From contig OZ246960.1 in assembly GCA_965232235.1 (NCBI GenBank), positions 1,132,479 to 1,196,478 on the forward strand: a DNA stretch of 64,000 bases, written 5' to 3'. Position numbers and translations under genes: made by a program. Position 1 is the stretch's first letter. Each line of letters opens with the position of its first letter. Shown here in pieces: positions 1-64,000 of this stretch. The notes under the pieces are model-generated. The model did no database searches. It was not told the origin of the DNA and was given only the letters and a program-made list of their open reading frames with translations. This DNA comes from Candidatus Poribacteria bacterium (GTDB taxonomy: Bacteria; Poribacteria; WGA-4E; JAJDTR01).

Positions 1-90
1 GTCCATTTTTTGTGCAAGAGGGAAAATGGACGACAAGCAATTGCCCTGGTTCCAAATATCAGAAGGCTTCTGCCGCGCGATACTAGTATG

Positions 91-1098
91 TTACAATAAG
101 ACTTCCCCTGCTAACCTAGCCAGTTCATCACCGAACAGCCGCTCTGAATGAAATCTCAACCATGTGGGCAGGTTGCCGCCGGGGTCTGCATCAAGTTTTA
201 GATATAGCAGCCAAAGCGTGTAGAACTGCCGGCAGAGCTCTACATAGGGCATGACGGACATGAATCGGTCAATATCGAGTTCTTGTGAGTGGTCGAGATA
301 GACGCTCAGGATCCGTTCTCTGTCGACATCGCGATCTGTCCAAAAGTTCTGCAAATCAAATTGGGGGAAACCTATCCCGGCAAGTTCCCAGTCGAACAGA
401 ACCGCGCACTCCTGTTCAAACTTCGGCAAAGCAACGTTGCTTGGGTGAAAATCATTATAGACAAGTACTCGTGGCTCCTCTTTCCACCGCTCACGACCTT
501 CAAAGAGAACGGAACATGCATTCAAGAAGTCCTGCCGCGAGAGCCGATGCCCTCCGATTTGCGCCTCTCCGAGAACCCGCCACATTTTTTCGACGGCCCC
601 CGCATCCAGCTGTGAACCTTCCTCCGGCGCCAAGAAATCTTCCGCCGCAGCCATCAACTGCGGTGCGGAACGGCTGGCGTAATGAATTGTCGCATAAGTC
701 CTAACGATAATCTCCTGTTCTACGTCGCTGAAACGGTGATCGTCCGCGAGCATCACGTACCGTTCGCACAAATCCTCCATAAGGAGCGCCCACCTCGTCG
801 GCGTGTCATAATATTGCGTTAGGACTCTCGCGTGCGGCACCCTAAGGTGCTCCAGCAGTTCGTATACGTGGTATTCACGGTCAGCGATTCCGCTATCCTT
901 AGCGTACCACAACGCTCCATGAACCGCTGTGTCCTGTCGGGCTTTTACCACGGCAGAAAAGCGTCGGCGATTCACGCAGCCGGTGATTCGGGCTTTGAAT
1001 ACGCCGCTGTTGCCGCCGGGCGGAGTTTCCACATTAAGGATTTCTGCCGTTTTCCCGAAGGCTTTACTGAGTAGATGAGTGAGGTGTAGATCGTTCAT
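91..1098 (-). CDS. APH/choline-kinase-like phosphotransferase family protein
   Basis: 335-aa ORF. Catalytic-loop motif 'VYNDFHPSNV' and downstream 'DWELAGIG' are typical of aminoglycoside/choline-kinase-like phosphotransferases. Confidence 0.5.
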   Translation of the reverse strand: MNDLHLTHLLSKAFGKTAEILNVETPPGGNSGVFKARITGCVNRRRFSAVVKARQDTAVHGALWYAKDSGIADREYHVYELLEHLRVPHARVLTQYYDTPTRWALLMEDLCERYVMLADDHRFSDVEQEIIVRTYATIHYASRSAPQLMAAAEDFLAPEEGSQLDAGAVEKMWRVLGEAQIGGHRLSRQDFLNACSVLFEGRERWKEEPRVLVYNDFHPSNVALPKFEQECAVLFDWELAGIGFPQFDLQNFWTDRDVDRERILSVYLDHSQELDIDRFMSVMPYVELCRQFYTLWLLYLKLDADPGGNLPTWLRFHSERLFGDELARLAGEVLL

Positions 1099-1254
1099 GT
1101 GGAGATATTATACCATTTATAGATCTTTGCAGTGCATTAAGATCGTCGAATGAGCCTCTCCGATGCGAGGCAAGAAAGATAGTAATCGTGGGACAGCACA
1201 GGGCCCGTCCCCTACAATTGGGCGGTATTACTCTTGATAACAGGATAGATTGTC

Positions 1255-1283
1255 CTTGACCGAGGGGAGGCTACGGCGTAAAA
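1255..1283 (+). promoter_or_regulatory. sigma70-like promoter candidate for the E1alpha-E1beta-E2 operon
   Basis: TTGACC (1255-1260), 17-nt spacer, TAAAAT (1278-1283). About 100 nt upstream of the pdhA ATG, which is preceded by a GGAG RBS at 1368-1371. Confidence 0.45.
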
Positions 1284-1381
1284 TGGTGAAGGCAATTTAC
1301 AAAGACATTGGATTCACCGCGGCGAGTTTCAAAACGATATTTCACGACGTATTCGACTACCAACTTCAAGGAGATTGACTT

Positions 1382-2362
1382 ATGGCACTGTCACCCGAGT
1401 TGAGCAAGAAGATGTACAAAGATATGTGGCGCATTCGCCTCTTCGAGGAGGAGGCGCATCGCCAGACAAGTCTCGGCAGCGTGGTGGGAGCGCTCCACAT
1501 GTACTGCGGCGAGGAGGCGGTCGCGGTCGGTGTTTGCGGCAACCTGCGGGACGACGATTATGTGTTGGGCACGCACCGCAGCCACGGGCACTGCATCGCG
1601 AAGGGCGCCAAGCCGAACGAGATGATGGCGGAACTGTTCGGCAAAGCCACGGGCACCTGCGCCGGAAAGGGCGGGTCGATGCATATCGCGGATTTTTCGC
1701 TCAATATGCTTGGCGCGAATGGCATCGTGGGCGCAGGCATCGGTCCCGCCACCGGCGCCGCGCTCGCCAGCAAGATGCGCGGTACCGATCAGGTGTCGGT
1801 CTGTTTCTTCGGGGACGGCGCCGCCGCGCGGGGTACCTTCCACGAGGGCATCGGGTTCGGCGCGTTGTGGAAGCTGCCGGTGGTTTACGTCTGCGAGAAC
1901 AATCAATACCAGCAGTGGGTGCCGCGGTCGAATGTAGCGGTACTCGATTCGGTCGCCGACATGGCGGGATCGTATGCCATTCCGGGCGTTTCCATTGACG
2001 GGCAGGACATCGTCGAGGTCTACGACGTGGTTGGTCAGGCGGTCGAACGCGCCCGCAACGGCGGCGGTCCCACGTTGGTCGAAGCGAAAACCTACCGCTT
2101 CCACGGGCACAGCTTGGGCGACGAAGAGCAGTACCGTTCGAGCGATGAGGTTGAGACATGGAAGAACGACAGCGACCCGATTACGCTATTCCACACGGTG
2201 ATGAGCCGCAAGGGCTGGTTGACCGAGGACGAGGACGCGGCGATTCAGGAAGAGGTCAAAGACGAAATTGCGAACGCGGTGAAGTTTGCCGAGGAGAGCC
2301 CGTACCCGACGGTTGCCAATGTTACCACGGACGTGCTCGCTCCCAAGCAGGAGGTGGCATAA
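1382..2362 (+). CDS. pdhA: 2-oxoacid (pyruvate/acetoin) dehydrogenase E1 component alpha subunit, TPP-dependent
   Basis: 326 aa. 'YRFHGHSLGD' and 'GDGAAARG' motifs of E1alpha. First gene of an E1alpha-E1beta-E2 operon. It could equally be acetoin dehydrogenase acoA. Confidence 0.85.
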   Translation: MALSPELSKKMYKDMWRIRLFEEEAHRQTSLGSVVGALHMYCGEEAVAVGVCGNLRDDDYVLGTHRSHGHCIAKGAKPNEMMAELFGKATGTCAGKGGSMHIADFSLNMLGANGIVGAGIGPATGAALASKMRGTDQVSVCFFGDGAAARGTFHEGIGFGALWKLPVVYVCENNQYQQWVPRSNVAVLDSVADMAGSYAIPGVSIDGQDIVEVYDVVGQAVERARNGGGPTLVEAKTYRFHGHSLGDEEQYRSSDEVETWKNDSDPITLFHTVMSRKGWLTEDEDAAIQEEVKDEIANAVKFAEESPYPTVANVTTDVLAPKQEVA

Positions 2363-3333
2363 TGAAGACATTGACGATCAGCAGGGCGCTGTGCGAGGCG
2401 CTGCACGAGGAGATGGAGCGTGACGATTCCGTATTCGTCATGGGTGAAGATGTCATCACGCACGGGGGACCGTACAAGGTGACGGAGGGGATCGCGGAAC
2501 GTTTCCCGGAACGGATTTTCGAAACGCCGATTGCCGAGGCGGGTATCGTCGGATTGGGGGTCGGCGCCGCCATGGCGGGCATGAGTCCCGTCGTCGAGAT
2601 CATGTACATGGACTTTGTGACGTGCGCTATGGACGAGGTGGTCAACCAAGCGGCGAAGATGCGCTACATGACCGGGGGTCAAGCCAGCGTTCCGATGGTT
2701 ATCCGGCTTCCGTGCGGCGTCGGTCGATTGCTCGCGGCGCAGCATTCGCAGATTATGGAATCGTGGTTTATGCACGTGCCCGGCTTGCAGGTGGTTGTGC
2801 CTTCAACGCCCAGCGACGCCAAAGGGTTACTCAAATCCGCGGTACGCAGCGAGGATCCGGTGCTGTTCTTCGAGTACAAGCGCATCTATACCTCCAGGGG
2901 CGAGGTGCCGGACGGGGAACATATCGTGCCCATCGGCAAAGCGGATATCAGCCGTGAGGGCGAGGACGCCACCATCGTCGCCATTGGACCCATGGTGCAG
3001 AAGTCGCTGGAAGCGGCGGTGCTGCTGGAGGATGACGGTTACGACGTTGAGGTGGTCGATGTGAGATCGCTGTCGCCGTTGGATACCGAGACCATCTGCG
3101 AGTCGGTGAATCGAACCGGTCATGCCGTGGTCTGCGGCGAGGACTCCAGCTTTGCCGGGGCGGTATCCGAGATTGCGGCGATGATTGGTGAGAACTGCTT
3201 TGACTCGCTCAAGGCGCCGGTCACGCGAGTCGGGAGTCCACATGTGCCGATGCCGTTTAGCTCGGAACTCGTGAAGCACGTTGTGCCCGAGGTTCCCAAC
3301 ATCACCGAGGCGGTCAATCGTGTAATGGCGTAG
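2362..3333 (+). CDS. pdhB: 2-oxoacid dehydrogenase E1 component beta subunit
   Basis: ATG overlaps the pdhA stop (TAATG at 2360-2364), preceded by a GGAGG RBS. The protein begins 'MKTLTISRALCEALHEEMERDDSVFVMGEDV', transketolase-like. The track ORF 2158.. is an upstream over-extension in the same frame. Confidence 0.85.
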   Translation: MKTLTISRALCEALHEEMERDDSVFVMGEDVITHGGPYKVTEGIAERFPERIFETPIAEAGIVGLGVGAAMAGMSPVVEIMYMDFVTCAMDEVVNQAAKMRYMTGGQASVPMVIRLPCGVGRLLAAQHSQIMESWFMHVPGLQVVVPSTPSDAKGLLKSAVRSEDPVLFFEYKRIYTSRGEVPDGEHIVPIGKADISREGEDATIVAIGPMVQKSLEAAVLLEDDGYDVEVVDVRSLSPLDTETICESVNRTGHAVVCGEDSSFAGAVSEIAAMIGENCFDSLKAPVTRVGSPHVPMPFSSELVKHVVPEVPNITEAVNRVMA

Positions 3334-3382
3334 TGGGATTTCCCTATATCGCATCTATGCGCATCGCAGGAAAGGAGATCAC

Positions 3383-4759
3383 ATGGCAGTACAGTTCCGT
3401 CTAGCGGCGTTCGGTCACACAATGGAAACGGGCCGCGTCGTCGAGTGGCACATCGCCGAAGGCAGCAGAATTGAAGAGGGGCAACCCCTGGTTTCGATTG
3501 AGACAGATAAAACCGTCGTCGAGGTGGAGTCGCCGGTGAGCGGTGTGGTGCTGCGCATCGTCGGGCAAGTTGATGGCGAGTACGATGTCGGCGAAACTCT
3601 GGCGTGGATTGGTGAAGAGGGCGAGGCGGTGCCGGACGCACCCGCGGCAGCGCCCAAAACCCCAGCCGCCGCTCAGCCGGCTGAGTCAAGGGCGACCCCG
3701 GTGGCGCTGCGACTCGCGAAACGGCACAACATAGACGCCGAATCCCTTGCCGGTACAGGACCGGGCGGACGGGTGACGAAGGAGGACGTGCAGCGCGCTA
3801 TCGACGCGGGTGATGCTGCGCCGGCAAAGGTCGCCGACGCGCAGCCCGCCGCCGCTGCCGCCGAGGGGGCCAGAACTTCGCCCCCCGATCGACCTTCGGG
3901 GTCGCGTGTCACTCCCGTCGCACAGCGGCTTGCGGAACGGCACAACATAGACGCCGAATCGCTAGCCGGTACGGGACCGGGCGGACGAGTGACCAAGGAG
4001 GATGTCCAACGCGCTATCGACGCCGGAGCCGCCAGCCCGAAGCAACCCGCGGACGCGAGACAGACCTCTGACGTAGAGGTCACACCGCTTAGCGGCATAC
4101 GCCGCACGACCGCCGAGCGTCTCGGTGAAATCTGGTCGCAAGCGCCGCATGTCACCGAAGGTATCGAAGTCGATTTTAGCGCCATCCTAAACCTGCGATC
4201 AGTGAACGAGGAGTCGTGGCGCCAGTCTCACGGCGTCGCACCGTCAATCAACGATTTCGTGCTGAAAGCCACTGCCGATGCGTTGAAGTCTCATCCCCGG
4301 CTCAACGCGACTCTGATTGACGGGTCGGTGCACCAGTATCGCGAGGTCAACTTGGGGGTCGCGGTTGACATCCCGGACGGCTTGGTGGTGCCGGTTATCC
4401 GGCGCGCCGACGCCCTCGGAATCGTGGAGATTGCGACGCAGGTCAGGGCGCTGGCGGAGCGTGCGCGCGAGGGGAAGCTGAGAGTTGACGATTATGCGGA
4501 CGGCACGTTCACCGTCACCAACCTCGGCGGGCTGGGAGTAGACTGGTTCACGCCGGTGCTCAATCCGCCGCAGTGCGCGATTCTCGGTGTGGGGCGGGTG
4601 CGCCGGGTTGCCGTCTTTGCCGGTGAATCGATTGTGGCGCGGGATATCGGGACGTTGGTTCTCACCTTTGACCATCGCGCCATAGACGGCGCGCCGTGTG
4701 CTCGGTTCCTAGGCGAGTTGAAGGGGCTAATCGAGGCGCCGGACGGGTTGTTGCCTTGA
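3383..4759 (+). CDS. pdhC: dihydrolipoamide acyltransferase E2 component (lipoyl domain + two E3-binding domains + catalytic domain)
   Basis: 458 aa. N-terminal lipoyl domain ('IETDKTVVEV'), two near-identical peripheral-subunit-binding domains ('PVAxRLAxRHNIDAESLAGTGPGGRVTKEDVQRAIDAG'), and a C-terminal catalytic 'DHRAIDGA' motif. Confidence 0.85.
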   Translation: MAVQFRLAAFGHTMETGRVVEWHIAEGSRIEEGQPLVSIETDKTVVEVESPVSGVVLRIVGQVDGEYDVGETLAWIGEEGEAVPDAPAAAPKTPAAAQPAESRATPVALRLAKRHNIDAESLAGTGPGGRVTKEDVQRAIDAGDAAPAKVADAQPAAAAAEGARTSPPDRPSGSRVTPVAQRLAERHNIDAESLAGTGPGGRVTKEDVQRAIDAGAASPKQPADARQTSDVEVTPLSGIRRTTAERLGEIWSQAPHVTEGIEVDFSAILNLRSVNEESWRQSHGVAPSINDFVLKATADALKSHPRLNATLIDGSVHQYREVNLGVAVDIPDGLVVPVIRRADALGIVEIATQVRALAERAREGKLRVDDYADGTFTVTNLGGLGVDWFTPVLNPPQCAILGVGRVRRVAVFAGESIVARDIGTLVLTFDHRAIDGAPCARFLGELKGLIEAPDGLLP

Positions 4760-4794
4760 AAGGCAGTTTGAGAAGGGTAGGCAGCAGGGACCAT

Positions 4795-4822
4795 TGTAGG
4801 GAACGCAGATCTGCGTTCCCTA
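4795..4822 (+). terminator. perfect 13-bp-stem palindrome downstream of the E2 gene (GTAG-headed, REP/terminator-like)
   Basis: GTAGGGAACGCAG-AT-CTGCGTTCCCTAC, 35 nt after the E2 stop. No T-run follows, so it may act as a REP-like element rather than an intrinsic terminator. Confidence 0.4.
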
Positions 4823-4940
4823 CGGACATGCCGTTCCCTTAGCGCTTCCGGAGTACATATCACCGGAAAGGCTGGTGTGCAGTGCACACCCTACAGGAAT
4901 TCTGACGCATCACTCGGTTTCAAGACAAAAGGAGAAATTG

Positions 4941-6482
4941 ATGAATTTTCGACAGAAAATCGCGCTTAGTTTTTTTCTCTCTGTCGTTTTGATGGGCGTT
5001 GCGTTTGCGCAGCTTGTTGATATACCCGACCCAAACTTGCGACGGGCGGTCAGGGAGGTGCTGAATCTGCCGAATGATTCCCAAGTCACTGCTCAAGATA
5101 TGCGGCGGTTGACCGGGCTAAAGGCACAAAACACCGGTATAGAAAGCCTTGACGGATTGGAGTATGCGATGGACTTGAGGCGCTTGTGGGTAGACAGCAA
5201 TCCCTTGTCCGACTTGTCGCCAATCTCAAACTGCTCCAAATTGGAAGACTTGGGCATTAGCGGTTGCGGGATTTCGGATATATCTGCGTTGCAAGGTCTT
5301 GTAAATCTACTCGGTGTGAATATCGGAGGGAATAGCATCCATGATTTGCAACCCTTAAAACCTTTGATAAATTTGGAACATCTGCTCATGTACCAAAATC
5401 CGATATCGGACATCGCGCCGTTGGTAAACTTGCGGAAGTTGAAAAGGCTATGGGCATGGAACTGTCAGGTTACTGATATTAGCGCGTTACAATATCTTTC
5501 TGAACTGACTGAGTTAAATTTAGGCGGCAACCAAATAGTCGATATCGCCCCGCTTGTCGACCTCACACAGATAACACGATTATCATTGAACCATAACCGA
5601 ATCGCCGATGTTGTTCCCTTGGCGAGTTTGACCAAGCTAGAGTGGTTAGAGATTCAAAACAATAATATTGCGGACTACAGTCCGCTAGATTCACTCCCGC
5701 TAGACCATTTCTTTTTCGACCAAGAATGCGATATGCCGCCGCTTCCTCTTGAGGCCCGGTTGGAGAATAAAACCTTTCCCTCTCCCTACGCCGCCGAATG
5801 GACCTACGGAGTCGATCCGCGTTTAGATTTGGTGCTTGGGTATATATTAGACGATTTCGGTTTGCACCACCTGAATGACGGGGGAGTGGTTGGCACCATG
5901 GAATACGCTATCCAGAAACGAGACGAACTCATGGCAACGAACCCAAACATGGTGTTTCTTGTCAACATTTCAATGAGAGGAGAATCAATTAACCTTTATG
6001 GTGAGGATTGGCCATTTTGGATTCGGGATGCAAGTGGGAATATTGTTCCGGAAGGCACCGAAGGCGCCGGCTTCATGGGCTTCACACATCCGGCCGTTCA
6101 GGACATTATTGTTGAACAAGCCATCGCGGTTTCTAAATGTGGTCTATTCGATGGAATTGTGTTTGATTGGTGGCACGAGACTGGCTCCATTCTTGCCGAT
6201 CATAACTCTGGTTGGCGCGAAGGATATAGAGGCCTCGACGCCGAGCAGCGCGCCCGCGATGTAATCCTTCAGCGCATCAGGGCCGAAACCAGGCACGACT
6301 TTCTGATTCAGGTGAACTCTAATCGAGGCAAAATTCCGCGTACGGCTCCTTACATCAATGGTCTGACTATGGAGACGGGAATCCCCGACTGGTTCACGAC
6401 GGACGACAAACTTAACAAGGCACTCTTAGAAACTGAAGGTACCCTCTTGTGGGCGGAGGAAAACCTCAGGGAGCCCTTATAA
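4941..6482 (+). CDS. secreted leucine-rich-repeat (internalin-like) protein with a C-terminal hydrolase-like domain; 5' part of a frameshifted LRR-dockerin gene
   Basis: RBS 'AAAAGGAGAAATTG' then ATG at 4941. Signal peptide 'MNFRQKIALSFFLSVVLMGVAFAQ'. About 10 LRR units of 22 aa ('LxxLxxLxLxxNxIxDIxPL'). The globular domain that follows has no assigned family. Confidence 0.7.
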   Translation: MNFRQKIALSFFLSVVLMGVAFAQLVDIPDPNLRRAVREVLNLPNDSQVTAQDMRRLTGLKAQNTGIESLDGLEYAMDLRRLWVDSNPLSDLSPISNCSKLEDLGISGCGISDISALQGLVNLLGVNIGGNSIHDLQPLKPLINLEHLLMYQNPISDIAPLVNLRKLKRLWAWNCQVTDISALQYLSELTELNLGGNQIVDIAPLVDLTQITRLSLNHNRIADVVPLASLTKLEWLEIQNNNIADYSPLDSLPLDHFFFDQECDMPPLPLEARLENKTFPSPYAAEWTYGVDPRLDLVLGYILDDFGLHHLNDGGVVGTMEYAIQKRDELMATNPNMVFLVNISMRGESINLYGEDWPFWIRDASGNIVPEGTEGAGFMGFTHPAVQDIIVEQAIAVSKCGLFDGIVFDWWHETGSILADHNSGWREGYRGLDAEQRARDVILQRIRAETRHDFLIQVNSNRGKIPRTAPYINGLTMETGIPDWFTTDDKLNKALLETEGTLLWAEENLREPL

Positions 6483-7027
6483 ACGGAGTAGCGGGTCAGG
6501 CCCTGTACGGCGAAGCCGAGGATAGCCCGAATAATCGCCGATGGGCGCGCGTCCTGCTTACCCTGAGCCTTACTCACGCAGATGGGTTTGCCGTTTATCA
6601 AACGCATGCTGGATTCGGTGCGAGTGCATGGATTGACTTATTCGATGCCGACCTCGGCCGCCCTGTCGGGCCCAAAGCCGCGCTCTACGAAGAACACATT
6701 CCCGGCCTTTACATCCGGGAATTCACGAACGGCTGGGCAGTGTATAACCACAGCGGCGAGGCGCAGGTGATTACGTTGCCGGAAGAGGTGCAGGGGGTCG
6801 CCAGCGGGCTGGTAAACGTGGAGCACGCGCTTCCGAACTTGGACGGCGAGATGTATTTGCGGGCGACGCCGAAGAATCCGGCGGATGTGAACGGGGACGG
6901 GGTGGTGAATATTTTGGATTTGACGCTGGTGGCGCAGGGCTTCGGGACGGATAGTTTGCAGGGAGATGTGAATGGAGATGGGGTAGTGAATGTGTTCGAT
7001 CTGGTGTTTGTGGCAAATCAATTCTAA
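6437..7027 (+). pseudogene. 3' part of the same LRR gene in another frame, ending in a dockerin repeat pair (frameshift near 6437-6482)
   Basis: Frame opens at 6437 directly after an in-frame TGA. Ends with 'DVNGDGVVNILDLTLVAQGFG...GDVNGDGVVNVFDLVFVANQF', a type-I dockerin signature. It overlaps the 3' end of the LRR ORF in a different frame. Confidence 0.5.
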
Positions 7028-7038
7028 TAGGGGTATAA

Positions 7039-7275
7039 ATGGCATTACAATTCAGATGTCCACATTGCGGTGAAAATGTCATCGTTGAGTACCTCAAAGT
7101 AGGTGAGTTCGCACAGTGCCACCAGTGCGGCAACAGAACCGAAGTGCCCTCTGATGCCGGTTACATTGACGACGAACAAATTTCAATCCTGCCTGCGGCG
7201 GCGAGATCGCAGCGTACACCCGAGCAACCCTTTGAGAGGCGAGACTATCAGGATTACAACACCCCACAACGTTGA
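7039..7275 (+). CDS. small zinc-ribbon protein
   Basis: 78 aa with 'CPHCG...CHQCG' (two CxxC pairs). Confidence 0.4.
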   Translation: MALQFRCPHCGENVIVEYLKVGEFAQCHQCGNRTEVPSDAGYIDDEQISILPAAARSQRTPEQPFERRDYQDYNTPQR

Positions 7276-7688
7276 GCCACCTTTTGTTTTCTCCAAAGGG
7301 CCTCATAAGTCGGTCCTCCATATGGGTGTATTGCGGCTTAAATTTGACAATCCTCATCGCGTCGATTGTTGCCTGTCACGCCATCAGCGGATTGGGAATA
7401 GCGCTATTTCTGTGGTGGTTCCTAATGTCTACTTATACGAGTAACATGGTAGAGATAAAGCGTTTTCATGACCGCGACAAATCGGGTTGGTGGGTATTGG
7501 CCGGATTTGTGCCAGTGTTCAACACTTTGGTCGGTACCGAATTGCTATTTCTACGGGTCACAAAAGGTCCGAACCGTTACGGCACGGATCCTCTGGCGAA
7601 CAGGGATGTCCGGTCGAGAGGAAGCAACCGGGCTATTGAGGATTATGGTGTCGAGGGACGTTGCAGTTGGGTTTTTGCTGCGCTATGA
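7272..7688 (+). CDS. DUF805-family inner-membrane protein
   Basis: 'IKRFHDRDKSGWWVLAGFVPVFN' matches the DUF805 'RRLHDxGxSGWW' signature, flanked by hydrophobic helices. The start codon is uncertain (TTG at 7272 or an internal ATG). Confidence 0.5.
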   Translation: MSHLLFSPKGLISRSSIWVYCGLNLTILIASIVACHAISGLGIALFLWWFLMSTYTSNMVEIKRFHDRDKSGWWVLAGFVPVFNTLVGTELLFLRVTKGPNRYGTDPLANRDVRSRGSNRAIEDYGVEGRCSWVFAAL

Positions 7689-7795
7689 TGATCTCTATCG
7701 CATTCGCTATTCGCTCATTTGATCACTCCTACGAAGAGGGTAGGAGATTGGGTTCCCTGCGTGGGGGTGTCTCCATACTACGCTATACGTCGGGA

Positions 7796-8743
7796 TTAGA
7801 GGTGGTAAGATACGGTCATTGATAGGGTGGGGCCGACTTCAAACGCATCGCCCTCCTCCGACAGCACCCGGCTCTGAATCGGCAATATCAGGTTCAGCCG
7901 GACGGGCACGCCAAATCTCCGATCCGGCGCGGCGCCGAGCTGCACGGCATTGTAAATCAAACCCGAGTTGATGTCCCGGTTCCCATCCCAGTAGGCGTAG
8001 GATTGGAATAATCCCAGATGGCTCGCATGAAGCGACAACCAATCCCCAACCTGATATCGTATGCCTACGGTTTCCGTGACATCCACGGGACCGCGATAAG
8101 TCTTGCCGTTCTCGTAGACCGGAAACTGCCCATGTATTGACGCGTTGAGCGAGAGCCCGTCAGACAACAATGTTTCATAGTGCAGCGCCGCCGACGGATC
8201 GAAAGTGCCGGTGCCGAACTGGATGTGGAGGTGCTTTTGACCGGCGTCTCCCAGCCTGTACGGATCCTCCTCTGTCGCCCCGATCGGTATGCTGGCTCCG
8301 ACCGAAACCATCAAGCGATCCGTGTCGCGCAGCAGGTTCGTGATCCTGTGTGAAACGAGCAGACGCGCATCCGCAAATCCGCGGTACACCTCGTCGCGGT
8401 GGTGTATGTCTTGGTTGCGTAGAATTGCAGCCCGATCTTCCTGCGTCACGGTAGCAATCTCGTCAATGAAAGCGTCCTGATCCTTGATGTCGTAGGGCAG
8501 ACTCAACGCGATATCCCAATCAGCCGCGAGCCGGTAGGCTATATCCAGTTGAAAGCGAAAGAAATCCAAGGAGACGTTGTGGCGATGCAACGGGCCCTGA
8601 ATCACGTCGCCCGTTGAAGATAGCCCCCTGGTCTCCAAGTGTCCCCCGTTGGCGTCAAATCCCCTCAGCAGGTAGAGGGATAATCGGAGTTTGCTATCAT
8701 CGGAAGTCGAACCGACTTCTCCAATCCCGCTCCGCGGAATCAC
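7796..8743 (-). pseudogene. outer-membrane beta-barrel-like protein separated from its signal peptide by two in-frame TGA codons
   Basis: The body (315 aa, alternating amphipathic strands, begins GTG 'VIPRSG') is in frame with an upstream signal peptide 'MRRINLASTIILITSLLFSPLSYAQES' at 8765-8845. They are separated by TGA-GGG-GCG-TGA. Confidence 0.4.
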
Positions 8744-8849
8744 GGGATTGCTTCACGCCCCTCACGACTCCTGCGCGTATGAGAGCGGTGAGAAGAGCAG
8801 GGAAGTTATCAGGATTATAGTTGAGGCAAGGTTGATTCTTCGCATGATA

Positions 8850-9830
8850 TGTCTCCAATAGACTGCAGAACTGTTACTTGGATTCACCCCATCCTCAATT
8901 CTTGGTTCCGCTCGCCACACATCTATGCGGCTTCCACTATTCCACCAATCAGCCGAACCCGTAGGTTGGGTTGAACTATCCTGCCCATTAACACAGTACA
9001 GTTGGTAGGAGCGACCTCCTGGTCGCGATTCGATTGAACCAACCGACTGATTACGGAGAGCGATAGAAAATTCCCCGCCGAATGAACACTGCCCTCCGTA
9101 GGGGCGAGGTTCCCTCGCCCGATATTTGGCAGGTGAAATCAACCGAGCCCGTAGGTTGGATGGTGACACGCGAATCCCAACGGTAGGAGATCAACTGAGT
9201 GGATAGCGAAGGCGATAGAGATCCATCAAGCGAGTGAATAACGAGGGCGATAGAATTCCTCTCCGAATCGCGACCCCTTACGGTGCTATAGGGATCCTGA
9301 ATAGCGCGCGCGATAGAGTTCTCGTGCCTACCATCTCTTGTAGGGTGCGCATGGCGCACCAGCCTTGGAGAGCGCCAGCGGCGCGAAAGGTGCATAGCAA
9401 CACCAAGCCGCTCTAAATCAAAGCCCCAGAGGGGCGACAGAGATCCATCAACCGACTGATTAAGAAGCGCGGTAGCTAACCCCGAAAGAAATCCGACACA
9501 AATTCCCAAGCCGAATGAACAATGCCCTCCGTAGGGGCGAGGTTCCCTCGCCCGATATTTGGCAGGTGATATCAACCAAGCCTGTAGGTTGGGTTGTGCC
9601 ACGCGAAACCCAACGGTAGGAGATTAAACGAGTGAATAACGAGTGCGATAGAATTCTTCTCCGAATCGCGACCTCTTTCGCTCCAGCGGAGCGTCATGTC
9701 GATAGAACGCGGCTATATAACTGTTTTCCGCTCCAGCGGAGCGCCATGCGAGGCCGTCTCAATTGTTCTCCTCAAACTATTGAATCCCCTATCGATTCCA
9801 ATCGTCAATCATAAACTCAAAGATGAAAGC
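8850..9830. repeat. repeat-dense non-coding region (about 1 kb) built from short interspersed words and GTAGG-headed hairpins
   Basis: Multiple copies of 'GATCAAxCGAxTGxATA', 'GCGATAGA(G/A)(A/T)TC', 'CCGTAGGGGCGAGGTTCCCTCGCCCGATATTTGGCAGGTGA' (twice, at ~9100 and ~9530) and 'GTAGGTTGGGTTG'. The ORFs called here (8762-9169, 9051-9602) are built from repeats and are not credible genes. Confidence 0.6.
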
Positions 9831-9927
9831 CCTTTATTCTTGCGACAAAACTTGGATTCGATAAGGGTTGAACACCTACCGAGAAAACCACTAAGGTTCA
9901 TAATATCTCACGATTGCCTCGACTCGC

Positions 9928-11892
9928 CTACGAATCATGCTGCGCCTTGTACTCGATAGCTTTGCCGACCAAATAAATCAACTCCACAACCTGTTCGTTG
10001 TCGAATTCCGGGAATATGCCCTTGACTACCCGGCGCACCTCCTCCAAACTTCCGTCCTTTGCCCAGTAGCTCTCCCGCAGAATCTCGGCGAATTCTGCCA
10101 CCGCCGCCGTCAAGCGAAACGGCGCGGAAGCCGTCTCGAACGATTCATGCAGATCCGATGAAGAGATGTCTTTTCCAACTTCGGTGACCTTCTGGCTATC
10201 GGGATCGGCGTAGCGAATCGAAGCGGTCGCGATTTTACCGGACGCCCCTTCGTGGAGTTTGACCTCATACAGCGCGGTCACGCTGTGTCCCGAGCCGACC
10301 TCCCCGGCGTCAACGCTGTCATCGCGGAATTGGTGGTTTTCGAGGTATCGGTTCTCATATCCGAGCAGGCGGAAACGGCTGACAACTTCCGGATTGAAAT
10401 CGACTTGAATCTTGGCGTCTTTGGCGATGACCTGCAGCGTCCCCGTCAAATCTTCAACAAAGATGCGCCTCGCCTCGCTGAGCGTGTCAACATAGGCGTA
10501 GTTTCCGTTTCCTGCGTTCGCGAGTTTCTCCATGAGGACGTCGTTGTAGTTCCCCATCCCGAACCCGACGGTCGACAATGTGATTCCGCGCTTGACATGC
10601 GCGCGTATCTCCTTCAGTATCTCTTCCGGCCCCGTTTGACCGACATTGGCGACACCGTCCGAGCAAAGAATCACCCGGTTGATGTGATCGACCTCCGAGT
10701 TGCGCCAGGCGAGGTCGTACCCGATGCGCAGCCCCTCTTCGGCGTTGGTCGATCCATCCGGATGCAGGGAATCGATGGCAGTCAAAATCTCGGCGCGTCG
10801 GTTGACTCCCGTATGCGGCAACACGCGCCTTCCCCGCGAACCGTAGACGACGATGCCCACTTTGTCTGTAGGTCGAAGTTCATCCACAAGAAGCCTTAAC
10901 GCCCGCTTCACCAATCCCAAACGGTTTTCCATCGACATCGAACCGGATACGTCAACCACAAAGGTAAGCGTCGCGTCCTTTCGGTCTTGGTCGGAAATCA
11001 CGCGACCCTTCAATCCGATTCGCAGTAAATGGGTGCGCTTGCTATCGGCAAATATTGACGGCGCGCCCTCAAGGTGGATGGCGAATGCGCCCTCGGTCGG
11101 GGAGGTGTAGTCGTATTTGAAGGCATTGACAAACTCCTCCACGCGCACCGCTTCCGACGGGGGCAGGTGGCCTTCCGTCAAGTACCGGCGTGCAACCGAA
11201 TATGAGGCGGTATCCACATCCATCGCGAACGTCGAGAGGTGTTCGTCCTCCGTGTCAAGGAAGGGATTCACGCCGCTGCCCTTAAAGTACATATCCGGAT
11301 ACGCGGCAGCGTTTGGCGGTTTGAGTTGGGGAGCCATTCGATGGAGTGATTCTACCGGCACTGCTGATACACGCGACTTCGCGGAAAAAGGTGACTTCGC
11401 GGAAAAAGGTGGCTGCGCGCCTATCGCCTCCACCATAGCCTGTCCTCTGCGAGGAACGGTTACCTTCACCTCAACGTGTGTTTTCGGCGTGGACTTTGTA
11501 GATTCCGGAGTGTTCTTGGGACTATGGTTGGAAGAAGAGGGAACCGCCATGTGTCTACTTATCTGCGATGGCTGAGCGCCTGATGCTTCTATGCGCGCCA
11601 CCTTTGAGGAAAACTCTAACACTGCAGTTGCCTGGTAATTGGAAACCGCCCGCATTGCAAGTGGAGGTCTGCGTTCCCCATGCGGCGATGGCTGCGCGCC
11701 TATCGCCTCCCTCAAATTCAGTGCTTTGCGTGCTTTCGGTTTAGGAGGCAACTTTGGCGAAAGGAAATCTATGCTCATCGAATCATTCTGCTGTGGGGTT
11801 TTCGTCACCCAATAGGCGCCAATAAGCAACACGATGGCGGTGTGAATCATCAACGAAGCAGTTAACGCGCTCGACAGTTTCTTGAATTTCAT
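9928..11892 (-). CDS. YfbK-like von Willebrand factor type A domain protein with N-terminal membrane anchor
   Basis: 654 aa. N-terminal TM/signal 'MKFKKLSSALTASLMIHTAIVLLIGAYWV'. vWA-N region 'DTEDEHLSTFAMDVDTASY'. MIDAS motif 'VVDVSGSMS'. Internal 'IGAQPS' repeats in the linker. Confidence 0.7.
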   Translation of the reverse strand: MKFKKLSSALTASLMIHTAIVLLIGAYWVTKTPQQNDSMSIDFLSPKLPPKPKARKALNLREAIGAQPSPHGERRPPLAMRAVSNYQATAVLEFSSKVARIEASGAQPSQISRHMAVPSSSNHSPKNTPESTKSTPKTHVEVKVTVPRRGQAMVEAIGAQPPFSAKSPFSAKSRVSAVPVESLHRMAPQLKPPNAAAYPDMYFKGSGVNPFLDTEDEHLSTFAMDVDTASYSVARRYLTEGHLPPSEAVRVEEFVNAFKYDYTSPTEGAFAIHLEGAPSIFADSKRTHLLRIGLKGRVISDQDRKDATLTFVVDVSGSMSMENRLGLVKRALRLLVDELRPTDKVGIVVYGSRGRRVLPHTGVNRRAEILTAIDSLHPDGSTNAEEGLRIGYDLAWRNSEVDHINRVILCSDGVANVGQTGPEEILKEIRAHVKRGITLSTVGFGMGNYNDVLMEKLANAGNGNYAYVDTLSEARRIFVEDLTGTLQVIAKDAKIQVDFNPEVVSRFRLLGYENRYLENHQFRDDSVDAGEVGSGHSVTALYEVKLHEGASGKIATASIRYADPDSQKVTEVGKDISSSDLHESFETASAPFRLTAAVAEFAEILRESYWAKDGSLEEVRRVVKGIFPEFDNEQVVELIYLVGKAIEYKAQHDS

Positions 11893-12469
11893 GATATGTC
11901 CTCCGATATTTGGATAGAAAGGATGGAAGCGCGGAAGGTTCGAAGATTCCTTTCCACACCGTCCGTGGTTTGATGATTGTTAGTTGGATTAGTCGAAAGG
12001 AGAGCAAGGAACGTGCCACGAGAAAAGGAGCGGATTACGCCGCGTTTTCGCACCTTGTGTGCACACGATTGGGCAGGGACTGTGCGCGTATTGCCCTGCT
12101 TCGTGCAGACGAATGTGATGGTAATTGTCCAGATTTAATGCAACAAAGCACAGGAGTTGTGCTTCATTGCAAACAGCAGAGATACTTGACAATCGCCATT
12201 ACACTCTTGTAGGGTGCAATCCCCATCGATTTCGTAGGTTGGGTTGAACGGAAATCCGAAAAGAAATAGCCCATAGAAAGAAGACATCTGACGTTACAAT
12301 CGACCCAAAACGCGGGACATTAAAGTGAAACCCAACTCCTGTATCAGATCGGCTGAGACCGAGCGAATAAATCAATTTATCCGATATTCAGCGCAAATTT
12401 CACGCCGCATGTAGGAGGGAATTCCGATTCCCAACTTGTCGCGATTCGGAGGAGATTTCACTGATTCTC

Positions 12470-12498
12470 GTTGGCATCGGATCCAAAATGTGATACGA
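12470..12498 (+). promoter_or_regulatory. conserved promoter of PhyH paralog 1
   Basis: TTGGCA (12470-12475), 17-nt spacer, TACGAT (12493-12498). About 30 of 40 nt are shared with the upstream region of paralog 2 at 20768-20796. Confidence 0.45.
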
Positions 12499-12578
12499 TG
12501 GTTTTGTGTTTGCCGAGGGGCATCAAGATGGCGGCGATGCCGCAGTTCGGCAGGCTAAACGACATGAGGAGGATTAAC

Positions 12579-13388
12579 ATGAGTGAACATCTCATCTCGT
12601 CAAAGGAAATGGTGCAGTTTGTAGCTTCAGGTTACCTGAAGTTCGAGAGGATGGTGCCGAAGGATGTGTCGGACGCATGTCTGGAGGACATGAAGAATCA
12701 CCGCGGCTATCTCGAGGTGGGCACGCCGTTTGAGGAGACGTGGCCCAAGGGGACGCCGCTCGGCGATATGTTCCGTTTGCCGCAGGTCAAAGGGCTGATC
12801 CATTCGTTGGTCGGTCCAAATCCGGTCTATGACCATCACGCGGTGCATCTGCAGCGGGCGAACAGTATGAAGGGACCGGACACGCACCAAGACTCGGTCA
12901 TCGATTTTCGAGAGAACTATTTCGACATCCAGTTGTCGTTCTTCGCGCACGACACGCCCGACGAGATGGGTGGGACGTTCCTGATCCCGGGATCGCATTT
13001 CCGAAATGTCCGCACCGGCGAGATCCGCGGCTATCAGCAGATCCCCGGCAAGATCTGGGCGACATGCCCCGCCGGCACGATGTACGTCTGGAACACGCGA
13101 GTCTGGCACGGCGCGCGAAGCAACCATACCGATCGGGATCGCTACATGTACAAGGTGCGGCTCAACCCGTCGCGTCCCCAGGTGCGCAATTTCGATACCT
13201 CCGATATCGACGACCCGAAGATTGGAAGCATTCTCTCGAAGGGTCACGGCTGGGAAGGCAGCGACATGCGGTATGAGCTGATGAAGCGCGTCCAGTTGTG
13301 GCGGTACGTCTCCGATCAGCCCGACTACGATATCGGCGAGCGTTTCATGCGCAGGATTGAGTATCAGCCGCAGCGCATGTCGGCATGA
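12579..13388 (+). CDS. phytanoyl-CoA dioxygenase (PhyH) family Fe(II)/2-oxoglutarate oxygenase, paralog 1
   Basis: GAGGAGG RBS then ATG 12579. 269 aa. 'HQDSVIDF' HxD facial triad plus distal 'WHGARSNH'. About 90% identical to 21202-22011. Confidence 0.6.
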   Translation: MSEHLISSKEMVQFVASGYLKFERMVPKDVSDACLEDMKNHRGYLEVGTPFEETWPKGTPLGDMFRLPQVKGLIHSLVGPNPVYDHHAVHLQRANSMKGPDTHQDSVIDFRENYFDIQLSFFAHDTPDEMGGTFLIPGSHFRNVRTGEIRGYQQIPGKIWATCPAGTMYVWNTRVWHGARSNHTDRDRYMYKVRLNPSRPQVRNFDTSDIDDPKIGSILSKGHGWEGSDMRYELMKRVQLWRYVSDQPDYDIGERFMRRIEYQPQRMSA

Positions 13389-13480
13389 ATCGAGAGAAGA
13401 TAACCGACGATATGATTATTGAAGGATTCGTACGATGAAGCGTTGGATTTCACAATCCTCAACCCAACTTGCGCACCGCA

Positions 13481-13532
13481 TGTAGGAGCGATCTCCGAAT
13501 CGCGACCAGTCGGGAATCGGATTTCCTCCTAC
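13481..13532. repeat. REP-like GTAG-headed palindromic element (full copy)
   Basis: TGTAGGAGCGATCTCCGAATCGCGACCAGTCGGGAATCGGATTTCCTCCTAC, with terminal inverted repeats GTAGGAG/CTCCTAC. Related copies at 20624, 40011, 40163, 12410 (inverted), 31900 (inverted) and 48620 (inverted). Confidence 0.6.
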
Positions 13533-13557
13533 CCAAATCGTGTAGCTCCAGGCGATT

Positions 13558-16113
13558 TCATTTACTGACCAACATCCTCCGACTCGCCCTAAAATCCCCT
13601 GCCGCAAGCGTGCAAAAATACACGCCCGTCGCAACAACTTCCCCGCGTTCATTCCGTCCGTCCCAATACGCCGCGCGGTCCCGGCTCCGATACACACCCG
13701 CCGGCTGGAAGCCCACCGCCAATGTCCGAACCACCCGCCCGTGCACGTCATAGACTGTCAGCCTGATGTCCGCCGCTTCCCTCAGCTGATACGGTATCCA
13801 CGTTTCAGGATTGAACGGATTCGGGTAATTCGGCAACAGAGCCGTCTCGCTCGGAATGCTTGACTCCCGTGTCAACGTCATCAAGAGCCGTTCAAGCGCG
13901 AGAATCCCACTCTGTACGGTTGGATCTGCCGTCTCCAACCCCTCAGCATCAGCCAACCACCTCCGTACAGTCTCCGCCTTGAGCGCCCCAAGTCCATCCG
14001 CGCGGCTGGGCGGCGACGCCGCCGCATGTCCGAACGCCCCCGCCACCAACTCCAAATCGTGAAGGTTCACCACCCCATCCCCGTTGATATCCGCGTCGTT
14101 TTGTCCCATTTGCCCAACATTGGCGGCGACCAACACCAAGTCCAGGATGTTTACCACGCCATCCTGATTTACATCCGTTGCGAGCGCTTTAACATTGATT
14201 GTATCGCGTTTCAAGTCCCATAGTAGAATTGTGCCATCGTGACTCCCACTAGCAAGCGTTAGCCCATCGGGAGAGAAGGCAACGGAATCGACACTACTCG
14301 ATTGCCCCTCAAGGGTGCGCAGGTGTTCGCCAGTACGGACATCCCATAAACGGATCGTGCCGCGGTCGCCTACCCGCCAACTCCCACTCCCACTAGCAAG
14401 CGTGGATCCATCGGGAGAGAACGCAATGCAATGGATCCCCGACCAACGCGTGTGTGTAATGAAGATCCGCCGGTGTTCACTCGTACGGGTATCCCACAGC
14501 CGAATCGTATTGTCCCGTCCCCCGCTTGCAAGCGTAAGTCCATCCGGCGAAAACGCAACGGCAGTGACCTGGCGCGTATGTCCCTCAAGGATTTGCAAGC
14601 CTTTCCCAGTTCGTGCATCCCACAAACGTATCGTTGTATCGCGGCTCTCAAAGGCACCGCTGCCACTGGCAAGTTTCAAACGATCGGGAGAAAATGCCAG
14701 GGTAGTGACATCTCCCCTATGCCCCCTAAGAATCTGAAGGATTTCCCCGGTGCGGGTATCCCACAACCGGATTTTATTGTCCTTGCCGCCGCTAGCAAGC
14801 GTCAACCCATCGGGAGAGAAGACCACAGAATACACGCTAGAATGGACATTGTACCTATTGCCCTCAAGGGTATGTAGGTCGCCCCAGGTACGAGTATCCC
14901 ACAACCGAATCGTGTTGTCGCCCCACCCACTTCCGCTGGCAAGCGTTAATCCATCCGGGGAAAAAGCAACTGAATGAACCTGACCTGTATGTCCTTTGAG
15001 CGCGTGAAGCCTTTCTCCGGTATGGACATTCCACAGGCGAATCGTACCGTCCGAACTCCCGGCGATTGTAAGCCCATCGGGGGAAAATGCAACGGAGGTG
15101 ACTGGAACCCCATGTCCATCCAAGGTCAGCAGGGATTCGCCAGTGCGAACATCCCAAAATCGAACTGTATTGTCCCAACGCCCGATGGCAAGCGGGAGTC
15201 CGTCAGGGGAGAACGCTAGGGACAGAACCGAATGTCCTTCATAGGTCTGCAGACCTTCCCCAGTACGGACGTTCCAAAACCGAATTGTATTGTCTCTACT
15301 CCCGCAGACTAGTGTTAACCCATCGGGAGAGAATGCAAGGGACGTGACCCCATCTGTATGCTCTTGAAGAGTCAGCAAGCCTTCGCCGGTGCGCACATCC
15401 CACAACCGGATTGTATTGTCGTCACTCGCACTGGCAAGCGTAAATCCATCCGGAGAGAACACTACCGATGTAACCGAATCTGTGTGCCTCTCCAAGGTGC
15501 GAAGGCTTTCGCCAGTCCGGAAATCCCATAGCTGAATTGTATCGTCGCGACTTGCGCTGGCGAGTGTGCGCCTGTCAGGGGAAAACGCAACGGAGGTAAC
15601 CACATCGGTATGCCCCTCAAGGGTTCGCAGGTGCGTCCCTGACCGCGTGTCCCACAAGCGGATTGTATCGTCCCAACCCCCGCTGGCTAACGTAGATCCA
15701 TCCGGGGAGAAGGTTACAGACGTGACCCAAATCCCATGGTCGAGGGTGTGTCTGTGTTCCCCGGTGCGGGCATCCCACAAAAGAATCGTATCATCCCAAC
15801 TCCCACCGGCAAGGGTGAGGCCATCGGGCGAGAACGCGACAGAACTGACCCAACCCGTATGCCCCGTGAGCAAGGAAAGCTCGGCACCGGAATTCGCATC
15901 ATACAGCCAAATACCGATGCTGGTTGCGACCGCTAGCAGGGCGCCGTCTGGCGAATATGCAACATTGCCAAATATCCAACCTTTGCCCAGTCGCATTTTG
16001 GCGCCTTCGGGGAGTTCCCATTGTTGTGGGTCTTGGGCGAGGGTGTTGAGTGTGAGAAGGATGGCGAGGAAGGGAAGGATTAGCTTGGAAATTATGTGTT
16101 TTCTGTTCAACAT
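13558..16113 (-). CDS. secreted WD40 beta-propeller protein with dockerin repeat pair and T9SS C-terminal sorting domain
   Basis: Signal peptide 'MLNRKHIISKLILPFLAILLTLNTLAQ'. About 18 WD40 units ('GHTxxVxSVAFSPDGxTLASGSxDxTIRLWD'). Dockerin 'DVNQDGVVNILDLVLVA...DINGDGVVNLHDLELVA'. C-terminus 'LLPNYPNPFNPETWIPYQL...AAYWDGRN...GVYFCTL' is a Por/T9SS CTD. Confidence 0.85.
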   Translation of the reverse strand: MLNRKHIISKLILPFLAILLTLNTLAQDPQQWELPEGAKMRLGKGWIFGNVAYSPDGALLAVATSIGIWLYDANSGAELSLLTGHTGWVSSVAFSPDGLTLAGGSWDDTILLWDARTGEHRHTLDHGIWVTSVTFSPDGSTLASGGWDDTIRLWDTRSGTHLRTLEGHTDVVTSVAFSPDRRTLASASRDDTIQLWDFRTGESLRTLERHTDSVTSVVFSPDGFTLASASDDNTIRLWDVRTGEGLLTLQEHTDGVTSLAFSPDGLTLVCGSRDNTIRFWNVRTGEGLQTYEGHSVLSLAFSPDGLPLAIGRWDNTVRFWDVRTGESLLTLDGHGVPVTSVAFSPDGLTIAGSSDGTIRLWNVHTGERLHALKGHTGQVHSVAFSPDGLTLASGSGWGDNTIRLWDTRTWGDLHTLEGNRYNVHSSVYSVVFSPDGLTLASGGKDNKIRLWDTRTGEILQILRGHRGDVTTLAFSPDRLKLASGSGAFESRDTTIRLWDARTGKGLQILEGHTRQVTAVAFSPDGLTLASGGRDNTIRLWDTRTSEHRRIFITHTRWSGIHCIAFSPDGSTLASGSGSWRVGDRGTIRLWDVRTGEHLRTLEGQSSSVDSVAFSPDGLTLASGSHDGTILLWDLKRDTINVKALATDVNQDGVVNILDLVLVAANVGQMGQNDADINGDGVVNLHDLELVAGAFGHAAASPPSRADGLGALKAETVRRWLADAEGLETADPTVQSGILALERLLMTLTRESSIPSETALLPNYPNPFNPETWIPYQLREAADIRLTVYDVHGRVVRTLAVGFQPAGVYRSRDRAAYWDGRNERGEVVATGVYFCTLAAGDFRASRRMLVSK

Positions 16114-16259
16114 TGTCGGTCCTATTATGGTAAAGTGTTGGGTTTCACTCGAATTGCGGCGATTTGGCGCGGAATGGAACATCGGACGTTTGCTTGGCGT
16201 GCGTGAATTCGCTTGGATTTTCGCTCAACCCAACCTACGAGCTCGCAATCTGAAAGGCT

Positions 16260-16400
16260 GGTGGGCAGGGGATCTCTATCGCCCTCACTATCCGTTCGGT
16301 TGATCCTATTCGGTCACTTGATCCTTAATCAGTCGGTTGAGGGATTTACTATCGCGCTCGCCATCCACTCGCTTGATCCCAACCTACGGGCTGGCATTTT
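16260..16400. repeat. interspersed word-family copies (inverse orientation), then palindrome box
   Basis: 'GATCTCTATCGCCCTCACTATCCGTTCGGTTGATCC...TACTATCGCGCTCGCCATCCACTCGCTTGATCC'. Confidence 0.55.
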
Positions 16401-16408
16401 CAAAGGCT

Positions 16409-16425
16409 GGTGGGCGGTGCCCACC
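16409..16425. repeat. conserved palindrome GGTGGGCGGTGCCCACC inside a 30-nt conserved box
   Basis: 'AAAGGCTGGTGGGCGGTGCCCACCCTACA' recurs at 16401-16430, 52081-52110 and 59698-59727. Confidence 0.55.
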
Positions 16426-16503
16426 CTACAATAAGAGAATCCATGCGAAAACGGGAAATCGAAATCAAAATTGGAGAATGCATCGGCCTGGTTTCCAGAG
16501 AAT

Positions 16504-19029
16504 CTACTTACTGACGAGCATCCTGCGAGTGGCGGTGAAAGTGCCGGCATTTAAGGTGCAAAAATACACGCCCGTCGCAACAACTTCCCAGCGTTCATTC
16601 CGTCCGTCCCAATACGCCGCGCGGTCCCGGCTCCGATACACACCCGCCGGCTGGAAGCCCACCGCCAATGTCCGAACCACCCGCCCGTGCACGTCATAGA
16701 CCGTCAGCCTGATGTCCGCCGCTTCCCTCAACTGATACGGCAACCACGTCTCCGGATTGAACGGATTCGGGTAATTCGGCAACAGCGCCGTCTCGACCGG
16801 AATGCTTGACTCCCGTGTCAGTGTTGTCAAAAGCCGTTCAAGCGCGATAATCCCTCTCTTCACCGTTGGATCTGCCGTCTCCAACCCCTCGGCATCAGCC
16901 AACCACCTCCGTACATCTTCCGCCGTGATTGCCCCAAGTCCCTCCGCACGGCTGGGCGCCGCCGCCGCATGTCCAAACGCCACCGCAACCAACTCCAAAT
17001 CGTGAAGGTTGACAACCCCATCCCCGTTGACATCCGCGCCATCTCCGCCCAACTCCCCGAAACGTGCGGCGACCAACACTAAATCTAGGATGCTCACGAT
17101 TCCGTCGTGATTGACATCTGCCGATTTTGCTCGAATGAGGTCCGCGTGAGGGGTTACATCCCAAAGCAGGATTGCCCCATCCAAGCTGCCGCTGGCAAGC
17201 GTCAATCCGTCCGGGTTGAAAGCGGCGCTCCTCACTTCAGAGACATGTCCCTCGAACGTACCCAGCATATCCCCTGTAGCCGAATCCCACAGCCGGATGG
17301 TATGGTCGCTCGATCCACTGGCAAGCATCGCGCCATCCGGACTGAAGGTAACGCTCTCGATATAACCCGTATGTCCTTTCAGCGTCCGCAGCAGCGCACC
17401 CCTGCTCGTGTTCCACAGCCGCACGTTACGGTCACGATTCCCGCTGGCAAGCGTCAAGCCGTCGGGGCTGAATGCCAAACTCGTCACATTGGAGCTGTGT
17501 CCTTGAAGCGTCCGCCGGCGAGCACCTGTGACGGCATCCCATAGATGGATGGCGCCGTGGAAACTCCCGCTGGCAAGCGTCCTGCCATCGGGTGAATAGG
17601 CTACGGAAAGGACGATGTCCGTGTTGTCGTCAATCAGGCGCAGTTGCTCCCCCGAGGACACATCCCATACACGGACGGTGCTGTCCCAACCTCCACTTAC
17701 AAGGGTCAATCCGTCGGAACGGTACGCCACACCGGTAACCCAATGCGAATGTCCCCCAAGTGTCCGCCGCGCCCCGGTAACGGCATCCCAGAGATGTAGG
17801 CTGCCGTCCCTGCTCCCACCGGCAAACGTCGAGCCGTCGGGACTGTACGCCACGCAAATAATCTCCTCCTCGCCCGCCTGAAGCATTCGCACCTGCGCGC
17901 CCGCTGTTGTATCCCATAGACGGATGGCGCCGTCCCAACTCCCACTGATTACCTTATTCCCGTCCGGGCTGTACGCGATGCTGTTGATCCAAGATGAATA
18001 CCCGTTGATTGATCGCGCCAGATCGCCCGTCATTGTATTCCACAGGCGGATGGAATGGTCCCAACCCATGCTTACGAGTGTTTTCCCGTCCGGGCTGAAC
18101 GCAACCATCGGGTTATACGCACGACTGCTCCCGCTGGTGCCGGCGGCATCCTCTAACGTAAATAGTTCATCACCAGTGTCCGGGTTCCAGAGACTGGCCG
18201 TGCCGAACCAGCCCCCACTGGCGAGCATCTTTCCGTTGGGGCTGTATGCCAGGCTATTAACTGAAATCCTGTCCGATTCAAGCGTGCGAACGTGTTCACC
18301 GGTGCGGGCATCCCACAATCGAATGCCGCCAACCCAGCTCCCGCTTGCGAGTGCATTTCCATCCGGACTGTACGCCACGCTATGAACCTCCCACGTATGC
18401 CCCTCCTCAAGCGTCTGTTTGTGCGCCCCCGTACTCACGTCCCACAGACGGACCTCGCTCGAACTCCCGCTGGCGAGAGTTCCTCCGTCCAGACTAAACG
18501 CCACCGTAGGCACCATCCAGTCATGCCCTTCAAGCGCCCGTAGGTGCTCGCCTGTTCCCACATCCCATAGATGGATGGTGCCCTCAAAACTCCCGCACGC
18601 AACCGTTCCGCCATCCGGACTGAACGCCAGGCTTAGCAAGCCGGATTTGATCCTCTCAAGCGTCTGTTTATGCGCACCTGTGACCGCGTCCCAGAGGTAG
18701 ATTCCGTCCCACCTCACAGTCGCCAGCGTCGATCCATCCGGACTGAATGCCATATTCTCGACCCACGCCGTGCTTTCGTCAAGCAGGGCAATCTCTTGAA
18801 AGGTTGTTGTGTCGTAGAACCAAATTCCGAGGCTGCTTGCCACGGCGAGGCGTGCGCCATCCGGGGAGTAGGCGACGGGACCGGTCAGAGCGCCTTTGCC
18901 CAGCCGCATGGTGGCTCCTTCCGGCAACCCCCATGGCGATACGTCTTGGGCGAAGGCGTTGACCAAAATCAGGACAGAAAGCAACACAAGGCTAGATGAG
19001 ATTAACCGCGCTTTTTCGATTGACATCAT
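16504..19029 (-). CDS. secreted WD40 beta-propeller protein with dockerin repeat pair and T9SS C-terminal sorting domain (tandem paralog)
   Basis: 841 aa. Signal peptide 'MMSIEKARLISSSLVLLSVLILVNAFAQ'. Same architecture as 13558-16113. The 3' ~470 nt are nearly identical to those of that paralog. Confidence 0.85.
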   Translation of the reverse strand: MMSIEKARLISSSLVLLSVLILVNAFAQDVSPWGLPEGATMRLGKGALTGPVAYSPDGARLAVASSLGIWFYDTTTFQEIALLDESTAWVENMAFSPDGSTLATVRWDGIYLWDAVTGAHKQTLERIKSGLLSLAFSPDGGTVACGSFEGTIHLWDVGTGEHLRALEGHDWMVPTVAFSLDGGTLASGSSSEVRLWDVSTGAHKQTLEEGHTWEVHSVAYSPDGNALASGSWVGGIRLWDARTGEHVRTLESDRISVNSLAYSPNGKMLASGGWFGTASLWNPDTGDELFTLEDAAGTSGSSRAYNPMVAFSPDGKTLVSMGWDHSIRLWNTMTGDLARSINGYSSWINSIAYSPDGNKVISGSWDGAIRLWDTTAGAQVRMLQAGEEEIICVAYSPDGSTFAGGSRDGSLHLWDAVTGARRTLGGHSHWVTGVAYRSDGLTLVSGGWDSTVRVWDVSSGEQLRLIDDNTDIVLSVAYSPDGRTLASGSFHGAIHLWDAVTGARRRTLQGHSSNVTSLAFSPDGLTLASGNRDRNVRLWNTSRGALLRTLKGHTGYIESVTFSPDGAMLASGSSDHTIRLWDSATGDMLGTFEGHVSEVRSAAFNPDGLTLASGSLDGAILLWDVTPHADLIRAKSADVNHDGIVSILDLVLVAARFGELGGDGADVNGDGVVNLHDLELVAVAFGHAAAAPSRAEGLGAITAEDVRRWLADAEGLETADPTVKRGIIALERLLTTLTRESSIPVETALLPNYPNPFNPETWLPYQLREAADIRLTVYDVHGRVVRTLAVGFQPAGVYRSRDRAAYWDGRNERWEVVATGVYFCTLNAGTFTATRRMLVSK

Positions 19030-19481
19030 CAGTCTCCTTTCTATCTCACTGACTAGGTTCTATCGGCATTTGACTAATTGAACCCATTTCTATTCCGAGT
19101 CTTCGACCTAATGTGCCTAAAGGTGATTTGGGATAGTCCTAAATATCCAGCGTCTCGCGCGACCGTATCTCGTAGGGGCGAGGTTCCCTCGCCCAATAGG
19201 GTTGGTAGACCTAATCCCATCGGATTGAGAGATGCCCAAGGTAATACATATTAAAACCAGTTTATACAGTTCCTTCGCTTAATTCAAGAAACCAACATGT
19301 AAAAGAGTTCGGGGTAGTTTTAGTGATTTGTCCGAGGCTTGTAGCAGTTCTCAAGTTCGTGCCAGCAAAATGTCAACACGTCCTTGTGTAGCAATCCGGA
19401 GTAATTCATGTCAATGTAACCGAGGACGGGTAAGACGCCCCTTCGACATCAAGGTTGTCATGTCTTAGAGGGAAGAGAAAA

Positions 19482-20285
19482 TCATCTTCGCGACGAATCC
19501 TTCAATTCCCCCCAAGTCGTAGCCAGACGCGCTTCAGGGGCAACACCATGTGCACCGCCAAGAAATGGAATTCGTGGGCCCGTAATGGCAATATCATCAA
19601 GATGAACGGACGACCCACGATTTTTCGAAAATCTTACGGTGCCCGGGCGCGCCTTTCCATCTTCATATCGAGCTATGAGTTGGTTGTCAAAATAAAATTC
19701 AAAAAACTGGTTCTTAGCCACGATTTTGATTGGGATCCATCGATCTGCTATTGGTTGTTCGAGACGTTCAAGTGAGAATTTCGCACGAGGGACCCGTGAC
19801 ATAGCATTCCCTTCTACAGGGAAGCCTTTATTTGGGTGATAAGAGAAAACGCGTATCTCTGGTTTGGGTGCCAAGAGGATCAGCACGTCTTGGAGGTTAT
19901 CCTGAGTAAACGTTTCATTGCCTCTTTGAACCTCGGGGCCTTCGCTGTATCGGACATCAAGGTGGAAGCTTGCGCCCAGCTCTAGATCTTCTCTAAATTC
20001 AAATCTAATTTGACAGGTCAGTGTATAAGAATCCCATTTTTCCGCATTGCCTGTTCTTAATTCCAAGGATACGAAGTGCCTCTGCCCCCTAAAAAAGGGG
20101 TCTATAACCAGATATCCATCTTTGAACTTCAGAAGATCCGCAACCGGTGGGAACGGTGGCCCCGGAGCTATATGGATATGCCATCCATCAAGGTTTTCAT
20201 CGTTGAAATCTTCCACAAACGTACCGGAGTACGCTGCCATAACAGGCGATATTGACAGCAGCAAGGCTATTGATAACCATTTCAT
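19482..20285 (-). CDS. secreted hypothetical protein (lower-GC gene)
   Basis: 267 aa. Signal peptide 'MKWLSIALLLSISPVMAAYS'. The gene and its upstream region (19230-19480) are visibly AT-richer than their surroundings. Confidence 0.45.
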   Translation of the reverse strand: MKWLSIALLLSISPVMAAYSGTFVEDFNDENLDGWHIHIAPGPPFPPVADLLKFKDGYLVIDPFFRGQRHFVSLELRTGNAEKWDSYTLTCQIRFEFREDLELGASFHLDVRYSEGPEVQRGNETFTQDNLQDVLILLAPKPEIRVFSYHPNKGFPVEGNAMSRVPRAKFSLERLEQPIADRWIPIKIVAKNQFFEFYFDNQLIARYEDGKARPGTVRFSKNRGSSVHLDDIAITGPRIPFLGGAHGVAPEARLATTWGELKDSSRR

Positions 20286-20767
20286 TGTGGAGTTCCTCCT
20301 TTGCCTTCAGGTCCGTAGCAGAGATTGAGTGAGCGAATAACGAGTAATACGTACTATCGCCCTCGATATTCACTCGGTTGATCGATAGAAATCCACTAGC
20401 CACTAAACACTTACCTTTTCCTTATGAACCACGGCAACTTGGGCAAGCCTTGCAGATAAGAGCGTACGTTTCCTTACACAGCGCAACATTCATGCCAGTG
20501 GAAAACCCAATCATACCGCTCCGGAAGACGGTTTTCGTGGCTCCGGTGCACGGAATAGGTCAGGGATTTCATTCCCATTGCCCTGCACGGTGCAGAAGCA
20601 GGAGGAAAATTGGCGGGCTGCTTTGTAGGAGCGATCTCTGAATCGCGACAAGTCGGGAATCGGGAGGGATTATTTAACGCACTGCGATCACTATCGCCTT
20701 AGGAACTCTATCGCGCTCCCTATCCGGTCGCTTGATCTATTCGCTCAGTTGATCTCCCTGATTCGCG

Positions 20768-20796
20768 TTGACATCAAATTTAAAGTATGGTACGAT
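20768..20796 (+). promoter_or_regulatory. conserved promoter of PhyH paralog 2 locus
   Basis: TTGACA (20768-20773), 17-nt spacer, TACGAT (20791-20796). Homologous to 12470-12498. Confidence 0.45.
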
Positions 20797-20905
20797 GATT
20801 TTTCGTTTTGACGAGGGCGCAGCAAAGAGATATTGTCGTTTTGACGGTCGGCTATGGCGCTCCCGAATGAGTCCGCACGTCAAGGTGATTTTCAGGAGAG
20901 GATCT

Positions 20906-21202
20906 ATGCCAAAAGTTCAGGACATCTTAGTGTTCTTCCAAACAAGCCCCGGTCTCGACATCACCCCGTCCGCGTGGTCGCGGTACGAAGCGTCGAAGGG
21001 GACGGGGATCAAGAATCTTGTCGAGGAGACGGAACCCCCCTACAAACACGCGTTGGCGGCGATGCGCGACGGATGGCAGGTCATCCAGATGAGCGAAATG
21101 AAGCATCGCAGCGCCGACGACGGATACGAACTTGGACCGCTGCCGTATCAGACGGTGTTGTCCCGGTTCAATGAACTACAAGACACGGAGGAAGGTTCAT
21201 AA
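20906..21202 (+). CDS. small hypothetical protein inserted between the conserved promoter and PhyH paralog 2
   Basis: RBS 'AGGAGAGGATCT' then ATG 20906. 98 aa. Stop overlaps the PhyH start (TAATG). No counterpart at the paralog-1 locus. Confidence 0.35.
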   Translation: MPKVQDILVFFQTSPGLDITPSAWSRYEASKGTGIKNLVEETEPPYKHALAAMRDGWQVIQMSEMKHRSADDGYELGPLPYQTVLSRFNELQDTEEGS

Positions 21203-22011
21203 TGAACGAGCATCTCATCTCATCCAAGGAAATGGCGCAATTTGTGGCTTCCGGCTACCTGAAGTTCGAAGAGATGGTGCCGAAAGATCTGTCCGACGCA
21301 TGCCTTGAGGACATGAAAAACCACCGCGGTTATCTTGAGGTCGGCACGCCGTTCGAGGAGACGTGGCCAAATGGCTCCCCGCTCGGCGATGTGTTCCGTC
21401 TGCCGCAGGTCAAAGGGCTTATCCATTCTTTGGTCGGTCCGAATCCGGTGTATGACCACCACGCGGTGCATCTGTTGCGGGCAAACAGCATGGCGGGACC
21501 GAACATGCACCAAGACTCGGTCATCGACTTCCGCGAGAACTATTACGACATCCAGTTGTCGTTCTTCGCGCACGACACCCCCGACGAGATGGGGGGTACG
21601 TTCCTGATCCCCGGCTCCCATTTCCGAAACGTGCGCACGTTCGAGGTTAAACTCTACCAACAAGTCGCCGGCAAAATCTGGGCGACATGCCCGGCGGGGA
21701 CGATGTATGTCTGGAACACACGCGTTTGGCACGGCGCGCGCAGCAACCATACCGATCAGGACCGGTATATGTACAAGCTGCGGCTCAATCCGTCGCAACC
21801 CCAGGTTCGCAATTTCGATACGTCCGATATCGACGACCCGAAGATCGGAAGTATTCTGTCGAAGGGTCACGGCTGGGAAGGGAATGACATGCGCTATGAA
21901 ATCATGAAGCGCGTCCAGATGTGGCGCTACGTCTCCGATCAGCCGGACTTTGACATCGGCGAGCGCTTCATGCGCCGAATCGAGTACCAACCGCAGCGGA
22001 TGTCGGCATAA
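21202..22011 (+). CDS. PhyH-family Fe(II)/2OG dioxygenase, paralog 2
   Basis: 269 aa. 'HQDSVIDF' and 'WHGARSNH' motifs. Close paralog of 12579-13388. Confidence 0.6.
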   Translation: MNEHLISSKEMAQFVASGYLKFEEMVPKDLSDACLEDMKNHRGYLEVGTPFEETWPNGSPLGDVFRLPQVKGLIHSLVGPNPVYDHHAVHLLRANSMAGPNMHQDSVIDFRENYYDIQLSFFAHDTPDEMGGTFLIPGSHFRNVRTFEVKLYQQVAGKIWATCPAGTMYVWNTRVWHGARSNHTDQDRYMYKLRLNPSQPQVRNFDTSDIDDPKIGSILSKGHGWEGNDMRYEIMKRVQMWRYVSDQPDFDIGERFMRRIEYQPQRMSA

Positions 22012-22249
22012 GCCAGTGGTCAGTGGCTAGCGGCAAGGCCTGTTGGCATTTGTAACCCAACCCATGCGAGGCGAGAAATAGTAGTAGTCACGCTGCGCTT
22101 GACTGAGCACGAACTCGTAGGGGTTGGGTTTCCCAACCCGTTGGGCGAGGATCAACCGACTGGATAAGGAAGGTTCAAGTGACCGAATAGGGAACGCGAT
22201 AGAACTCCCATAGAGATCTTGCCTCGCCCCTACAAACGCACATTTACCG

Positions 22250-23884
22250 GTGAACTGGGATCAAGCGAACGAAGATATCAACCGACATAACAACGAGCAA
22301 TCAAGCCACCGAACAAGGAAGGTGATACAAATCTCTTCTAAAGAACTGCATCCCGGAAAACAAACCTTCATTGATGACTTCTTCATCGAATCGATGGACG
22401 GCGCGCACCGCGTGCTTAACCCGGCGGAAAAGCTGACCGTCGACGAGCCATTGAACATCATTACCCCGGACCAACCGTGGGAAAACGATGACGCCGAGAG
22501 CACCGGCAATTTCGCGTACGATGAAGTGAATCAAACATTTCGCATGTACTACCACGGCGTGAATTCGCAGGTATGCGTTCTGGAGTCGAAAGACGCGGTC
22601 CACTGGGAACGTCCGATCCTGGGCTTGGTCGAGTTTAACGGTTCCAAAGCCAACAACATTACGAACTGCCCATCCCATATAGGCGCCATCCTCTGCGATC
22701 CGCATGAAACCGACGAAGCGTACCGCTGGAAGCGGATCGAATTTGCACCTCAAGGGGTTGGACCCGACGGCGAGCGGGTGTGGTGTGCCTATTACTCACG
22801 GGACGGATACGATTGGAAACTGTATCCGCCGGGCACGCACAGCAGTCAGACGCAGCTCTTCGCCTTCGGTTCACGGCGAGAGACCTTCGGTGGTCCAATC
22901 GATCCCGACGCGCCCTATGTGTGGTACACGCAGCGGGGTTCGAGCCGGCGCACCCGCGTTCTGGGACGCCGCGACAGCCAAGATTTTCTCAACTGGTCGG
23001 GGCTGCGCACGGTGATTGAACAAGATCTCGACGACCCTATCGGAACCGAGTTCTACAGCGCCAGTTTTGACGCGGCGAACCGCACGGATGGCGGCTTGCA
23101 TATCATCATGCTCAACACCTACTTGACCGACATAACCGAGCCTTACGCAATCGAGGATCCGGAGAATTACTGGGGCGCGGAGAAAGGTCCCGCCGTAATT
23201 CCGGCGCGGATTGACGGGTTCGTCGACACGCAGCTGGCGGTTAGCCGCAACACCGTACACTGGAAACGCTACCGCGAACCGTTTATCCCGCGCGGCAACC
23301 CCGGCGCCTGGGATTGGGGGATGCTTTATGGCGGAGAGCCTATAACACATCACGGAAAAATCCTATTCTTCTACAACGGTTATCGCGAAACCCATAACGG
23401 TCGATCCCCGCAACCCTACGTAAAGCGCTATTCGGCGGGAATGGAAAAAGCAAAGGGGCTGGCTTCCTTGCGCCTTGACGGCTATGTCAGCGTGGAAGCG
23501 GTCTCCTACGCGCCCGGCATATTGACAACGCACCGTTTCCGCCAGGAATCGGGCGGTACCATCGGAGTCAATGTCGACGCTTCGGCGGGCGAGTTGCGGT
23601 ACGAAGTCTTGGAGGACACGGGCGATCCCATCCCCGGCTACACCGTCGCAGAGTGCGACCCCATCCGCACGGACACCGCAAACGGCGTATTATCTTGGAA
23701 CGGCGTTTCCGGTTGGCCCGGCTTGAGCGACGAGCGGCAGGGGAGATATCCCAACTTGCAGAAGGAGGAGTTCTACATCAAGTTGCGGTTCTATATTTCT
23801 CCGGGCGCCAAACTCTACTCCCTAACGCTAGACCCGCCCGAAGTCACCGCATGGGGCGTCAAGGTCAGGGGGAGAATTGATTAA
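22250..23884 (+). CDS. glycoside-hydrolase-like protein (5-bladed beta-propeller + C-terminal beta-sandwich; GH32/43/117/130-type fold suspected)
   Basis: 544 aa. Repeated Asp/Trp-rich blades ('PDQPWENDD', 'YYSRDGYDW', 'WDWGMLYGGEP'). C-terminal 'LRLDGYVSVEA' sandwich-like segment. The start codon is uncertain and no signal peptide is seen. Confidence 0.35.
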   Translation: MNWDQANEDINRHNNEQSSHRTRKVIQISSKELHPGKQTFIDDFFIESMDGAHRVLNPAEKLTVDEPLNIITPDQPWENDDAESTGNFAYDEVNQTFRMYYHGVNSQVCVLESKDAVHWERPILGLVEFNGSKANNITNCPSHIGAILCDPHETDEAYRWKRIEFAPQGVGPDGERVWCAYYSRDGYDWKLYPPGTHSSQTQLFAFGSRRETFGGPIDPDAPYVWYTQRGSSRRTRVLGRRDSQDFLNWSGLRTVIEQDLDDPIGTEFYSASFDAANRTDGGLHIIMLNTYLTDITEPYAIEDPENYWGAEKGPAVIPARIDGFVDTQLAVSRNTVHWKRYREPFIPRGNPGAWDWGMLYGGEPITHHGKILFFYNGYRETHNGRSPQPYVKRYSAGMEKAKGLASLRLDGYVSVEAVSYAPGILTTHRFRQESGGTIGVNVDASAGELRYEVLEDTGDPIPGYTVAECDPIRTDTANGVLSWNGVSGWPGLSDERQGRYPNLQKEEFYIKLRFYISPGAKLYSLTLDPPEVTAWGVKVRGRID

Positions 23885-23963
23885 TCTATCCCTGTAGAGC
23901 GATCTCCCGGTCGCGATTTGTTGAGTGATCGACGTTATGGCCGCGATTCCGTAAATCTTTGAA

Positions 23964-24773
23964 ATGGGCATACAAGACATGTTAGTTTCCGATAAAATCG
24001 GTGCGGAGGTTGCACCGCACCTGATACAACTCAGGCAAGAGGGCTGGTGCGTGCTGGAGGGTGTCATCCCCGAATCCGAAATCGACTCCGTGCGTGAATA
24101 TGTCGCGGCGTCGAGTGAGAAGGCGCTTGAGGCGTACACAAATGACTGGATAAGCATCATTGCCGGCGTACCCGATTTCGCGCCCTACCTCGCCGACGAG
24201 AGCGTGTTGGGGATTGTCAAGACTATGTTCAATCACCCGCACGTGCGAATCGCTCAAACCGAGCTGAAGACTATCGCGCCGCAAAACGGCGACGCACTTC
24301 TCCGTACCTACCATTCCGATTGGCCGCATGATCTCCGAGATCTATCGAAATCCGGGCATATCCACCAACCCTTCCCCGACATCACGATGGCGGTTATCAC
24401 GCTGTGGATGATCTCGCCGTTTACGAAAGAGAACGGCGGCACCTGGATTGTGCCGCGCAGCCACCGTGACACACGGAATCCGCGGGGAAACGACGGCATC
24501 GACCAGAACAAACCGATTCCGAACGAGATGCAGGTGACGGGCAGCGCCGGTAGCGTGCTGATGACGGACAGCCGTATTTGGCACACCGCCACGGCAAATC
24601 TGAGCGATGAGCCGCGGATTGCACTGTTGGCGCGCTATATTCCGTGGTGGGTCAGCGTGGAGATGGGGAAGCGCAATCGGGTGACGATACCGGCGGAGGT
24701 GTTCGCCGCCTTCCCGGAGAACGTGAAGCCGTTGTACCAGCACCGCGTGGATGTAGGAGGATCAAACGAGTGA
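23964..24773 (+). CDS. PhyH-family Fe(II)/2OG dioxygenase, divergent third copy
   Basis: 269 aa. 'YHSDWPHD' (HxD) and distal 'IWHTATAN' His. Cupin-like. Confidence 0.55.
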   Translation: MGIQDMLVSDKIGAEVAPHLIQLRQEGWCVLEGVIPESEIDSVREYVAASSEKALEAYTNDWISIIAGVPDFAPYLADESVLGIVKTMFNHPHVRIAQTELKTIAPQNGDALLRTYHSDWPHDLRDLSKSGHIHQPFPDITMAVITLWMISPFTKENGGTWIVPRSHRDTRNPRGNDGIDQNKPIPNEMQVTGSAGSVLMTDSRIWHTATANLSDEPRIALLARYIPWWVSVEMGKRNRVTIPAEVFAAFPENVKPLYQHRVDVGGSNE

Positions 24774-25250
24774 ATAGATCAAGCGACCGGATAGGGAGCG
24801 CGATAGAGATCTTATACCATTTCGCCTGAATAACAGTGCATATAGTGCTTTCCATATACCATTTTGACAACTATTGCCCTTACACCAAACCCCGTAGGCG
24901 GGAATCAAACGAGCGAATAGATCAAGCAAGCGAATAGCGCGCGCGATAGGGATCCTAGTGCGATAGAGATCCCCTTGCCCCGCTTTGGAGAGACTTGATT
25001 GACGTTATTAATGCACCGCCAATAAATAGAAATGGTATTAGATGTCAATAGAACACGATCCCTCCCCGCGTCTGCACTCCAGAGGACCAAACGAACGAAT
25101 AGATCAAGCGACTGGATAGGGAGCGCGATAGAGATCTTAGTGCGATAGTAGATCCTGTGCAATGTCAATAGAATCGTGATGCGTCCAATCTCCGCGCTCC
25201 AAAGGAGATCAAGCGACTGGATAAGGAGCGCGATAGAGATCTTCAATGTG
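24760..25250. repeat. cluster of four ~65-bp degenerate repeat units at irregular 120-180-bp spacing
   Basis: Units at ~24763, 24905, 25086 and 25205, of the form '(C)AAACGA(A/G)CGAATAGATCAAGCGACTGGATAGGGAGCGCGATAGAGATC'. They are interleaved with 'ATGTCAATAGAA' sub-repeats. Called ORFs on the minus strand (24905-25402) are repeat-derived. Confidence 0.6.
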
Positions 25251-25678
25251 TATAGCGCATCATAAATTGACACTCGATTTTCGCTCTGCGACTGGCTTTG
25301 AGCAAGTGTTACTTGAGAGCGCTCCATTATCCCTATCGGAATAATTCTTTCAGCAAGCAACACTTTTGTACCGCAAACTGTTAGTTTGCGATCACAATCC
25401 ATCAGCGGTACACGTTCATTGTTCGCTCTATGACTGGCTTTCCGAGAGTGTTACTAGGTAGAAACATTGGACAAAACATTTCGTGACCCACATTACAGCA
25501 TGTATCACGATCTTTTGGGAGTTAGGGCCATTTAGGCCTATGGAAATCATTGTTGTCCTGGGTCTGGAAAGACCCAGGAGTCAACACATTACTGCACCTG
25601 TGGATGTTCAGGAATGACCTCTTAAAGCCCGATAAGGCACACCTGATATTCTCACACGGAGAATGTGGAGGAAATACT

Positions 25679-27262
25679 ATGTCCAAACTTTCTATCGGTG
25701 TTATTGATCTTGTTGCTAAGGGACCAACGCGAAATTTGTGGGCACGCACCATGCACGCCAATCTCGCAAGCATCATGCCCCAGGTAATCGCGACCTGGTG
25801 TGAAGAAGAGGGACACACTGTCACGTATATGTGTTATACCGGTCTTGAAAACATCCTCGAAGAATTCCCAAAAACTCTCGATGTTCTTATTATCGGGACA
25901 TTTTCGCAGGGTGCCCAACTGGCATACGCGCTGAGCAATTTTTTCCGCTCGCGAGGTGCGGTCACCGTGCTTGGAGGGGCCCACGCTCGCTGCTATCCTG
26001 AAGATGCTCAGAAGTATTTCGATTATGTCCTCGGCTTTACGGACAGAACTGTCATTCGAGATCTTTTGCAAGATTATTCTCCACAGCGACCTATCGGTGT
26101 TCAGCTCTCAGCAAATGGACAACCGGTGACGCTGCCAAGTGTACGGGAGCGTTGGAAGTTCATAGAACTCACTCATCGCAAGGCGCCATGGATCAAGGGA
26201 GTCCCGATGCTCGGTAGTATGGGGTGCCCATACACTTGTAGCTTCTGTATCGATTCAGTTGTTCCCTATCAACCTCTGGACTTTGATGTCATCAAGGCAG
26301 ACCTACGTTTCCTCTTGGGAAAGTTTAAGCGTCCAATTGTTGGCTGGCACGATCCGAACTTCGGCATTCGATTCGACGATTACCTATCTGCAATAGAGGA
26401 GGCGGTTCCGCCGGGCAGCATTGACTTCCTTGCCGAAAGCAGTTTGGCACTTCTCTCGGAACCACACATGAAACGGCTCAAGCAAAACGGATTTAAGGCT
26501 CTATTGCCCGGAATTGAGTCGTGGCAGGATTTCGGTAACAAATCGAAAACCGGAAATCAACAAGGAATTGATAAAGTTCGACAAGTCTCGGAACAGGTTA
26601 ACATGATTCTGAGATACGTCCCCTATGTTCAAACTAACTTCGTGTTTGGACTCGACACTGACGAAGGACCTGAGCCGTTTGAACTCACAAAACTTTTCCT
26701 CAATATGACCCCTGGTGCCTATCCTGCCAATTCGTTACTAACGTCGTACGGACAAGCGGCACCTCTCAACCTTGAATATCAACGGTTGGAGCGCGTTCTG
26801 CCCATTCCATTTTACTTCCTTGACAGCAGCCGCGGGATGAATGTCAAGCCAAGAAATTATGCCTGGGATGAGTTCTACGATAACGTCGTTAATTTGACTC
26901 AACACAACATTTCATGGAGGTATCTTCTTAGCAGTCATAAGGCGATTTCCGATTTCACCCCTCGGTGGGTAAACTTTATCCGAGCCCTGTCATGGTTTGA
27001 TCGACTCAAGTATTTTCGTGAAATCCGGCGGAGGCTTGATGAAGATCCGCAGTTCCGACCTTTCTTTGAGGGGGAGACGACAGAAATTCCACAGTTCTAT
27101 GTGGAACGGATTCGCAAAAGCTTAGGGACGCTATGGGAGTGGCTCCCAGAAGGTGCTTTGCATCATGACCCTAACGCCTATCTCAAGTCCGAGGCAAACA
27201 AATCGTTCACGTCGTTAAATGTTGCAGGTCAAGTAGAATTGGAGAACGTGAGTTCGTTTTAA
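25679..27262 (+). CDS. B12-binding-domain radical SAM protein (class B rSAM)
   Basis: GGAGG RBS then ATG 25679. N-terminal Rossmann-like B12-binding domain, then 'GCPYTCSFC' (CxxxCxxC), the radical-SAM 4Fe-4S motif. 527 aa. Confidence 0.7.
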   Translation: MSKLSIGVIDLVAKGPTRNLWARTMHANLASIMPQVIATWCEEEGHTVTYMCYTGLENILEEFPKTLDVLIIGTFSQGAQLAYALSNFFRSRGAVTVLGGAHARCYPEDAQKYFDYVLGFTDRTVIRDLLQDYSPQRPIGVQLSANGQPVTLPSVRERWKFIELTHRKAPWIKGVPMLGSMGCPYTCSFCIDSVVPYQPLDFDVIKADLRFLLGKFKRPIVGWHDPNFGIRFDDYLSAIEEAVPPGSIDFLAESSLALLSEPHMKRLKQNGFKALLPGIESWQDFGNKSKTGNQQGIDKVRQVSEQVNMILRYVPYVQTNFVFGLDTDEGPEPFELTKLFLNMTPGAYPANSLLTSYGQAAPLNLEYQRLERVLPIPFYFLDSSRGMNVKPRNYAWDEFYDNVVNLTQHNISWRYLLSSHKAISDFTPRWVNFIRALSWFDRLKYFREIRRRLDEDPQFRPFFEGETTEIPQFYVERIRKSLGTLWEWLPEGALHHDPNAYLKSEANKSFTSLNVAGQVELENVSSF

Positions 27263-27588
27263 GTAACTTTCGACAATAAATCTCGCATTTTAACGAAATC
27301 ACGGCGCGCTAGCTACGCGGCCGTCCTGCTGGATTGACAAATCCAGCAAACCTCTCTCTAGCTACTCAGCTTTCATTCTTTCGCTCCAGAGGATCGGAAT
27401 GTCTGTAGAACACCGATTGCTTCAATATTCTGCACAGAGGAGATAAAGTGACCGATTAGGAAGAGCGATAGAGTTCCCATAGAAAATCCCATTACGCATA
27501 GCTTTACACCTGTATCGTGTTATCCGAATCGGAGCACCTTGCGTAAGTTCTGTGAACAAGAAGCTGGTTAACCACAAGGAGACACTCT

Positions 27589-30500
27589 ATGTTCAAAAAT
27601 CATTCTATTTCTGCCTTGATTTGCTTACTGTTCCTCACTGTAGGTTTTCAACATGTGTCCGCCCAATCACAGTTAGCCCAAGACACCTAAGCCATCTTTG
27701 AAGCGACTTGCCTGAACTGCCACGGCCCCGATGGCGCCTTTCGAGAAACACTCCTCATGGAACACAGCGAGCTTATTGACGGAGGCACTGTTGTTCCCGG
27801 AAATCCGAATGCCTCCGAGTTGTACAAGCGCCTCCTCGGTCCGACCGATAACGGCGTACAGATGCCGTTCGGTCAACCCCAGCTGCCCGCTCAATCCATT
27901 GACACAATCCGACGTTGGATTTTAGCCGGCGCACCCGAATGGTCGACAACTCGCATCACCGATGGTCGCTTTATCTCTCCTGCAGAAATTCTTGATACCA
28001 TTGAGACCCACCTCAACACCCTCTCATCGTTTGACCGCGCTTTTGCCCGATACTTCACACTCACCCATCTCTACAACGCGGGCGAGACACTCGAGATACT
28101 CAGTGAGTACCGCAATGCGCTCAACAAACTGGTCAACAGTCTTTCATGGGGAAGTACTATCACCAACCCGAAGCCCATCAACCCCCAAGCTACAATCTAC
28201 TACATCGACCTGCGGCATTACGAATGGGATGTCAACGACGGCTGGACGAAGATTGAGGAAGCGTATCCCTATCACATCTCGTTTCCTGAACATCTTGGGC
28301 TGCGTAATCAACTGGGGCGCTTGCAGGCACAGATGAAGACCGATGTGCCATCCGTGCATGTCGACTGGTTTATTGCGAACGCATCCACTCCTCCATTATA
28401 CCACGCCCTGCTTTCACTGCCGTTGACGGACAGGGACTTGGAGACCCGGCTGGAGGTTGATGTCGCTCGAAACCTTATCAACGCGCCCGGAGTTCGCGTG
28501 TGGCGGGCGGGGTTCAACAATTCCGGCGTCTCAAATCACAATCGCGTCGTAGAACGCCACATTTCTCGTTATGGAGCCTATTGGAAAAGCTACGACTTTG
28601 CAGGCAGTGTCGGGACACAGAATATCTTAACCAATCCTCTCTCGTTCACGCACGATGGCGGGGAGGCAATCTTCAATCTCCCAAACGGGTTGCAAGGTTA
28701 CTACCTTGCCAACTCCTCCGGTTTCCGGTTAGACGAAGCGCCGATAAACATTGTATCCAACCCGGCTGCCAGCGACCCCACGGTGCGCAACGGCATCTCC
28801 TGTATCGGTTGCCATACGGAGGGCATGAAAACATTTGACGACGAGGTGCGATCGGTAATTGAAAGCAATGCCAATCCGCCTTACAACAAAGCGCAGGCGC
28901 TGCGACTCTATGTGGAACAGTCAGTCATGGATGCCCGTGTAAGTGAAGACATGGACACATACAGGGTAGCGCTTGAAGCCACGGGTGGTACGTTTGGCGG
29001 TGTTGAGCCGGTTTCACGTTTCCACGAAGCGTTTCAGGGACCGATTGATGCAGCGTATGCTGCTGCTGTAGTCGGGTTGCAGACTGACACCTTCCTCGCA
29101 AGGGTACGTGAGAAAACCGGACTTCAGAACGTTGGCTTGCTGGCGCTGGACAACCCAAACGGGAGTGTGAAGCGAGACACCTGGACCTCTAGTTTTAGAG
29201 ACATAATTTCCGCATTGGACTACCCGGATCGGGTTGGAGAACCCCCGGTTGTGACGCAGCCCGATGTGTTACCGGGTGGGTATGTCCATATTCCGGACCC
29301 GAACCTTCGCACCTTCATCGCCGCTGAACTTGACAAACGCCCCAATGCTCCGATAACAGCGGAGGAGATGAAACGATTAAAAAACCTAGATCTGTGCAAG
29401 GGTGGGTGCGAAAAGGGTATCCGAGATTTGACAGGAGTGCAGTTTGCGATAAATCTAAGTCGGATAAATATATCACATAATCAGGTCTCCGACCTCTCAC
29501 CCATAGCGGGTTTAATCGAGTTGCGCGAACTCTGGATTACCGACAACCCTGTATCCGATATATCCCCTGTGAGAGGGTTAACCAACCTTACTCACCTAGG
29601 ATTTGAGCGCTGTCAGGTGTCCGATATATCTCCCGTGAAAGGTTTAATCAACCTCACTCACCTATACGTTCTGAGAAATACCATAACTGACCTGTCGCCG
29701 GTAGCGGGTTTAATTGAATTGCGCGAGCTCTTGACTCTTAATAACCTCTTTTCCGATATATCTCCCGTAAGAAACCTGACAAAACTCGTTCACTTAAATT
29801 TCGATAACACTTTGGTATCCGATATATCCGCTCTTGCGGGACTCATCAATTTGGAGCTTTTGGGTTTTACCAGTGCCCAAGTCTCCGATCTATCGCCGCT
29901 CGCGGGATTGATAAATCTGAGACATCTAAATATTCATCATAACTTCATATCCGACCTGTCCGCACTTACTGAATTAGTCGAATTGACGCATTTAGATTTT
30001 AGAGACAATCTCATTTCGGACTTAACTCCGTGTTCAGGCTTAACCAAATTGGTAGAATTGGAGCTTGATGGTAACAGAATATCGGATGTATCGCCCCTTG
30101 CAGGACTAACCGGGTTAAATCGTCTGGACATTTCATCCAATGCCATATCGGATGTATCGCCCCTTGCAGGCTTGACCAACTTAAAATGGTTAAGGGTTGC
30201 AGACAACGACATCTCGGATGTGTCGCCGCTTGCGAGGTTAACCAACCTGAGGTGGCTGGGGGTCTATAACAACAGAATCACTGACCTGTCACCTCTGAAA
30301 GGGTTACGCGAAAATACAACTCTGCTTTGGCACGGTAATCCGGTATTTCCCACAGACGCGCCGAAAATCGACGCCTCCTGGTTATGGGTTGTATTACCGT
30401 ACGTCCAGCCGAGTGGCAGTGAGGATTTACTATCAAAAGCGAGTGGTGGGACGGTGACAGAGGTGGAGGTCGCTACCCACGGCGCAATAGAGGGACAAGC

Positions 30501-31887
30501 TGTCGGCGATGACGTATGGACCTCCCGCAGACTCGCGCCTACGGGGTGGAACAACATTGACCTGATGCTTGGTAACCGCGAGGACACTTTCCGTTTTTCC
30601 CACATGCTTTACGGTACTGTATCCCTTTATTCACCGCGGGAGCAGGAAACGAACATGTACGTCGGAAGCCATAACGATTTCAAGGTCTGGCTCAACGGGG
30701 CTTTGATTTACCAGTCTTTGCGCTACCATTCGAGTGCGGATTACACAGATTTTCTCCCGGTCACGCTGGAGCAGGGAAGAAATGTGTTGTTGGTAGCGGT
30801 TGAGGCGAACTATAATTCCTTTTTCGGATTTGAATCAGGCACCGAATATACAGTGGCAACTGGTATCGGCTACGCCTTTTCTGAAACACCAATTCACATC
30901 GGCGATACCTTTACCTTCGATGTCCGTGCCGAGAATGTCTCCAACTTGGCGGGCTGGCAGTTCGATATCGCCTTCAATCCTGCCGTCCTCGAAGCGATTG
31001 AAATAAGCGAAGGCGATTTCCTGAAGACCGATGGCGGAGCGACTTTCTTCCAGAGCGGACGCATTGACAATGCGGAAGGAAAGATCACGGGGCTTAGTGG
31101 CGCGCGATTTGGGGACCTCGGAGTCAGCGGAAGCGGTTCCGTGCTTCAGGTGAGATTCAAGGCAATATCTGAAGGTGAGGCGCCAATAGCATTGCAGAAC
31201 TTCCTGTTCGGCTCTATCACGGAGGAAAGCATTAACGCGGCACCCCTTGAAATCCGAATCACCGTGCAGGATCGGCTACTGACCGGGGATGTAAACCGCG
31301 ACGGGGTCGTCAATATTCTCGATTTGATTCGCGTCGCGCGCTTGTTGGGACAAAGCGTAGCCGCTGACTCACCGGTGGATGTTAACGGCGACGGGATTAT
31401 CAACATCTTCGATCTCACGCTCGTGGCGCAGGGCATTGGGGGTGCCGCCGCACCCGCAGTTGCGACAGGGCGCGCCGATACGGCGACCATAGAGGCATGG
31501 ATTACACTCGCACGGCTTGAAGATGACGCTTCGATTTCTTTTCGGCAGGGCATTGCGAATCTTGAAAGTCTTTTAGCCTCGTTCATTGTTCCAGAAGAGA
31601 CGGCGTTGCTCGCCAACTATCCGAATCCGTTCAATCCTGAAACCTGGATACCCTACCAGTTGGCATCCCCGTCAGAGGTGACGCTCAAAATTTACGATAT
31701 GAACGGGAGAGTGGTTCGACGTTTGAATATGGGGCATCAGACGGCAGGGATGTACCGGAATCGCAACCGGGCGGCGTATTGGGACGGTCGGAACCAGAGT
31801 GGAGAATTCGTCGCTAGCGGTTTATATTTCTATACACTGAAGACAGGAAAGTTCGCGGCAACCCGCAAGATGCTGATAAGGAAATAG
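27589..31887 (+). CDS. giant secreted multidomain protein: signal peptide, PSCyt1-like CxxCH domain, second CxxCH region, LRR block, cohesin-like module, dockerin, T9SS CTD
   Basis: Signal peptide 'MFKNHSISALICLLFLTVGFQHVSAQ' (27589-) is in frame with the body 27691-31887 but separated by one TAA (27688-27690). The track ORF starts at 27757 (1376 aa), the first downstream ATG. Motifs: 'CLNCHG...VVPGNPNASELYKRL...MPFG' (planctomycete cytochrome-C-like), 'CIGCHTEG', about 14 LRRs ('LxxLxxLxxLxIxxNxISDLSPLAGL'), cohesin-like 'GDTFTFDVRAENVSNLAGWQFDIAFNPAVLEAIEISEGDF', dockerin 'DVNRDGVVNILDL...DVNGDGIINIFDL', and the Por CTD. Confidence 0.7.
30880..31270 (+). other. cohesin-like module within the giant protein
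   Basis: 'IHIGDTFTFDVRAENVSNLAGWQFDIAFNPAVLEAIEISEGDFL...GSVLQVRFKAISEGEAPIAL' follows the type-I cohesin pattern 'GDTVxVPVxxxNVxNIAGFQFDLxYDPSVLE'. Confidence 0.55.
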
Positions 31888-32066
31888 AGTCATGATGTCG
31901 CGATTCGGAGATCGCTCCTACAATCAGAGAAAGTGAAAAAGGTTATCGCGTGGGGATTGCTGTCAGGATCTTCTATCGCCTTAGGATCTCTATCGCGCGA
32001 AGAACCCAATCACCCTCGCTACTCACTCGGTTGATCCATTCGCTCATTTGATCCATAAAACTAATC

Positions 32067-34271
32067 TCAATGTGTCGGCGGAATGTCGACATCGACAACC
32101 CATCCTCTGGTCGCGGCCGGTTTGTATTCTCCATCGCGGAGATAGTCTGAGGTGTGCCATAGACAGAGTTGTTTCCCGTCCGGCAACCACGTCACGGAGG
32201 TGAGAGCCCCCGCCGCACGCGCAACGGCGCGTTTCTGATTCGCTTCCACATCAAGTAGCCACACCTTCCATCGCAAGCCCATACAATCTTCATGCTCCAT
32301 ATACGCCAACTGATTCCCCCGAGGCGACCATGAGGGCGACGTGTGTTTGAGAATCCTTGTCCGGCTTCGGTCATCGACATCCGTGACGTGAAGGCGTTTG
32401 TCCAGCAAACGGTCGGGGCGAATGCCTCCTTGCAGCACATAGGCAATGTCTTTGCCGTCCACGGACCAGTGGATCTGCTTGACGCGCTGGTGCTGCGTAC
32501 GTATTTCGCCAATCCTCGTTCCGTTGACGTTCTGCAATCGAAGGCGGGCGTAACCCGACTTGTAGTGCTGGTGATCCAGCCCGATAGCGATCCGCTCCCC
32601 ATCCGGCGACCAAGAGGGTATGTCCAAGAAACTGAACGCGCCGACCCGTCCTTCAATCGGGATACGGGCAATCGGCGCCAAGCCGGACGTGTCGCTGTTG
32701 ATTTGATACACGACATCGAACCCTTTGTCCCACCTCCGGAACGCGATTTTGTTGGCGACCGGCGACCATACCGGCGCTTCGCCATTCACGAGGTTGGTCA
32801 AACGTGCAGTTTTCAGATCAAATGTCCATACCTCGCTTTCACCCTCTTTGCGCGCCTCGAATGCGAGCAGATTGCTGTTGAATGACCATGACAGGTTTGG
32901 GTTGTAAAACTTCCCCTCGCACAACTTCCGAAATCGGGTCGCTTCTTTATCCGTGATCCAGATTTCGCTCGCTTTCCAATACTGCCCGGAGAGATCCTTT
33001 CGATTGAAAAACGCGATCGCTTTGCCGTCGGGCGACCAGTGCGGATACTCACCGCCCTCGGTCAGTTCCAATGTACGGATGTTGGAGCAAATCGATGCGT
33101 TGAATTGCACATCATCGGTTTCTTTAAAGCTACCTATGCCAAATTCGTCCATCCACCCGGTTTCGCCGTCCGGGAGTTCAACTTCGTACCAGCCACCCCC
33201 TTCATTCAGAATCGGGAGTGCGACACCGTCGTTGAGACGCAGTTGCACGGGCGAATCGGAATCTTTGGCAGAATAGACAGGCGCCTCATCGTGCACCACG
33301 ATACCGATTTGTCGTTCGTCTGGTTGCGGCTGGGAGGATTCCGCCGCTCGATTCTCGAAGGCGTACACATAGCCGTCATGGGACGTGACGTAAAGGGTAC
33401 CGTCGGAGATCGCGGGCGCCGCGTCAACGAACCCCCGCGTCTTGTATGACCAGGCCTTCTTTTTTGATGCGGCGTCTATGGCGTGGACGTGATGGTCTCG
33501 CGCGCCAATATAAACTACGTCATTGGCTCTGACGGGAAAGCTGTAGGTGTAATCCACAGAACTTCGCCACACCTCGGCGGCGTGCTCGGGAAAAATCGGG
33601 CGCAATTTACCTTGAACACAGCCGAATTCAATCCCGTCAATCCGCACGCGATCTCTACGTTTTCCCTCTGCTTCACCGGTTGTCGCGTTAATGACGTGAA
33701 TCGTGCGCGTGAATGCGCCGATGTGGACTTGCCCGTCGGCTATAATTGGCGGAGAATCGATCCAAGTGTTCGATTTAAATTTCCAAACGAGTTCGCCCGT
33801 TTTGGCTTCAAGGGCGTAAACATAATTGTCTCTCGAACTAAAGTAGACCTGATTGTTCCACACCGCCGCGGCATACCGGATGGCATCGCCGCTGCGGAAC
33901 GTCCATTTCACCCCCCACCGCTTTGCATCAAGCGCGTACAGTACCCCGTCCGTCGAGCCGACGTAGACCGTACCGTCGACGATAACGGGGCTGGCGTGGA
34001 TGGGAGCGCCGGTCTTGAATTTCCAGCGCAAATCTAGCGGCGGTTTGAGCGTCTGATCGGGACTCTTGCCCGAAAAATGCAGATCGCGCATGAACATCGC
34101 CCAATCTCCGGGGCGGGTTTGGGGGGCGCTCAACTTTGCAGTTGGTTTGGATGAGGTTTCAGCGCGCGACTTCGTGCTCTCCGAATCTTGGGTATCCCGG
34201 GAATCTTGAGATTGACAGCCTATCAGCAGGATAAAAGGCACGGATAGGATAAGGATTAGACGCCAAGCCAT
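32067..34271 (-). CDS. lipoprotein with N-terminal PQQ-like beta-propeller and C-terminal TolB-like (PD40) beta-propeller
   Basis: 734 aa. Lipobox 'LLIGC'. PQQ repeats ('GTVYVGSTDGVLYALDAKRWGVKW'). C-terminal 'WSPDGKAIAF'-type PD40 repeats. Confidence 0.65.
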   Translation of the reverse strand: MAWRLILILSVPFILLIGCQSQDSRDTQDSESTKSRAETSSKPTAKLSAPQTRPGDWAMFMRDLHFSGKSPDQTLKPPLDLRWKFKTGAPIHASPVIVDGTVYVGSTDGVLYALDAKRWGVKWTFRSGDAIRYAAAVWNNQVYFSSRDNYVYALEAKTGELVWKFKSNTWIDSPPIIADGQVHIGAFTRTIHVINATTGEAEGKRRDRVRIDGIEFGCVQGKLRPIFPEHAAEVWRSSVDYTYSFPVRANDVVYIGARDHHVHAIDAASKKKAWSYKTRGFVDAAPAISDGTLYVTSHDGYVYAFENRAAESSQPQPDERQIGIVVHDEAPVYSAKDSDSPVQLRLNDGVALPILNEGGGWYEVELPDGETGWMDEFGIGSFKETDDVQFNASICSNIRTLELTEGGEYPHWSPDGKAIAFFNRKDLSGQYWKASEIWITDKEATRFRKLCEGKFYNPNLSWSFNSNLLAFEARKEGESEVWTFDLKTARLTNLVNGEAPVWSPVANKIAFRRWDKGFDVVYQINSDTSGLAPIARIPIEGRVGAFSFLDIPSWSPDGERIAIGLDHQHYKSGYARLRLQNVNGTRIGEIRTQHQRVKQIHWSVDGKDIAYVLQGGIRPDRLLDKRLHVTDVDDRSRTRILKHTSPSWSPRGNQLAYMEHEDCMGLRWKVWLLDVEANQKRAVARAAGALTSVTWLPDGKQLCLWHTSDYLRDGEYKPAATRGWVVDVDIPPTH

Positions 34272-34815
34272 TGACAGTCCTCAGAGATTGTGTTGGAGAC
34301 GATGTCCCTGTTTCAACGAATGAGGGGCATTCGTCAGGAGGATGGGATAGTACCAAAAGAACGGCAGTATAGCATTCACGCAATCGCGCGTCAACGAAAA
34401 TCTCGCTCTGTACCAAGGTGTTCTTCCGTAATGCCAGGGAATTACCGGATTGGGACTGCTCGCCAACCTAGATTTACCGCTTAACATTGCCAAGCGTTTG
34501 TGTTACAATCGCGTCCCGTAAGGATGAGAGGAATGGTGCACGTCATAAGGATGGGCTCTTCGCTTTTGAACACGCAAACGGAGGTACTAAAATTTCTAAT
34601 CATCAATTCGAAGATTGCCCAGAGCCGCCTGAGAGAATTGCGAGCATGGTATTCTATCGCCGTCGCTGTGGTAACAATATCGCATTCACTACGGCATCTC
34701 TTCAGTCTTCCTTATCGGTTATTGATCTGTCGCAAACAACGCCCCGTGTCGCGCTCGCTATCGACTAGTTTGATCTCAGTTGATTTGCCGTTATCTGTTC
34801 TTTGGAGATAAATCT

Positions 34816-36846
34816 ATGAAAACACGACATTTTCGAGCCACGATTTTCCTGTCAATCTGTCTTGCTCTACCGTTAACCGCATCGGCACAAGTCGTAGATG
34901 TCCCGGACTCCAACCTCCGCACCGTGATCGAGAAGGCGCTGAGATTGGCGCCGGGCGACCCGATTACCCAGGCGAAGATGATGGCTTTGAATCGTCTTGA
35001 CGCTAGAAACGCCAATATTAGCAACTTAACCGGACTGGAGGTTGCCATCAACCTGACAAACCTGAACCTTGCGAGTAACATGGTATCAGATATATCGCGA
35101 GTGGCGACCTTAACCAATCTGACAGATTTGAATCTTGCGAACAACATGGTATCGGACCTGTCGCCTGTAGCGGGTTTAATCAACCTGACAAACCTGAATC
35201 TTGCCAAAAACGCGATATCGAACATATCACCCGTGTCGGGCTTACCCAACTTGACGGCGTTGGCTATCGACATCAACACAGTATCGGATATATCACCCGT
35301 ATCGAGCTTAATCAACCTGACAGCGCTGGATTTTCAGAACAACACAATAACCGATATATCGCCTGTGACGAACTTGACCAAATTGGTATTTCTGGTTCTT
35401 CAGAATAACACGATATCGGATATATCACCTGTGGCGGGTTTAACCAACCTGACACTACTATTTCTAGGGAACAACACGATATCGGACATATCACCTCTGG
35501 TGGAAAACACGGGGTTGGGGAGTGGAGACAGGGTTGACCTGCATGGAAACGCCCTCAACTACGCATCCATCCACACGCACGTTCCAACCTTAGAAGAAAG
35601 AGGCGTCGAAATAATCTTCGACAACCGAACACCTCGGAGCATTCGCATCGTCTCGGGCGATGATCAAGAGGGATCGTCCGGTTCAGCGCTCGCAAGCCCG
35701 TGTATCGTTGAAGTGCAGGATGGGAATAGTGTAGCGTTCGAGGGGGTGCCGGTTACATTCGCCGTCACGGCGGGCGGCGGGACACTCAGCGCCGCTAACA
35801 CGACGACAGACGCCAACGGTAGGGCGGAGAGCACCCTTACATTAGGGCCAAATTCAGGCGTGAACACAGTCACGGATTCAGTTACAGGGATTCAGGAGGA
35901 GCCAACGTTCAACGCCGAAGGAATCCGGATACCCAAGGCGTTTTGGATAATCTTCGGGATTGACCAACAAGGGCTGGTCGGTGAAGCGCTTGCTAATCCG
36001 TTTATCGTTGAAGTGAGAGACCAATCCGGCGAACCCATGTCGGGTGCGCAGGTCATGTTCTCCGTCACGGCGGGCGGCGGGACGCTGAGTGTGACAACTG
36101 CCGCAACTGATAGCAATGGTCGGGTAGAGAGTGTCCTAACATTGGGACCGGATCCGGGAACAAACACCGTGACTGTATCTGTGACAGGGATCGAAGAGGA
36201 GCAGTCTGTTAGTGCCACTGCCGAACCTCCCCCGATACCGGAGGATGTAAATAGGGACGATGTGGTGAATATCTTGGATTTGGTGGCGGTCGCGGCGAAC
36301 CTCGGTAATATGGGGACCGACTTGGCGGCGGATGTCAACGGGGATGGGGTTGTGAACATCCTGGATTTAGTGGTCGTAGCGGGTGCGCTTGGGAACGCGG
36401 CGGCGCCAGCTTCGGATCCACGAGCATTGGCGATGCTGACGGCTGCGGAAGTGGGTCGCTGGTTGGCTCAAGCGCAAACACTGGACTTGACCGATGGAAC
36501 AACCCAAATGGGTGTGCTGGTGCTAGAGCAACTCATGGCTGCCTTGACACCGGAGGAGACGCTATTGTTGCCGAACTATCCGAATCCGTTCAACCCGGAG
36601 ACGTGGATACCTTACCAACTCTCACGCGATGCCGAGGTCACGCTGTCGATTTATGATGCCGACGGTTTCATGGTTCGTCGACTGGAGTTGGGGCATCAAC
36701 TAGTGGGCTATTACAGGGATCGGGGTAAGGCGGTGTATTGGGATGGCCGCAACGATGTTGGTGAAAGGGTGGCAAGCGGCGTGTATTTCTATCACTTGGC
36801 AGCAGGGGATATCTCCGCCACGCGGAAGATGCTCATCCTGAAATAG
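34816..36846 (+). CDS. secreted LRR protein with two bacterial Ig-like (Big) domains, dockerin and T9SS CTD
   Basis: RBS 'GGAGATAAATCT' then ATG 34816. Signal peptide 'MKTRHFRATIFLSICLALPLTASAQ'. About 9 LRRs, two Big-like repeats ('VTFAVTAGGGTLS...TDANGRAESTLTLGP'), dockerin 'DVNRDDVVNILDL...DVNGDGVVNILDL', and the Por CTD. Confidence 0.8.
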   Translation: MKTRHFRATIFLSICLALPLTASAQVVDVPDSNLRTVIEKALRLAPGDPITQAKMMALNRLDARNANISNLTGLEVAINLTNLNLASNMVSDISRVATLTNLTDLNLANNMVSDLSPVAGLINLTNLNLAKNAISNISPVSGLPNLTALAIDINTVSDISPVSSLINLTALDFQNNTITDISPVTNLTKLVFLVLQNNTISDISPVAGLTNLTLLFLGNNTISDISPLVENTGLGSGDRVDLHGNALNYASIHTHVPTLEERGVEIIFDNRTPRSIRIVSGDDQEGSSGSALASPCIVEVQDGNSVAFEGVPVTFAVTAGGGTLSAANTTTDANGRAESTLTLGPNSGVNTVTDSVTGIQEEPTFNAEGIRIPKAFWIIFGIDQQGLVGEALANPFIVEVRDQSGEPMSGAQVMFSVTAGGGTLSVTTAATDSNGRVESVLTLGPDPGTNTVTVSVTGIEEEQSVSATAEPPPIPEDVNRDDVVNILDLVAVAANLGNMGTDLAADVNGDGVVNILDLVVVAGALGNAAAPASDPRALAMLTAAEVGRWLAQAQTLDLTDGTTQMGVLVLEQLMAALTPEETLLLPNYPNPFNPETWIPYQLSRDAEVTLSIYDADGFMVRRLELGHQLVGYYRDRGKAVYWDGRNDVGERVASGVYFYHLAAGDISATRKMLILK

Positions 36847-36925
36847 AAATGGATCAACCGACTGAATAAGGAGGGCGATAGCAAATCCCTCAACCGAGTG
36901 GATAGCAAGGGCGATGGTTGATCCC
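36847..36925. repeat. interspersed word-family copy (tandem pair)
   Basis: 'GGATCAACCGACTGAATAAGGAGGGCGATAGCAAATCCCTCAACCGAGTGGATAGCAAGGGCGATGG'. Confidence 0.55.
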
Positions 36926-37192
36926 ACGCCTTACGGTAGGTGCGGCTTCCAACCGAACCGCTCCCACCGAAAACTGCGCCATGAGTCAACTTCTGCGGCG
37001 CATTTTGAAACGCTTAACTGGAATCTTATCGAAATGGGATCAATCGTCCTTTCGGAGAGTTGCAGATATTCATAGAGGTACAAGAATCTTTGGATTTGCC
37101 TATCCGCATCAAGCAGTGGGGAGACGCCGGTGAAGCGGCAAATGGCCGGGGGTCACGTTGCTCAACCCAACCCAAGGAACCGGATATTTTGC

Positions 37193-37221
37193 TTGAAACC
37201 GCCCCGCATCTGTGATACAAT
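37193..37221 (+). promoter_or_regulatory. strong sigma70-like promoter upstream of glyA (distal)
   Basis: TTGAAA, 17-nt spacer, TGaTACAAT (extended -10), at 37193-37221. Confidence 0.5.
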
Positions 37222-37288
37222 TTTTCCCTCCGAGATGGTACGAATCGCCTGCATAATTAGCATTAAGTTTTGGCGATTCAGGATTGTC

Positions 37289-37316
37289 TTTGACAATGGG
37301 TTGTTTGCCGTAGAAT
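37289..37316 (+). promoter_or_regulatory. second promoter candidate upstream of glyA (proximal)
   Basis: TTGACA (37289-37294), 16-nt spacer, TAGAAT (37311-37316). Confidence 0.4.
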
Positions 37317-37340
37317 CGAATCCGGAAACACGGTGGAATA

Positions 37341-38615
37341 TTGGAAAACTTGATGGATAGGTCGCTTCACGAAGTTGACCCCAAACTTGTCGAAATAACG
37401 CTCCAGGATCTGGATCGCCAGCAGAATTGCCTCACCTTAATCCCTTCCGAGAATTACGCCAGTATAGCCGTGATGCAGGCGCAGGGCAGCATTTTGGCGA
37501 ACAAGTATGCCGAAGGCTATCCGGCAGCCCGCTACTATAACGGTTGTCAGTTCATGGACGACGTTGAATCCTTGGCGATAGCGCGCGCGAAGCAACTCTT
37601 CGGCGTTGACCATGCGAATGTTCAACCGCATGCCGGGACACAGGCGAATATGGCTGCCTACCACGCGCTTCTGGAACCGGGCGACACCATCCTGTCGCTG
37701 AAGCTCGATCACGGCGGGCATCTGAGCCACGGGTTGAAGCAGAACTTCTCGGGCAGGTATTACAATATCGTTCATTACGGCGTTGATGCCGAGACAGAAC
37801 GCATTGATATGGACGTTGTTGGCGAGCTCGCGGAGCAGCATCGCCCTAAGTTTATTGTCGTCGGCGCCACGGCATATCCGCGCCAGTTCGATTTCGAGCA
37901 GTGGCGAGCGATTGCCGATTCCGTGAATGCGTATCTTCTGGCGGACATCGCGCACATCGCCGGGCTTATCGCCGCGGGAGTGCACCCTGATCCGGCGCCG
38001 TATTGCGACGTGATAACCACCACAACGCACAAAACCTTGCGCGGACCGCGCGGGGCGATGGTGATGTGCCGTCAAGAGTTTGCCGAAGCGGTAGATCGAG
38101 CGGTGTTTCCCGGGTTGCAGGGCGGGCCGTTCATGCACTCCATAGCCGCCAAAGCGGTTTCCTTCAAGGAAGCGTTGGAACCCGCCTTCAAAGAGTACCA
38201 AGCGCAGGTGGTCAAGAATGCGCAGGCGATGGCAGAAACGCTCAAGTCGAACGGACTTCGTCCGATTACCGGAGGGACGGAGAATCACTTGATGTTAATC
38301 GACCTGAGCACCTCGTATGAGAAGTTAAGCGGTCGGCAAGCGGCAGACCACCTTGAGGACGCGGGAATCATCGTCAATAAGAATACCATCCCCTTCGACA
38401 AGCGCTCAGCCGTCACGACGAGCGGGATTCGTCTTGGCACCCCAATGGTCACGACACGCGGGATGCGGGAGGCGGAAATGAGGACAATCGCCGAATTAAT
38501 TACCGAAACACTTGAAGGTCGGCGCAGTTCGGAAGTCAAGAAACGTGTCAAGGCTAAGGTTTCAGAGCTTTCCCACCAGTTCCCGATCTACGAAGATCTT
38601 CGTCCCTTGCCGTAA
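37341..38615 (+). CDS. glyA: serine hydroxymethyltransferase
   Basis: 424 aa. PLP site '[12 protein letters not shown]'. Conserved SHMT N-terminus. Confidence 0.9.
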
Positions 38616-38632
38616 CCCGTACGCCGCACGAT

Positions 38633-40009
38633 GTGCCATTCATTGCGTTTCACATGATGTTGAACTATGAAGAGGCGCTTGCCTATATCAATTCCTTTAT
38701 CAACGCCGAGAGAAGTCCCGATTTCTCCAGACTGGCGCGCCTTTATAACCTCGATCGCATCTCTCGCCTCCTAAATCGACTTGGGAATCCGCACCGCAAT
38801 CTTAAGGTTGTTCATGTCGCCGGCAGCAAGGGCAAGGGATCCACGGCAGCGTTCATCGCGTCGATTCTGACCCGCGCCGGTTTCAAGACGGGACTGTTTA
38901 CCTCTCCCCATCTGGTGACACCGCGCGAACGTTGCCGCATCGACTCGAATCTCATTTCAATGGGGGCGTTAGCCGACTGCGTGAATCGGCTCAAGCCGGA
39001 AATAGAGGCGGTGTCGGGGATAGACGGAATCGGCGATGTCTCCTTCTTTGAAATATACACGGCGCTTGCGTTTACCTATTTTGCCGGCGAAGGGGTAGAT
39101 TTTGCGGTTGTCGAGGTCGGACTCGGGGGGCGATTGGACGCGACCAACATCGTAAGTCCGCTCGTGAGCGTTATTACCCCAATCAGTTTGGAGCACACGA
39201 CGATACTGGGCAACACTCATGAAGCCATCGCGAAGGAAAAGGCGGAGATTATCAAACCGAACCGCCCGGTTGTGCTTGCGCCTCAGTCCGAGGAGGCAGA
39301 ATCGGTTTTTGAAGTTGTCGCCGCAGATCGGAACGCGCCTGTTTCTCTGGTCGGACGAGACGTAACGTGGGAACACGGAACGCAGGATACTCATGGACAG
39401 ACATTGGATGTCCGCACCCCAAGTGAATCTTACCCGGAGCTCTTTTTGCCGCTACTGGGGACACATCAAGCAATCAACGCCGCAACAGCCATCGCGTGTA
39501 TCGACAGAATTCACGATTCGGGATATGAAATCTCCGCGTCGAGCGTGTACGGCGGATTGAGAGACATTCGTTTGCCGGGACGTACCCAGTTGGTTGGACA
39601 TGATCCGTTCATCGTGCTGGATGGAGCGCACTCTCCGGCGTCGGCAGAGGCGTTACGGGACACGATTCGCGAGGTTTTTAGTTACGAGAAGTTGATCCTT
39701 ATCGCCGGATTCATGCGGGACAAGGACCTGCGCGGAATCGGGGAAATCTTGTGTCCTATGGCAGATACGGTCATACCGACCGAGATGCGCGATAATCCTC
39801 GCACGGTCGGCTCGGAGGAAATTCGTCAGACGTGGTCGGATATTGGAAGCCAATTCCGCATGAGTTCATCGGTTGGCGATGCGATTGCGGAGGCGAAATC
39901 GGTTGCGAGTTCGAGTGACATGATATGTATCACGGGGTCGCTGATTCTTATGGGGGAGGCACTGCAGGTGTTGGGGGCTGTGTGTAAAAGCGATCCTCAG
40001 ACACGCTAA
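38633..40009 (+). CDS. folC: folylpolyglutamate synthase / dihydrofolate synthase (Mur ligase family)
   Basis: P-loop 'VHVAGSKGKGST'. Mur-ligase middle and C-terminal domains. Immediately downstream of glyA. Confidence 0.8.
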   Translation: MPFIAFHMMLNYEEALAYINSFINAERSPDFSRLARLYNLDRISRLLNRLGNPHRNLKVVHVAGSKGKGSTAAFIASILTRAGFKTGLFTSPHLVTPRERCRIDSNLISMGALADCVNRLKPEIEAVSGIDGIGDVSFFEIYTALAFTYFAGEGVDFAVVEVGLGGRLDATNIVSPLVSVITPISLEHTTILGNTHEAIAKEKAEIIKPNRPVVLAPQSEEAESVFEVVAADRNAPVSLVGRDVTWEHGTQDTHGQTLDVRTPSESYPELFLPLLGTHQAINAATAIACIDRIHDSGYEISASSVYGGLRDIRLPGRTQLVGHDPFIVLDGAHSPASAEALRDTIREVFSYEKLILIAGFMRDKDLRGIGEILCPMADTVIPTEMRDNPRTVGSEEIRQTWSDIGSQFRMSSSVGDAIAEAKSVASSSDMICITGSLILMGEALQVLGAVCKSDPQTR

Positions 40010-40219
40010 TTGTAGGAGCAACCTCCGAATCGCGACCAATCGTCGGGAATCGGAATTCCATCCTACGGAAGAATCGCACTGAATTACGCTACAACAAACC
40101 GATTGGAGAAGCGTAGGAGGTGTTGGGGGCTGTGTGTAAAAGCGATCCTCAGACACGCTAATTGTAGGAGCGATCTCCGAATCGCGACCAATCGTCGGGA
40201 ATCGGAATTCCCTCCTACA
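39967..40219. repeat. 152-bp-period tandem duplication spanning the folC 3' end and a REP-like element
   Basis: 39967-40066 and 40119-40219 are ~96% identical ('GGTGTTGGGGGCTGTGTGTAAAAGCGATCCTCAGACACGCTAATTGTAGGAGC..CTCCTAC'). The first copy contains the last 14 codons of folC. Each copy ends in a TGTAGGAG...CTCCTACA REP. Confidence 0.7.
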
Positions 40220-40318
40220 GAACGAAATTTCAATAGAGTCCGGAAACTGTTACTTTGGTGGGGCGATTCGCCGCCCATTGAGAATTGCTAATTTCACATC
40301 TTAGAAAAAGGAGTTGTA

Positions 40319-42682
40319 ATGTCAGAAAATTTTCAACGAAAGGGGCGGTGTCGGATCTACCGGCTAAGCCTACTATTTCTTGTCGTATTCTTGAGCATGG
40401 CCGGGAGCAATTATGCGCTTGCCGAAGGTAATGGAGAGCTGCCGCCCGTGCCGGACGCCTGGTGGCTTACGCTAATCGGTTCGATTATCGCCTTGGTGTT
40501 TGCGTTTATTTTTTATAAGTCCGTTATGAAGCAGGATGAGGGAACGGATGTCATGCGCGAGATCGCACAGTCGGTGCGCGACGGGGCGATGGCTTACCTG
40601 CGGCAGCAGTATAAAGTTGTGACAATCGTCTTTATTGTGCTGTGCGTCATCTTCCTCATCATGGCGTTTGGGCTGCACGCCCAAAACAAGGTCGTCCCGT
40701 TTGCGTTCCTGACTGGCGGATTTTTCTCCGGGCTTTGCGGATTCTTGGGAATGAAGACCGCGACCAACGCCTCGGCACGCACAACGAGCGCCGCAATGGA
40801 GGGACTTAATGCGGGTCTGCGAGTCGCTTTTCGGGCTGGCGCTGTCATGGGATTGGTCGTCGTCGGTTTTGCGCTGTTGGACATCGCGGGATGGTTCTTA
40901 ATCCTCTATTACCTGTTCCCAAAGATATTCCCGGGTTTCTTGGGAAGCAACCCTCTGCCCCAAATCACCGTGATTATGTTGAGTTTCGGTATGGGGGCAT
41001 CAACGCAGGCGCTCTTCGCCCGAGTGGGTGGTGGTATCTATACCAAGGCGGCTGACGTTGGCGCGGATTTGGTCGGAAAGGTGGAGGCGGGCATTCCCGA
41101 AGACGATCCGCGCAACCCTGCGGTCATCGCGGACAATGTCGGCGATAACGTCGGTGACGTCGCGGGTATGGGAGCCGATCTCTATGAATCCTATGCAGGT
41201 TCAATCTTGGCTACCGCCGCACTCGGCGTCGCAGCCGTAGCCGCCAAGGAGCACGATAACATCGCGCTCCAGTTGAAGTACCTGTCGGCGCCTATGATTC
41301 TGGCAGGAATCGGCGTGATTCTATCCGTGCTGGGAATCTACATGGTGCGCACCAAAGAAGGGGCGAGCATGAAGCAGTTGATGGGATCGCTCAATTTCGG
41401 TATCAACGGCAGCGCGGTCGGGATTGCTATATTGGCAATTCCGGTGCTGATGTACCTAGATCTGCCGAACAAATGGCAGATTTGGGGGGCGATTGTAGCC
41501 GGTTTGTCCGCGGGTTTGATTATCGGTAAAGTTACCGAGGTCTATACGTCCCACGACTACAGTCCCACGCAAGCGATTGCCAGACAAGCGGAAACCGGAC
41601 CTGCAACGGTAATCATCGAGGGAATCGCCGTGGGCATGCAGTCAACCGCCATTCCCGTGATAACGATTATTGCGGCGGTGGCTGTCAGCTTTTATCTGCC
41701 GGGCGGAGCACATGACACCTTAATGGGATTGTACGGGGTCGGCATTGCCGCGGTTGGAATGCTCGCAACGCTCGGAATTACGCTTGCCACCGACGCCTAT
41801 GGACCGATTGCCGACAACGCCGGAGGCAACGCTGAGATGGCTGAACTCGATCCAAGCGTCCGTCAGCGGACCGACCAGTTGGATTCGCTCGGAAACACGA
41901 CCGCCGCAACCGGCAAGGGGTTTGCCATCGGCTCCGCCGCCCTGACCGCACTCGCACTCCTCGCCGCTTACTTGGAAGAGGTTCGCTACGGCTTGGTGCA
42001 CCTTGCCGGACAAACGCAACTCGACATCCCCGGCGAAGGTCCCGTGGATACCCTGAAGGTGAGCATTTCCCAGTTCATGGCGTACTACAACGTGACCTTG
42101 ATGAACCCGCAAGTCTTGATAGGCTTGTTTATCGGGGCGGTCATGGCGTTCTTCTTTTGTGCATTGACCATGAAAGCCGTAGGACGCGCCGCGGGAGCAA
42201 TGGTGCAAGAGGTGCGTCGGCAGTTCCGTGAAAATCCCGGAATCATGAAGGGTGAAGTAAAGCCGGACTATGCCACATGCGTGGCCATCTCGACCACCGG
42301 TGCGCAGAAAGAGATGATTTTCCCGTCACTGATCGCGATTATCGTGCCCGTGGTCGTTGGGCTCGTCTTCAACGTTGCGGGAGTTCTTGGTCTGCTTGCC
42401 GGCGGACTGGCGACCGGGTTTGTGCTCGCCGTGATGATGGCAAACGCGGGCGGCGCTTGGGATAACGCCAAGAAGTATGTCGAGCAGGGCGCATTCGGCG
42501 GCAAAGGCTCCGATAGCCACACAGCCACCGTCGTGGGCGACACCGTCGGCGACCCGTTCAAAGACACCTCCGGTCCCTCCTTGAACATACTGATTAAGCT
42601 GATGTCGATGGTTTCCGTCGTATTTGCCGGGTTAATCGCCAAATACGGTACGGTCATCGGCGATTTGTTGGGGATGAGTTAA
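40319..42682 (+). CDS. hppA: membrane-bound proton-translocating pyrophosphatase
   Basis: 787 aa, polytopic. Signature 'GGIYTKAADVGADLVGKVE' and 'DNVGDNVGD'. Confidence 0.9.
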   Translation: MSENFQRKGRCRIYRLSLLFLVVFLSMAGSNYALAEGNGELPPVPDAWWLTLIGSIIALVFAFIFYKSVMKQDEGTDVMREIAQSVRDGAMAYLRQQYKVVTIVFIVLCVIFLIMAFGLHAQNKVVPFAFLTGGFFSGLCGFLGMKTATNASARTTSAAMEGLNAGLRVAFRAGAVMGLVVVGFALLDIAGWFLILYYLFPKIFPGFLGSNPLPQITVIMLSFGMGASTQALFARVGGGIYTKAADVGADLVGKVEAGIPEDDPRNPAVIADNVGDNVGDVAGMGADLYESYAGSILATAALGVAAVAAKEHDNIALQLKYLSAPMILAGIGVILSVLGIYMVRTKEGASMKQLMGSLNFGINGSAVGIAILAIPVLMYLDLPNKWQIWGAIVAGLSAGLIIGKVTEVYTSHDYSPTQAIARQAETGPATVIIEGIAVGMQSTAIPVITIIAAVAVSFYLPGGAHDTLMGLYGVGIAAVGMLATLGITLATDAYGPIADNAGGNAEMAELDPSVRQRTDQLDSLGNTTAATGKGFAIGSAALTALALLAAYLEEVRYGLVHLAGQTQLDIPGEGPVDTLKVSISQFMAYYNVTLMNPQVLIGLFIGAVMAFFFCALTMKAVGRAAGAMVQEVRRQFRENPGIMKGEVKPDYATCVAISTTGAQKEMIFPSLIAIIVPVVVGLVFNVAGVLGLLAGGLATGFVLAVMMANAGGAWDNAKKYVEQGAFGGKGSDSHTATVVGDTVGDPFKDTSGPSLNILIKLMSMVSVVFAGLIAKYGTVIGDLLGMS

Positions 42683-42936
42683 TCGGGTTGTTGTATCGTT
42701 TCGCTAAAATTCAAGTGCATAGATTGCGTGGAGCGGAGTGAGAGTCTTTGTCTCCGCGCAAAGTGGGCGGGGCAAGGGGATCTCTATCGTGGTCGTTATC
42801 CACTCCCTTGATTCCCGCCTACGTAGAGTGAGGGTGATACATTCCGAAAGTCACACGCACTATCATTAAAGCGAGATGTTATTGATTTTAGGGGGAGTTG
42901 CAGATGGGGAGCATGTAAGAAAAATCGTGGCAATCA

Positions 42937-42975
42937 CCGCTCGGCGTGGGCATGTCTACGCCGAGCGGTTTTGAT
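42937..42975 (+). terminator. intrinsic terminator candidate
   Basis: CCGCTCGGCGT-(11 nt loop)-CGCCGAGCGG followed by TTTTG. It lies 255 nt downstream of hppA. Confidence 0.5.
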
Positions 42976-43050
42976 TCATGGGACACGATGCAATAGGAAA
43001 GTTGGCAACTTGCACCAGTTCCCGACATTTGCGGCGCATTTTCAACATGC

Positions 43051-43239
43051 TTATTGCGGGTTGTCTGGCGTGGCGTGAGTTTCCAGATGCTTAATAAAGT
43101 TGTTATTTAGTTCTTTGAGTCTCGCGTCAACACCGTTTATGGACCGAGCTAAATCGTCTATTCGTTTATTGAACATGAAGAATACAAATAGAAGTACGCC
43201 CGGCGTAAGAACTATCTCCGCTATCTTCTCCAGATTCAT
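43051..43239 (-). CDS. small hypothetical membrane protein
   Basis: 62 aa with one hydrophobic helix ('LTPGVLLFVFFMF'). No homolog recognised. Confidence 0.25.
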   Translation of the reverse strand: MNLEKIAEIVLTPGVLLFVFFMFNKRIDDLARSINGVDARLKELNNNFIKHLETHATPDNPQ

Positions 43240-43384
43240 TGTAAAGACCTCCGAGGACGGATTTGGTTTCTGAATATACGCAGATTATACCATTTTTGAG
43301 CGAATAGCGCAAGGACTGCCGGAAAAATTACCGTGCGGTTGAATCCGCATCAAACTGCTATATCAACAGGGGTAAATTAACATC

Positions 43385-45064
43385 ATGTCAAGTAAACTTA
43401 AACGCCACAGCTATGTAATCACCGATGGGCCGGATAGAGCGGCGGCACGGGCTATGCTCATGTTCGGGGACGGAGGATTGTCTCCGGAGGACTTGGACAA
43501 ACCGATTATCGGCGTCGCCAATACGTGGATTGAGATCGGTCCGTGCAATTTTCACCTCCGTCGGCTCGCGGCGAAGGTCAAAGAGGGGATCCGAGCCGCG
43601 GGCGGAACACCGCTGGAGTTTAACACCGTCAGCATCTCGGATGGCATCACGATGGGCAGCGAGGGAATGAAGGCGTCACTCGTTAGCCGTGAGATTGTCG
43701 CGGATTCCATAGAGTTGGTGACGCGCGGGAACATGTTCGACGGGGTTGTCGCACTGTCCGCGTGCGATAAGACCGTGCCCGGCACCGTCATGGCGCTCGT
43801 GCGGCTCGATATTCCGTCCCTCGCGATTTACGGCGGCTCCATCATGCCTGGTCAATTTCAGGGGCAGGATGTTACTATTCAAGATGTATTCGAGGCGGTG
43901 GGCAAACACGCCAACGGAACCATAACGGTTGAAGAATTGGATGACCTCGTCGGTAAGAGCTGCCCGGGTCCCGGAGCTTGCGGAGGGCAATTCACCGCCA
44001 ACACGATGGCAACGGCAATCGAAGTGCTCGGCATTGCGCCGATGGGGAGCGGGAGCGTTCCGGCGGTGCACCCTGACAAAGATCAGGTCGCTTTCGAGGC
44101 GGGGCAGCTTGTCATGGACATGGTGGAGCACGATCGCCGACCGAGCCAAATTATCACGCGAAAATCTATCGAGAACGCGGTAGCTTCAATAGCTACGACG
44201 GGCGGGTCAACCAACGGCGTACTTCACATGCTCGCCATAGCGAACGAGGCGGATATTCCATTCGAGATTGAGGATTTCCACCAGATCAATGCGCGTACGC
44301 CAACGCTCGTCGACCTCAAGCCCGGGGGACGTTTTGTTGCCGCCGACTTGCATCAGGCGGGCGGCATTCCGCTGGTGACGCAGAGGCTGCTTGATGCGGG
44401 ACTGCTGCACGCCGACGAACTGACGGTGACGGGGGACACGATTGGCGAAGAGGCGTCAAGAGCGCCGGAAACGGAGGGGCAAGAGGTGGTGTGTCCAATA
44501 TCGGATCCCATCAAGCCAACGGGCGGGTTGGTCATCCTGCGCGGTAACTTGGCGCCGGACGGTTGTGTCATAAAGGTCGCCGCCAGCAAACGAATGGTTC
44601 ACCGAGGACCTGCCCGCGTGTTTGAACGCGAGGAGGATACGTTTGCGGCGATCAAGGGCGGAAAGATTAACCCCGGCGATGTGGTGGCTATTCGCTATGA
44701 GGGACCGGCGGGCGGACCCGGGATGCGTGAAATGCTTGGCATCACCGCCGCGATTGTCGGAGCCGGACTTGGCGAATCGGTTGCGCTCTTGACGGATGGA
44801 CGGTTCTCGGGCGCCACACGCGGGTTTATGGTCGGCCACGTCGCCCCCGAAGCCGCACGCGGCGGACCGATTGCGGCGCTGCGGGATGGCGATATCGTCG
44901 TGATTGATGTAGAAAATCGCCGAATAGACGTGGATTTGTCGGAGGACGAATTGCGTGCACGGCTTGACGCATGGACTGCGCCTGTACCGCTCTACACCCG
45001 TGGCGTGTTTGCGAAGTACGCCAAGAGCGTTTCTTCGGCTTCCGAAGGGGCAGTTACGGGGTAG
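43385..45064 (+). CDS. ilvD: dihydroxy-acid dehydratase
   Basis: 559 aa. Cysteine cluster 'CDKTVPG', 'CPGPGACGG', C-terminal 'GRFSGAT'. Confidence 0.9.
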
Positions 45065-45283
45065 GGTTGTCTGAACTGTGATTCATGGATTCTCTATCGC
45101 CTTCGTTATCCACTCAGTTGATCCCTCCTTATCCAGTCGCTTGAACGTTCGTAATTCACTCCCTTCATCGCTCCGTATCTTGCTGTTTGATGCTCTGGAT
45201 TTGGCAATCCAGAGCGAGCAGGTTGGAGTTGGGTTTCGCTACGCTTTACCAAACCTAGCGGATTAATACGTACATAGTCGGGA

Positions 45284-46255
45284 TTAAGGAACGAAGGTGT
45301 GTGACCGGGTTTTCAGGCTTCCCCAAATAGCCCTTAACTTACTCGCAGGCTCCACCGGTCGTGCAAAACGCAGATCGAACCACGCAGGATGGCTGTCGGT
45401 CGCGGGATTGTTTGTCAGCCTAGTTTGTTTCCCCCCAATGGCACGCATGACGTAGATTTCAAAGTTTCCGTCCCGCCTAGAGACAAAAGCAATCTTCTGA
45501 CCATCAGGCGACCAGGCTGGATAGTCGTCAACCAACTTATTGCTTGTTAGCCTACGCGGGCGCTCTCCATCGGCATCCATGACATAGATTTCTTTGTTTC
45601 CGTCGCGGGTCGAGACGAAGGCAATCTTTTGACCGCCAGGAGACCATGTTGGATTTGAGTCAAATGCTCTGATTTTATTGTTTGTCAATTTCTGTTGATT
45701 GTTCCCATCGGCGTCCATGACAAAGACTGTAGGGCGGCCGCGCCACGTGGCGTGATAGCCGATTTTTTGACTGTCAGGCGACCATGCCGGAGCGGCAGCC
45801 CACGCCTTGACTGTTAACCTGCGCGGCTTGTTCCCGTCGGGATCCATGACGTAGATGTCATTGTTCCCATCTCGACGGGAGTAGAAGGCAATTTTTCTGC
45901 CGTCAGGCGACCACGCCGGACTGGCATCGGACGCTTCATTGTTTGTTAACCTGCGCGGCTTGTTCCCGTTGACGTTCATGACGTAGATTTCTTTGTTCCC
46001 ATCTCGTTTGGAGACGAAAGCAATCTTTTGACCACTGGCAGACCAGGTTGGCTGTTCGTCAGACGCTCCATTGTTGGTCAACCTGCGTTGGTGTTTTCCG
46101 TCGGCGTCCATGACGTAAATCTCATTGTTTCCATCCCGATCGGAATGGAACACAATCTGTGCCAGTTCTGTCTCTTGCGCAGATGGATTTGACAACATCG
46201 CAACGCCGCTTAAGAGTAGGATAGTCGCTAACATCGTAGATATGAACCTCCTCAT
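45284..46255 (-). CDS. periplasmic TolB-like PD40 beta-propeller repeat protein
   Basis: Signal peptide 'MRRFISTMLATILLLSGVAMLSNPSAQ'. Seven 'WSPDGxKIAFxSxRDGNxEIYVMD' repeats. Confidence 0.65.
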   Translation of the reverse strand: MRRFISTMLATILLLSGVAMLSNPSAQETELAQIVFHSDRDGNNEIYVMDADGKHQRRLTNNGASDEQPTWSASGQKIAFVSKRDGNKEIYVMNVNGNKPRRLTNNEASDASPAWSPDGRKIAFYSRRDGNNDIYVMDPDGNKPRRLTVKAWAAAPAWSPDSQKIGYHATWRGRPTVFVMDADGNNQQKLTNNKIRAFDSNPTWSPGGQKIAFVSTRDGNKEIYVMDADGERPRRLTSNKLVDDYPAWSPDGQKIAFVSRRDGNFEIYVMRAIGGKQTRLTNNPATDSHPAWFDLRFARPVEPASKLRAIWGSLKTRSHTFVP

Positions 46256-46319
46256 GCTGACAACCTCCTAGTATTTATACGCCTATTTAGGTTCGACATT
46301 GTACATTAACATTCGTAAG

Positions 46320-46395
46320 GTAGGATCAAGCGAGTGAATAGATCAAACGAACGATCAACTGAGCGGACAGCGAAGGTGATGGAGATCCCATAGAG
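46320..46395. repeat. interspersed word-family copy (tandem)
   Basis: 'GGATCAAGCGAGTGAATAGATCAAACGAACGATCAACTGAGCGGACAGCGAAGGTGATGGAGATCC'. Confidence 0.55.
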
Positions 46396-46413
46396 ACCCT
46401 TCGAATGACAACC

Positions 46414-48315
46414 TTACTTCCCCACCAACATCTTGCGCGTGGCAGTGAAATCACCTGCGGTCAGCGTGTAGAAATAGACGCCATTTGCCACCGTCTCCCC
46501 CATCTCATTCCGCCCGTCCCAATACGCCGCACGCTCGCGGCTCCGATATGCACCGGCTCGCTGGTGTCCGACTTCCAGTTTTCGAACCGCCTGCCCTCTT
46601 ATGTCATATATTGTCAACACCACCTCCGCTGGATGCGCCAGTTGATACGGTATCCATGTCTCCGGATTGAACGGATTCGGATAGTTTGGCAGGAGAAGCG
46701 TAGCTGTTGGCGTTGACGCACTGGCTGGAGCTGAAAGATTCGGCACGTGGTTTGAGTCGCCCACCGCTGTCATTTGCTTGATCTCGCCCCACGTTGCGGG
46801 AGTCGTGAAATCCCACAACAGGATCGTGCCATCCCAACTCGCGCTGGCAAGCCCGCCACTATTGGGCAAGAAGTCAACTGAAGTGACGGGCGCCGAATGC
46901 CCGTCAAGCGTTTGAAGAAGTTCACCGGTGCGGGCGTTCCAGAACCGTATAGAGTTTGTGTTCGTGTCGGCGAGAGGGTGGTCGCCGCTGCCGCTGGCAA
47001 GTAGGCGCCCATCGGGCGACAATGCGGCGGACACGAAATAGTCCGTGTGCGCTTCAAAAGTTTGCAGGACTTCTCCCGAATGCACATCACACAAGAGAAT
47101 AAAGTGGTGACCACGTCGAATAACAAGTGTGGTTCCATCAGGCGAAAACGCGAGTACACCGCCCGTAAGTCCGGGAAGGGTTCTCAACTTCTCCCCGGAG
47201 TGGGCATCCCAAATCTCAACCGCCTCGGCACCACCGACGGCGAGCGTCTTTCCATCGGGCGAGAATGCGGATCTCCCAACCGTGTGCACCAGTGTGCGTA
47301 GATTCTCCCCAGTGCGGGTATCCCACAAACGAATCGATCCTCTGCTCGCAGTTGCCAGCCTGCCCCCGTCGGGCGAGAAAGCTATTGAGTCGACTCCCTC
47401 TGTGTGCCCCTCTAGGATTTGACCCTCCTCGCCGGTGCGGGTATCCCAGAATCTAACGGTATCGTCGTACCAGCCGCCTCCACTCGCAAGCACGTCTCCG
47501 TTGGGTGAGAAAGCCACGCAACCGACCGTGTGTGAATGTCCCTCAAGTGTCCGCTCCTGTTCCCCGGTGCGTGTGTCCCACAACTTAATCCTGCCATCTC
47601 GGCTCAACCTAGGATTCACGCTGTGCGGTCTTCCCGCACTGGCAAGGGTAAGTCCGTCGGGCGAGAACGCGACCGAGCGTACCGGCTCCGCATGACCTTC
47701 AAGCGTATGTGACTTATTTCCGGTCTGGACATTCCACAACATAATCGCACCGTCTCTGCCTCCGCTGGCAATCGTCAATCCATCGGGCGAGAAGGCTATG
47801 GTGTCGACCGATTCCAAGTGTCCCTCAAGCATTCGCTTGAGTTCTACGTTCCACACATCCCATAAACGGATAAGTTTGTCTTCGCCCGCACTGGCAAGCG
47901 TGGATCCATCGGGCGAGAACCGTACCGAGCGAACCGATCCCCCATGCCCTTCAATGGTTTCAAAGAGTGTACCGCTGCGGACATTCCATCCCCGAACCGT
48001 TCCGTCCGCCCCTCCGCTTGCAAGCGTGTTGCCGCTGGGGGAAAACGCGACCGTAAGAACTGAATCCGTATGCCCCGTGAGGAATTTGAGCGCGACGCCG
48101 CTGCGTGCATCATACATCCATATATCTTTATGAGTCGCAGCCGCTATCCGCCTCCCATCCGGCGAATATGCAATCTCGGTTACCGGTGCTTTTCCGATGC
48201 GCATCTTGGCGCGCCCGGGCAATCCCCATCGTGTAGATTCCTGGGCATAACTGCTCCGCAGAAACACGACGGAAACAAACAATAGGCAAAACCTGAAAAT
48301 CCAAGAGGTTCTCAT
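46414..48315 (-). CDS. secreted WD40 beta-propeller protein with T9SS CTD (no dockerin)
   Basis: Signal peptide 'MRTSWIFRFCLLFVSVVFLRSSYAQ', conserved 'WGLPxxAKMRIGK' head, WD40 units, Por CTD. Confidence 0.8.
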   Translation of the reverse strand: MRTSWIFRFCLLFVSVVFLRSSYAQESTRWGLPGRAKMRIGKAPVTEIAYSPDGRRIAAATHKDIWMYDARSGVALKFLTGHTDSVLTVAFSPSGNTLASGGADGTVRGWNVRSGTLFETIEGHGGSVRSVRFSPDGSTLASAGEDKLIRLWDVWNVELKRMLEGHLESVDTIAFSPDGLTIASGGRDGAIMLWNVQTGNKSHTLEGHAEPVRSVAFSPDGLTLASAGRPHSVNPRLSRDGRIKLWDTRTGEQERTLEGHSHTVGCVAFSPNGDVLASGGGWYDDTVRFWDTRTGEEGQILEGHTEGVDSIAFSPDGGRLATASRGSIRLWDTRTGENLRTLVHTVGRSAFSPDGKTLAVGGAEAVEIWDAHSGEKLRTLPGLTGGVLAFSPDGTTLVIRRGHHFILLCDVHSGEVLQTFEAHTDYFVSAALSPDGRLLASGSGDHPLADTNTNSIRFWNARTGELLQTLDGHSAPVTSVDFLPNSGGLASASWDGTILLWDFTTPATWGEIKQMTAVGDSNHVPNLSAPASASTPTATLLLPNYPNPFNPETWIPYQLAHPAEVVLTIYDIRGQAVRKLEVGHQRAGAYRSRERAAYWDGRNEMGETVANGVYFYTLTAGDFTATRKMLVGK

Positions 48316-48785
48316 CGATTGACGCTCCCTTCCGGCAAGCCGTGAATTACTTCGTGAGTTCAATAGTCAAGCGGGGTCAAAATATTTCCAGCACAAGATG
48401 TTAACGGTTAAATTAACGGCGATTTGGTGGACTTCTCGCTAAGTATTTAACCTAAGTCGCCACCTTTGTAGCACGATCTGTTAGATTGTGCTTGTGATGC
48501 GCAAACTGACAGTTCGCGCTACGAAATATCCACAATTAATGAACTATTCTCAACCAAAAACAGTGGTGCATGTCCAAAATCTTGTAAGTGGCAACTTGGG
48601 TTACTTAATAAAAGTAAGGAGGTCGCGACCTGGAGATCGCTCCTACGGACAGGTCGAGTGTCATAAGGCAGTTTACGGCACACGGAGTGTGCCTACTACT
48701 TTGAAACGTTATTATATAGACTTAGCGAGAAGACCATTTAGCCGGATTCTGTAAAATCCGATCACGGTGTAGGAACGTCTGAAAT

Positions 48786-49349
48786 CTATCGCGACGCTTC
48801 AATCCTTTCTTCGCTGAATGCTTCGTCGACCCACTCTAAAATCCGCCATTCGCCGTCTCTCAATTCAAAGACAAACAGATTATCCCCCTCGGCATACCAT
48901 CCAGTATATCCGCCCTCGAGCGAGACGCCGTCCGCCACGAAGCCTTGAATCCTATAGTGGACTCTGACGTCAGCCCTGTCGCGAGCTGCGTTTAACTCCA
49001 CCTCGGGCGGCTCTTCCAACTCAATCTCGATGTCTTGGTACAATGCGAACACGCGAACCGCCGATTCTCGCTCTTCGCGGATATCATCAAACGTCACATC
49101 ATCTGTCGTGTCGTCTGGTGTACCCATATCCGAGGCATAACGGAAGCCGTCCGCCCAGAAGACATTCATGTATGCATCAATATCTTCAGTTTCATACCCG
49201 GTACGCCACGCTCTCAACGCCTCCTCTATTGCCTCGATTTCTTGAGATTCGGGCGTACCGACCGTACCAACCTCCCCGCAACTCAAAATGCATGAAACCA
49301 TGAGAATCGTGAGTAGTAGAATGCCTGTTCTGGAAAATGCGTTAAACAT
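48786..49349 (-). CDS. hypothetical lipoprotein
   Basis: 'MFNAFSRTGILLLTILMVSCILSCGE' signal with cysteine. 187 aa, acidic. An NTF2/SnoaL-like fold is possible ('YMNVFWADGFRY'). Confidence 0.35.
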   Translation of the reverse strand: MFNAFSRTGILLLTILMVSCILSCGEVGTVGTPESQEIEAIEEALRAWRTGYETEDIDAYMNVFWADGFRYASDMGTPDDTTDDVTFDDIREERESAVRVFALYQDIEIELEEPPEVELNAARDRADVRVHYRIQGFVADGVSLEGGYTGWYAEGDNLFVFELRDGEWRILEWVDEAFSEERIEASR

Positions 49350-49585
49350 GATTGAAAACCTCCTTAAGTTCCAAATGTCAGAATTTTGAAGAAAATGGTA
49401 ATTTCCGATTGATAAACATGGTAAAATTGAACTAGTAAACAGTTGTCTAATCGAAGAGATGTCCATGCACCGCAAGACCCATCCGCGACTCATATGGATT
49501 TGCGGCGAGCGCCGGAAATCTCTTTCTTCCGTTTCCAGTAGCGTTGATACTCTTCATATTTTTGGCGCGAGGAGTAGAACCAACC

Positions 49586-51832
49586 CTATCTGCCGACCAA
49601 CATCTTTCGCGTCTCCGTAAAATCACCCACGGTCAGCGTGTAATAGTAGACGCCGTTCACCACGGTCTCGCCCTGCTGATTCCTGCCGTCCCAATACGCC
49701 GCACGCTCCCGACTTTGATATACCCCGACAGGCTGATGTCCCACGTCCAACGTCCGAACCGCATGTCCCTTCGTATCAAATATGGTTAACCATACCCGCG
49801 CTGGACGCACCAATCGATACGGTATCCACGTCTCAGGATTGAACGGATTCGGGTAGTTTGGAAATAGTGCAGGGGCTATCGGAGTGAGAGGCGTGACTGA
49901 CGGTGACAGCTCTAACAATTGCCTCGTCCCATCGACAATTTCCTTCTGTTTAATATCGCCCCACGTTGTGCCAAATCTCGTTCCCCACAGCAATATTGTG
50001 CCGTCGTTACTCCCGCTGGCAAGCGTGAAACCATCGGGCGAGAATGCTAAGGAGGTGACAGCTTCCGTATGCCCCTCAAGGGCGTACAATTCCGCCTCGG
50101 TGTGTGCATTCCACATTCGAATCGTCTGGTCGTCGCTCCCACTGGCAAGTGTGAAACTCATTGGTGAGAACGCCACGGAAGTAATTTTGCCCGTATGCCC
50201 CCCAGAAAGAAACCACAATCGCCCGGTGCGAGAATCCCACAAACGAATACTCCCGTCCTCATAGCCACCGCCGCTGGCAAGTATGGAACCGTCGGGCGAG
50301 AACGCTACGGAACGTACCTCCCGCATCTGCTTCTCAATACCATATCGTGTTCCATCCTTCGTATCCCACAGACGAACTGCCGCCCCGGCGGTTCCCCCGG
50401 CAATTGTGGACCCGTCCGGAGAAAACGCGATCGACAGAATCTCGTCGCCGTAATGCCGTTGCATCCACAAGTGTTCCCCGGTGCGCGCATCCCACAGACG
50501 GATCGTTTCGTCACTGCTCCCGCTGGCAAGCGCGGAACCATCGGGCGAAAATGCCAGACACAAAATGACTTGGGTGTGCCTTTCAAGCGTCTGCAGATGT
50601 TCGCCGCGGTGCGGATCCCATAAACGAATCGTGGCGTCGCCGCCGCCGCTTGCAAGCGTGAAACCGTCCGGAGAAAACGCAACGCAATAGACGTCTTCCG
50701 TATGTCCCTCCAGCGCCTGCACGAGTTCTCCGGTGCGCGCGTCCCACAAACGGATCGTTGCGTCACCGTTCGCACTGGCAACTGTAACCCCATCAGGTGA
50801 GAACGCTACGAAACGCACCTCGCGCGTATCACCTTTAATCGTCCCCCGAAGTTTGCCGGTCGGCACGTCCCACAATCGAATCGTGTTGCCCGAGCTCGCA
50901 CCTGCGAGCGTTAGGTCATCGGGCGAAAACGCCACCGAATTAACTGCAAGTCGATGCTCGTCGAGAGTGCGCAGACCTTCCCGCTTATGGACATCCCACA
51001 ACCGAATGGTGTTGTCCCCGCTCGTACTGGCGAGGGTTGTCCCGTCGGAGGAGAACGCAACGGAGCGAACTTCCCATTGCCCCCCAAGGGCGCCCAAATA
51101 GTCCCCGGAGCGCACATCCCACAAACGAACCCTTTTCAAGTCGCCGCTGGCGAGCATTTTTCCATCAGGCGAAAATGCGACCGATAAGACGCCGGAGTGT
51201 CCCTCAAAAGTACCCAGGTGCTCGCCCGTGCGGGGGTTCCACAAACGAACCGTGTTGTCGTTCCATTTACTTCCACTGGCAAGCGTGACGCCGTCGCGCG
51301 AGAACGTCAAGGCGAGAACCGCGCTCGTATGTCCCTGAAGGGTGCGCAAGCGCTCTCCGGTGCGAACATCCCACAGAGGAATATCCCTGCCGTCTCCTGC
51401 AGCCAGCGTCGAACCGTCGGACGAAAACGCGACCGAAGTTATATGATTCGTGTGCCCCTCGAAGATCGTTAAGGGTTTCCCGGTGCGAACATCCCACGTA
51501 CGAACGGTGTTGTCTCCGTCAGCTCCGCAACTGGCAAGCATGGCGCCGTCCGGCGAGAACGCTGCGCTCCGTACGGGGCGCGCATGCCCGCTGAGCAAGT
51601 TGACTTCGGCGCCTGTGTTCGCATCGTATAGCCATGTCCCGATGCTACTCCCAACTGCGAGCAGGGTCCCGTCCGGCGAATATGCGATATTGCCTGATAT
51701 CCAACCCTTGCCGAGTCTAGCTTTTGCGCCATCGGGCAATCCCCAGCGGGCATGGTCTTGGGCAAAGCTGGTCTGTAGAAACAGCGTATAAGCGAACATG
51801 ATGCTGAGTTTGAGGAACCGAAATCTTCTCAT
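49586..51832 (-). CDS. secreted WD40 beta-propeller protein with T9SS CTD
   Basis: Signal peptide 'MRRFRFLKLSIMFAYTLFLQTSFAQ'. About 16 WD40 units. Por CTD 'LFPNYPNPFNPETWIPYRL'. Confidence 0.8.
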   Translation of the reverse strand: MRRFRFLKLSIMFAYTLFLQTSFAQDHARWGLPDGAKARLGKGWISGNIAYSPDGTLLAVGSSIGTWLYDANTGAEVNLLSGHARPVRSAAFSPDGAMLASCGADGDNTVRTWDVRTGKPLTIFEGHTNHITSVAFSSDGSTLAAGDGRDIPLWDVRTGERLRTLQGHTSAVLALTFSRDGVTLASGSKWNDNTVRLWNPRTGEHLGTFEGHSGVLSVAFSPDGKMLASGDLKRVRLWDVRSGDYLGALGGQWEVRSVAFSSDGTTLASTSGDNTIRLWDVHKREGLRTLDEHRLAVNSVAFSPDDLTLAGASSGNTIRLWDVPTGKLRGTIKGDTREVRFVAFSPDGVTVASANGDATIRLWDARTGELVQALEGHTEDVYCVAFSPDGFTLASGGGDATIRLWDPHRGEHLQTLERHTQVILCLAFSPDGSALASGSSDETIRLWDARTGEHLWMQRHYGDEILSIAFSPDGSTIAGGTAGAAVRLWDTKDGTRYGIEKQMREVRSVAFSPDGSILASGGGYEDGSIRLWDSRTGRLWFLSGGHTGKITSVAFSPMSFTLASGSDDQTIRMWNAHTEAELYALEGHTEAVTSLAFSPDGFTLASGSNDGTILLWGTRFGTTWGDIKQKEIVDGTRQLLELSPSVTPLTPIAPALFPNYPNPFNPETWIPYRLVRPARVWLTIFDTKGHAVRTLDVGHQPVGVYQSRERAAYWDGRNQQGETVVNGVYYYTLTVGDFTETRKMLVGR

Positions 51833-52088
51833 CGATTGATTCTCCTCGCTGCCACGCTTAAAGCCTGTTTGAACAACCGGTGGCAGAGCCATTATTGAAA
51901 TATTGCAGGAAGTTTTTTCAGGTTTCTTCTTGTATGCTACAAGCCTGCGGGATCTCTATCGCACTCGCTATCCACTCGCTTGATGGATCTGTAAGGGATT
52001 TCTATCGCCTTAATATCTCTATCGTGTGCCCTACCCGGTCACCTGATCTATCCGTTCAGTCGATCTCGTCTAGGGGCTTTTAAAGGCT

Positions 52089-52105
52089 GGTGGGCAGTGC
52101 CCACC
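52089..52105. repeat. GGTGGGCAGTGCCCACC palindrome copy
   Basis: Second copy of the 30-nt conserved box. It sits beside repeat-family words at 51940-52080. Confidence 0.5.
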
Positions 52106-52145
52106 CTACAGATATACTTGGGGCGCGGAATGCATGAGTCCTATT

Positions 52146-54428
52146 CTACTTACCTACCAACATTTTCCGCGTGGCGGTGAATTCTCCCGCAGTCAGCGTG
52201 CAGAAATAGACGCCATTCACTACTGTCTCTCCCTGCTGATTTCGTCCGTCCCAATATGCCGCGTGACCTCGCTCGGTGTAGAATCCCGCTGGTTGATACC
52301 CCAAATCAAATTGCCGCACCAACATACCTTTCGCGTCATAGACGTTGAGCGTCACCTTGGCGTCGTCCGCTAGATGATACGGTATCCATGTCTCCGGGTT
52401 GAATGGATTCGGGTAGTTTGGCAGGAGCGCCGTTTCAGTCGGAGCTACGGACTTGGATGGAGGTGAACGTTCCGGGAGTTGCTTCGTCTCATCGCTGACC
52501 GACACTCGCTTGGTGTCGCCCCACGTTGTTGAACGCATCAGCTCCCACAGCAAGACTGTGCCGTCGTAGCTTCCACTCGCAAGCGTGAGACCATCGGGAG
52601 AAAAGGCGATGAATTTCACCGATTCGGAATGCCCTTCAAGCGTCCGTAGGTGTTCCCCAGTGACAGAATTCCACAGACGAACCGTGTCGTCCCCACTTCC
52701 ACTCGCGAGCGTTAGACCGTCAGGAGAAAACGCTACGGACGCCACCCCGCTGGTATGTCCTTCAATCGTTTGCAGGCGTTCTCCAGTGATTACGTCCCAC
52801 ATACGAACCGTGTCATCCCCACTGCCGCTGGCGAGCGTGAGTCCATCGGCTGAGAACGCCACGGATGTCACGCTTTCTCTATGTCCCACAAGAGCGTGCG
52901 TAGCTTTCGCCGTGCGGATATCCCATAGACGAATTGCGGCGTCGCCCCAACTGCCGCCGCTCGCTAGCATTGCACCATCGGGCGAGAACGCTAGGGTAGC
53001 GACAGTGCCCAAATGTCCCACAAGAGTTTCCAGCCTCTCACCCGTGCGGACATTCCATAAATGAACCATGCTGCCATACCCGCTGGCAAGCCATCTTCCG
53101 TTGGGCGAGAGCGCCACCGCATCGACATCTCCCCATCCACTCCACTCCATGAGTATATGCAAACTCTCACCGGTACGCGCATCCCACAAACGAGCTGTAA
53201 GGTCAATTCCGCCGCTACTGGCAAGTATGGAGCCATCGTGCGAAAATGCGAGTGACCGGACTGTAAATTCATGCCCCACCAAGCTCTGATAGTTTTGCCC
53301 GGAAAGCACATCCCACAGACGAACCGTTTCGTCACCATGTGCCGTAGCGCTCGCGAGTGTAAGACCATCGGGAGAATACGCGATGGAATCCACGGGCATC
53401 GTATGTTCCGCAATGGTCAGAATATCTTCTCCGGTGGGCACATCCCATAAGCACACCCTCCCGTCCCGACTACTTCCGCCCGCAATTATCAACTCATCCG
53501 ACGAAAACCGTATGAAATCGGCAGCACCCGTGTGCGCATAAAACGCCTTTAGATGTTCCCCTGTGTGGACATCCCACAAACGTACCGGGCTGAGTGCGCC
53601 TGGACCCCCACTTGCAAGCGTAAGACTGTCGGGCGAGAACGATATGCAGTTCACACCGCCCGAACGTTCTTCAAGCGAATGCAGGAACTCTCCGGTGCGC
53701 ACATCCCACAAGCGAATATTGCCGCCCCCTCCTGCAAGCGTTTGTCCATCTTTCGAGAACGCTACCGCAGTGACACTACGTGTATTCCCCTTGAGCGCGT
53801 GCAGTAACTCACCGTTGTGGACATTCCACAGACGAATTGTGCTCACCTCCCATCCACCCCCACTGGCAAGTGTGGAACCACCGGGCGAAAACCGGACAAA
53901 TTCGACCGAACGCGTATGGCCGGACAGCGTTCGCAAGAACTCGCCGGTGCGAACATCCCATAAACGAACCGTCTGGTCGCCGTAACCCCCGCCGCTGGCA
54001 AGCATTAAGCCATCGGGCGAGAACGCCACGGATTCGACCGAGCGAGTATGTCCCTCAAGTGTAAGCAGATGCGTCCCGGTGCGCACATTCCACAGACGGA
54101 CTGTTTTGTCTCTCGACCCTCCGCCGCTGGCAAGCGTAAGTCCATCCGGCGAGAACGCTACGGCATACACTCTATCTGAATGCCCGGTGAGAAGATTGAC
54201 TTCTGCGCCAGTTTTCGCGTCATAGAGCCATACGCCAATGCTACTCGGTACAGCAAGCAGGGCACCGTCCGGGGAATAGGCAATCTTGCCGGTTATCTCA
54301 CCCTTGCCGAGCCGCATCTTGGCACCTTCGGGCAATTCCCACCGGTTATAGTCCTGGGCATGACTGCTCTGCAGAAACATAGCACAAACTATCAGAGGGC
54401 TGAGCTTGAATAACCTAGATTTCTTCAT
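52146..54428 (-). CDS. secreted WD40 beta-propeller protein with T9SS CTD
   Basis: Signal peptide 'MKKSRLFKLSPLIVCAMFLQSSHAQ', WD40 units, Por CTD. Confidence 0.8.
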   Translation of the reverse strand: MKKSRLFKLSPLIVCAMFLQSSHAQDYNRWELPEGAKMRLGKGEITGKIAYSPDGALLAVPSSIGVWLYDAKTGAEVNLLTGHSDRVYAVAFSPDGLTLASGGGSRDKTVRLWNVRTGTHLLTLEGHTRSVESVAFSPDGLMLASGGGYGDQTVRLWDVRTGEFLRTLSGHTRSVEFVRFSPGGSTLASGGGWEVSTIRLWNVHNGELLHALKGNTRSVTAVAFSKDGQTLAGGGGNIRLWDVRTGEFLHSLEERSGGVNCISFSPDSLTLASGGPGALSPVRLWDVHTGEHLKAFYAHTGAADFIRFSSDELIIAGGSSRDGRVCLWDVPTGEDILTIAEHTMPVDSIAYSPDGLTLASATAHGDETVRLWDVLSGQNYQSLVGHEFTVRSLAFSHDGSILASSGGIDLTARLWDARTGESLHILMEWSGWGDVDAVALSPNGRWLASGYGSMVHLWNVRTGERLETLVGHLGTVATLAFSPDGAMLASGGSWGDAAIRLWDIRTAKATHALVGHRESVTSVAFSADGLTLASGSGDDTVRMWDVITGERLQTIEGHTSGVASVAFSPDGLTLASGSGDDTVRLWNSVTGEHLRTLEGHSESVKFIAFSPDGLTLASGSYDGTVLLWELMRSTTWGDTKRVSVSDETKQLPERSPPSKSVAPTETALLPNYPNPFNPETWIPYHLADDAKVTLNVYDAKGMLVRQFDLGYQPAGFYTERGHAAYWDGRNQQGETVVNGVYFCTLTAGEFTATRKMLVGK

Positions 54429-54459
54429 CAGGTATTTCTCTTTCTTGAAACCGTGAATT

Positions 54460-56754
54460 TTACCTGCCGACCAACATCTTCCGCGTGGCGGTGAAACCAT
54501 CGGTGGTCAGTGTGTAGAAATACACGCCATTTGCCACCAGCTCACCCTGCCGATTGCGCCCGTCCCAATATGCCGCGTGTTCGCGGCTCCGGTACGCACC
54601 GGCAGGCTGGTGTCCCATTTCCAGTGTCCGAACCAACTGTCCTCTCATGTCACAAATCGTCAACACCACCTCCGAGGGCTTTCCCAGATGGTACGGTATC
54701 CACGTCTCCGGGTTAAACGGATTCGGGTAGTTTGGTAGAAGCGCCGTGTCCGCAGCAGTTAAGAGAGTAACTGAAGGTGAAAGTTCTATTGATTGCCCCG
54801 ACCCGCCGACGAACTCCGATTGCTTTATCTCACCCCAAGCCGTCACTTGCCTCACATCCCACAGTAGAACCGTACCGTCTGTGCTCGCGCTAGCCAAGGT
54901 TGAGCCATCGGGCGAGAAAGCCACGCTGGTGACTGACAACCAATTCCAGTTGAAGGTCTTCCCGATCTCCCCGGTGTGTACATCCCGTAATCGAATCACG
55001 GCGTCCCGGCTCCCACTGGCAAGCATACCCTCACGGCGCGAAAACGCAATAGCATTGAGACCACCGATATTATCACCAAGGATTCTCAGACCTTTCCCGG
55101 AGTGTACATCCCACAATCGGATGGTATCGTCTCGACTCCCGCTGGCAAGCATGGAACCGTCCGACAGGAACACTACGGAAATGACATCATCTGTGTGTCC
55201 CTCCAGCATCCCCAAATATTTTCCTGTACGTGCGTCCCACAAACGAATCGTGTCGTCCCGACTTCCGCTGGCAAGTGTGAATCCGTCCGGAGAAAACACT
55301 ACGGACGAAACCGCGTTTACGTGTCGACCGAGGGTATGTATCCCTTTTCCCGTGCCCGAATCCCACAACCGAACTGTGTTGTCCCAACCTCCACTGGCGA
55401 CCGTGCGCCCGTCGGGTGAGAACGCCACCGAATACACCTCGCCCGCATGCGCCTCAAGCGTATGTAGCCGTTCTCCGGAGTGGATATCCCATAACCGAAC
55501 CGTTCCGTCGTATTCTCCGCCGCCGCTGGAAAGCGTATACCCATCGGGGGAAATAGCCACACAACTCACTCCGTGCGTATGTCCATCAAGTGTTTGCTTG
55601 TGCTCCCAAGTTCGTGCATCCCACACACGAATCGTACCGTAAACGCCGCTGTGTGCAAAGAGATGTCCATCGAGCGAAAAAGCAATAGCGCCTTCCGTGT
55701 ACGGATATCCCCCATGATATCCCTCAACGGTATGCTTGTGTTCCCGATTGCGCATATTCCAAAAACGAATCGTACCGTCCCAACTTGCGCTGACAAGCGT
55801 GAGCCCCTCGGGCGAGATTGCTACAGAAGTCACCCTATCCGTATGTCCGGTTAGCGTCTTTAGGTGTTCTCCCGTATGCCCATCCCACAATCGTATGGTC
55901 TCGTCCCGACTACCACTGCAAAGTACCTGTCCATCCGGGGAGAACGCTACCGAGGTTACTTCGCTCACATGCCCCTCAAGCGTATGCAGGTGTTCACCCG
56001 TACGCGCATCCCACAAACGCACTGCGTTGTCATACCAACCGCCAGCGCTGGCAAGCGTTGAACTGTCAGGCGAGAACGCTAACCAATTGGATTCATCCTT
56101 ATGCCCCTCAAGCGTATGCAGGTGCTCACCCGTGCGGACATCCCACAAGCGAATTGTCTCGTCCCGGCCGTCTGCGCTGGCTAGCATGGAACCGTCCGGC
56201 GAGAACGCCACCGCATTCACCGAAGTGTTGTGACCGTGGAACGAGCGCAGGTGGTCACCTGTGCCGACATCCCACAGACTGATTGAATCGGCACGCTCTG
56301 AGCCGATACTATTTCCGCTAGCGAGGGTAGAGCCGTCGGGAGAAAACGCCAGAGCAGTTATATAAAGCGCATGACCTTTGAGCGTTCGCCGGTGCTCACC
56401 CGTATGAGCGTCCCACAGACGAATTGTAGGGTCGTCCCTGCCGCGGCCGCCGCTAGCAAGCGTGGCGCCGTCCGGAGAAAACGCGACGGAACCGACCCGA
56501 GCCGTATGCCCTGTGAGCAGGTTGAGCTCGGTGCCGGTCCCGGCATCATAAATCCAAATACCGGCATTGCTCGCGATCGCGATCCGAGTCCCGTCGGGTG
56601 AATAGGAAATATTACTGGTTATTTCGCCCTTCCCGATTCGCAATTTCGCGCCTTTGGGCAAGCCCCATCGTGTATAATCTTGGGCGAAACTGCGCGGTAC
56701 AAACAGAGCAACAGCGAGCAATAGGTAAAGTTTGAACCCCCATTTACTCCTCAT
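54460..56754 (-). CDS. secreted WD40 beta-propeller protein with T9SS CTD
   Basis: Signal peptide 'MRSKWGFKLYLLLAVALFVPRSFAQ', WD40 units, Por CTD. Confidence 0.8.
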   Translation of the reverse strand: MRSKWGFKLYLLLAVALFVPRSFAQDYTRWGLPKGAKLRIGKGEITSNISYSPDGTRIAIASNAGIWIYDAGTGTELNLLTGHTARVGSVAFSPDGATLASGGRGRDDPTIRLWDAHTGEHRRTLKGHALYITALAFSPDGSTLASGNSIGSERADSISLWDVGTGDHLRSFHGHNTSVNAVAFSPDGSMLASADGRDETIRLWDVRTGEHLHTLEGHKDESNWLAFSPDSSTLASAGGWYDNAVRLWDARTGEHLHTLEGHVSEVTSVAFSPDGQVLCSGSRDETIRLWDGHTGEHLKTLTGHTDRVTSVAISPEGLTLVSASWDGTIRFWNMRNREHKHTVEGYHGGYPYTEGAIAFSLDGHLFAHSGVYGTIRVWDARTWEHKQTLDGHTHGVSCVAISPDGYTLSSGGGEYDGTVRLWDIHSGERLHTLEAHAGEVYSVAFSPDGRTVASGGWDNTVRLWDSGTGKGIHTLGRHVNAVSSVVFSPDGFTLASGSRDDTIRLWDARTGKYLGMLEGHTDDVISVVFLSDGSMLASGSRDDTIRLWDVHSGKGLRILGDNIGGLNAIAFSRREGMLASGSRDAVIRLRDVHTGEIGKTFNWNWLSVTSVAFSPDGSTLASASTDGTVLLWDVRQVTAWGEIKQSEFVGGSGQSIELSPSVTLLTAADTALLPNYPNPFNPETWIPYHLGKPSEVVLTICDMRGQLVRTLEMGHQPAGAYRSREHAAYWDGRNRQGELVANGVYFYTLTTDGFTATRKMLVGR

Positions 56755-56830
56755 TCGATTGTTCTCCTTGCGATGCGTATCTATTCTCACAGCCTGCTCA
56801 TTTTTTGCGCCGTGCAGACAGTATTGTCGC

Positions 56831-59119
56831 TTATTTCACAAGATTCATTCGGCGAGTGCTGCGAGATTCGCCCGACTGCAGCGTGTAAAAATACAATCCG
56901 CTCGAAACGGTCTCGCCCGCATCGTTCCGGCCATCCCAATACGCTGCTTCCGACGAAGAGAGATAATCACCTGCGGACTTGGTGCCGAGATTAAGCGTCC
57001 GCACCTGACTCCCCGACGCATCGTGAATCCGGATGTTTACGTTGGCTAACTCGCTCAGTCGATACGGTATCCAGGTTTCCGGGTTGAACGGGTTGGGAAA
57101 GTTCGCCAGTAACACAGGTTTCTTGATCCATCCCAAGAGAACGGGTTCAGGAAGAAGGAATGGGGTGACATCCCAAATCTGCGGCGAAGGGTAGGTAAAA
57201 CGCGTAAGTAGCACCGACCCATCCCGACTGACATCCGCGTATTCTGGCAAAATTGGGTGTTCAAGGGGCTGGTTGGCACGCCAATTCCAAATCTGTAAAC
57301 CATCCTCTCCGTTCAAGAACAGGTAGCGCCCATCTGCACTGAAATGTGCAGGACCTTTGCCGTCAATCCGAAACAACTGTTCCGGCGCTTGTTCACCAAG
57401 TTGCCATCCCACAACCGCGTCGTACGTTGCAACAACTAAAATCGGGGGCGCAGCATGCGGATGAAACACGACGTTTGAACCGTAAAAACAACTGACGGGG
57501 ATTAATGGGAACCATGAGTAGCGATAGCTATATTCGTGTTCGCCCTGTTCCCACAAGTGCAATCGCGTACGCCTGTCCGATGCGACAAGATAGCGGTCAT
57601 CTTCGCTGAACGCAAAGCAGTATCCTGGTTCATTTCCCAGTAACTGGCGACGGTGCGGCTCATCAACATCCACTACCACCGTCGCGTTATTCCAATAGGC
57701 GCGTGTCGCAATACGGTCTCCACGATTACTAACTGCAGTCGCCATCAGCCCTCCTCCATCGAGAAGACGCGCCTGTAAACTACCGGTATATATGTCCCTG
57801 ACTTCCGTGCCGTCTGTGTCCAAGCCGACCGCAAATCGCCGACTATCCCGAGAAATCGCTAACGCATGACTATATTTTTGTGTCCCTTCGAACACGACAT
57901 GCCGCACCGAGCGTGATGGCACATCCCAAACCTTAATCAACGTGTCGTATACCTGCACGAGCGATTTACCGTCCGGGCTGAGACCGGCCCAAGCACCACG
58001 CCCGTAACCTGCCCATAGCCTGAGTTGCCGATTCTGTTTCAGGTCCCAAAGAACGGCAACCTGATCGTAATACTGCAAAATCGCGCGGCTTTCGTCGGGA
58101 GACACCGAGACGTGCTTGAGGGCGGCCGGCTCCGCGCGGAACTCGTTGATTAACGTGTTTGTCTCGACCTCCCAGACGCGTAGCCGGTCATTGAACGTAT
58201 TCCTATGGGCCCGCTGCGGCGTTCTGGTTCCCACGTACAGCCGCCGGCTATCTCCGCTGAAAACGAGTTCGAACACCTCGCCCTCATTGTAAGCTCCGAA
58301 ATCTCCGTTCCTCAGCGTTCGCGCCAGTTGGCGGGTCTCGGCGTTCCACAGGTAGACCTTCGTCGACCCCACCTCGGTCGTGGCAATCCATTGACCTTCA
58401 GGACTGTAAGCAACCTTGGTGACCCAATCCTCATGACCTTCCAAATGCCCGGCAAGCTTTCCTGTCTCAAGATCCCAAATCTCGGCATCCGGACGTTTCG
58501 ATCCGACAACGAGAAAGCGATCATCGGGACTGAAGGCTATAGAGAAGACGAATGGTGGTCGGTCATTGCACCTTGAACTGCTCCAGTTACCCCGCCAGTT
58601 ACTGCCAGAGCGACTATAACACTCATCGACAGGTCTCCTCTTATCCTCCAGCCGACCAACCCATTCACCCGTCTGCCAATCCAGCAAGAAAATATCGTCT
58701 GTCCTGCCATTTAACGCAAGAAGCGGCTGTGACCTACCGAATGCAACGCGAGACGGATAATCCAACACTCCCGCCGTCCACAATCCAAGAGATGCGAATT
58801 CCCATTCTCCGAGTTTCTCTTGCCCGTTAATGTCCCAGAGTTCGACCATGTCCTGTCTTCTGATAACAAGCAGCCTGCCATCCGGACTGACAATCACCAA
58901 CCCTAAGAATTCCGAGCTTTCGGCGAAGTTTGCAAGCACTACGTCGTTGTCCGGATCCACAATCTCTATATGCTTTGGCATAACGCGTAGCATATTCCCG
59001 TTAGGAAGGAGAGTAAGCTGGCGCAGGTACCCTTTCCCGATAGTTCCAATCGGCTCAATCGCCAGCGCTTCGCCGACGATGAGCAAACACATAAACACAA
59101 TAACGACAAATATTTTCAT
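56831..59119 (-). CDS. secreted divergent WD40-like beta-propeller protein with T9SS CTD
   Basis: Signal peptide 'MKIFVVIVFMCLLIVGEALA'. Looser WD repeats ('VWDLKQNRQLRLW', 'IWDLETGKLAGHLEGHEDWV'). Por CTD 'LANFPNPFNPETWIPYRL...AAYWDGRND'. Confidence 0.7.
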   Translation of the reverse strand: MKIFVVIVFMCLLIVGEALAIEPIGTIGKGYLRQLTLLPNGNMLRVMPKHIEIVDPDNDVVLANFAESSEFLGLVIVSPDGRLLVIRRQDMVELWDINGQEKLGEWEFASLGLWTAGVLDYPSRVAFGRSQPLLALNGRTDDIFLLDWQTGEWVGRLEDKRRPVDECYSRSGSNWRGNWSSSRCNDRPPFVFSIAFSPDDRFLVVGSKRPDAEIWDLETGKLAGHLEGHEDWVTKVAYSPEGQWIATTEVGSTKVYLWNAETRQLARTLRNGDFGAYNEGEVFELVFSGDSRRLYVGTRTPQRAHRNTFNDRLRVWEVETNTLINEFRAEPAALKHVSVSPDESRAILQYYDQVAVLWDLKQNRQLRLWAGYGRGAWAGLSPDGKSLVQVYDTLIKVWDVPSRSVRHVVFEGTQKYSHALAISRDSRRFAVGLDTDGTEVRDIYTGSLQARLLDGGGLMATAVSNRGDRIATRAYWNNATVVVDVDEPHRRQLLGNEPGYCFAFSEDDRYLVASDRRTRLHLWEQGEHEYSYRYSWFPLIPVSCFYGSNVVFHPHAAPPILVVATYDAVVGWQLGEQAPEQLFRIDGKGPAHFSADGRYLFLNGEDGLQIWNWRANQPLEHPILPEYADVSRDGSVLLTRFTYPSPQIWDVTPFLLPEPVLLGWIKKPVLLANFPNPFNPETWIPYRLSELANVNIRIHDASGSQVRTLNLGTKSAGDYLSSSEAAYWDGRNDAGETVSSGLYFYTLQSGESRSTRRMNLVK

Positions 59120-59490
59120 TATTTCCCTTTTAACGCTGTGGTTGGCATTATGGCCATGCTGCTATCTCAGAGCGGATACCTTACTAAACACGCAAATGCT
59201 ATGCCACGAGCTGATAATGCCGCGAGACTTGCCACAGTGCGGGTTTCTCGCGTTATGCGGCGTACTCGCGGGGATTCAAACTGTTCAGTTTCTGGACACG
59301 ATTGTTCAATAATGGTTTAACCAGTGTCCGAAAAAGGGCAGTGAGGCGTCTGTTGATAGGTTTGGATTACCACTTATTGAGGATCGGCGAAGGCAGGCTT
59401 ATCGGAAGGATAAGGGATTAACGATGGAAAATCCGGCTAGTTTTTGAGGATGATTACAGAAATATCACTGGGCGGAAGGACAGTCAAATC

Positions 59491-59518
59491 TTGACTTTTG
59501 GCTGTTCGATGCTATAAT
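59491..59518 (+). promoter_or_regulatory. strong sigma70-like promoter (TTGACT-16-TATAAT), likely for rlmB
   Basis: TTGACT 59491-59496, TATAAT 59513-59518. About 240 nt upstream of the rlmB ATG. The leader contains repeat-family copies at 59590-59727. Confidence 0.5.
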
Positions 59519-59589
59519 GGACCGAGTGCTACCTGTCGGTAATAGTTGGATTTTCGGTTTCCGGGTCTTGTATTGCAATTCTGCTGTAT

Positions 59590-59700
59590 TCAGTCGATAG
59601 ATCGTTGTCCACTCGGTTGAGGGATCTACTATCGCACTCGCTATTCACTCGCTTTAGGGATCTACTATCGCGCTCGCTATTCACTCGCTTGATCCTACAA
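59590..59700. repeat. tandem copies of the interspersed word family inside the rlmB leader
   Basis: 'GAGGGATCTACTATCGCACTCGCTATTCACTCGCTT' then 'TAGGGATCTACTATCGCGCTCGCTATTCACTCGCTTGATCC', followed by the GGTGGGCGGTGCCCACC palindrome box. Confidence 0.6.
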
Positions 59701-59757
59701 GAAATGGTGGGCGGTGCCCACCCTACAGACTTTCATTCCAAGAATCAACGCCTTCTA

Positions 59758-60525
59758 ATGAATAATCACACATCATCAGACCCTCATGCCATCGTCGGAC
59801 GGAACTCCGTGCTGGAACTCTTGCGCGGAGGTGACCGCGAGATTGAGCAGATCCAAATCGCCCAGGGACGGGACCACCCCCGCCTTCGCCAAATTATCTC
59901 GTTCGCCAAGAAAAAGGGGATCCGCTGCGAGTATGTCCCCCGCAGTGAACTTGATCTACTAGAACCAACCATCCCCCATCAGGGCGTCATTGCCCTTGCC
60001 AGCCCCAAGAAATATCTGGAAATCGGTACGTTGCTGGAGCAGATCCAATCCAAGCAGGGGGACCGCCCGCCCTTGATGGTCATGTTGGATGGGGTTCAAG
60101 ACCCGCGCAACCTCGGCGCAATCATGCGGACGGCAGACGCCACGGGGGTGGATGGGATTGTGATTCCGAAGAACAGAGCGGCTGGGGTGACAACAACGGT
60201 TCACAAAGCGTCGGCGGGCAGTGCGGAATACACCTCGGTCGCCCAAGTCACGAATCTCGCGCGAACCATCGAACGCATAAAAGCCTCCGATATTTGGGTT
60301 ATCGGGACTGACCAAGATGCGTCGCAAAACTACACCCAAGCGGATTTCACCGTGCCGCTTTGTCTGGTCTTGGGGAATGAGGCTGAAGGGCTGCGGAGGT
60401 TGGTGAGGGAAAAATGCGATTCGTTGGTTCGTCTGCCGATGCACGGTCATCTGCCGTCTTTGAACGTGTCGGTGGCGGCGGGTGTGCTATTGTATGAGGT
60501 TCTTCGGCAAAGGAATTCGGAGTGA
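59758..60525 (+). CDS. rlmB: 23S rRNA (guanosine-2'-O)-methyltransferase, SpoU/TrmH family
   Basis: 255 aa from ATG 59758. SPOUT motifs 'LVLGNEAEGLRRLVREKCDSLVRLPM' and 'LNVSVAAGVLLYE'. Confidence 0.75.
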   Translation: MNNHTSSDPHAIVGRNSVLELLRGGDREIEQIQIAQGRDHPRLRQIISFAKKKGIRCEYVPRSELDLLEPTIPHQGVIALASPKKYLEIGTLLEQIQSKQGDRPPLMVMLDGVQDPRNLGAIMRTADATGVDGIVIPKNRAAGVTTTVHKASAGSAEYTSVAQVTNLARTIERIKASDIWVIGTDQDASQNYTQADFTVPLCLVLGNEAEGLRRLVREKCDSLVRLPMHGHLPSLNVSVAAGVLLYEVLRQRNSE

Positions 60526-60557
60526 ATTATGGCGGGAGTTGAAACTAAACGACCGAA

Positions 60558-61265
60558 TCAGATTGCGCCCTCCTCCTTCAAGCTGGTATAGACTCCGTCC
60601 CCGATGATTATGTGATCCAGTACCGGAATTTGGATGTGATTGCCCGCCGCGATTAACTCCTTGGTCGCGCGTATGTCCTCTCTGCTCGGAGCGGGATCTC
60701 CCGACGGATGGTTGTGCACCAGAAGGATTGCGGCAGCCGCCTCCTCAATCGCGAATCGAAAAACCTCGCGCGGATGGATAATACTGGCGTTCAAGCTGCC
60801 TTCAAAGATTTGACGTCGTTTGATCACGTTGTGCTTGGTATCAAGGCAGAGGACATACAACACCTCCTGCTTTCGATCCCGCATGGATGACATCATCAGC
60901 CGCGCAACGTCGGCCGGTGCGGAGATCTGAAATTTCTCTTCATAATAGGATGCCATGCGCCTGCCCAACTCAATCGACGCTTTGATTTGAGCCGCTTTTA
61001 CGGCACCCAAGCCCTTGACAGCCTCTCCCAATTGCTGCGATGTCTCCTCCCGGATTCGCTTCAGGTTGTTGTCGTATTTCTTCAACAACTGTTCTGACAC
61101 CTGCACCGCGGTAGCTTGACCCGTTCCGGTGCGGATGATGATTGCCAACAACTCCGACGTTTTCAACCTCTCTGGGCCATGTTCTTGCAGCCGCTCTTCC
61201 GCCGGAGGTTCTTTCAACCGAATGTGATACTCAGATTCCATCGTCGTTCCCAATATGCTTGACAC
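60558..61265 (-). CDS. radC: RadC-family JAB/MPN-domain protein
   Basis: 'HNHPSGDPAPSREDIRATKEL' JAMM motif. HhH N-terminal region. Confidence 0.8.
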   Translation of the reverse strand: MSSILGTTMESEYHIRLKEPPAEERLQEHGPERLKTSELLAIIIRTGTGQATAVQVSEQLLKKYDNNLKRIREETSQQLGEAVKGLGAVKAAQIKASIELGRRMASYYEEKFQISAPADVARLMMSSMRDRKQEVLYVLCLDTKHNVIKRRQIFEGSLNASIIHPREVFRFAIEEAAAAILLVHNHPSGDPAPSREDIRATKELIAAGNHIQIPVLDHIIIGDGVYTSLKEEGAI

Positions 61266-61280
61266 GGCATCATTTGAGGA

Positions 61281-62249
61281 TTACAGGTTAATCTGCTTTC
61301 CTTGGGCGAAGGACTCACTCGCCGCCAGTGAAACCTCCAATGTTTTCAAGCCTTCGGCGTAAGGAGCGAGAATCTCCGACGGATTTCCGCTCTTGACGGC
61401 GTCGATAAAGACGCGATCCTCGCGCAATCCCCCGTTGGTGTCGTTTTGGATCGATTCCGTTTCCCCGTCGCGGTTGACTGCGGCGTCGCCGGAATTGACT
61501 TCGACGACCAGCCCGCGGCACAGCACCTCAAGCTTTACTCTGCCCCACCCTTGCACCATACAGGCTGAGGTTATATTTGCAACGACGCCGCTGGCAAATT
61601 GCAGATTAACAACACTCATGTCGTCAACGTCGTAGTTTGGTACGTCGGTCATGCTGCCTTGGGCGGCGAACCCGTGCACGGCAACGACATCGCTCCCCAC
61701 AAGATAGCGGCACAGATCGAAGATGTGGGTCGTCTGCTCAACATGCTGCCCGCCCGACTCGGCGCGAACACGCCACCACGGAACTCGCGGCAAACCGCCG
61801 ATCCAGTAGCCCAGCGCGCCCACTACGTTTGCGCCTTCGAGAGCGGCTTTCGCTTCGCGTGTGTGACCGTGATAGCGCCAATGATAGCCGACACTGGTGA
61901 TGTTGCCGCTGCTGAGTACGGCTTCATGAATCTCTCGCGCCACGTCCCCGCGAGTGCCGACCGGTTTCTCGATAAAAAATGGAATGCCATTTTCGCACGC
62001 GATCAACTCCTGTTCCCCGTGCGCGAAGGGTGGAGTACAGATATAGACGGCGTCCAACTCCTCTTTGTCGTACATTTTCTTGTAGTCGGTATAGGGAGTG
62101 CCGCCGTAATCTTGAGAGGCTTTGTTCGCCCGCTCCTCCGAGATGTCGCACATTGCCGCGAATTCGACATCGTCGAACCCCGCCAAATTCCGCAAGTGGC
62201 CGCCTGCCATTCCGCCCACGCCAATCGCACCGATTTTTACTTTATCCAT
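61281..62249 (-). CDS. Gfo/Idh/MocA family NAD(P)-dependent oxidoreductase
   Basis: N-terminal Rossmann 'KIGAIGVGGMAGGHL'. 322 aa. Confidence 0.75.
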   Translation of the reverse strand: MDKVKIGAIGVGGMAGGHLRNLAGFDDVEFAAMCDISEERANKASQDYGGTPYTDYKKMYDKEELDAVYICTPPFAHGEQELIACENGIPFFIEKPVGTRGDVAREIHEAVLSSGNITSVGYHWRYHGHTREAKAALEGANVVGALGYWIGGLPRVPWWRVRAESGGQHVEQTTHIFDLCRYLVGSDVVAVHGFAAQGSMTDVPNYDVDDMSVVNLQFASGVVANITSACMVQGWGRVKLEVLCRGLVVEVNSGDAAVNRDGETESIQNDTNGGLREDRVFIDAVKSGNPSEILAPYAEGLKTLEVSLAASESFAQGKQINL

Positions 62250-62432
62250 ATGTTTTCCTCTCTTAATTCCACCTCTCGTGCGTCGCGAACCAAATCGCTC
62301 TTACGCAGGTAAACTCCACCACACCTCGTAAGGCGATTCATTACGCTTTACGTATTACGTTCTCCGCGTTTCTCTTCCTCTCATCTATTTCTATGAATCG
62401 GAACAACCTGAGCGGGTACCACAAAAATCAGT

Positions 62433-63218
62433 CTAAAGCCACTGTTTCATATACGCCGCCGATTTCGGGAGCTCAACGTCGCCAGGTCCCGGGATGGCGC
62501 ATTCCAACGCCATGTAGTCTCGATAGCCGATTCGTTTCAACGCCGCAAATCCGGCAGCGAAATCCGTGTGCCCATATCCGGGAAGTTCACGCGTGCTGTC
62601 CGCCAGATGGACGTGCCGGATGTACTCGCCCGCCGCCTCGATACTCTCCGGGATGTTTCTCTCCTGAAGGCTCATGTGAAAGAAGTCCGCCATAATCGCC
62701 ACGTTGGGGCTGCCTACCCGCTTGCAGATTTCAACCCCGTCGTTGAGGCTCTTGATGAAGTGCGTTTCATAGCGATTCAGGGGTTCGACCAACACAATAG
62801 ACCCGACCTCCTCCGCATAGCCCCCGATACCCTTCAGAATTTCAACGAGCAGTTCGGTTTCCAACTCCGCAGTCGTCTTATACGGGCTTAAGTCACGGAT
62901 GCGCGGCGCGCCAAAAATAGGCACCATAATCAACCCGATGGCGCCGATCTCCGCGCCGATCTTCAGTAGCGATCTGATTCCCGCGATCGCAATCTCCCGC
63001 TGTTCGGGGTCGGCGTCCAAGAGACACCCGCCATAACCGGCGCAAATCGTACTGGATTTGACGGGATGATTTTCCGTCGCTTTGACTATCTCATCCTGCC
63101 GTCCCTCCAATCCCCTACCCCCGAATTCAATTCCTTCGTAGCCATATTTCGCCAAGTTGTCAAGTTTTTCTGCCAGTTCCGCACCGGGCACCATCTTCTC
63201 TTGGCTTGCAAGTCTCAT
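62433..63218 (-). CDS. sugar phosphate isomerase/epimerase (xylose-isomerase-like TIM barrel)
   Basis: 261 aa. 'LVEPLNRYETHFI' and 'HVHLADSTRELPGYGHTDF' metal-site pattern. Confidence 0.7.
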   Translation of the reverse strand: MRLASQEKMVPGAELAEKLDNLAKYGYEGIEFGGRGLEGRQDEIVKATENHPVKSSTICAGYGGCLLDADPEQREIAIAGIRSLLKIGAEIGAIGLIMVPIFGAPRIRDLSPYKTTAELETELLVEILKGIGGYAEEVGSIVLVEPLNRYETHFIKSLNDGVEICKRVGSPNVAIMADFFHMSLQERNIPESIEAAGEYIRHVHLADSTRELPGYGHTDFAAGFAALKRIGYRDYMALECAIPGPGDVELPKSAAYMKQWL

Positions 63219-63796
63219 GCAGTGTCCTCCATTTGGTAGAACGATACAACAGTATCACCGTACCGTTCCTGTCGTTCCAATTTTAATTCGTCGAACGCTT
63301 CGGGTGCAGAGCACTCTACCCGTCGTTCTCTCCGCCGCTCCACGACGACTTGACCGGAGGGCAACAGCATCTTGCTCCCCTCAATCTGTCTCAGGCAAAC
63401 TTCATGGATGCCCGAATCGTATGGTGGATCGAAGTAGATCAGATCGAATCGGGCGTCGCGCCGAGCGAGATAAGCGAGTCCCTTTTGCACATCTAGCTTG
63501 ACGATATTGACGTGCGGTTCGCCGCCACTCACACCACACCCCGAAAGATTGGACTTTATCATGCGGATGCAGTGCGGACTCCGATCAACGAACGTCACAG
63601 ATTTTGCTCCGCGGCTCAGAGCTTCAAGCCCGATGTTGCCCGACCCAGCGCAAAGATCCAAAAAATTCGAGTCAATGACTCTGTCGCTCAGAATGCCAAA
63701 CACGGACTCCTTCACGCGATCCGATGTTGGGCGCACCGTGTTCGCCTTGACCGAAATCAAGCGTTTGCCTTTGAACCTTCCGGAGATGATTCTCAT
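63215..63796 (-). CDS. rsmD: 16S rRNA (guanine966-N2)-methyltransferase
   Basis: 'MRIISGRFKGKRL' start. 'DLCAGSGNIGLEALSRGA' SAM-binding motif and 'FDLIYFDPPY' motif. Start overlaps the upstream gene's stop by 4 nt. Confidence 0.75.
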   Translation of the reverse strand: MRIISGRFKGKRLISVKANTVRPTSDRVKESVFGILSDRVIDSNFLDLCAGSGNIGLEALSRGAKSVTFVDRSPHCIRMIKSNLSGCGVSGGEPHVNIVKLDVQKGLAYLARRDARFDLIYFDPPYDSGIHEVCLRQIEGSKMLLPSGQVVVERRRERRVECSAPEAFDELKLERQERYGDTVVSFYQMEDTA

Positions 63797-64000
63797 CAGG
63801 ATTTTCGCCCCGTAAGCATAACCTGAAAGGGTTCGTGTGTCAATCGGTTTTTCAGGCGGGTTTCTGTTGCCAAAACTATAGTTGGGAGAGTACGTTGGGT
63901 CGAACGGCATTCATGAGTGCGATAGTAAATCCCGACCGTAAATCCTTCCCTCCCACCTCTGTAGGAGGGGCATCTTGCCCCGACGTGTCCGAACCGGTGC

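Follow-up and report, generated by a model that had tools for sequence, protein, structure and literature searches.

A 64,000-nucleotide stretch of a genome from Poribacteria, a sponge symbiont (the whole stretch is called the window here), encodes members of a lineage-wide expanded set of Sec-exported "eukaryote-like" repeat proteins (WD40, LRR, Ig-like), and the tails of these proteins, with dockerins, one cohesin and a type-IX-like C-terminal sorting domain (CTD), suggest a snap-together protein coat. In the reading preferred here, the CTD drives export and putative Ca-dependent cohesin-dockerin contacts assemble host-interaction proteins at the cell surface; we give it an even chance of being right. 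Eukaryote-like repeat proteins are a hallmark of sponge symbionts; a role in recognizing the host and in evading phagocytosis is attributed to them. A preliminary description of the window had proposed such a scaffold: the canonical dockerins, the predicted cohesin fold and the abundance of cohesins in the lineage favor it, but the local gene set is not self-contained.

Dockerin genes of the window

Five genes (A to E) each carry a dockerin above the gathering cutoff of 22.9 bits (PF00404, Dockerin_1), as had been described, and the gene boundaries reported earlier are accurate: 4941, 16113, 27589 and 34816 are ATGs that yield signal peptides. Read by eye, A, B, C and E have Sec signal peptides with a hydrophobic core and an AxA-type site. 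By Pfam, the passengers are WD40 propellers in B and C, and A, D and E are LRR proteins. Common to B, C, D and E is a cassette in which the dockerin leads into a two-helix hairpin and then into the CTD.

Gene B (13558..16113, minus strand) encodes a signal peptide, about 13 WD40 repeats, a dockerin (14035-14184; 34.8 bits), a two-helix linker (13870-14034) and a type A CTD (13561-13854; TIGR04183, 23.9 bits). Gene C (16504..19029, minus strand), annotated with Pfam, NCBIfam and local HMMs, has a signal peptide, one or more WD40 propellers, a dockerin (16978-17124; 36.5 bits), a linker (16816-16977) and a CTD (16507-16800; TIGR04183, 28.1 bits). The cassettes of B and C are 86.6% identical in DNA, whereas their WD40 parts can barely be aligned. 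Gene E (34816..36846, plus strand) runs from a signal peptide through an LRR region and two Big_1 domains to a dockerin (36235-36387; 32.2-33.7 bits), linker (36388-36549) and CTD (36550-36843; TIGR04183, 25.9 bits); ENA contig ERZ18545484:ptg010092l, from a strain with 99% identity, has a copy that is called intact. In exact look-ups of window proteins the H+-PPase was matched on this contig, while the protein of gene C, a methyltransferase, PhyH and VWA gave no contig; the matched contig covers neither the stop codon of gene D nor gene A.

Gene D (27589..31887, plus strand) is, as had been claimed, the one cohesin gene (PF00963, 39.8 bits against a cutoff of 24.1). It opens with an SD, the ATG at 27589 and a signal peptide whose hydrophobic core and AxA-type site (also read by eye) lie upstream of an in-frame TAA at 27688-27690. 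The preliminary description had placed the gene correctly but overlooked this stop, which is a Tyr in orthologues; full-length orthologues with 48-69% identity occur in Poribacteria MAGs. Two CxxCH sites follow (PSCyt1-like, 27709-27723; second, 28801-28815), then an LRR region, a jelly-roll-like domain, the cohesin (about 30862-31269), the dockerin (31279-31434; 37.6 bits), the linker (31435-31590) and the CTD (31591-31884; TIGR04183, 38.9 bits). Pfam detected no CBM family in gene D. In an AF2 model the cohesin has pLDDT 85-96 across the module (pTM of the single chain is 0.50, and the model carries no inter-domain information), and the top 50 Foldseek matches in the PDB (best E 3.3e-9) are without exception cohesins or cohesin-like modules, those at about 3e-9 being type II cohesins, Archaeoglobus fulgidus 2xdh and Clostridium perfringens cohesin-like modules. 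The model thus bears out the assignment, with a predicted nine-stranded beta-sandwich (jelly-roll) like that of solved cohesins. A lineage-specific cohesin HMM found no cohesin beyond that of D in the 64 kb.

Gene A (4941..7027, plus strand) combines a signal peptide, an LRR region (LRR_4), a GHL15-like domain and a C-terminal dockerin (6878-7021; Dockerin_1, 46.0 bits) and has no CTD. A real frameshift near 6455-6480 divides the gene between two frames (4941-6482 and 6437-7027), and its sequence stops directly past the second dockerin repeat. Three homologues (L082, L083, L086) are intact single ORFs that also end right after the dockerin; the family is normally dockerin-terminal, without a CTD. 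In L082 the intact A-like gene is immediately followed downstream by a D-like cohesin gene. The GHL15-like domain is weak in the repaired window copy (20.8 bits) and above cutoff in the intact homologue L083 (44.8 bits), so not all passengers are non-enzymatic: the earlier statement that the passengers are WD40 or LRR modules rather than CAZymes holds for most of them, which are interaction modules, but not for the gene A family.

In this genome D, with its nonsense codon, and A, with its frameshift, both look inactive, and the dockerins of B, C and E would therefore need cohesin partners from beyond the window. Since a stop interrupts the single cohesin gene and the only dockerin gene without a CTD is frameshifted, the local genes do not make up a working system by themselves. 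For the unannotated neighbors at 7796-8743 and 22250-23884, PDB sequence searches returned no relevant match.

Dockerins and cohesins across the lineage

Each dockerin consists of two tandem F-hand segments; in both, a loop that has its Ca ligands at positions 1, 3, 5 and 12 leads into a helix. Across 319 distinct dockerins the ligands (D/N/D/D) are 94-100% conserved and the helix positions vary; the dockerin is 32-38% identical to matching type I dockerins. Judged by sequence, these are canonical, type-I-like dockerins with two intact predicted Ca2+ loops. Chance EF-hand loops were considered as an explanation and rejected: profile scores, segment duplication, the fold match and ligand conservation all speak against them.

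The cassette is hugely expanded in Poribacteria: the protein clusters that contain it number at least 7,588, and the phylum is the named source of 77 of the 80 best genomic loci. In those 80 loci a cohesin stands 3-26 residues (median about 12) before the dockerin in 41 of about 105 cassette ORFs (about 40%), and the subtypes of cohesin and dockerin go together, 48 of 50 GWQF cohesins adjoining 30-spacing dockerins. A representative library was searched with a profile of cohesin plus cassette, so that its global counts (138,998 / 22,059 / 2,723) are not a cohesin census; its top 146 sequences were analyzed with local HMMs. PF00963 passes in 49 of 51 related proteins at E<=1e-5, the 51 being a subset of 144 representatives scanned with Pfam. 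A cohesin-only word-index search gave 67 short fragments, with no value as a census. Some relatives carry several cohesins and end in the CTD: one has WD40 and five cohesins (P0194), two have four (P0330 and P0266) and one has three (P0210, on a 6.2 Mb contig beside two cohesin-dockerin-CTD genes). The library has no taxonomy; P0210 and P0202 are tentatively tied to Poribacteria, partly via neighboring genes. Putative cohesin partners are plentiful in the lineage, and these multi-cohesin proteins (3-5 cohesins, with the shared CTD at the end) probably count among them.

The closeness of cohesin and dockerin can be read in another way. The two modules might bind each other within one polypeptide, giving a rigid membrane-proximal stalk and no inter-protein scaffold; the very short spacer and the strict subtype pairing are what such a clasp in cis would produce. 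It leaves unexplained, however, both the dockerin-only proteins (B, C, E and the A family) and the proteins with 3-5 cohesins, which carry one dockerin or none, and a spacer of 3-6 residues may be too short to reach the dockerin-binding face. We consider this reading quite unlikely.

Passenger content bears on a further alternative, a cellulosome-like complex that would bring enzymes for the breakdown of polysaccharides or proteins together on the cell, in the way proposed for Ca. Stygibacter. The GHL15 glycosidase-like domain of the gene A family would fit it, as would the pectate-lyase-like, NPCBM, metallopeptidase or phytase-like modules of some relatives. Binding modules dominate, however: among the best 146 relatives, 45 have LRR and 16 have WD40 passengers, and LDL-receptor-B propellers and other binding modules also occur, while B, C, D and E contain no recognized CAZyme catalytic family. 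The window itself has neither a multi-cohesin scaffoldin (its single cohesin sits in an interrupted gene) nor CAZyme subunits with a scaffoldin CBM, the passengers being WD40, LRR, Big_1 and a cytochrome-like domain, apart from the weak GHL15 match of A. A cellulosome proper was rejected on this passenger content, and a degradative complex in general is highly improbable.

Sorting domain and export

The type A sorting domain of T9SS (NCBIfam TIGR04183, cutoff 23) is found at the extreme C-terminus of B, C, D and E at 23.9-38.9 bits, in agreement with the earlier claim that all but the frameshifted gene end in a T9SS CTD. In Pfam terms the domain passes as FlgD_ig and falls just below cutoff as Por_Secre_tail. 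It folds as an Ig-like beta-sandwich, like T9SS CTDs of known structure, and its best structural and sequence matches are to FlgD and not to the CTDs of Porphyromonas gingivalis. Five further WD40 genes on the minus strand (46414-48363, 49586-51892, 52146-54500, 54460-56790 and 56831-59119), annotated with local HMMs and Pfam (WD40 and FlgD_ig), have a signal peptide and, by comparison of C-terminal sequences, the same CTD as B-E, but no dockerin or linker. These genes serve as an internal control and show the dockerin-linker unit to be optional.

That control bears on the idea that dockerin and hairpin form a Ca2+-stabilized spacer or an extended sorting signal, which binds no cohesin and leaves the cohesins otherwise employed. 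Such a calcium stalk would account for the position of dockerin and hairpin, always immediately before the CTD, and for the 86.6% DNA identity of the B and C cassettes beside diverged passengers, as expected of a sorting element; many non-cellulosomal dockerins of other metagenomic lineages, moreover, have no known partner. However, the five WD40-CTD genes manage without the unit, which sorting therefore does not require; members of the gene A family have a dockerin without any CTD; and cohesins are abundant, adjacent to dockerins and co-vary with them in subtype. On balance the idea seems rather improbable.

The route of export is a separate matter. No T9SS component is encoded within the 64-kb window. 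That the proteins are "T9SS-secreted", as the preliminary description had it, is unproven and derives solely from homology of the sorting domain. Poribacterial WD40 and other eukaryote-like repeat proteins often carry TIGR04183, and their secretion pathway was given as unknown (Kamke et al., 2014; PMC3909097). Poribacteria might have no type IX secretion, the proteins being periplasmic or exported otherwise and the CTD merely a FlgD-like Ig domain. The better match to FlgD would agree with this, as would the report that six incomplete SAGs of Poribacteria yielded no Por structural genes (Kamke et al., 2014) and a literature search in which no paper tied Poribacteria to T9SS machinery. We find this view doubtful too.

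A proposed assembly at the cell surface

The surface coat favored here would be built in the following way. The CTD would take the protein across the outer membrane and then be removed or used as an anchor, as in type IX secretion. T9SS cargo without A-LPS attachment loses its CTD and is released in soluble form (reviewed in PMC5445135), and such loss would leave the dockerin close to a new C-terminus. The dockerin, which by then would lie close to the mature C-terminus or right at it, would bind the cohesins of sister proteins in a Ca2+-dependent manner; candidate carriers are D-type cohesin-dockerin proteins and scaffoldin-like proteins with 3-5 cohesins elsewhere in the genome. Host-interaction modules might thereby be cross-linked into a combinatorial surface coat, in which CTD-less dockerin-terminal proteins (the gene A family) would be held by the non-covalent cohesin-dockerin link only. 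One consideration counts against the coat: a dockerin on a covalently anchored protein would be redundant unless the CTD serves export only. In addition, a cohesin 3-26 residues away could equally bind its own dockerin in cis.

A bolder version can be stated as an "ELP-some", in which cohesin-dockerin tandems and 3-5-cohesin scaffoldins would knit hundreds of WD40, LRR and Ig proteins into a Ca-dependent mesh, with export relying on a TIGR04183-type sorting domain. It is possible, if unlikely; if true, this phylum outside Bacteroidota, for which no T9SS genes have been reported, would have either a T9SS that is highly divergent or a new outer-membrane pathway that depends on the CTD. The coat bears more generally on whether type-IX-like sorting works outside the phyla where it has been shown, and, if it exists, cohesin-dockerin assembly would serve to display interaction domains as well as to build enzyme complexes. 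The conserved cohesin/dockerin/CTD tail offers a concrete, culture-independent handle on the export and presentation of eukaryote-like proteins, with modules that are small and expressible in E. coli.

Comparison with known systems

The literature search found no description of a cohesin-dockerin protein coat for Poribacteria, though the proposal is partly anticipated by two studies. First, the proteins of Kamke et al. (2014) belong to the same phylum and protein class as those of the window (WD40 with TIGR04183); that paper mentions cohesin 0 times and does not describe the dockerin-hairpin-CTD cassette, the cohesin-dockerin tandem or multi-cohesin proteins. Second, an in-silico proposal for Ca. 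Stygibacter (Cloacimonadota) has a cohesin scaffoldin with a T9SS CTD recruit dockerin proteins (PMC8542988), likewise a CTD-anchored scaffoldin outside Firmicutes. In that system hydrolases and peptidases carry the dockerins, CBMs are part of the scaffoldin, and no protein joins a dockerin to a CTD, whereas here dockerin and CTD share one protein and the cargo is eukaryote-like repeats.

The clostridial cellulosome (CipA/SdbA, ScaA/ScaB) uses the same two module families; the poribacterial cohesin model matches type II cohesins, and some of the scaffoldin-like proteins resemble CipA in combining cohesins with one dockerin of another subtype. In contrast to the cellulosome, Poribacteria are presumed Gram-negative, the anchor is a T9SS-like CTD and not SLH domains, the cargo is WD40, LRR or Ig modules and not CAZymes (no CBM3 was seen), and most proteins have a single cohesin fused directly to a dockerin.

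Other CTD proteins share parts of the layout. BspA-family LRR proteins of Bacteroidota and Rhodothermota, with a T9SS CTD, have the signal peptide-LRR-Ig-like-CTD order of gene E; BspA-family genes on a Salinibacter ruber plasmid match the window CTD, but their BLAST matches span only the CTD part of the cassette, with no dockerin or hairpin seen. Rhodothermus marinus Xyn10A is described as needing its CTD for cell anchoring or secretion. In the same, cultured species, a protein of plasmid pRHOM17201 (WP_155816011.1) joins a Reg_prop beta-propeller to Dockerin_1 (44.8 bits), a linker and FlgD_ig/Por_Secre_tail, aligning over 99% of the cassette at 31% identity. It has no adjacent cohesin that could be seen and is an isolated case, with 40 relatives in 5.8 billion proteins against the thousands of clusters of the poribacterial cassette. 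Peer and colleagues reportedly described cohesins and dockerins outside cellulolysis in 2009, sometimes both on one protein. Non-cellulosomal cohesins and dockerins such as A. fulgidus 2xdh and the C. perfringens modules are scattered single cases, whereas in Poribacteria the modules have expanded throughout the phylum, linked to a single sorting domain.

Domain architecture of the dockerin genes

The C-terminal cassette formed by a dockerin, a two-helix hairpin and a type A sorting domain (TIGR04183, here CTD) is real and extends far beyond the window. ORF listing and Pfam/NCBIfam scans recovered the five dockerin genes of the preliminary description (A to E) at the same coordinates, and its domain assignments held: Dockerin_1 scores above the Pfam cutoff in all five, Pfam Cohesin does so solely in D among the five, and TIGR04183 passes the NCBI cutoff in every one of them but A. 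Each gene encodes a signal peptide. In gene A (4941-7027, + strand) LRR and a GHL15-like domain come next, and a dockerin forms the very C-terminus; WD40 propellers follow the signal peptide in B (13558-16113, -) and C (16504-19029, -), and E (34816-36846, +) carries LRR and two Big_1 domains. In gene D (27589-31887, +) a PSCyt1-type CxxCH module follows the signal peptide, then a large region with no assigned domain that contains a second CxxCH; LRR and a jelly-roll-like domain precede the cohesin (about 30862-31269). Orthologues of D form a conserved family and are 48-69% identical over the first 1,038 residues.

The N-terminal region of D contains two CxxCH haem-binding motifs, CLNCH (27709-27723) and CIGCH (28801-28815). 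The first lies inside a PSCyt1 “planctomycete cytochrome C” domain, which is above the Pfam cutoff in the orthologue at homologous locus L070. This suggests that in D a c-type cytochrome, possibly an exported one, is joined with LRR, cohesin and dockerin. The jelly-roll-like domain (W.W...P ... WLNG ...; ~30190-30860, residues ~870-1040) lies directly upstream of the cohesin, and by alignment consensus it precedes the cohesin in many related proteins too; it gives weak Pfam hints at most (BetaGal_ABD2 and RhaB_D2).

The shared cassette

Genes B, C, D and E have in common one C-terminal cassette of ~210 residues: a dockerin of 52 residues with two DxNxDGxxxxxD loops, a two-helix hairpin of ~55 residues with no Pfam match, and a CTD of 98 residues that opens with NYPNPFNPETW(I/L)PYQL. 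HMMs of these parts identified the CTD in a further five WD40 genes of the window (46414-59119, - strand) and found neither dockerin nor hairpin on them, so dockerin and hairpin form an optional unit that the sorting domain does not require. These five genes encode signal peptides and a linker of ~35 residues between propeller and CTD; four of them are contiguous. The cassette DNA of B and C (13558-14171 and 16504-17117) is 86.6% identical over 614 nt, whereas their WD40 parts barely align, a pattern that points to gene conversion or to constraint at the level of the cassette.

Several other features lie among these genes. A dispersed, REP-like-looking repeat of ~35 nt (consensus about GATCAAnnGAGTGrATAgCGArGGCGATAGAGATCC) is intergenic, near gene ends and often in tandem pairs (7681-7732, 9068-9282, 9500-9680, 19171-19198, 20354-20386, 36843-36891, 45082-45123, 46353-46388, 51950-51993 and 59629-59694). 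Three PhyH (phytanoyl-CoA dioxygenase) paralogues sit amid the dockerin genes (12471-13388, 21202-22011 and 23964-24773); the distribution of phyH genes and poribacterial phyH clusters are tabulated in the supplement of Kamke et al. (2014, PMC3909097). Between gene A and a VWA/YfbK gene lies a conserved 315-residue ORF (7796-8743, -) with no Pfam or PDB sequence match, kept syntenic at 81.5% nucleotide identity in OZ240209.1.

Damage to genes A and D

The ORF of gene A is broken across two frames, the shift lying at about 6455-6480. Its homologues on metagenome contigs (loci L082, L083 and L086) are intact single ORFs of ~700 residues that share its layout and end directly after the dockerin. 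One intact homologue passes the GHL15 cutoff; the frame-repaired window copy reaches 20.8 bits over profile positions 46-271. Gene D starts at ATG 27589 behind a good Shine-Dalgarno sequence (AAGGAG, 27576-27581) and a signal peptide follows, after which an in-frame TAA (27688-27690) stands before the first CxxCH, where orthologues have Tyr (...AQDTYAIFE...). Restart at the next ATG (27757) would yield a protein lacking both the signal peptide and the first haem motif. Each lesion could be either a pseudogene mutation or an assembly or base error, and a 99%-identical strain contig spans neither site. As the cohesin gene is broken, the interpretation offered in the preliminary description is weakened within the window. 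At L082 (metagenome contig Ga0209022_1000114, 3411-9680) a D-like cohesin-dockerin-hairpin-CTD gene starts 34 nt behind an intact A-like gene with signal peptide, LRR, GHL15 and dockerin but no CTD; the two may be a cargo-receptor pair.

Distribution in Poribacteria and beyond

A cassette scan of a genome collection gave at least 588 confirmed matches, and 77 of the 80 best loci are titled Candidatus or uncultured Poribacteria. The window itself is syntenic with the Poribacteria MAG OZ240209.1 at 80-88% nucleotide identity, and its neighbouring genes (the three PhyH paralogues along with several beta-propeller proteins of WD40, PQQ and PD40 type) are consistent with that phylum. At E<=1e-10 the cassette profile matches at least 7,588 protein clusters; the named examples among the matches listed are all Poribacteria, and their automatic annotation reads cohesin, dockerin or T9SS type A sorting protein. 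By our own HMMs the best 80 loci (0.92 Mb) hold ~105 cassette ORFs: 52 are dockerin-hairpin-CTD ORFs, 41 have at least one cohesin 3-26 residues upstream of the dockerin, and the CTD stands alone in 15 and dockerins in 7.

From the full HMMER scan the 146 best representatives at 50% identity were taken. The cohesin-dockerin-hairpin-CTD architecture occurs in 84 of them, and at least two cohesins are present in more than 30. Pfam confirmed a WD40 propeller with five cohesins and a CTD (P0194), four cohesins with a CTD (P0330) and three cohesins with hairpin and CTD (P0210); P0266 has four cohesins and a CTD, and P0234 and P0324 five cohesins each. The gene for P0210, on a contig of 6.2 Mb, adjoins two cohesin-dockerin-CTD genes as well as PSCyt/PSD genes of planctomycete type. 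These multi-cohesin proteins probably belong to Poribacteria. Dockerins sampled outside this lineage sit alone at the C-terminus, accompanied by neither hairpin nor CTD, apart from one exception whose relatives are rare (40 matches): a propeller-dockerin-linker-CTD protein on a Rhodothermus marinus plasmid. It is WP_155816011.1 (strain SG0.5JP17-172, pRHOM17201; locus L161, 6336-8726), with propeller, Dockerin_1, linker and T9SS CTD, and in this cultured species the combination of dockerin and CTD might be studied experimentally.

The passengers of the 146 representatives are LRR (45), WD40 (16) and other long N-terminal regions (54). Pfam scans of 51 of these 54 found LDL-receptor class B propellers (10), NPCBM (6) and Vgb_lyase-type propellers (5), together with SGL, Laminin_G_3, cadherin, metallopeptidases and a few pectate-lyase-like or beta-helix modules. 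One rival account of the system is a degradative, cellulosome-like complex. The earlier view that the cargo consists mainly of interaction modules stands across the lineage, with the GHL15 domain of gene A as a local exception.

Module pairing and a proposed assembly

An AF2 model of the last 360 residues of D (36 homologues) has a confident cohesin (pLDDT 85-96), a dockerin at ~80, the hairpin at 60-74 and a CTD beta-sandwich at 70-86; the models are single-chain and uninformative on cohesin-dockerin contact. The top 50 Foldseek matches in the PDB are all cohesin or cohesin-like modules. The structure checks also list the mirolase CTD (6.8) and T9SS translocon-bound CTDs, those of NucA, RemA, FspA and RemZ (5.8-6.2). 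Conservation at the eight Ca-ligand positions is 94-100% across 319 distinct dockerins, and the helix positions are variable. In solved complexes it is the helix positions that are taken to contact cohesins. A rival account reads dockerin and hairpin as a pure calcium stalk. Cohesins fall into two types, GWQF (that of D) and GYQ: 48 of 50 GWQF cohesins adjoin dockerins with loops 30 residues apart, and 65 of 90 GYQ cohesins adjoin dockerins with 28-residue spacing. In dockerin-only proteins the spacing is mostly 28-29 (28 in B and C, 29 in E, 27 in A). This matching of cohesin type with dockerin spacing shows the modules to be co-evolving pairs, and such pairs would fit cis binding, head-to-tail binding or cross-class binding alike, the first of these being the rival account of a cis clasp.

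TIGR04183 is known from poribacterial eukaryote-like proteins, WD40 proteins especially, but Por structural genes were not found and the pathway “remains to be revealed” (Kamke et al., 2014, PMC3909097). Since T9SS may be absent, a non-surface location is a further rival. In our full-text literature searches that paper alone linked Poribacteria to Por/T9SS machinery, and no paper was found that connects either dockerin or cohesin with Poribacteria or sponge symbionts. The account we consider most likely is one of CTD-dependent export followed by surface assembly. The CTD would serve export and possibly anchoring, and its removal would leave the dockerin close to the new C-terminus; dockerins would then bind the cohesins of sister proteins, both D-type and multi-cohesin ones, and so join host-interaction modules in a surface assembly that depends on Ca2+. 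T9SS cargo that is not attached to A-LPS is cleaved at the CTD and released in soluble form (reviewed in PMC5445135), and so a dockerin would gain a purpose on a CTD protein. The interpretation in the preliminary description is reasonable, but two functional steps in it, export by type IX and the binding of cohesin to dockerin, are unproven. The finding makes an open question of sponge symbiosis approachable by simple binding experiments.

Non-cellulosomal cohesins and dockerins in general have long been known. For Cloacimonadota, a cohesin scaffoldin with a T9SS CTD and dockerin-bearing enzymes have already been proposed (PMC8542988). The poribacterial arrangement is a variant of two known kinds of system, cohesin-dockerin assembly and CTD-sorted surface proteins.

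Follow-up and report, generated by a model that had tools for sequence, protein, structure and literature searches.

What is the short sequence that recurs between the genes of a 64,000-nt stretch of a Candidatus Poribacteria genome (referred to as the window here), and how did it come to be there? A sequence-only reading had described a pervasive family of short, degenerate interspersed repeats. A profile search and a covariance model (CM) run over the 64-kb window confirmed that this family, family A, is real. They yielded 27 full units of 35 nt scoring 34 bits or more, with the next match below 15 bits, and no units in shuffled sequence. About a dozen partial modules accompany them. The 38-nt core proposed for the family has no exact copy, and it recurs with 1 to 3 mismatches at 25204-25241, 25099-25136, and 24774-24811, compared to 0 matches in 100 shuffles; stem-blind patterns gave 8 and 14 exact matches versus 0 expected. 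As claimed, the units occur in both orientations (12 on the plus and 15 on the minus strand) and often as tandem pairs, copies sharing one spacer being nearly always co-oriented and often adjacent. All 15 intervals listed earlier hold at least one full unit, although the total is 16 spacers and not "at least 18." Every unit of the window lies in a spacer or at a gene end, and across the sampled genomes 14 of 285 units fall inside crude long ORFs. The notion that the repeats fill the intergenic spaces was too strong: family A is present in most long spacers (15 to 16 of the 24 with at least 100 nt), yet it makes up 969 of 9,915 intergenic nucleotides (about 10%), and short repeats of any kind account for about 20 to 33%. 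Nor did a particular density near genes for secreted repeat proteins emerge, given that 9 of 13 spacers beside WD40, LRR, or PD40 genes carry units versus 6 of 11 others.

The units range from isolated copies to compound arrays. The first (7690-7724, minus strand, CM 53.2 bits) is followed by a plus-strand cluster containing full units with diverged tails at 9037-9071 (37.8 bits) and 9446-9480 (34.9 bits), two adjacent full units at 9189-9223 and 9224-9258 (54.3 and 47.2 bits) with GGTAGGA before and CTCCGAATCGCGAC, a REP-B remainder, after them, the 3' two thirds of a unit at 9297-9321 (nhmmer E=3e-5), and a full unit behind a GGTAGGA head at 9622-9656 (47.4 bits). On the minus strand, the array at 16271-16378 is preceded by GTAGGTTGG and contains full units at 16344-16378 and 16271-16305 (47.1 and 52.6 bits) with two partial hairpin modules found by nhmmer between them (16306-16340); a full unit at 20349-20383 (44.9 bits) and the array at 20703-20754, a 5' half-module (20737-20754) joined to a full unit (20703-20737, 53.9 bits), share this strand. 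The plus strand carries a 5' half-module with a full unit (24777-24811, 55.3 bits) at 24760-24811, overlapping the stop of the gene at 23964-24773, as well as full units at 25102-25136 (55.2 bits), labelled closest to the proposed core, at 25207-25241 (54.8 bits), matching that core with one mismatch, and, in diverged form, at 27442-27476 (38.2 bits). Further minus-strand copies are a full unit at 32002-32036 (42.7 bits) with an extra tail at 31985-31998, the weakest accepted unit at 34741-34775 (34.3 bits), which was absent from the earlier list, and a full unit at 45089-45123 (52.0 bits) with a hairpin module at 45124-45144. Two plus-strand units (36852-36886 and 36888-36922, 49.5 and 37.0 bits) begin 5 nt past the stop of the gene at 34780-36846, and the plus-strand array at 46324-46387 places one or more half-modules and a full unit (46353-46387, 44.0 bits) behind a GGTAG head. 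The last minus-strand arrays are at 51951-52048, with full units at 52014-52048 and 51951-51985 (37.9 and 51.4 bits), and at 59602-59694, where full units at 59660-59694 and 59624-59658 (50.3 and 38.8 bits) and a hairpin module stand directly behind a GTAG head. Beside this last array lies a GTAG-tagged REP hairpin, GTAGGGTGGGCACCGCCCACC (59706-59726, minus strand), which recurs on the same strand at 16409-16429, 52089-52109, and 4874-4894. As the sequence-only reading anticipated, the repeats create spurious ORFs: Pfam has no match for those at 9051-9602, 8762-9169, 24905-25402, and 16337-16699, and the SpoU ORF at 59605-60525 is overextended at its 5' end across units.

Each unit of 34 to 35 nt consists of a leader, (G)ATCAA, a hairpin, and a tail, GCGATAGAGATC, with the consensus GATCAA-SY-GA-SY-GRATA-RS-GA-RS-GCGATAGAGATC. 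In the hairpin, 27 of the 35 nt, a tandem G.A/A.G that is conserved separates two Watson-Crick pairs from two further pairs, and these close a loop of G-R-A-T-A; in addition, ATC at positions 2 to 4 is able to pair with GAT at positions 26 to 28. The four stem pairs (7:23, 8:22, 11:19, and 12:18) are formed in 93.5% of cells among the window copies and, among 135 distinct copies taken from 13 genomes, in 98.8%. Double-sided stem changes number 35 versus 9.4 in shuffles for the window and 207 versus 32 for the distinct copies. Slid stem registers are 14 to 62% paired, matches to the stem-blind patterns are 91 to 97% paired versus 52 to 84% expected, and RNAalifold independently recovers the hairpin. 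G9A10/G20A21 are invariant, as are the loop and the unpaired bases across the 13 genomes, while the stem exists in 88 variants among 242 hairpins, common to several genomes. The copies are not degenerate: their variable positions are the four hairpin base pairs changing in compensation. Among the distinct copies, about 49 stem cells are G:T or T:G versus about 11 that are A:C or C:A. That G:T is common and A:C rare shows that one strand folds, namely, the one reading GATCAA (the reverse strand has no fold), and indicates a single-stranded, one-strand-specific form. With RNA parameters, the folds reach -3.8 to -8.5 kcal/mol. With DNA parameters, they are marginal, at -1.6 to -2.9 kcal/mol, and do not surpass shuffled sequences; the commonest stem variant has two G:T pairs, and Z-scores of single units are unremarkable.

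The suggestion that the family is a genome-specific element is not supported. A scan of 185,579 species genomes with the stem-blind pattern gave, among the matches listed, only Candidatus Poribacteria, with at least 13 species-level metagenome-assembled genomes (MAGs) and at least 110 loci, and copies run to thousands per genome in sponge-associated Poribacteria. Viral contigs gave 0 matches to this pattern, and metagenomes gave 5 chance matches with just 1 to 2 of the 4 stem pairs formed. On the matches listed, family A is restricted to the Poribacteria lineage. No Rfam 15 family matched the window or 143 kb of unit-rich Poribacteria loci at the gathering score or at an E value of ≤1. A motif named "Poribacteria-1" may have been described.

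Units do not favor one orientation relative to genes: between co-directional genes, 71 are sense and 68 antisense. Their density is 1.22 per kb in co-directional, 1.12 in divergent, and 0.68 in convergent spacers, and they are spread along the spacers except in the final 20% ahead of start codons. Sampled chromosomes have no visible replichore-linked orientation pattern. Orthologous spacers at ∼85% gene identity have no units in common, which shows rapid turnover.

Traces of this turnover are seen in two clean pairs of filled and empty sites. In the first, at 91% identity, the array at 59602-59694 and its ortholog in L051 differ by one precise 34-nt unit, which L051 has in addition, placed within the second unit's loop; the outer unit that it splits still pairs. 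The second compares paralogous copies, GTAGGCGGGG[unit]CTATCTTGCCCCGC versus GTAGGCGGGGCATCTTGCCCCGC. Both involve blocks of 34 to 35 nt without a duplicated flank, with junctions placed to ±1 nt, as are the unit termini and the target. The bases directly 3' of inserted units are usually CC, not the host's own, and the preceding sequences vary (GTAG, GGAG, GGGG, TGCG, ATAG) around one constant G. Units also reside in other hairpins. In the window, the plus-strand array at 22139-22236, made of two hairpin modules and two tails (22150-22222; 46.1 bits for 22173-22207), sits between the REP hairpin arms GGGCGAGG...CCTCGCCCCTAC (flank duplex, -17.8 kcal/mol). The plus-strand array at 24893-24990, within the REP hairpin GTAGGCGGGA...CCCCGC (-16.2 kcal/mol), is itself nested, with a half-module (24904-24920), a full unit (24920-24954, 47.3 bits), and an outer tail (24957-24971). 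On the minus strand, the loop of GTAGGCGGGA...CCCCGCCC at 42763-42830 (-21.0 kcal/mol) holds a full unit (42779-42813, 45.8 bits). The fractions of REP hosts with a unit inside were 12/36, 7/39, 5/39, and 15/178, and flank complementarity of -16 kcal/mol or stronger was found for 24 arrays versus 6.8 after permutation. Of 259 arrays, 95 (37%) have a GTAG in the 19 nt upstream (control, 25 of 259); this GTAG is part of the host REPs, and its distance varies. Within arrays, the number of hairpins follows the number of tails (rho 0.36, p=2e-11): one hairpin goes with one tail in 63%, two with two in 61%, and three with three in 75%.

Family B, a second repeat, is present in the window in 9 copies versus 0 expected from a pattern search, with two doublets of GTAG-tagged REPs at 40012-40066 and 40164-40218 and single copies at 12411, 13482, 20625, 31897 (minus strand), and 48622 (minus strand). 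It has the GTAG head, hairpin, inverted doublet, and flanked RAYT gene of a REPIN. The latter is an intact RAYT at locus L097 of a related genome (Y1_Tnp, PF01797, E 5e-10) with 8 exact GTAG REP-B copies around it; family B REPINs form its flanks without unit arrays, and one degenerate unit is nested beside it. A RAYT fragment at L102 is flanked on both sides by units in inverted orientation. Units are absent from the 19.7 kb of four other RAYT loci (L118-L123), and the 64-kb window has neither a RAYT nor any other transposase gene. In the Poribacteria lineage, Y1/HUH transposase genes occupy conserved single-copy loci.

Given these features, we favor, at about an even chance, the reading of family A as a Poribacteria-specific, noncoding, REP/BIME-like mobile hairpin module, which probably moved via a single-stranded intermediate. 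Copies come and go as exact blocks of 34 to 35 nt with no obvious target duplication. Their preferred landing places are within existing units and just behind the 5' arm of another hairpin repeat, several GTAG-tagged REP families among them, and such landing would generate the nested arrays, (hairpin)n(tail)n. The selected form may be single-stranded DNA handled by a putative trans-acting HUH-type enzyme, for which the RAYT/Y1 transposases encoded beside GTAG REPINs in Poribacteria genomes are candidates; the element itself would be essentially selfish, with side effects on neighboring transcripts. Several findings speak against this reading. The DNA fold is marginal, the two G:T pairs of the commonest variant suit RNA better, and the 88 stem variants depart from the single-master pattern of REPINs. 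Also on this side are the lack of a transposase gene in the window, the RAYT loci without unit arrays at L097 and L118-L123, the missing replichore pattern, the ±1-nt uncertainty of termini and target, the CC that usually follows inserted units, and the small number, two, of clean filled and empty pairs. The strongest competitor, though in our estimate rather unlikely, is a putative structured RNA motif, a hairpin whose pentaloop is of the GNR(N)A type and whose internal loop is the tandem G.A; its spread in the genome would be secondary. It could be transcribed within untranslated regions (UTRs) or as separate small RNAs, and a conserved Poribacteria protein would bind it as a signal for titration, stability, or processing. 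The strand-specific covariation with frequent G:U-type pairs, the more stable RNA folds, and the invariant loop and unpaired bases are consistent with this, and many stem variants with pairing kept are expected if selection acts on every copy. Tandem sheared G.A pairs and GNRNA loops are classic protein-binding features of RNA. Yet an RNA motif sits poorly with units that are unbiased in orientation toward flanking genes, equally dense in divergent (promoter) spacers, and without positional conservation in orthologous spacers, as well as with the empty Rfam search and the unremarkable single-unit Z-scores.

Covariation also bears on the earlier suggestion of a reiterated double-stranded DNA site for a nucleoid-associated or regulatory protein, which we now consider improbable. 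ATAG is found at positions 15, 27, and about 39, so that it could face one side of the helix every ∼11 to 12 bp, and the GATC at both unit ends could serve methylation-dependent binding; spacers have 6.8 GATC per kb and genes 3.5, a twofold difference, and the units are orientation independent. However, a duplex site would not account for positions 7 to 12 covarying with 18 to 23 in Watson-Crick fashion, or for tolerating G:T and avoiding A:C; the GA/GA positions are not palindromic, and orthologous positions are not conserved. Least probable of all, with a very slim chance, is that the arrays are VNTR-like minisatellites produced by passive replication slippage or local tandem duplication without dedicated machinery. 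Neighboring units within 300 nt are mostly direct tandems (66, versus 12 convergent and 2 divergent), five near-identical 34-nt copies occur at 5796-5966 of locus L075, and Tandem Repeats Finder (TRF) detects a period of 36 nt at 59610-59692. Still, adjacent hairpins differ at 2.2 of 4 positions versus 2.3 of 4 for random pairs, with 8 of 56 identical, showing that the arrays were not made by local slippage, which would also leave the kept pairing, the insertions within unrelated REP hairpins, and the spread over 16 unlinked window spacers and hundreds across 13 genomes unexplained.

How closely the favored mobile module resembles known systems differs from case to case. GTAG-tagged REPs are imperfect palindromes of 20 to 40 bp forming a stem-loop, with an unpaired terminal GTAG in >90% of members, and lie mostly downstream of coding regions, where the neighboring genes are unidirectional or convergent; in some families, loop variants are long and self-complementary, or the repeats are placed inside other palindromes (Di Nocera et al. 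2013, PMC3733652). Like REPs and BIMEs, family A is a short imperfect hairpin with G:T tolerated in its stem, extragenic, very abundant, in both orientations, and part of mosaics with other short motifs, in genomes where bona fide REPs with a GTAG tag and RAYT genes are also present. Unlike them, it has no GTAG of its own, a stem of 2+2 pairs around the tandem G.A instead of 6 to 9 contiguous pairs, direct or nested neighbors rather than inverted dimers, and neither a preference for gene 3' ends nor an avoidance of divergent spacers. In the REPIN-RAYT system, the replicating unit is an inverted repeat pair with a short spacer (Bertels & Rainey 2011, PMC3116915; PMC3337134). Family A likewise is a nonautonomous repeat population that persists in a lineage with conserved Y1/HUH genes and requires a hairpin on one strand, and family B, two inverted GTAG REPs, is a textbook REPIN. 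However, inverted doublets of units are rare (12 of 80 neighbor pairs, mostly in one genome; tight ones at L056 only), no dominant master sequence exists, and no intact RAYT was found with units as flanks. The strand-specific hairpin, the independence from transcription, and the precise gain and loss without detectable target-site duplication recall the single-strand "peel and paste" IS200/IS605 elements and their miniature derivatives, in contrast to which the unit has one hairpin rather than distinct subterminal left- and right-end hairpins, ∼35 nt rather than >100 nt, only a preceding G instead of a conserved target tetra- or pentanucleotide, and no visible replication-strand bias in the sampled chromosomes.

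We rejected two other classes. MITEs span 70 to 300 bp, with 15- to 30-bp terminal inverted repeats (TIRs) and a target-site duplication, while the 35-nt unit, far below insertion sequence (IS) length as had been noted, has no TIRs; inverted repeats flanking it, where present, are the arms of various host REP hairpins. A CRISPR array, already dismissed earlier, has identical repeats at regular spacing with unique spacers of similar length, which is incompatible with variable stems and gaps of 1 to 300 nt between neighbors, and TRF sees a single array of 2.3 copies in the window. BOX elements of Streptococcus pneumoniae are modular (boxA-boxBn-boxC), with modules of 45 to 60 nt. Family A resembles them in being modular with a variable number of internal modules, a predicted fold, and a noncoding, dispersed location in spacers; there is no sequence relation, and BOX elements, unlike family A, neither reside in REP loops nor nest as (hairpin)n(tail)n.

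The 38-nt word quoted as the core of the repeats in the sequence-only reading occurs at three places in the window (∼24.8 to 25.2 kb) with one to three mismatches, compared with none in shuffled sequence, and an iterated nhmmer profile gave ∼42 matches in the window. Column counts define a 35-nt unit with the consensus G-A-T-C-A-A-S-Y-G-A-S-Y-G-R-A-T-A-R-S-G-A-R-S-G-C-G-A-T-A-G-A-G-A-T-C, composed of a leader, (G)ATCAA, a hairpin, and a tail. A covariance model built from 27 copies and run without filters returned 27 units at 34 to 55 bits from the window, with all else scoring at most 15 bits. Each of the 15 intervals originally listed by eye holds at least one unit, and a further unit at 34741-34775 was absent from that list. 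The view that the repeats fill most intergenic spaces stands for the number of spaces (of 24 spacers with a length of ≥100 nt, 15 to 16 contain units) and fails for their extent, since ∼10% of the intergenic bases are covered. Because of the repeats, GATC, GTAG, and ATAG are each two to three times denser in spacers than in genes throughout the window. As had been suspected, spurious ORFs arise from the repeats: several long ORFs over repeat-rich spacers have no Pfam match. The mechanically called ORF of a SpoU methyltransferase (59605-60525) starts within a unit array and shows Pfam domains from residue 63, so that its true start is probably downstream of 59700. A tRNA scan gave no match, and Rfam contained no matching family at an E value of ≤1 in the window, nor in 143 kb of loci from other Poribacteria genomes.

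The copies, described as degenerate when read by eye, proved to be structured, in that their variable positions change pairwise once the copies are sorted. Scoring the stem pairs 7:23, 8:22, 11:19, and 12:18, we found 93.5% of the cells paired in the window copies, compared with 64% after shuffling, and 35 double-sided changes, compared with 9.4; slid registers gave 24 to 62%. For 135 distinct copies from 13 genomes, the corresponding values were 98.8% versus 81% and 207 versus 32, with slid registers at 14 to 49%. Given that the 135-copy alignment had been fitted to the model, we recounted pairing on exact matches to a pattern with N at the stem positions, of which 91 to 97% were paired versus 52 to 84% expected from column composition. 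A scan of the JGI metagenome set with the stem-blind pattern, which yielded only five chance matches, served as a natural negative control: these form one or two of the four pairs and score 19 to 21 bits or fall under the reporting threshold. Between the two blocks of pairs, G9A10 and G20A21 are invariant, as in a tandem G.A/A.G internal loop; the hairpin loop reads G-R-A-T-A, and ATC (positions 2 to 4) is able to pair with GAT (26 to 28). Among 242 hairpins there are 88 stem variants, common to several genomes.

The pairs contain ∼49 distinct G:T or T:G combinations versus ∼11 A:C or C:A combinations, and the strand complementary to the GATCAA strand does not fold, indicating that the structure is read single-stranded on the GATCAA strand. 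The hairpin is thermodynamically weak, with −3.8 to −8.5 kcal/mol as RNA and −1.6 to −2.9 kcal/mol as DNA, where the parameters may undervalue G.A, so that selection or the copying process, and not stability alone, maintains the pairing. A role as terminator was rejected, as the hairpin is weak and a T-run is absent.

Widespread as sponge symbionts, Poribacteria have not been cultivated and are known solely through single-cell and metagenome assemblies. The stem-blind pattern, with 14 matches in the window versus 0 expected, was scanned over one genome per species for 185,579 species and hit at least 110 stretches in at least 13 MAGs, with every match among those listed belonging to "Candidatus Poribacteria bacterium"; IMG/VR gave no match to this pattern. 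Contrary to what had been proposed, the element is thus not specific to one genome, and its presence in 13 independent assemblies, several of them complete chromosomes assembled from long reads, also dismisses an assembly artifact. The window shares 75 to 91% identity with parts of these MAGs, showing that its genome belongs to the Poribacteria and is identical to no representative MAG, and its gene content (many WD40, LRR, cohesin/dockerin, T9SS-tail, and PhyH proteins) agrees with this assignment. In 639 kb of Poribacteria loci, the covariance model found 225 units.

With respect to enrichment 5′ or 3′ of genes, orientation was random (71 units sense and 68 antisense in spacers between co-directional genes) and a 3′-end bias absent. 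Co-directional and divergent spacers have similar unit densities, convergent spacers have a lower one, and within spacers the units are depleted only in the last fifth, directly before the next start codon. No replichore bias of orientation was visible in the sampled chromosomes, where sampling was sparse and origins were not located. Turnover of single copies is fast: orthologous spacers from three other Poribacteria loci at ∼85% gene identity (L101, L110, and L032) differ both in the units they carry and in where these lie. At 91% identity (L051), the array is kept and differs by one precise 34-nt unit, which lies within the loop of another unit. The halves of the split outer unit still pair (G7:C23, C8:G22, G11:C19, and T12:G18), and the inner unit has its own pairs. 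A second filled/empty pair comes from paralogous composite copies of ∼250 nt in the same genome that differ at one site, with the empty form GTAGGCGGGG-CATCTT-GCCCCGC and the filled form GTAGGCGGGG-[ATCAAACGAGTGAATAGCGAGTGCGATAGAGATC]-CTATCTT-GCCCCGC; flank duplication is absent from this comparison.

Units also reside in other hairpins. Across the sample, four families of GTAG-headed hairpins occur in empty and occupied forms (12/36, 7/39, 5/39, and 15/178 occupied), and the unit in an occupied hairpin always directly follows the 5′ arm. Directly upstream of arrays, GTAG shows a four-fold enrichment. In a duplex-energy permutation test, the flanks of 24 arrays were complementary at ≤−16 kcal/mol, compared with 6.8 after permutation; this test and the occupancy per REP family gave a clearer signal than an exact 7-mer test for enclosing inverted repeats, which was weak (18 versus 11.5). 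Arrays follow the grammar (leader + hairpin)n and then (tail)n, with equal numbers of the two in 63% of cases for one hairpin, 61% for two, and 75% for three. Most of what looked like orphan 5′ halves were in fact complete hairpins with another leader after them. Neighboring hairpins in arrays differ as much as random pairs do, so that arrays are juxtaposed independent copies and not products of slippage.

The window genome itself contains multiple REP classes. A second, GTAG-tagged family, family B (GTAGGAGCGATCTCCGAATCGCGAC and GTAGGAGGGAATTCCGATTCCCGAC), has nine copies in the window spacers, organized as inverted doublets (REPINs) at 40012-40066 and 40164-40218 and as single copies at 12411, 13482, 20625, 31897 (minus strand), and 48622 (minus strand). 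In another Poribacteria locus (L097, 3586-4689), eight exact family B copies lie on both sides of a 157-amino-acid ORF that matches E. coli RayT (tblastn E value of 1e-8) and Pfam Y1_Tnp (E value of 5e-10). This is the REPIN-RAYT arrangement in its classical form (PMC3116915 and PMC3337134), and, as far as the searched literature shows, such systems had not been described in Poribacteria. That literature contained nothing on Poribacteria repeats and no link of the phylum with REP, REPIN, RAYT, or MITE, and the accessible part of Weinberg 2017 does not mention Poribacteria. Other GTAG-headed hairpins, whose stems differ and covary, are common (GTAGGGTGGGCACYGCCCACC, GTAGGGGCGAGGTTCCCTCGCCC, and GTAGGGAACGCAGATCTGCGTTCCCTAC) and agree with the GTAG-tagged REP superfamily described by Di Nocera et al. 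(PMC3733652), for which long self-complementary loop variants, REPs within other palindromes, and REPs as insertion targets have been reported. GTAG(G)-headed hairpins lie at 4797-4825, 9098-9122, 9338-9365, 9530-9555, 16409-16429, 19172-19196, 52089-52109, 59706-59726, and 63952-63976; their stems stay complementary (GGTGGGC/GCCCACC, GGTGCGC/GCGCACC, GGGCGAGG/CCTCGCCC, and GGGAACGCAGA/TCTGCGTTCCC), and some are present both empty and with a 35-nt unit inserted.

Evidence tying the unit directly to a RAYT is mixed. One locus (L102) has a divergent RAYT fragment between two inverted units; its intact homologues occupy a conserved glycosyltransferase/peptidase S13 locus with no unit within 2 kb, which lowers the RAYT hypothesis. 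In the homologue of locus L118 (2085-2175), a REPIN-like GTAGGGGACGG...GGTTGTCCCTAC lies in frame inside the gene, right after the HUH motif, and is repeated upstream at 1568-1650 and 1757-1835. The L102 gene (268-600) is truncated at this point, where a 35-nt unit is found.

Taken together, the unit would be a mobile hairpin module of the REP/BIME kind, non-autonomous and lineage-specific, that a trans-acting machine may copy at the DNA level by reading one strand as a hairpin. Several observations point to such an element: unpaired bases are constant across species while the stems are free, single copies turn over fast, gain or loss of whole units is precise, units nest in hairpin loops, and their orientation is blind to transcription. 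HUH/Y1 enzymes of Poribacteria would be the obvious candidates for the machine, which our tests did not confirm. The main rival is a function at the RNA level, for which the many G:U-type pairs, the RNA-like motifs (tandem G.A and a GNRNA-type loop), and the marginal DNA fold all speak, and which is compatible with copying at the DNA level. Both a double-stranded binding site, akin to the protein-binding site suggested at first, and simple slippage are disfavored by the covariation and strand asymmetry, as well as by the dispersal of the units and their unlike neighboring modules. CRISPR, already discounted from the sequence, and MITEs were rejected as explanations, and a type III toxin-antitoxin RNA was discarded because no consistent neighboring ORF accompanies the units across 16 contexts.

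Even though the unit is classed as working like a REP, it stands outside the GTAG-tagged REP and REPIN families, given that it has no GTAG tag of its own, no inverted-doublet organization, and no 3′-end bias; its own features are that it nests, that its hairpin contains a tandem G.A, and that it resides in the loops of REPs. More speculatively, and with considerable doubt on our part, it could be the smallest self-contained bacterial mobile element yet seen, a ∼35-nt hairpin that a dedicated Poribacteria protein (an HUH enzyme or a new one) would recognize by the tandem G.A, the pentaloop, and the single-stranded bases on its flanks and would insert, with no duplication of the target, where the 5′ arm meets the loop of extruded hairpins, the unit's own included, leading to recursive nesting; and/or the hairpin could serve a conserved protein of these symbionts as a new structured RNA ligand of extreme abundance.

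Provided that the window is typical, a unit occurs about once per 2 to 3 kb, which affects assembly, the analysis of regulatory regions, and gene calling, where we met false ORFs and overextended starts. The units are also an exceptionally clean natural data set for the study of hairpin recognition, with hundreds of copies in which the stem is free, the loop and bulge are fixed, and one strand is clearly preferred, as well as a possible case of duplication-free, hairpin-loop-targeted insertion nested several levels deep. In metagenomes, they would be usable as a specific sequence marker of the Poribacteria lineage.

Several repeat structures were seen besides. Five consecutive units of 34 to 35 nt, four with identical scores, form the sole clear local tandem amplification (VNTR-like) in the sample (L075, 5796-5966). 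Tight convergent unit doublets, 14 to 20 nt apart, occur in L056 (OZ240245.1) at 1681-1759, 5475-5553, and 6336-6414; such REPIN-like doublets are rare in other genomes. A composite repeat of at least 250 nt (…CGCTCCAGCGGAGCG…ATGTCAAGG/ATGTCAATAGAA…GTAGGCGGGG…) is found repeatedly, both in single genomes and across them, and may or may not contain the 35-nt unit as an insert (L048, 7600-7860, versus L087, 3650-3900; window, ∼25000-25260). The 1.18-kb gene-free spacer at 8744-9927 consists almost entirely of repeat modules, with an internal direct duplication of ∼435 nt (9075-9160 resembles 9511-9590, and 9160-9260 resembles 9590-9660), and is not alignable with the orthologous L101 spacer.

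Among other features of the window, GC skew tracks gene orientation (positive for plus-strand and negative for minus-strand genes) and not one replichore trend. Seven large WD40-repeat genes with a 126-nt period form two clusters (13558-19029 and 46414-59119), and six of the seven share a conserved 3′ segment of ∼300 nt (family D10; 13562, 16508, 46418, 49590, 52150, and 54464) coding for a C-terminal region of the dockerin/T9SS type. Genes at 27757-31887 and 34780-36846 encode LRR proteins that bear cohesin, dockerin, and Por_Secre_tail domains. Two seemingly empty spacers hold small, unannotated-looking ORFs: one of 78 amino acids with two CxxC pairs (zinc-ribbon-like) at 7039-7275 on the plus strand, ending where a DUF805 gene starts, and one of 62 amino acids with a hydrophobic N-terminal segment and a good ribosome-binding site at 43051-43239 on the minus strand. 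Finally, an 18-nt tandem repeat of 2.5 copies within a VWA/YfbK gene (11375-11419) coincides with a 51-nt length difference from the L101 ortholog (∼2273), making it an in-frame coding VNTR.

Follow-up and report, generated by a model that had tools for sequence, protein, structure and literature searches.

The gene at positions 27589–31887 of the 64-kb window (the whole stretch of Candidatus Poribacteria DNA analysed here) is most likely a recent pseudogene. Far from being an isolated chimera, it belongs to a Poribacteria family comprising hundreds of genes with the same architecture. A single TAC-to-TAA change cuts the ribosome-binding site, the start codon and the signal peptide off from all downstream parts (Table 1). 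The preliminary description had read an open frame from the ATG at 27589 to 31887 and had overlooked this stop codon; as a result of the stop, this copy is unable to make the polypeptide described there, which, at 1432 codons, would be large instead of “giant”. The best overall explanation, which we consider probable, is that the gene is a dead copy of an expanded Poribacteria family whose intact members are targeted two-haem surface modules with exchangeable cassettes.

Table 1. Features of the gene and its conceptual translation, in window coordinates.
Feature	Position	Strand	Remarks
Shine-Dalgarno AAGGAG	27576–27581	+	7 nt upstream of the ancestral ATG at 27589; sequence reading
Ancestral ATG plus 33 codons, predicted Sec-type signal peptide (…FQHVSA|QSQ…)	27589–27687	+	From translation
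In-frame TAA, disabling lesion	27688–27690	+	Codon 34, Tyr codon lost; from translation
Class I cytochrome c/PSCyt1 subdomain	27691–27945	+	CxxCH (CLNCH) 27709–27723; invariant Met-Pro 27862–27867, candidate axial Met
Longest remaining ORF, 1376 aa	27757–31887	+	Without signal peptide and first CxxCH; identical to database protein P0001
Rest of the conserved head of ~510 residues, α/β domain	27946–29220	+	Second CxxCH (CIGCH) 28801–28815; no Pfam model
Five-stranded sheet followed by CxxCH, candidate P460/c'-β-like haem pocket	28474–28890	+	
Linker and N-terminal LRR cap	29221–29448	+	pLDDT <50 at residues 512–534 and 537–541
Recombination cassette, LRR plus β-sandwich	29341–30840	+	Sliding-window DNA identity against L078
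Thirteen tandem 22-residue internalin-type LRRs (xNLxxLxxxxNxIsDisPLagL)	29449–30306	+	Exact 22-residue register; LRR_4 152.7 bits
Variable β-sandwich module	30340–30858	+	No Pfam match
Single cohesin module	30850–31278	+	Pfam Cohesin (PF00963) 39.8 bits, cut-off 24.1; profile positions 12–130 of 139
Dockerin	31285–31431	+	Two F-hand calcium loops, 31288–31323 and 31378–31413; Dockerin_1 (PF00404) 37.6 bits, cut-off 22.9
Conserved linker, dockerin to sorting domain	31432–31617	+	Common to the window's other dockerin+CTD genes
C-terminal sorting domain, TIGR04183/FlgD_ig type (NYPNPFNPETW), with stop codon	31618–31887	+	dN/dS 0.095

Domains were called on the conceptual translation of 27691–31884 against curated cut-offs. 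The Cohesin, Dockerin_1, PSCyt1, LRR and TIGR04183 models proposed for the search all score above these cut-offs, and the PSCyt1-like N-terminus (24.9 bits against 22), the second CxxCH motif and the canonical dockerin pair of the preliminary description are all borne out. The internalin-type repeats, estimated there at about 14, resolve into thirteen exact repeats plus caps. Intact members of the family begin with a Sec signal peptide and a head of ~510 residues; these are followed, in order, by 10–15 internalin-type LRRs, a variable β-sandwich, a single cohesin, a single dockerin, a conserved linker and, at the C-terminus, a TIGR04183-type sorting domain. A database search returned 4154 matches, the best 120 of which all span the full length and carry the same Pfam domains, and at least 568 relatives are present in species-representative genomes. 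The best 77 of these all derive from Candidatus Poribacteria MAGs (19 genomes, some of which hold at least 11 copies), and ~65 of the 77 loci contain intact ORFs of 1360–1620 aa with the head, the cohesin motif, two F-hands and the tail motif. In Candidatus Poribacteria, these genes form a multigene family that is specific to the lineage and has expanded strongly. Its architecture had been called undescribed, which is accurate insofar as no discussion of the haem-LRR-cohesin-dockerin combination was found in the literature searched; however, one PSCyt1+LRR_4+Cohesin gene is already listed in Table S8 of Kamke et al. 2014 (PMC3909097), together with WD40+Cohesin and WD40+Dockerin genes.

The cohesin fold is assigned by homology. 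The family cohesin profile retrieves only cohesins from the PDB (best E 4e-12), with near full-length alignments to 1tyj (positions 9–128 of 143) and 2y3n. The earlier identification of a cohesin was thus correct, but its classification as type I is not supported, the best PDB matches being ScaB, SdbA and B. cellulosolvens ScaA-type cohesins. The dockerin, which follows after ~5 residues, is also matched by PDB dockerins; its two loops, DVNRDGVVNILD and DVNGDGIINIFD, start 30 residues apart, and a motif scan found both F-hands to be canonical (D1, N3, D5 and D12). This cohesin is the only one in the window, compared with five dockerin genes, whose products carry WD40, LRR and Big_1 domains. 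One of these genes (4875–7027) terminates in a dockerin without a sorting tail. Outside the present gene, dockerins lie at 6884–7000, 14056–14175, 16999–17118 and 36244–36366. The cohesin-like and dockerin-like modules might be unpaired, with the former serving as an Ig-like spacer and the latter as a calcium-stiffened stalk beside the sorting tail. A dockerin-linker-CTD unit is indeed a common C-terminal cassette of cohesin-free WD40 and LRR proteins, and cohesin- and dockerin-like modules are reportedly common beyond cellulosomes, most of them without demonstrated partners. We regard such a purely architectural role as unlikely, given that both calcium loops are fully canonical, that purifying selection acts on the cohesin (dN/dS 0.16), and that the product of 4875–7027, with a dockerin and no tail, would need a partner to remain on the cell.

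The 33 codons from the ATG at 27589 encode MFKNHSISALICLLFLTVGFQHVSAQSQLAQDT, followed by TAA, and their product lines up with the N-terminal ends of intact homologs, which read ...AQD[TA]YAIFEA.CL.CHG around this site. The residue at the position of the stop is tyrosine in 115 of 116 homologs and phenylalanine in the remaining one; the L078 gene, which has the LRR cassette in common with this copy, has TAC at the equivalent site. Downstream of the TAA, the frame is open for 1398 of the gene's 1432 codons. Here, the PSCyt1 motif falls outside any translatable, exported ORF, with the TAA on its 5' side and the next start (27757) on its 3' side. Translation from an alternative start was rejected, as no ATG, GTG or TTG lies between the TAA and 27757, and so was stop-codon readthrough, as recoding of TAA has no support. 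By sequence reading, no motif comparable to AAGGAG precedes the ATG at 27757, and a promoter/terminator scan gave signals at or below chance. With its signal peptide and start codon severed by the TAA from the first CxxCH and everything beyond it, this copy is probably no longer functional. Alternatively, the TAA could be a base-calling or assembly error, in which case the gene would be intact and the full 1432-residue protein would be made in this organism. The 1398 open codons and the purifying selection relative to the closest relative (dN/dS 0.16) would agree with such an error, as would the homologs P0012 and P0013, which are N-terminally truncated gene calls with error-like frameshifts on contigs labelled 5x and 7x coverage. 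However, the lesion is a clean substitution and no homopolymer indel, it sits on a 5.6-Mb contig, the housekeeping genes of the window are all intact, and the public annotation (P0001) likewise begins at 27757, so that we judge an error to be improbable. The dN/dS of 0.16 against L078, by which the rest of the gene looks selected, fits a very recent lesion and a base-call error equally well.

Every intact member of the family contains exactly one cohesin and one dockerin, both of which are conserved across paralogs. This arrangement would be compatible with head-to-tail polymerisation, the dockerin of each protein binding the cohesin of the next copy to form fibres or a coat. We are rather sceptical of this assembly, since the spacing of merely ~5 residues between the two modules and the numerous other dockerin carriers, which would act as competitors, both speak against it. 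Scaffoldins normally hold cohesins and a dockerin on one polypeptide, and known scaffoldins avoid self-recognition through differing cohesin and dockerin types, which also counts against polymerisation. Recruitment of the neighbouring dockerin proteins by the cohesin is possible.

The head is the most conserved part of the protein across copies (conservation 0.9, compared to 0.5–0.75 for the LRR and β-sandwich regions). Both CxxCH motifs are invariant in 117–120 of 120 homologs, and the invariant columns of the head are C, C, H, M and P, and C, C and H, including C371, C374 and H375. The family profile of the PSCyt1 region matches FoxE, c-552 and c6 in the PDB, while the remaining 430 residues of the head have no sequence match in Pfam or the PDB. 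An AlphaFold2 model of the head has a pLDDT of 90.8 and a pTM of 0.84 when the alignment takes in relatives at ~40% identity, compared to a pLDDT of 31 with 41 close paralogs alone; a Foldseek search of the PDB with this model gave no match. The second haem is probably housed in a sheet resembling those of cytochrome P460 and cytochrome c'-β, although a search of PDB sequences with the profile of the sheet and CxxCH region did not recover P460/c'-β. An assignment to fatty acid cis/trans isomerase (PF06934, CTI) was rejected, with scores of 17–21 bits against a cut-off of 25 over only ~70 residues.

The same head is found in 5336 clusters at 50% identity, with both CxxCH motifs kept in 123 of 125 distant copies. 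In other phyla, Ser/Thr-kinase or FHA domains come first, then one transmembrane helix and then the head; on account of this helix, we take the head to be an extracytoplasmic module. The genes surrounding a stand-alone head (P0194) are uninformative. The head is a widespread domain of more than 5000 clusters, including bacterial receptor-type Ser/Thr kinases, which has neither a Pfam model nor a solved structure. The predicted export of a protein with two covalent-haem motifs might suggest an extracellular electron-transfer cytochrome, the protein serving as a conduit in the respiration of external acceptors. This function is very unlikely: two haems per ~510 residues do not make a multihaem wire, the second site is closer to the ligand-binding pockets of P460/c'-β than to bis-His relay haems, and the identical head type is joined to kinases and FHA domains in other phyla.

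The cassette of LRRs and β-sandwich, in contrast, is hypervariable. Compared with the L078 gene, the cassette is 93–100% (mostly 97–100%) identical at the DNA level, whereas the flanking head and tail are 65–93% identical; the corresponding dS values are 0.04–0.13 for the cassette, 0.76 for the head and 1.5 for the sorting domain. The opposite pattern is seen in a pair of genes from the same genome, in which the heads are 96.7% identical and the cassettes 65%. The entropy of 1130 repeats identifies LRR positions 4, 5, 7, 9, 10 and 12 as hypervariable. The variable part of the protein consists of the concave face of the LRRs and the β-sandwich, and is swapped among copies through recombination. 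Median dN/dS values are 0.096 for the head, 0.25 for both the LRRs and the β-sandwich, 0.16 for the cohesin, 0.14 for the dockerin and 0.095 for the tail; within the family, purifying selection is thus strongest on the head and the sorting tail. The β-sandwich is possibly PA14/galactose-binding-like, its profile giving a weak, marginal match to the PA14 domains of RsgI3 (E 0.029). In the homolog P0138, a BetaGal_ABD2 match (26.6 bits, cut-off 23) is located downstream of the first LRR block.

The sorting domain scores 37 bits with TIGR04183 (cut-off 23) and 36.2 bits with FlgD_ig (cut-off 27); Pfam Por_Secre_tail, at 24.2 bits, is below its cut-off of 27. A tblastn query comprising the linker and the CTD matched 36445–36843, 13971–13561 and 16914–16507, each match beginning at query residues 9–11. 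The designation of the protein as Por/T9SS cargo is supported by the TIGR04183 domain, but export by a T9SS is an assumption, as Kamke et al. 2014 (PMC3909097) report that they did not find structural genes for Por secretion in the single-cell genomes of Poribacteria. None of the T9SS machinery (SprA, PorV, PorU, GldKLMN) is encoded within the 64-kb window. In Cloacimonadota, a cohesin protein with a T9SS-type tail has been inferred. The family sharpens the question raised in 2014 of how T9SS-tailed proteins exit cells in which no T9SS was found.

In the explanation that we prefer, intact copies would be exported by the Sec pathway and the two haems would then be attached in the periplasm, after which the sorting tail would take the protein to or across the outer membrane. 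At the surface, each protein may act as a targeted module, in which the LRR/β-sandwich cassette would pick the ligand (host, matrix or another microbe) and the constant two-haem head would carry out one conserved redox or small-molecule (NO/NH2OH-type) reaction or binding step. Through the cohesin and dockerin, family members and the many dockerin-bearing WD40/LRR proteins of the genome could be linked into surface assemblies. A point against this explanation is that, to our knowledge, there is no worked-out precedent for a redox enzyme fused to 10–20 different LRR cassettes per genome. A more far-reaching proposal, which we offer as tentative and would not expect to hold, is a non-cellulosomal cohesin-dockerin “surface interactome” of at least 10–20 proteins per genome, which would combine a constant P460-like two-haem head, with a catalytic or sensing role, and a constant anchoring tail with recognition cassettes exchanged between copies and lineages, and with CTD-dependent export in a phylum without a known T9SS. 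If true, bacteria would here possess a repertoire of targeted redox receptors that is generated by recombination and directed at the sponge host. Few sponge symbionts are as abundant and as poorly understood as Poribacteria, whose repeat proteins are the prime candidates for contact with the host. The family is experimentally approachable: the two-haem head by spectroscopy, the LRR cassette by population genomics and binding screens, and the cohesin and dockerin by pull-downs.

Several known systems resemble parts of this protein. The eukaryote-like WD40/LRR repeat proteins of Poribacteria (Kamke et al. 2014, PMC3909097) are from the same phylum and share LRR_4/WD40 repeats, the TIGR04183 tail and signal peptides; however, the repeats were taken there as generic host-interaction domains only, and the two-haem head, the cohesin/dockerin pair, the family size and the exchange of cassettes were not discussed. 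Planctomycete PSCyt1 proteins and FoxE have a similar N-terminal class I cytochrome c of the PSCyt1 type (CxxCH…MP…WIxxGA), but PSCyt2/PSD1 (DUF1549/DUF1553), the usual partners in planctomycetes, are absent here. The likeness to cytochrome P460 and c'-β is purely structural and modest, and the Poribacteria subdomain, in contrast, is embedded in a 510-residue head beside a class I cytochrome c.

The combination of cohesin and dockerin is also found in the single-cohesin adaptor and anchoring scaffoldins of cellulosomes (for instance, A. cellulolyticus ScaB and C. thermocellum SdbA) and in the non-cellulosomal pairs of A. fulgidus and C. perfringens; the similarity to scaffoldins extends to a cohesin profile matching ScaB, SdbA and ScaA, and to the canonical F-hands of the Poribacteria dockerin. 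Unlike scaffoldins, the Poribacteria protein has no carbohydrate-active enzymes or binding modules, belongs to a Gram-negative organism, ends in a T9SS-type tail where scaffoldins have an SLH or sortase anchor, and has its cohesin and dockerin directly adjacent to each other. Participation in a cellulosome-like polysaccharide-degrading complex, despite the presence of both defining cellulosome modules and the T9SS-tailed cellulosome-like systems inferred in Cloacimonadota, is scarcely credible and was rejected, as neither a glycoside hydrolase nor a carbohydrate-binding module nor a multi-cohesin scaffoldin was found in the gene, the window holds a single cohesin, and its five dockerin carriers are the WD40, LRR and Big_1 proteins, likewise without glycoside hydrolases or carbohydrate-binding modules. 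The LRR region is not that of an InlA ortholog (NF033189, 236.6 bits against a cut-off of 1600, with the alignment limited to the LRRs), and the gene differs from Listeria class 1 internalins (InlA and InlH) in its entirely different flanking domains and in having neither the inter-repeat Ig region nor an LPXTG/GW anchor; what it shares with them is the 22-residue LRR framework (LxxLxLxxNxIsDIxPL) and a variable concave face.

The interval at 27589-31887 (+) resembles one long gene, yet its frame is not open. A ribosome-binding-type motif and an ATG lead into a typical signal peptide that is cut short by an in-frame TAA, past which the same frame continues to the end of the gene (see the table of features). 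The preliminary description, which had read the interval as a single giant T9SS cargo protein, was right about the reality of its domains but overlooked this codon, and that misreading was decisive. The mechanical ORF that remains lacks both the signal peptide and the first CxxCH, and the public annotation gives the same 1376 residues (P0001, with 100% identity, from a contig of 5,626,040 bp).

Features of the window, with positions in the window
Feature	Position	Strand	Basis or remark
Ribosome-binding-type AAGGAG	27576-27581	+	precedes ATG at 27589
ATG opening 33 codons, typical signal peptide MFKNHSISALICLLFLTVGFQHVSAQSQLAQDT	start 27589	+	translation
In-frame TAA	27688-27690	+	ends the 33 signal-peptide codons
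Same frame past TAA, AIFEATCLNCHG…	to stop at 31885-31887	+	translation
ORF of 1376 residues	ATG 27757	+	first possible start after TAA; mechanical ORF listing
Dockerin ORF	6449-7027	+	window scan
Dockerin ORF	13558-16182	-	WD40 or LRR+Big_1 protein
Dockerin ORF	16504-19029	-	WD40 or LRR+Big_1 protein
Dockerin ORF	34780-36846	+	WD40 or LRR+Big_1 protein
PhyH (phytanoyl-CoA dioxygenase) genes, three in window	12471-13388, 21202-22011, 23964-24773	+	
Five WD40 beta-propeller genes	46414-59119	-	each with TIGR04183/FlgD_ig-type tail
SnoaL-like small gene	48786-49493		sole interruption among the five
WD40 gene	56831-59119	-	WD40 part degenerate

All intact homologs carry …AQSQLAQD[TA]YAIFEA.CL.CHG around the stop position, which is occupied in a 120-sequence alignment by Tyr in 115 members and Phe in one, and is absent in three. 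The closest relative retrievable as DNA, P0124 at locus L078 of another genome, reads TAC at the codon that is TAA in the window, and at least 45 codons lie 5' of the first CxxCH in every reconstructable gene (77 loci, other genomes). A single substitution accounts for the lesion; housekeeping genes in the window are intact, and the remainder of the gene has evolved under purifying selection relative to L078 (dN/dS 0.16). We read the TAA as a recent nonsense mutation, and this copy of the gene is probably inactive; the codon may instead be a base-call error. Two database entries, P0013 and P0012, are also N-terminally truncated (contigs L081 and L082 of ENA ERZ26693581, labelled 7x and 5x, respectively). 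Their frameshifts around the first CxxCH, on low-coverage contigs, probably reflect faulty assembly and not biology.

A Pfam and NCBIfam scan of the conceptual translation of 27691-31884 (1398 aa) identified PSCyt1 (24.9 bits, cut-off 22), LRR_4 in seven stretches (152.7 bits, cut-off 27), Cohesin (39.8 bits, cut-off 24.1), Dockerin_1 (37.6 bits, cut-off 22.9), FlgD_ig (36.2 bits, cut-off 27) and the TIGR04183 sorting domain (37 bits, cut-off 23), which bears out the PSCyt-like head, cohesin, dockerin pair and sorting domain first recognized by eye. The CxxCH motifs lie at full-length positions 41 and 405. The internalin-type repeats number thirteen, in an exact 22-residue register. The internalin A model matches the LRR region only, scoring 236 bits where the cut-off is 1600; therefore, the gene product is not an internalin. 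Both dockerin loops, DVNRDGVVNILD and DVNGDGIINIFD, are complete, with every calcium ligand position filled. As the family profile of the preceding module matches nothing but cohesins among PDB sequences, the module is, by homology, a cohesin. Its best matches are ScaB (3l8q, 4e-12), the cohesin region of an anchoring protein (5g5d, 1.2e-9) and SdbA, which leaves the earlier "type I" label unsupported, and it aligns over nearly its full length with a B. cellulosolvens scaffoldin cohesin (1tyj).

This architecture is recurrent. A search of a 5.8-billion-protein collection returned 4154 matches, the best 120 of which are all 1250-1500 residues long, 62-83% identical and built from the same Pfam set (LRR+Cohesin+Dockerin_1+FlgD_ig). 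When one genome per species was scanned with the head (the ~510-residue N-terminal region) alone, at least 568 relatives emerged. The top 77 loci belong without exception to 19 MAGs that carry the name Candidatus Poribacteria and include many closed chromosomes of 5-6.8 Mb; up to 11 of the 77 come from a single genome. The ORF is intact at about 65 of these 77 loci, where it spans 1360-1620 residues and encodes the head, the cohesin motif, both F-hands and the tail motif. Tandem pairs are frequent in other Poribacteria genomes (L078, 5647-9798 and 10001-14293; L082, 1501-5469 and 5691 onward); in the window, a radical-SAM gene sits where the upstream paralog of such a pair would be.

The first ~85 residues of the head form a class I cytochrome c, with the family profile matching FoxE (5e-10), cytochrome c-552, CcoP and c6. 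For the following ~430 residues, neither Pfam nor PDB sequences gave a match, the sole signal being a sub-threshold one of ~70 residues to fatty-acid cis/trans isomerase. Against 1.84 billion cluster representatives, the head gave 5336 matches at E ≤ 1e-3 and 1515 at E ≤ 1e-30. Distant heads (~40% identity), named at source "hypothetical protein" or "mono/diheme cytochrome c family protein" (one from Planctomycetota), stand alone or are joined to Ser/Thr kinase, FHA, EGF, TM7S3 or terpene-cyclase-like domains. Both CxxCH motifs are kept in 123 of 125 of them, and the invariant columns of a 68-sequence alignment include C7, C10, H11, M58, P59, C371, C374 and H375. A single predicted transmembrane helix separates the head from the kinase or FHA domain that precedes it in proteins from other phyla (P0228, P0271, P0272, P0254, P0266 and P0177); thus, the head is extracytoplasmic, a location required for c-type haem attachment, and in these organisms it looks like an extracytoplasmic sensor domain, one for which Pfam has no model. 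AlphaFold2 modeled head residues 1-510 (pLDDT 90.8, pTM 0.84) from a deeper alignment, a shallow one being insufficient. In the model, five strands (residues 270-340) precede the CxxCH at 371-375, as they do in P460, and the second haem site is probably, on this model, a P460/c'-beta-like ligand-binding pocket. Foldseek with the head model returned no match, a profile of the sheet plus CxxCH subregion did not match P460 sequences, and PDB sequence and Foldseek searches found no solved relative for the whole head.

Conservation is uneven along the protein. Column conservation among 120 members is ~0.9 in the head and 0.8-0.9 from cohesin through dockerin and linker to tail, but 0.5-0.75 across the LRRs and beta-sandwich, where indels are numerous. 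Median pairwise dN/dS over 67 genes follows suit at 0.096 for the head, 0.095 for the sorting tail, 0.137 for the dockerin, 0.164 for the cohesin and 0.25 for both LRR and beta-sandwich, ratios that are rough because dS is near saturation. Within 1130 repeats, the LRR framework is nearly fixed (L3, L6, N11, I/V13, S14, D15, S17, P18, L22), while positions 4, 5, 7, 9, 10 and 12, enriched in W, H, Y, R, D and E, reach 3.1-3.9 bits of entropy; these variable positions are the counterparts of the concave face of internalins. The LRR and beta-sandwich cassette, window 29341-30840, matches L078 (~11750-13250) at 93-100% DNA identity (mostly 97-100%), compared to 77-93% in the head and 65-93% from cohesin to tail. 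Identity changes sharply at the boundaries, and the intergenic flanks are unrelated; dS is lower for the LRRs (0.04) and beta-sandwich (0.13) than for the head (0.76) and tail (1.5). Between the two genomes, adjoining PhyH genes share 88-91% identity. This pattern indicates a recent transfer or gene conversion of the cassette. L018 and L020, on one chromosome (OZ244829.1), show the converse mosaic, with heads 96.7% identical, cassettes 65% and tails 68%. Since both patterns occur, the conserved flanks act as recombination substrates between which the variable middle moves from copy to copy.

The window holds five dockerin ORFs, counting the gene itself, and only one cohesin. The three WD40 or LRR+Big_1 dockerin proteins share its C-terminal cassette of dockerin, conserved linker and sorting domain, and the same tail occurs on nine window ORFs. 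No secretion-machinery genes are present in the 64 kb, and an operon is not obvious, with the radical-SAM gene upstream and a convergent beta-propeller gene downstream. The ORF at 4875-6482 (+), with a signal peptide, LRRs and an unknown domain, and that at 6449-7027 (+) appear to form one gene interrupted by a frameshift near 6470 and ending in a dockerin without a sorting tail; it would be the second disrupted repeat-protein gene in the window. A putative function for the family runs as follows. Intact copies would be exported by Sec, acquire haem in the periplasm and be delivered to the cell surface through the tail. The cassette would select the ligand, the head may carry out a conserved redox or small-molecule step, and cohesin-dockerin contacts would tie the protein either to further members of the family or to the dockerin-bearing WD40/LRR proteins. 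We favour recruitment of dockerin proteins over pure self-polymerisation, because the tail-less product of 4875-7027 would need a cohesin partner to remain on the cell.

The literature searched offered no meaningful treatment of Poribacteria together with cohesin or dockerin. Abundant WD40 and LRR genes, many with TIGR04183, have been described in Poribacteria (Kamke et al. 2014, PMC3909097), where PhyH expansion is also reported; that study reports no structural Por-secretion genes among its poribacterial single-cell genomes. The PhyH genes of the window, two of which are syntenic with L078, and its many tailed WD40/LRR genes agree with the description by Kamke et al. and point to a Poribacteria genome as the source of the window. 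Table S8 of that study lists POR3G_03130 as PSCyt1+LRR_4+Cohesin, along with WD40+Cohesin+FlgD_ig+TIGR04183 and WD40+Dockerin genes; thus, the domain set was partly tabulated (PSCyt1, LRR and cohesin in one gene; cohesin, dockerin and TIGR04183 in others) but never interpreted. The architecture, presented at first as undescribed, is genuine and undiscussed, but as a recurrent family rather than a single chimera. An inferred scaffoldin of Cloacimonadota combines cohesin with a T9SS-type tail (PMC8542988), and cohesin-dockerin pairs outside cellulosomes are on record from organisms such as A. fulgidus. The architecture is a variant of sponge-symbiont repeat proteins and of such non-cellulosomal cohesin-dockerin proteins.

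Follow-up and report, generated by a model that had tools for sequence, protein, structure and literature searches.

A syntenic tandem array of WD40 beta-propeller genes with a shared C-terminal tail in a Candidatus Poribacteria chromosome

Introduction

Since 2014 the question has stood of how a phylum without a reported T9SS exports hundreds of proteins that end in a T9SS-type tail, and the locus described here sharpens it. The main text of an earlier study reports abundant poribacterial WD40 (pfam00400) proteins with a TIGR04183 tail, and proposes a role for them in host interaction (Kamke 2014, PLoS One, PMC3909097); in the single-cell genomes on which it is based, structural genes for Por secretion were not found. 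The words 'dockerin' and 'cohesin' are absent from that main text, and literature searches that paired Poribacteria with T9SS, dockerin or cohesin gave no relevant result. We have analysed a 64,000-nucleotide stretch (OZ246960.1:1132479-1196478; the window) of the chromosome of Candidatus Poribacteria, a sponge symbiont, in which an array of WD40 genes lies at 46414-59119. The original prediction called the number of WD40 propellers in this window exceptional, a view that the published abundance of poribacterial WD40 proteins and of the WD40/TIGR04183 combination does not sustain. The reading that we consider fairly probable is that the array encodes a family of Sec-exported WD40 proteins, which would act as surface-displayed or released protein-binding scaffolds for host or matrix ligands, and which are tandem-duplicated and diverge fastest at the top face of the propeller.

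Results

Organization of the locus

The array consists of six consecutive minus-strand ORFs, five large and one small, and is, as predicted, interrupted only by the small putative lipoprotein gene. The orthogroup C gene (46414..48315) codes for 633 residues from the Met of 'MRTSW' (a TTG start takes the listed ORF to 48363), comprising a signal peptide ending ..SYAQ|E, a head (WGLPGRAKMRIGKAP), 11 blades, a linker and the C-terminal tail. The small gene (48786..49349) encodes a SnoaL_4/NTF2-like putative lipoprotein of 187 residues, which has the sequence 'MFNAFSRTGILLLTILMVSCILSC|GEV' and a plausible lipobox, 'ILSC', and scores 24.9 bits against Pfam SnoaL_4 (cutoff 24); its exact sequence is found in a 55-member cluster, both named members of which are labelled Candidatus Poribacteria. 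The genes of orthogroups B (49586..51832; 748 aa; our exemplar), A (52146..54428; 760 aa from 'MKKSRLF'; 14 blades) and E (54460..56754; 764 aa from 'MRSKWGF'; 14 blades) follow, the orthogroup E gene having its stop codon 32 nt ahead of the start of the gene that comes next downstream on the minus strand, and the series is completed by orthogroup F (56831..59119; 762 aa), a divergent beta-propeller with the tail. The two additional copies predicted at 13558-19029 were found, also on the minus strand, at 13558..16113 (also bounded 13558-16182; 851 aa from 'MLNRKH') and 16504..19029 (841 aa); in both, the head and 14 blades are followed by a type I dockerin pair, a helical linker and the tail. 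The GC and GC3 of the array genes fall inside the range of the window, and a horizontal-transfer island was rejected on that ground. The suggestion of phase-variable promoters upstream of the copies fared no better, as 46000-59500 contains zero inverted repeats and no excess of promoters; promoter-like and terminator-like sites in the array are fewer than in shuffled sequence.

Propeller architecture

That the repeats are WD40 is borne out by HMM searches: in six of the proteins Pfam WD40 (PF00400) is matched with E-values of 1e-98 to 1e-149 (318-481 bits; cutoff 27), in tandem units of ~42 residues with the consensus GHxxxVxSVAFSPDGxTLASGxxDxTIRLWDxxTGExLxTLE. By a blade HMM, five proteins have exactly 14 blades and the product of 46414-48315 has 11, rather than the 14-18 first proposed; a count of 18 is never reached. 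Signal peptides, called by inspection together with a predicted helix at residues 2-18 (basic n-region, hydrophobic core and cleavage motif), are of the predicted Sec type, six proteins having '..AQ|D/E' and the remaining one 'ALA|IEP'. The 'WGLPxGAKxRxGKG' head and the '..AQ|D/E' signal peptide had been ascribed to all five array genes; they occur together in four of these, and in both genes at 13558-19029. The exception is the protein encoded at 56831-59119, which starts 'MKIFVVIVFMCLLIVGEALA|IEP', lacks the WGLP head and has a degenerate propeller (~2 recognisable blades with the blade HMM; Pfam WD40 62 bits, with one clear repeat); it is 31-33% identical to the other copies and belongs to a 23-member cluster with the JGI name 'WD40 repeat protein'. 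Seven propeller proteins in the window carry the tail, one of them with a degenerate propeller, and the number of tail proteins rises to nine when two LRR proteins are included.

The AlphaFold2 model of the 748-residue exemplar (pLDDT 84, pTM 0.73) shows a signal helix at residues 2-18, strands from 36 to 617 (57 in all, pLDDT ~90), disorder at 620-667 and a beta-sandwich at 668-746. In the window, the signal peptide corresponds to 51832-51758 (aa 1-25), the head strand and 14 blades to 51727-49982 (aa 36-617), the disordered linker to 49975-49832 (aa 620-667) and the tail beta-sandwich to 49831-49589 (aa 668-748). Foldseek places 2YMU first (42% identity, E 3e-53) and tandem double propellers next (TM 0.66), matches to a predicted model that support folding of the 14 blades as two seven-bladed propellers arranged in tandem in one chain. 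In the model, residues 36-40 are predicted to form a strand, and only three strands make up the last blade; the head is thus predicted to be a capping beta-strand, in register of the outer strand of a blade, and probably supplies the fourth strand that the last blade is missing. Blades 1 and 14 are the best conserved between paralogs (63% and 62%, versus 40-54% for interior blades). On average, two blades are 46% identical when taken from one protein and 45% identical when taken from different ones; the blades of one protein are therefore not near-identical repeats, and recent concerted evolution was rejected on the basis of this value and of a positional signal confined mainly to blades 1 and 14.

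The WD40 region is also ~45% identical to that of NB-ARC-WD40 and caspase-WD40 proteins from cyanobacteria and Ktedonobacteria, and PADLOC reports a partial match to the WD40 segment of model PDLC02919, as might be expected if the propellers were sensor modules related to STAND/NLR-like defence proteins. The PADLOC match, however, spans only ~200 of 1972 model positions, Pfam and NCBIfam scans reveal neither an NTPase (NB-ARC/NACHT) nor an effector domain, and by their predicted signal peptides the proteins lie outside the cytoplasm. We regard a relationship to such sensors as highly improbable, and a defence system was rejected because only a partial domain match was obtained.

Synteny and gene turnover

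With the small SnoaL-like gene (48786..49349) as the synteny anchor, 22 related loci were found, all in poribacterial MAGs or chromosomes. The array is syntenic around this gene in eight other poribacterial assemblies, and copy number, compared across related assemblies, is 3-8 complete copies per 20 kb. Six of the nine genomes under comparison, represented by the window and five loci, keep the core order A-B-[anchor]-C, and three of the six have the A-B two-gene unit duplicated; overall, 23 orthogroups are traceable across the nine genomes. Among the loci fetched, an ortholog of the orthogroup E gene was found only in L006 (89% identity). Relative to its orthologs in L006, L007, L009 and L010, the gene at 46414-48315 has suffered a clean in-frame loss of three blades (~126 aa), and the ORFs of another related assembly, L014, are split. 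Gene turnover thus continues, by duplication of units, deletion of blades and frameshift. A full-length homolog search, in which generic WD40 words filled 8000 of 8000 candidate places, gives no clean count of the family and served only for names and alignment.

The repetitive nature of WD40 DNA and the split ORFs in L014 could point to collapse or expansion of repeats during assembly. Yet DNA identity between the copies is 60-80%, long near-identical repeats are absent, and gene order is kept in independent assemblies, including closed chromosomes of 6.1-6.6 Mb. Poribacterial chromosomes that are closed are by now available, for example OZ240209.1, OZ242354.1 and OZ244829.1. Since the paralogs are only 47-58% identical in protein sequence, misassembly is excluded as far as can be judged from the sequences, and we assign it a negligible probability. 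The data fit an origin of the array in which the genes of an exported beta-propeller family were duplicated in tandem and then diversified, as originally proposed: besides the identity among paralogs, the orthogroups across nine genomes and an elevated dN/dS speak for it.

Substitution pattern

Ortholog dN/dS is 0.24-0.34, compared with 0.03 for DHAD, a housekeeping neighbour, and 0.10-0.19 for neighbouring genes. Pooled omega reaches 0.70 at blade columns 3, 4, 5, 7, 23 and 25, which form the top face, versus 0.22 in the blade core, and is 1.31 at column 23, these pooled pairwise estimates not being independent of one another. Change thus concentrates at the top-face positions of the propeller. 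WD40 propellers, which are typically protein-binding, bind partners with their top-face loops. Overall dN/dS is below 1, and relaxed constraint would account for the site pattern no less well than diversifying selection.

The C-terminal tail

All seven propeller proteins carry the C-terminal motif 'LLPNYPNPFNPETWIPY', and nine proteins in the window share the tail, the other two being LRR proteins encoded on the plus strand. The original assignment of the tail as a Por CTD is borderline. TIGR04183 scores 31, 20.4, 25.5, 30.1, 26.9, 20.4 and 24.8 bits on the seven tails, five of them above the cutoff of 23; Pfam Por_Secre_tail (PF18962) is reported for six tails, always under the cutoff of 27 (21.6-26.3 bits), whereas the tail of 49586-51832 has no match at the search threshold; and FlgD_ig (26-41 bits, cutoff 27) is above cutoff in six of seven. 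The model of the tail alone (pLDDT 85) is an Ig-like beta-sandwich of ~80 residues, for which FlgD ranks highest in a fold search (E 6e-5, TM 0.60-0.65). Matches to the CTDs of PorZ, PorU and NucA/RemA have E-values of 2e-3 to 6e-2 overall (PorZ 5M11, E 1.6e-3, TM 0.54; PorU 6ZA2, E 7.8e-3; NucA CTD 8GLK_D, E 2e-2). A PDB sequence search with the tail returned only FlgD and no solved T9SS CTD relative. Both by sequence and by predicted fold, therefore, the Ig-like domain of FlgD is closer to the tail than is any T9SS CTD of solved structure.

The 64-kb window contains no T9SS component (SprA/Sov, PorV, PorU or GldK-N). The labelling of T9SS as the export route is weakened by the FlgD-Ig-like character of the tail and by the published account of single-cell genomes, in whose main text Por machinery is not reported; because Por genes were not found there, the tail as a secretion signal remains a proposal only. 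It is possible, if on the unlikely side, that the proteins are exported by Sec and then retained in the periplasm or envelope, the tail being a plain FlgD-type Ig module with a structural or adhesive function and the propellers envelope scaffolds. Such retention would agree with FlgD_ig as the best Pfam, PDB-sequence and fold match and with the sub-threshold Por_Secre_tail scores, as well as with the literature just mentioned, but it sits less well with TIGR04183 above cutoff in five tails, with fold matches that extend to the CTDs of PorZ and PorU and to translocon-bound T9SS CTDs, and with the strictly C-terminal position of the tail, after a disordered linker and on otherwise unrelated LRR and WD40 cargo, which has the look of a sorting tag. 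Surface display or release of the propellers stays our preferred reading. Relatives already carry the label 'T9SS type A sorting domain-containing protein' at NCBI. Proteins of 92-160 aa made up of the tail only head the list of a tail-only homolog search; they start within the linker or last blade and lack signal peptides, and probably represent pieces of genes broken by frameshift or truncation and not a small-protein family of their own.

Dockerin and cohesin modules

The proteins encoded at 13558-16113 and 16504-19029, whose tails are 93% identical, match Dockerin_1 at 34.9 and 36.5 bits, respectively (cutoff 22.9), through the motifs DVNQDGVVNILDL and DINGDGVVNLHDL, of the duplicated DxNxDGxxxxxD calcium-binding type. 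The LRR protein encoded on the plus strand at 27757..31887 (LRR_4, 1e-45) has Cohesin (39.8 bits, cutoff 24.1), Dockerin_1 and FlgD_ig matches, with a helical linker and the tail common to the WD40 proteins, and is a putative context member of an export-tagged repertoire. An LRR and Big_1 protein (34780..36846, plus strand) also has a dockerin, a helical linker and that tail. Dockerin motifs occur in 47 of 79 tail-bearing WD40 homologs among the top matches listed; there is none in the five array genes. We would only tentatively suggest, as an unlikely extension, that a large WD40/LRR repertoire of 'eukaryote-like' binders, with rapid turnover, is exported by a tail-dependent route other than a canonical T9SS, and that many of its members are wired together at the surface via predicted cohesin-dockerin pairs; if so, they would form a modular host-interaction complex, cellulosome-like but made of binding domains instead of enzymes.

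We find it quite doubtful that the propellers are parts of a cohesin-dockerin surface complex that captures a substrate, such as polysaccharide or matrix, instead of recognizing host proteins. The dockerin pairs of both distal copies, their frequency among homologs and the presence, 9 kb away, of an LRR protein that has a cohesin and shares the tail are consistent with such a complex, and Poribacteria are known as polysaccharide degraders; however, the five array genes are without dockerin, WD40 propellers typically bind proteins, and no glycoside hydrolase is found in the array.

Discussion

We therefore return to exported scaffolds for host or matrix ligands. Each protein of the family is built to one plan, with a predicted cleavable signal peptide, the head, 14 consensus-type blades, a disordered linker of ~45 residues and an Ig-like tail of ~80 residues. 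The same tail, common to LRR proteins of this genome, would serve for sorting, so that the proteins are exported or anchored beyond the periplasm; in the extracellular location that we infer, the propellers would engage host or matrix ligands as 'eukaryote-like proteins', with the fastest divergence at top-face loop positions, the partner-binding sites in WD40 propellers. Counting against this interpretation, WD40 is not enriched in sponge-associated MAGs overall (Robbins 2021). In any event, the array offers a clean, assembly-validated view of how one class of eukaryote-like proteins is built and diversified in a sponge symbiont, in which the plan and the order around the anchor are conserved and the numbers of copies and blades vary between closely related genomes.

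Several known systems resemble the array proteins. The 577-residue chain of 2YMU, described as a 'highly repetitive propeller structure', is about as long as the 14-blade region, and we take it to be similar in blade number and consensus; its repeats are near-identical, however, whereas mean blade identity here is 46%, and the array proteins have, in addition, a signal peptide and, at the C terminus, a domain of sorting type. Tandem double WD40 propellers of eukaryotes, including SSU-processome UTP/WDR proteins, Gemin5 and EML-type microtubule inner proteins, share the two seven-bladed propellers (TM 0.61-0.67), but are only 17-23% identical and are intracellular RNA or cytoskeleton scaffolds without export signals. 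T9SS type A cargo of Bacteroidota has, like the array proteins, a predicted signal peptide and an Ig-like CTD of ~80 residues after a flexible linker; the tail studied here matches 5M11, 6ZA2 and 8GLK_D by Foldseek, but falls below the Pfam threshold and is better matched by FlgD-Ig, and the phylum is one for which, in the main text of the single-cell study, T9SS machinery is not reported. Closest are the proteins of that study itself (Kamke 2014), as described in its main text: the array proteins are encoded by Poribacteria and combine pfam00400 with TIGR04183, and thus share phylum, domain combination, export question and proposed role. The earlier data are fragmentary single-cell genomes and the window is an assembled chromosome locus; the relevant main-text section describes no tandem arrays, 14-blade double-propeller plan, capping head, SnoaL-anchored locus or dockerin cassette. 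Since the secreted WD40 type was reported for the phylum in 2014, the array is a well-resolved example of that type and not a new kind.

Results

The minus-strand gene cluster at 46414-59119 is a real, well conserved and evolutionarily dynamic array of WD40 proteins that share a C-terminal domain. It consists of six genes in succession, and translation reveals one common plan in four of the large proteins (genes starting at 46414, 49586, 52146 and 54460): a signal peptide ending in AQ and followed by D or E, a head motif, WG/ELPxGAKxRxGKG, then an extended run of WD40 repeats, a Ser/Pro-rich linker and a tail that starts with LLPNYPNPFNPETWIPY. The fifth large gene, 56831-59119 (minus strand), is divergent (31-33% identity to the other WD40-tail proteins); it has the same tail, but its signal peptide ends in ALA before IEP and it lacks the WGLP head, so that the head and AQ signal peptide originally ascribed to all five hold for four. 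The small gene among them, 48786-49349 (minus strand), encodes a 187-aa SnoaL_4/NTF2-like protein with a plausible lipobox. Two distal minus-strand genes, 13558-16182 and 16504-19029, also encode a head and a WD40 run, and in these proteins propeller and tail are separated by paired dockerin motifs and a helical linker. A six-frame scan of the window finds nine copies of the tail motif, two of them beyond the propeller proteins, in the plus-strand leucine-rich repeat (LRR) proteins 27757-31887 and 34780-36846.

The repeats are indeed WD40, as the Pfam model scores 318-481 bits in six of the proteins and 62 bits in the divergent 56831-59119. A blade HMM trained on repeats from the window itself assigns exactly 14 blades to five proteins and 11 to 46414-48315, so that the earlier estimate of 14-18 per protein is wrong; alignment with orthologs from four other genomes shows that 46414-48315 has lost three blades through a clean in-frame deletion. 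With 11 blades two seven-bladed propellers are impossible, and this copy may be decaying or have an altered structure. The tail motif also occurs in 79 of the best 120 WD40 homologs from a large protein collection. In these 79 the distribution of blade counts has its maximum at 13-14 and a second mode near 20, and 47 of them have dockerin motifs.

The 748-aa protein of 49586-51832, modelled with AlphaFold2 (alignment of 27 sequences; pLDDT 84, pTM 0.73), is predicted to have a signal helix (residues 2-18), 57 strands across residues 36-617, a disordered segment (620-667) and a beta-sandwich (668-746). The top Foldseek match in the PDB is 2YMU, a "highly repetitive propeller structure" (42% identity, E 3e-53), followed by eukaryotic tandem double propellers (TM about 0.66). 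Since head residues 36-40 (AKARL) form a predicted strand whose register matches the outer strand of a blade, and since the last blade has three strands only, the head is probably a capping (velcro) strand. Such a cap would account for the stronger conservation among paralogs of blades 1 and 14 (63% and 62% identity) than of the interior blades (40-54%).

Nei-Gojobori dN/dS between window genes and their orthologs is 0.24-0.34 for the WD40-tail genes, 0.10-0.19 for the SnoaL-like gene, 0.16 for the neighbouring PD40 gene and 0.03 for dihydroxy-acid dehydratase. Across the 42 columns of the blade, entropy peaks at 3-5 and 7, 23 and 25, 16, 32-33, and 37 and 39. In the standard WD40 topology the top, ligand-binding face is made of the d-a loops and b-c turns, and the residue preceding the conserved Asp is a known hotspot; on this basis we take columns 3-5, 7, 23 and 25 to lie on the binding face. 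Pooled over 14 ortholog pairs, these columns have a dN/dS of 0.70 (column 23 alone, 1.31; column 5 alone, 0.96), against 0.44 for the other variable columns and 0.22 for the blade core. This is the pattern expected of a diversifying binding surface, but the estimates are pooled and non-independent, and they fit relaxed constraint equally well.

The SnoaL-like gene served as a non-repetitive anchor for finding related loci, with 10 kb flanks. All 22 loci are poribacterial, and the clusters to which window proteins belong by exact sequence are named Candidatus Poribacteria bacterium. In eight the anchor is 84-93% identical and flanked by WD40-tail genes, with 3-8 complete copies per 20 kb (up to 10 ORFs where frameshifts split copies). 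In the other 14 (L002, L004, L005, L011-L013 and L015-L022), which include MAGs with isolate names suggesting open-ocean samples, it is 55-79% identical; here an anchor paralog is set in another conserved gene context (malate synthase, BMC shell protein, PTAC, DUF5683, a Wzz-like protein, an unannotated protein of about 1113 aa and ExbB/ExbD) that holds no WD40 genes. Because this second paralog is the more widely conserved and its neighbourhood is fixed, the array copy appears to be a derived duplicate.

At a clustering threshold of 68% identity the WD40-tail proteins fall into 23 orthogroups, of which A, B and C hold 10, 9 and 8 sequences. The core gene order is A-B-[anchor]-C(-D), where A is 52146-54428, B 49586-51832 and C 46414-48315; with F (56831-59119) and E (54460-56754), the order F-E-A-B-[anchor]-C is common to the window and to OZ240209.1. 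Turnover is evident in a tandem duplication of the A-B pair in three genomes and in unique members at three loci (L001, L003 and L009). At locus L014 (5223-7479 and 13179-17791) several WD40-tail genes are each split into two ORFs, either as pseudogenes or through indel errors in long reads. Many "tail-only" ORFs of 92-160 aa on poribacterial contigs in the protein collection resemble fragments of split genes. Within the window, paralogs share 47-58% identity. Misassembly of the array is excluded as far as sequence alone allows, because its copies are only 60-80% identical in DNA, long exact repeats between them are absent and synteny recurs in independent assemblies.

The WD40 and LRR proteins share a C-terminal cassette (13558-14277, 16504-17223, 31200-31887 and 36250-36846) made of a type I dockerin pair, a helical linker of about 45 residues (RWLAxAxxLxxxDxTxxxGIxxLExLLxxLxPEET) and the tail, which looks like a shuffled export or anchor module. 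The LRR protein 34780-36846 has in addition a Big_1 domain. The 1376-aa LRR protein 27757-31887 carries a cohesin (39.8 bits) as well as the dockerin and tail; its first 690 residues or so have no Pfam match. This cohesin and the presence of five dockerin-bearing proteins in the window suggest a cohesin-dockerin network among these proteins; literature searches found no paper linking Poribacteria to cohesin or dockerin. Also on the plus strand, the LRR gene 4875-6482 is overlapped by an ORF, 6449-7027, with a dockerin pair at its end and no tail; the two could be a frameshift-split single gene, or 6449-7027 could be a dockerin protein without the sorting tail.

The remainder of the window is ordinary chromosome, encoding 2-oxoacid dehydrogenase subunits, SHMT, H+-pyrophosphatase, dihydroxy-acid dehydratase, a Mur ligase family protein (likely folylpolyglutamate synthase), PhyH proteins and other propeller proteins, and the array does not stand out in GC content. 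Even outside the WD40 family the window is propeller-dense: two exported propeller proteins of other types are encoded directly downstream of the array (PD40/TolB-like, 45284-46255, minus strand) and at 32067-34271 (PQQ/BamB-like with SH3 and PD40, minus strand). Three plus-strand PhyH (phytanoyl-CoA dioxygenase) genes lie within 12 kb (12471-13388, 21202-22011 and 23964-24773); Kamke et al. (2014; PMC3909097) mention a PhyH expansion in Poribacteria in their supplementary tables.

Discussion

The best-supported reading is that Sec exports the WD40-tail proteins, that the chain would fold as a rigid double propeller with the head strand as its cap, and that a flexible linker would join it to a common Ig-like domain acting as a sorting or anchoring tag, also on LRR cargo. 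The propellers may serve as diversified binding scaffolds for host or matrix ligands beyond the outer membrane. A STAND-like defence role, to which a PADLOC match could point, is unlikely, because that match is partial and covers WD40 only, the proteins lack both NTPase and effector domains, and signal peptides are present.

The main rival to a sorting tail is periplasmic retention, with a FlgD-like tail domain that is merely structural. NCBIfam TIGR04183 scores 20-31 bits on the tails, above its cutoff of 23 in five of seven; Pfam Por_Secre_tail reaches 22-26 bits, below its cutoff of 27, in the six tails where it reported; and FlgD_ig scores 26-41 bits (cutoff 27). FlgD is also the sole match to the tail in a PDB sequence search (2e-5). 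Modelled alone (pLDDT 85), the tail best matches FlgD Ig-like domains (E 6e-5, TM 0.60-0.65), ahead of the type IX secretion system (T9SS) C-terminal domains of PorZ (1.6e-3) and PorU (7.8e-3) and those of translocon-bound T9SS substrates (2e-2 to 7e-2). The predicted fold is thus compatible with a T9SS type A tail, without discriminating it from FlgD-Ig, and no T9SS components lie within the 64-kb window.

The searchable literature yielded no description of the tandem arrangement, the constant 14-blade plan, a capping head, the blade deletion or the shared dockerin-linker-tail cassette. The array itself is of a kind previously described for Poribacteria. Relatives are named [quoted passage not shown] at NCBI, and Kamke et al. 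(2014; PMC3909097) reported a high abundance of WD40 domains in single-cell genomes of Poribacteria and TIGR04183 on many eukaryote-like proteins, "especially WD40 repeats". Robbins et al. (2021) likewise found WD40 repeats abundant in Poribacteria, without general enrichment across sponge MAGs. Given this published abundance, seven propellers in 64 kb, first thought exceptional, are typical of the phylum, and what may still be new lies in how the proteins are exported and in the possible cohesin-dockerin network among them.
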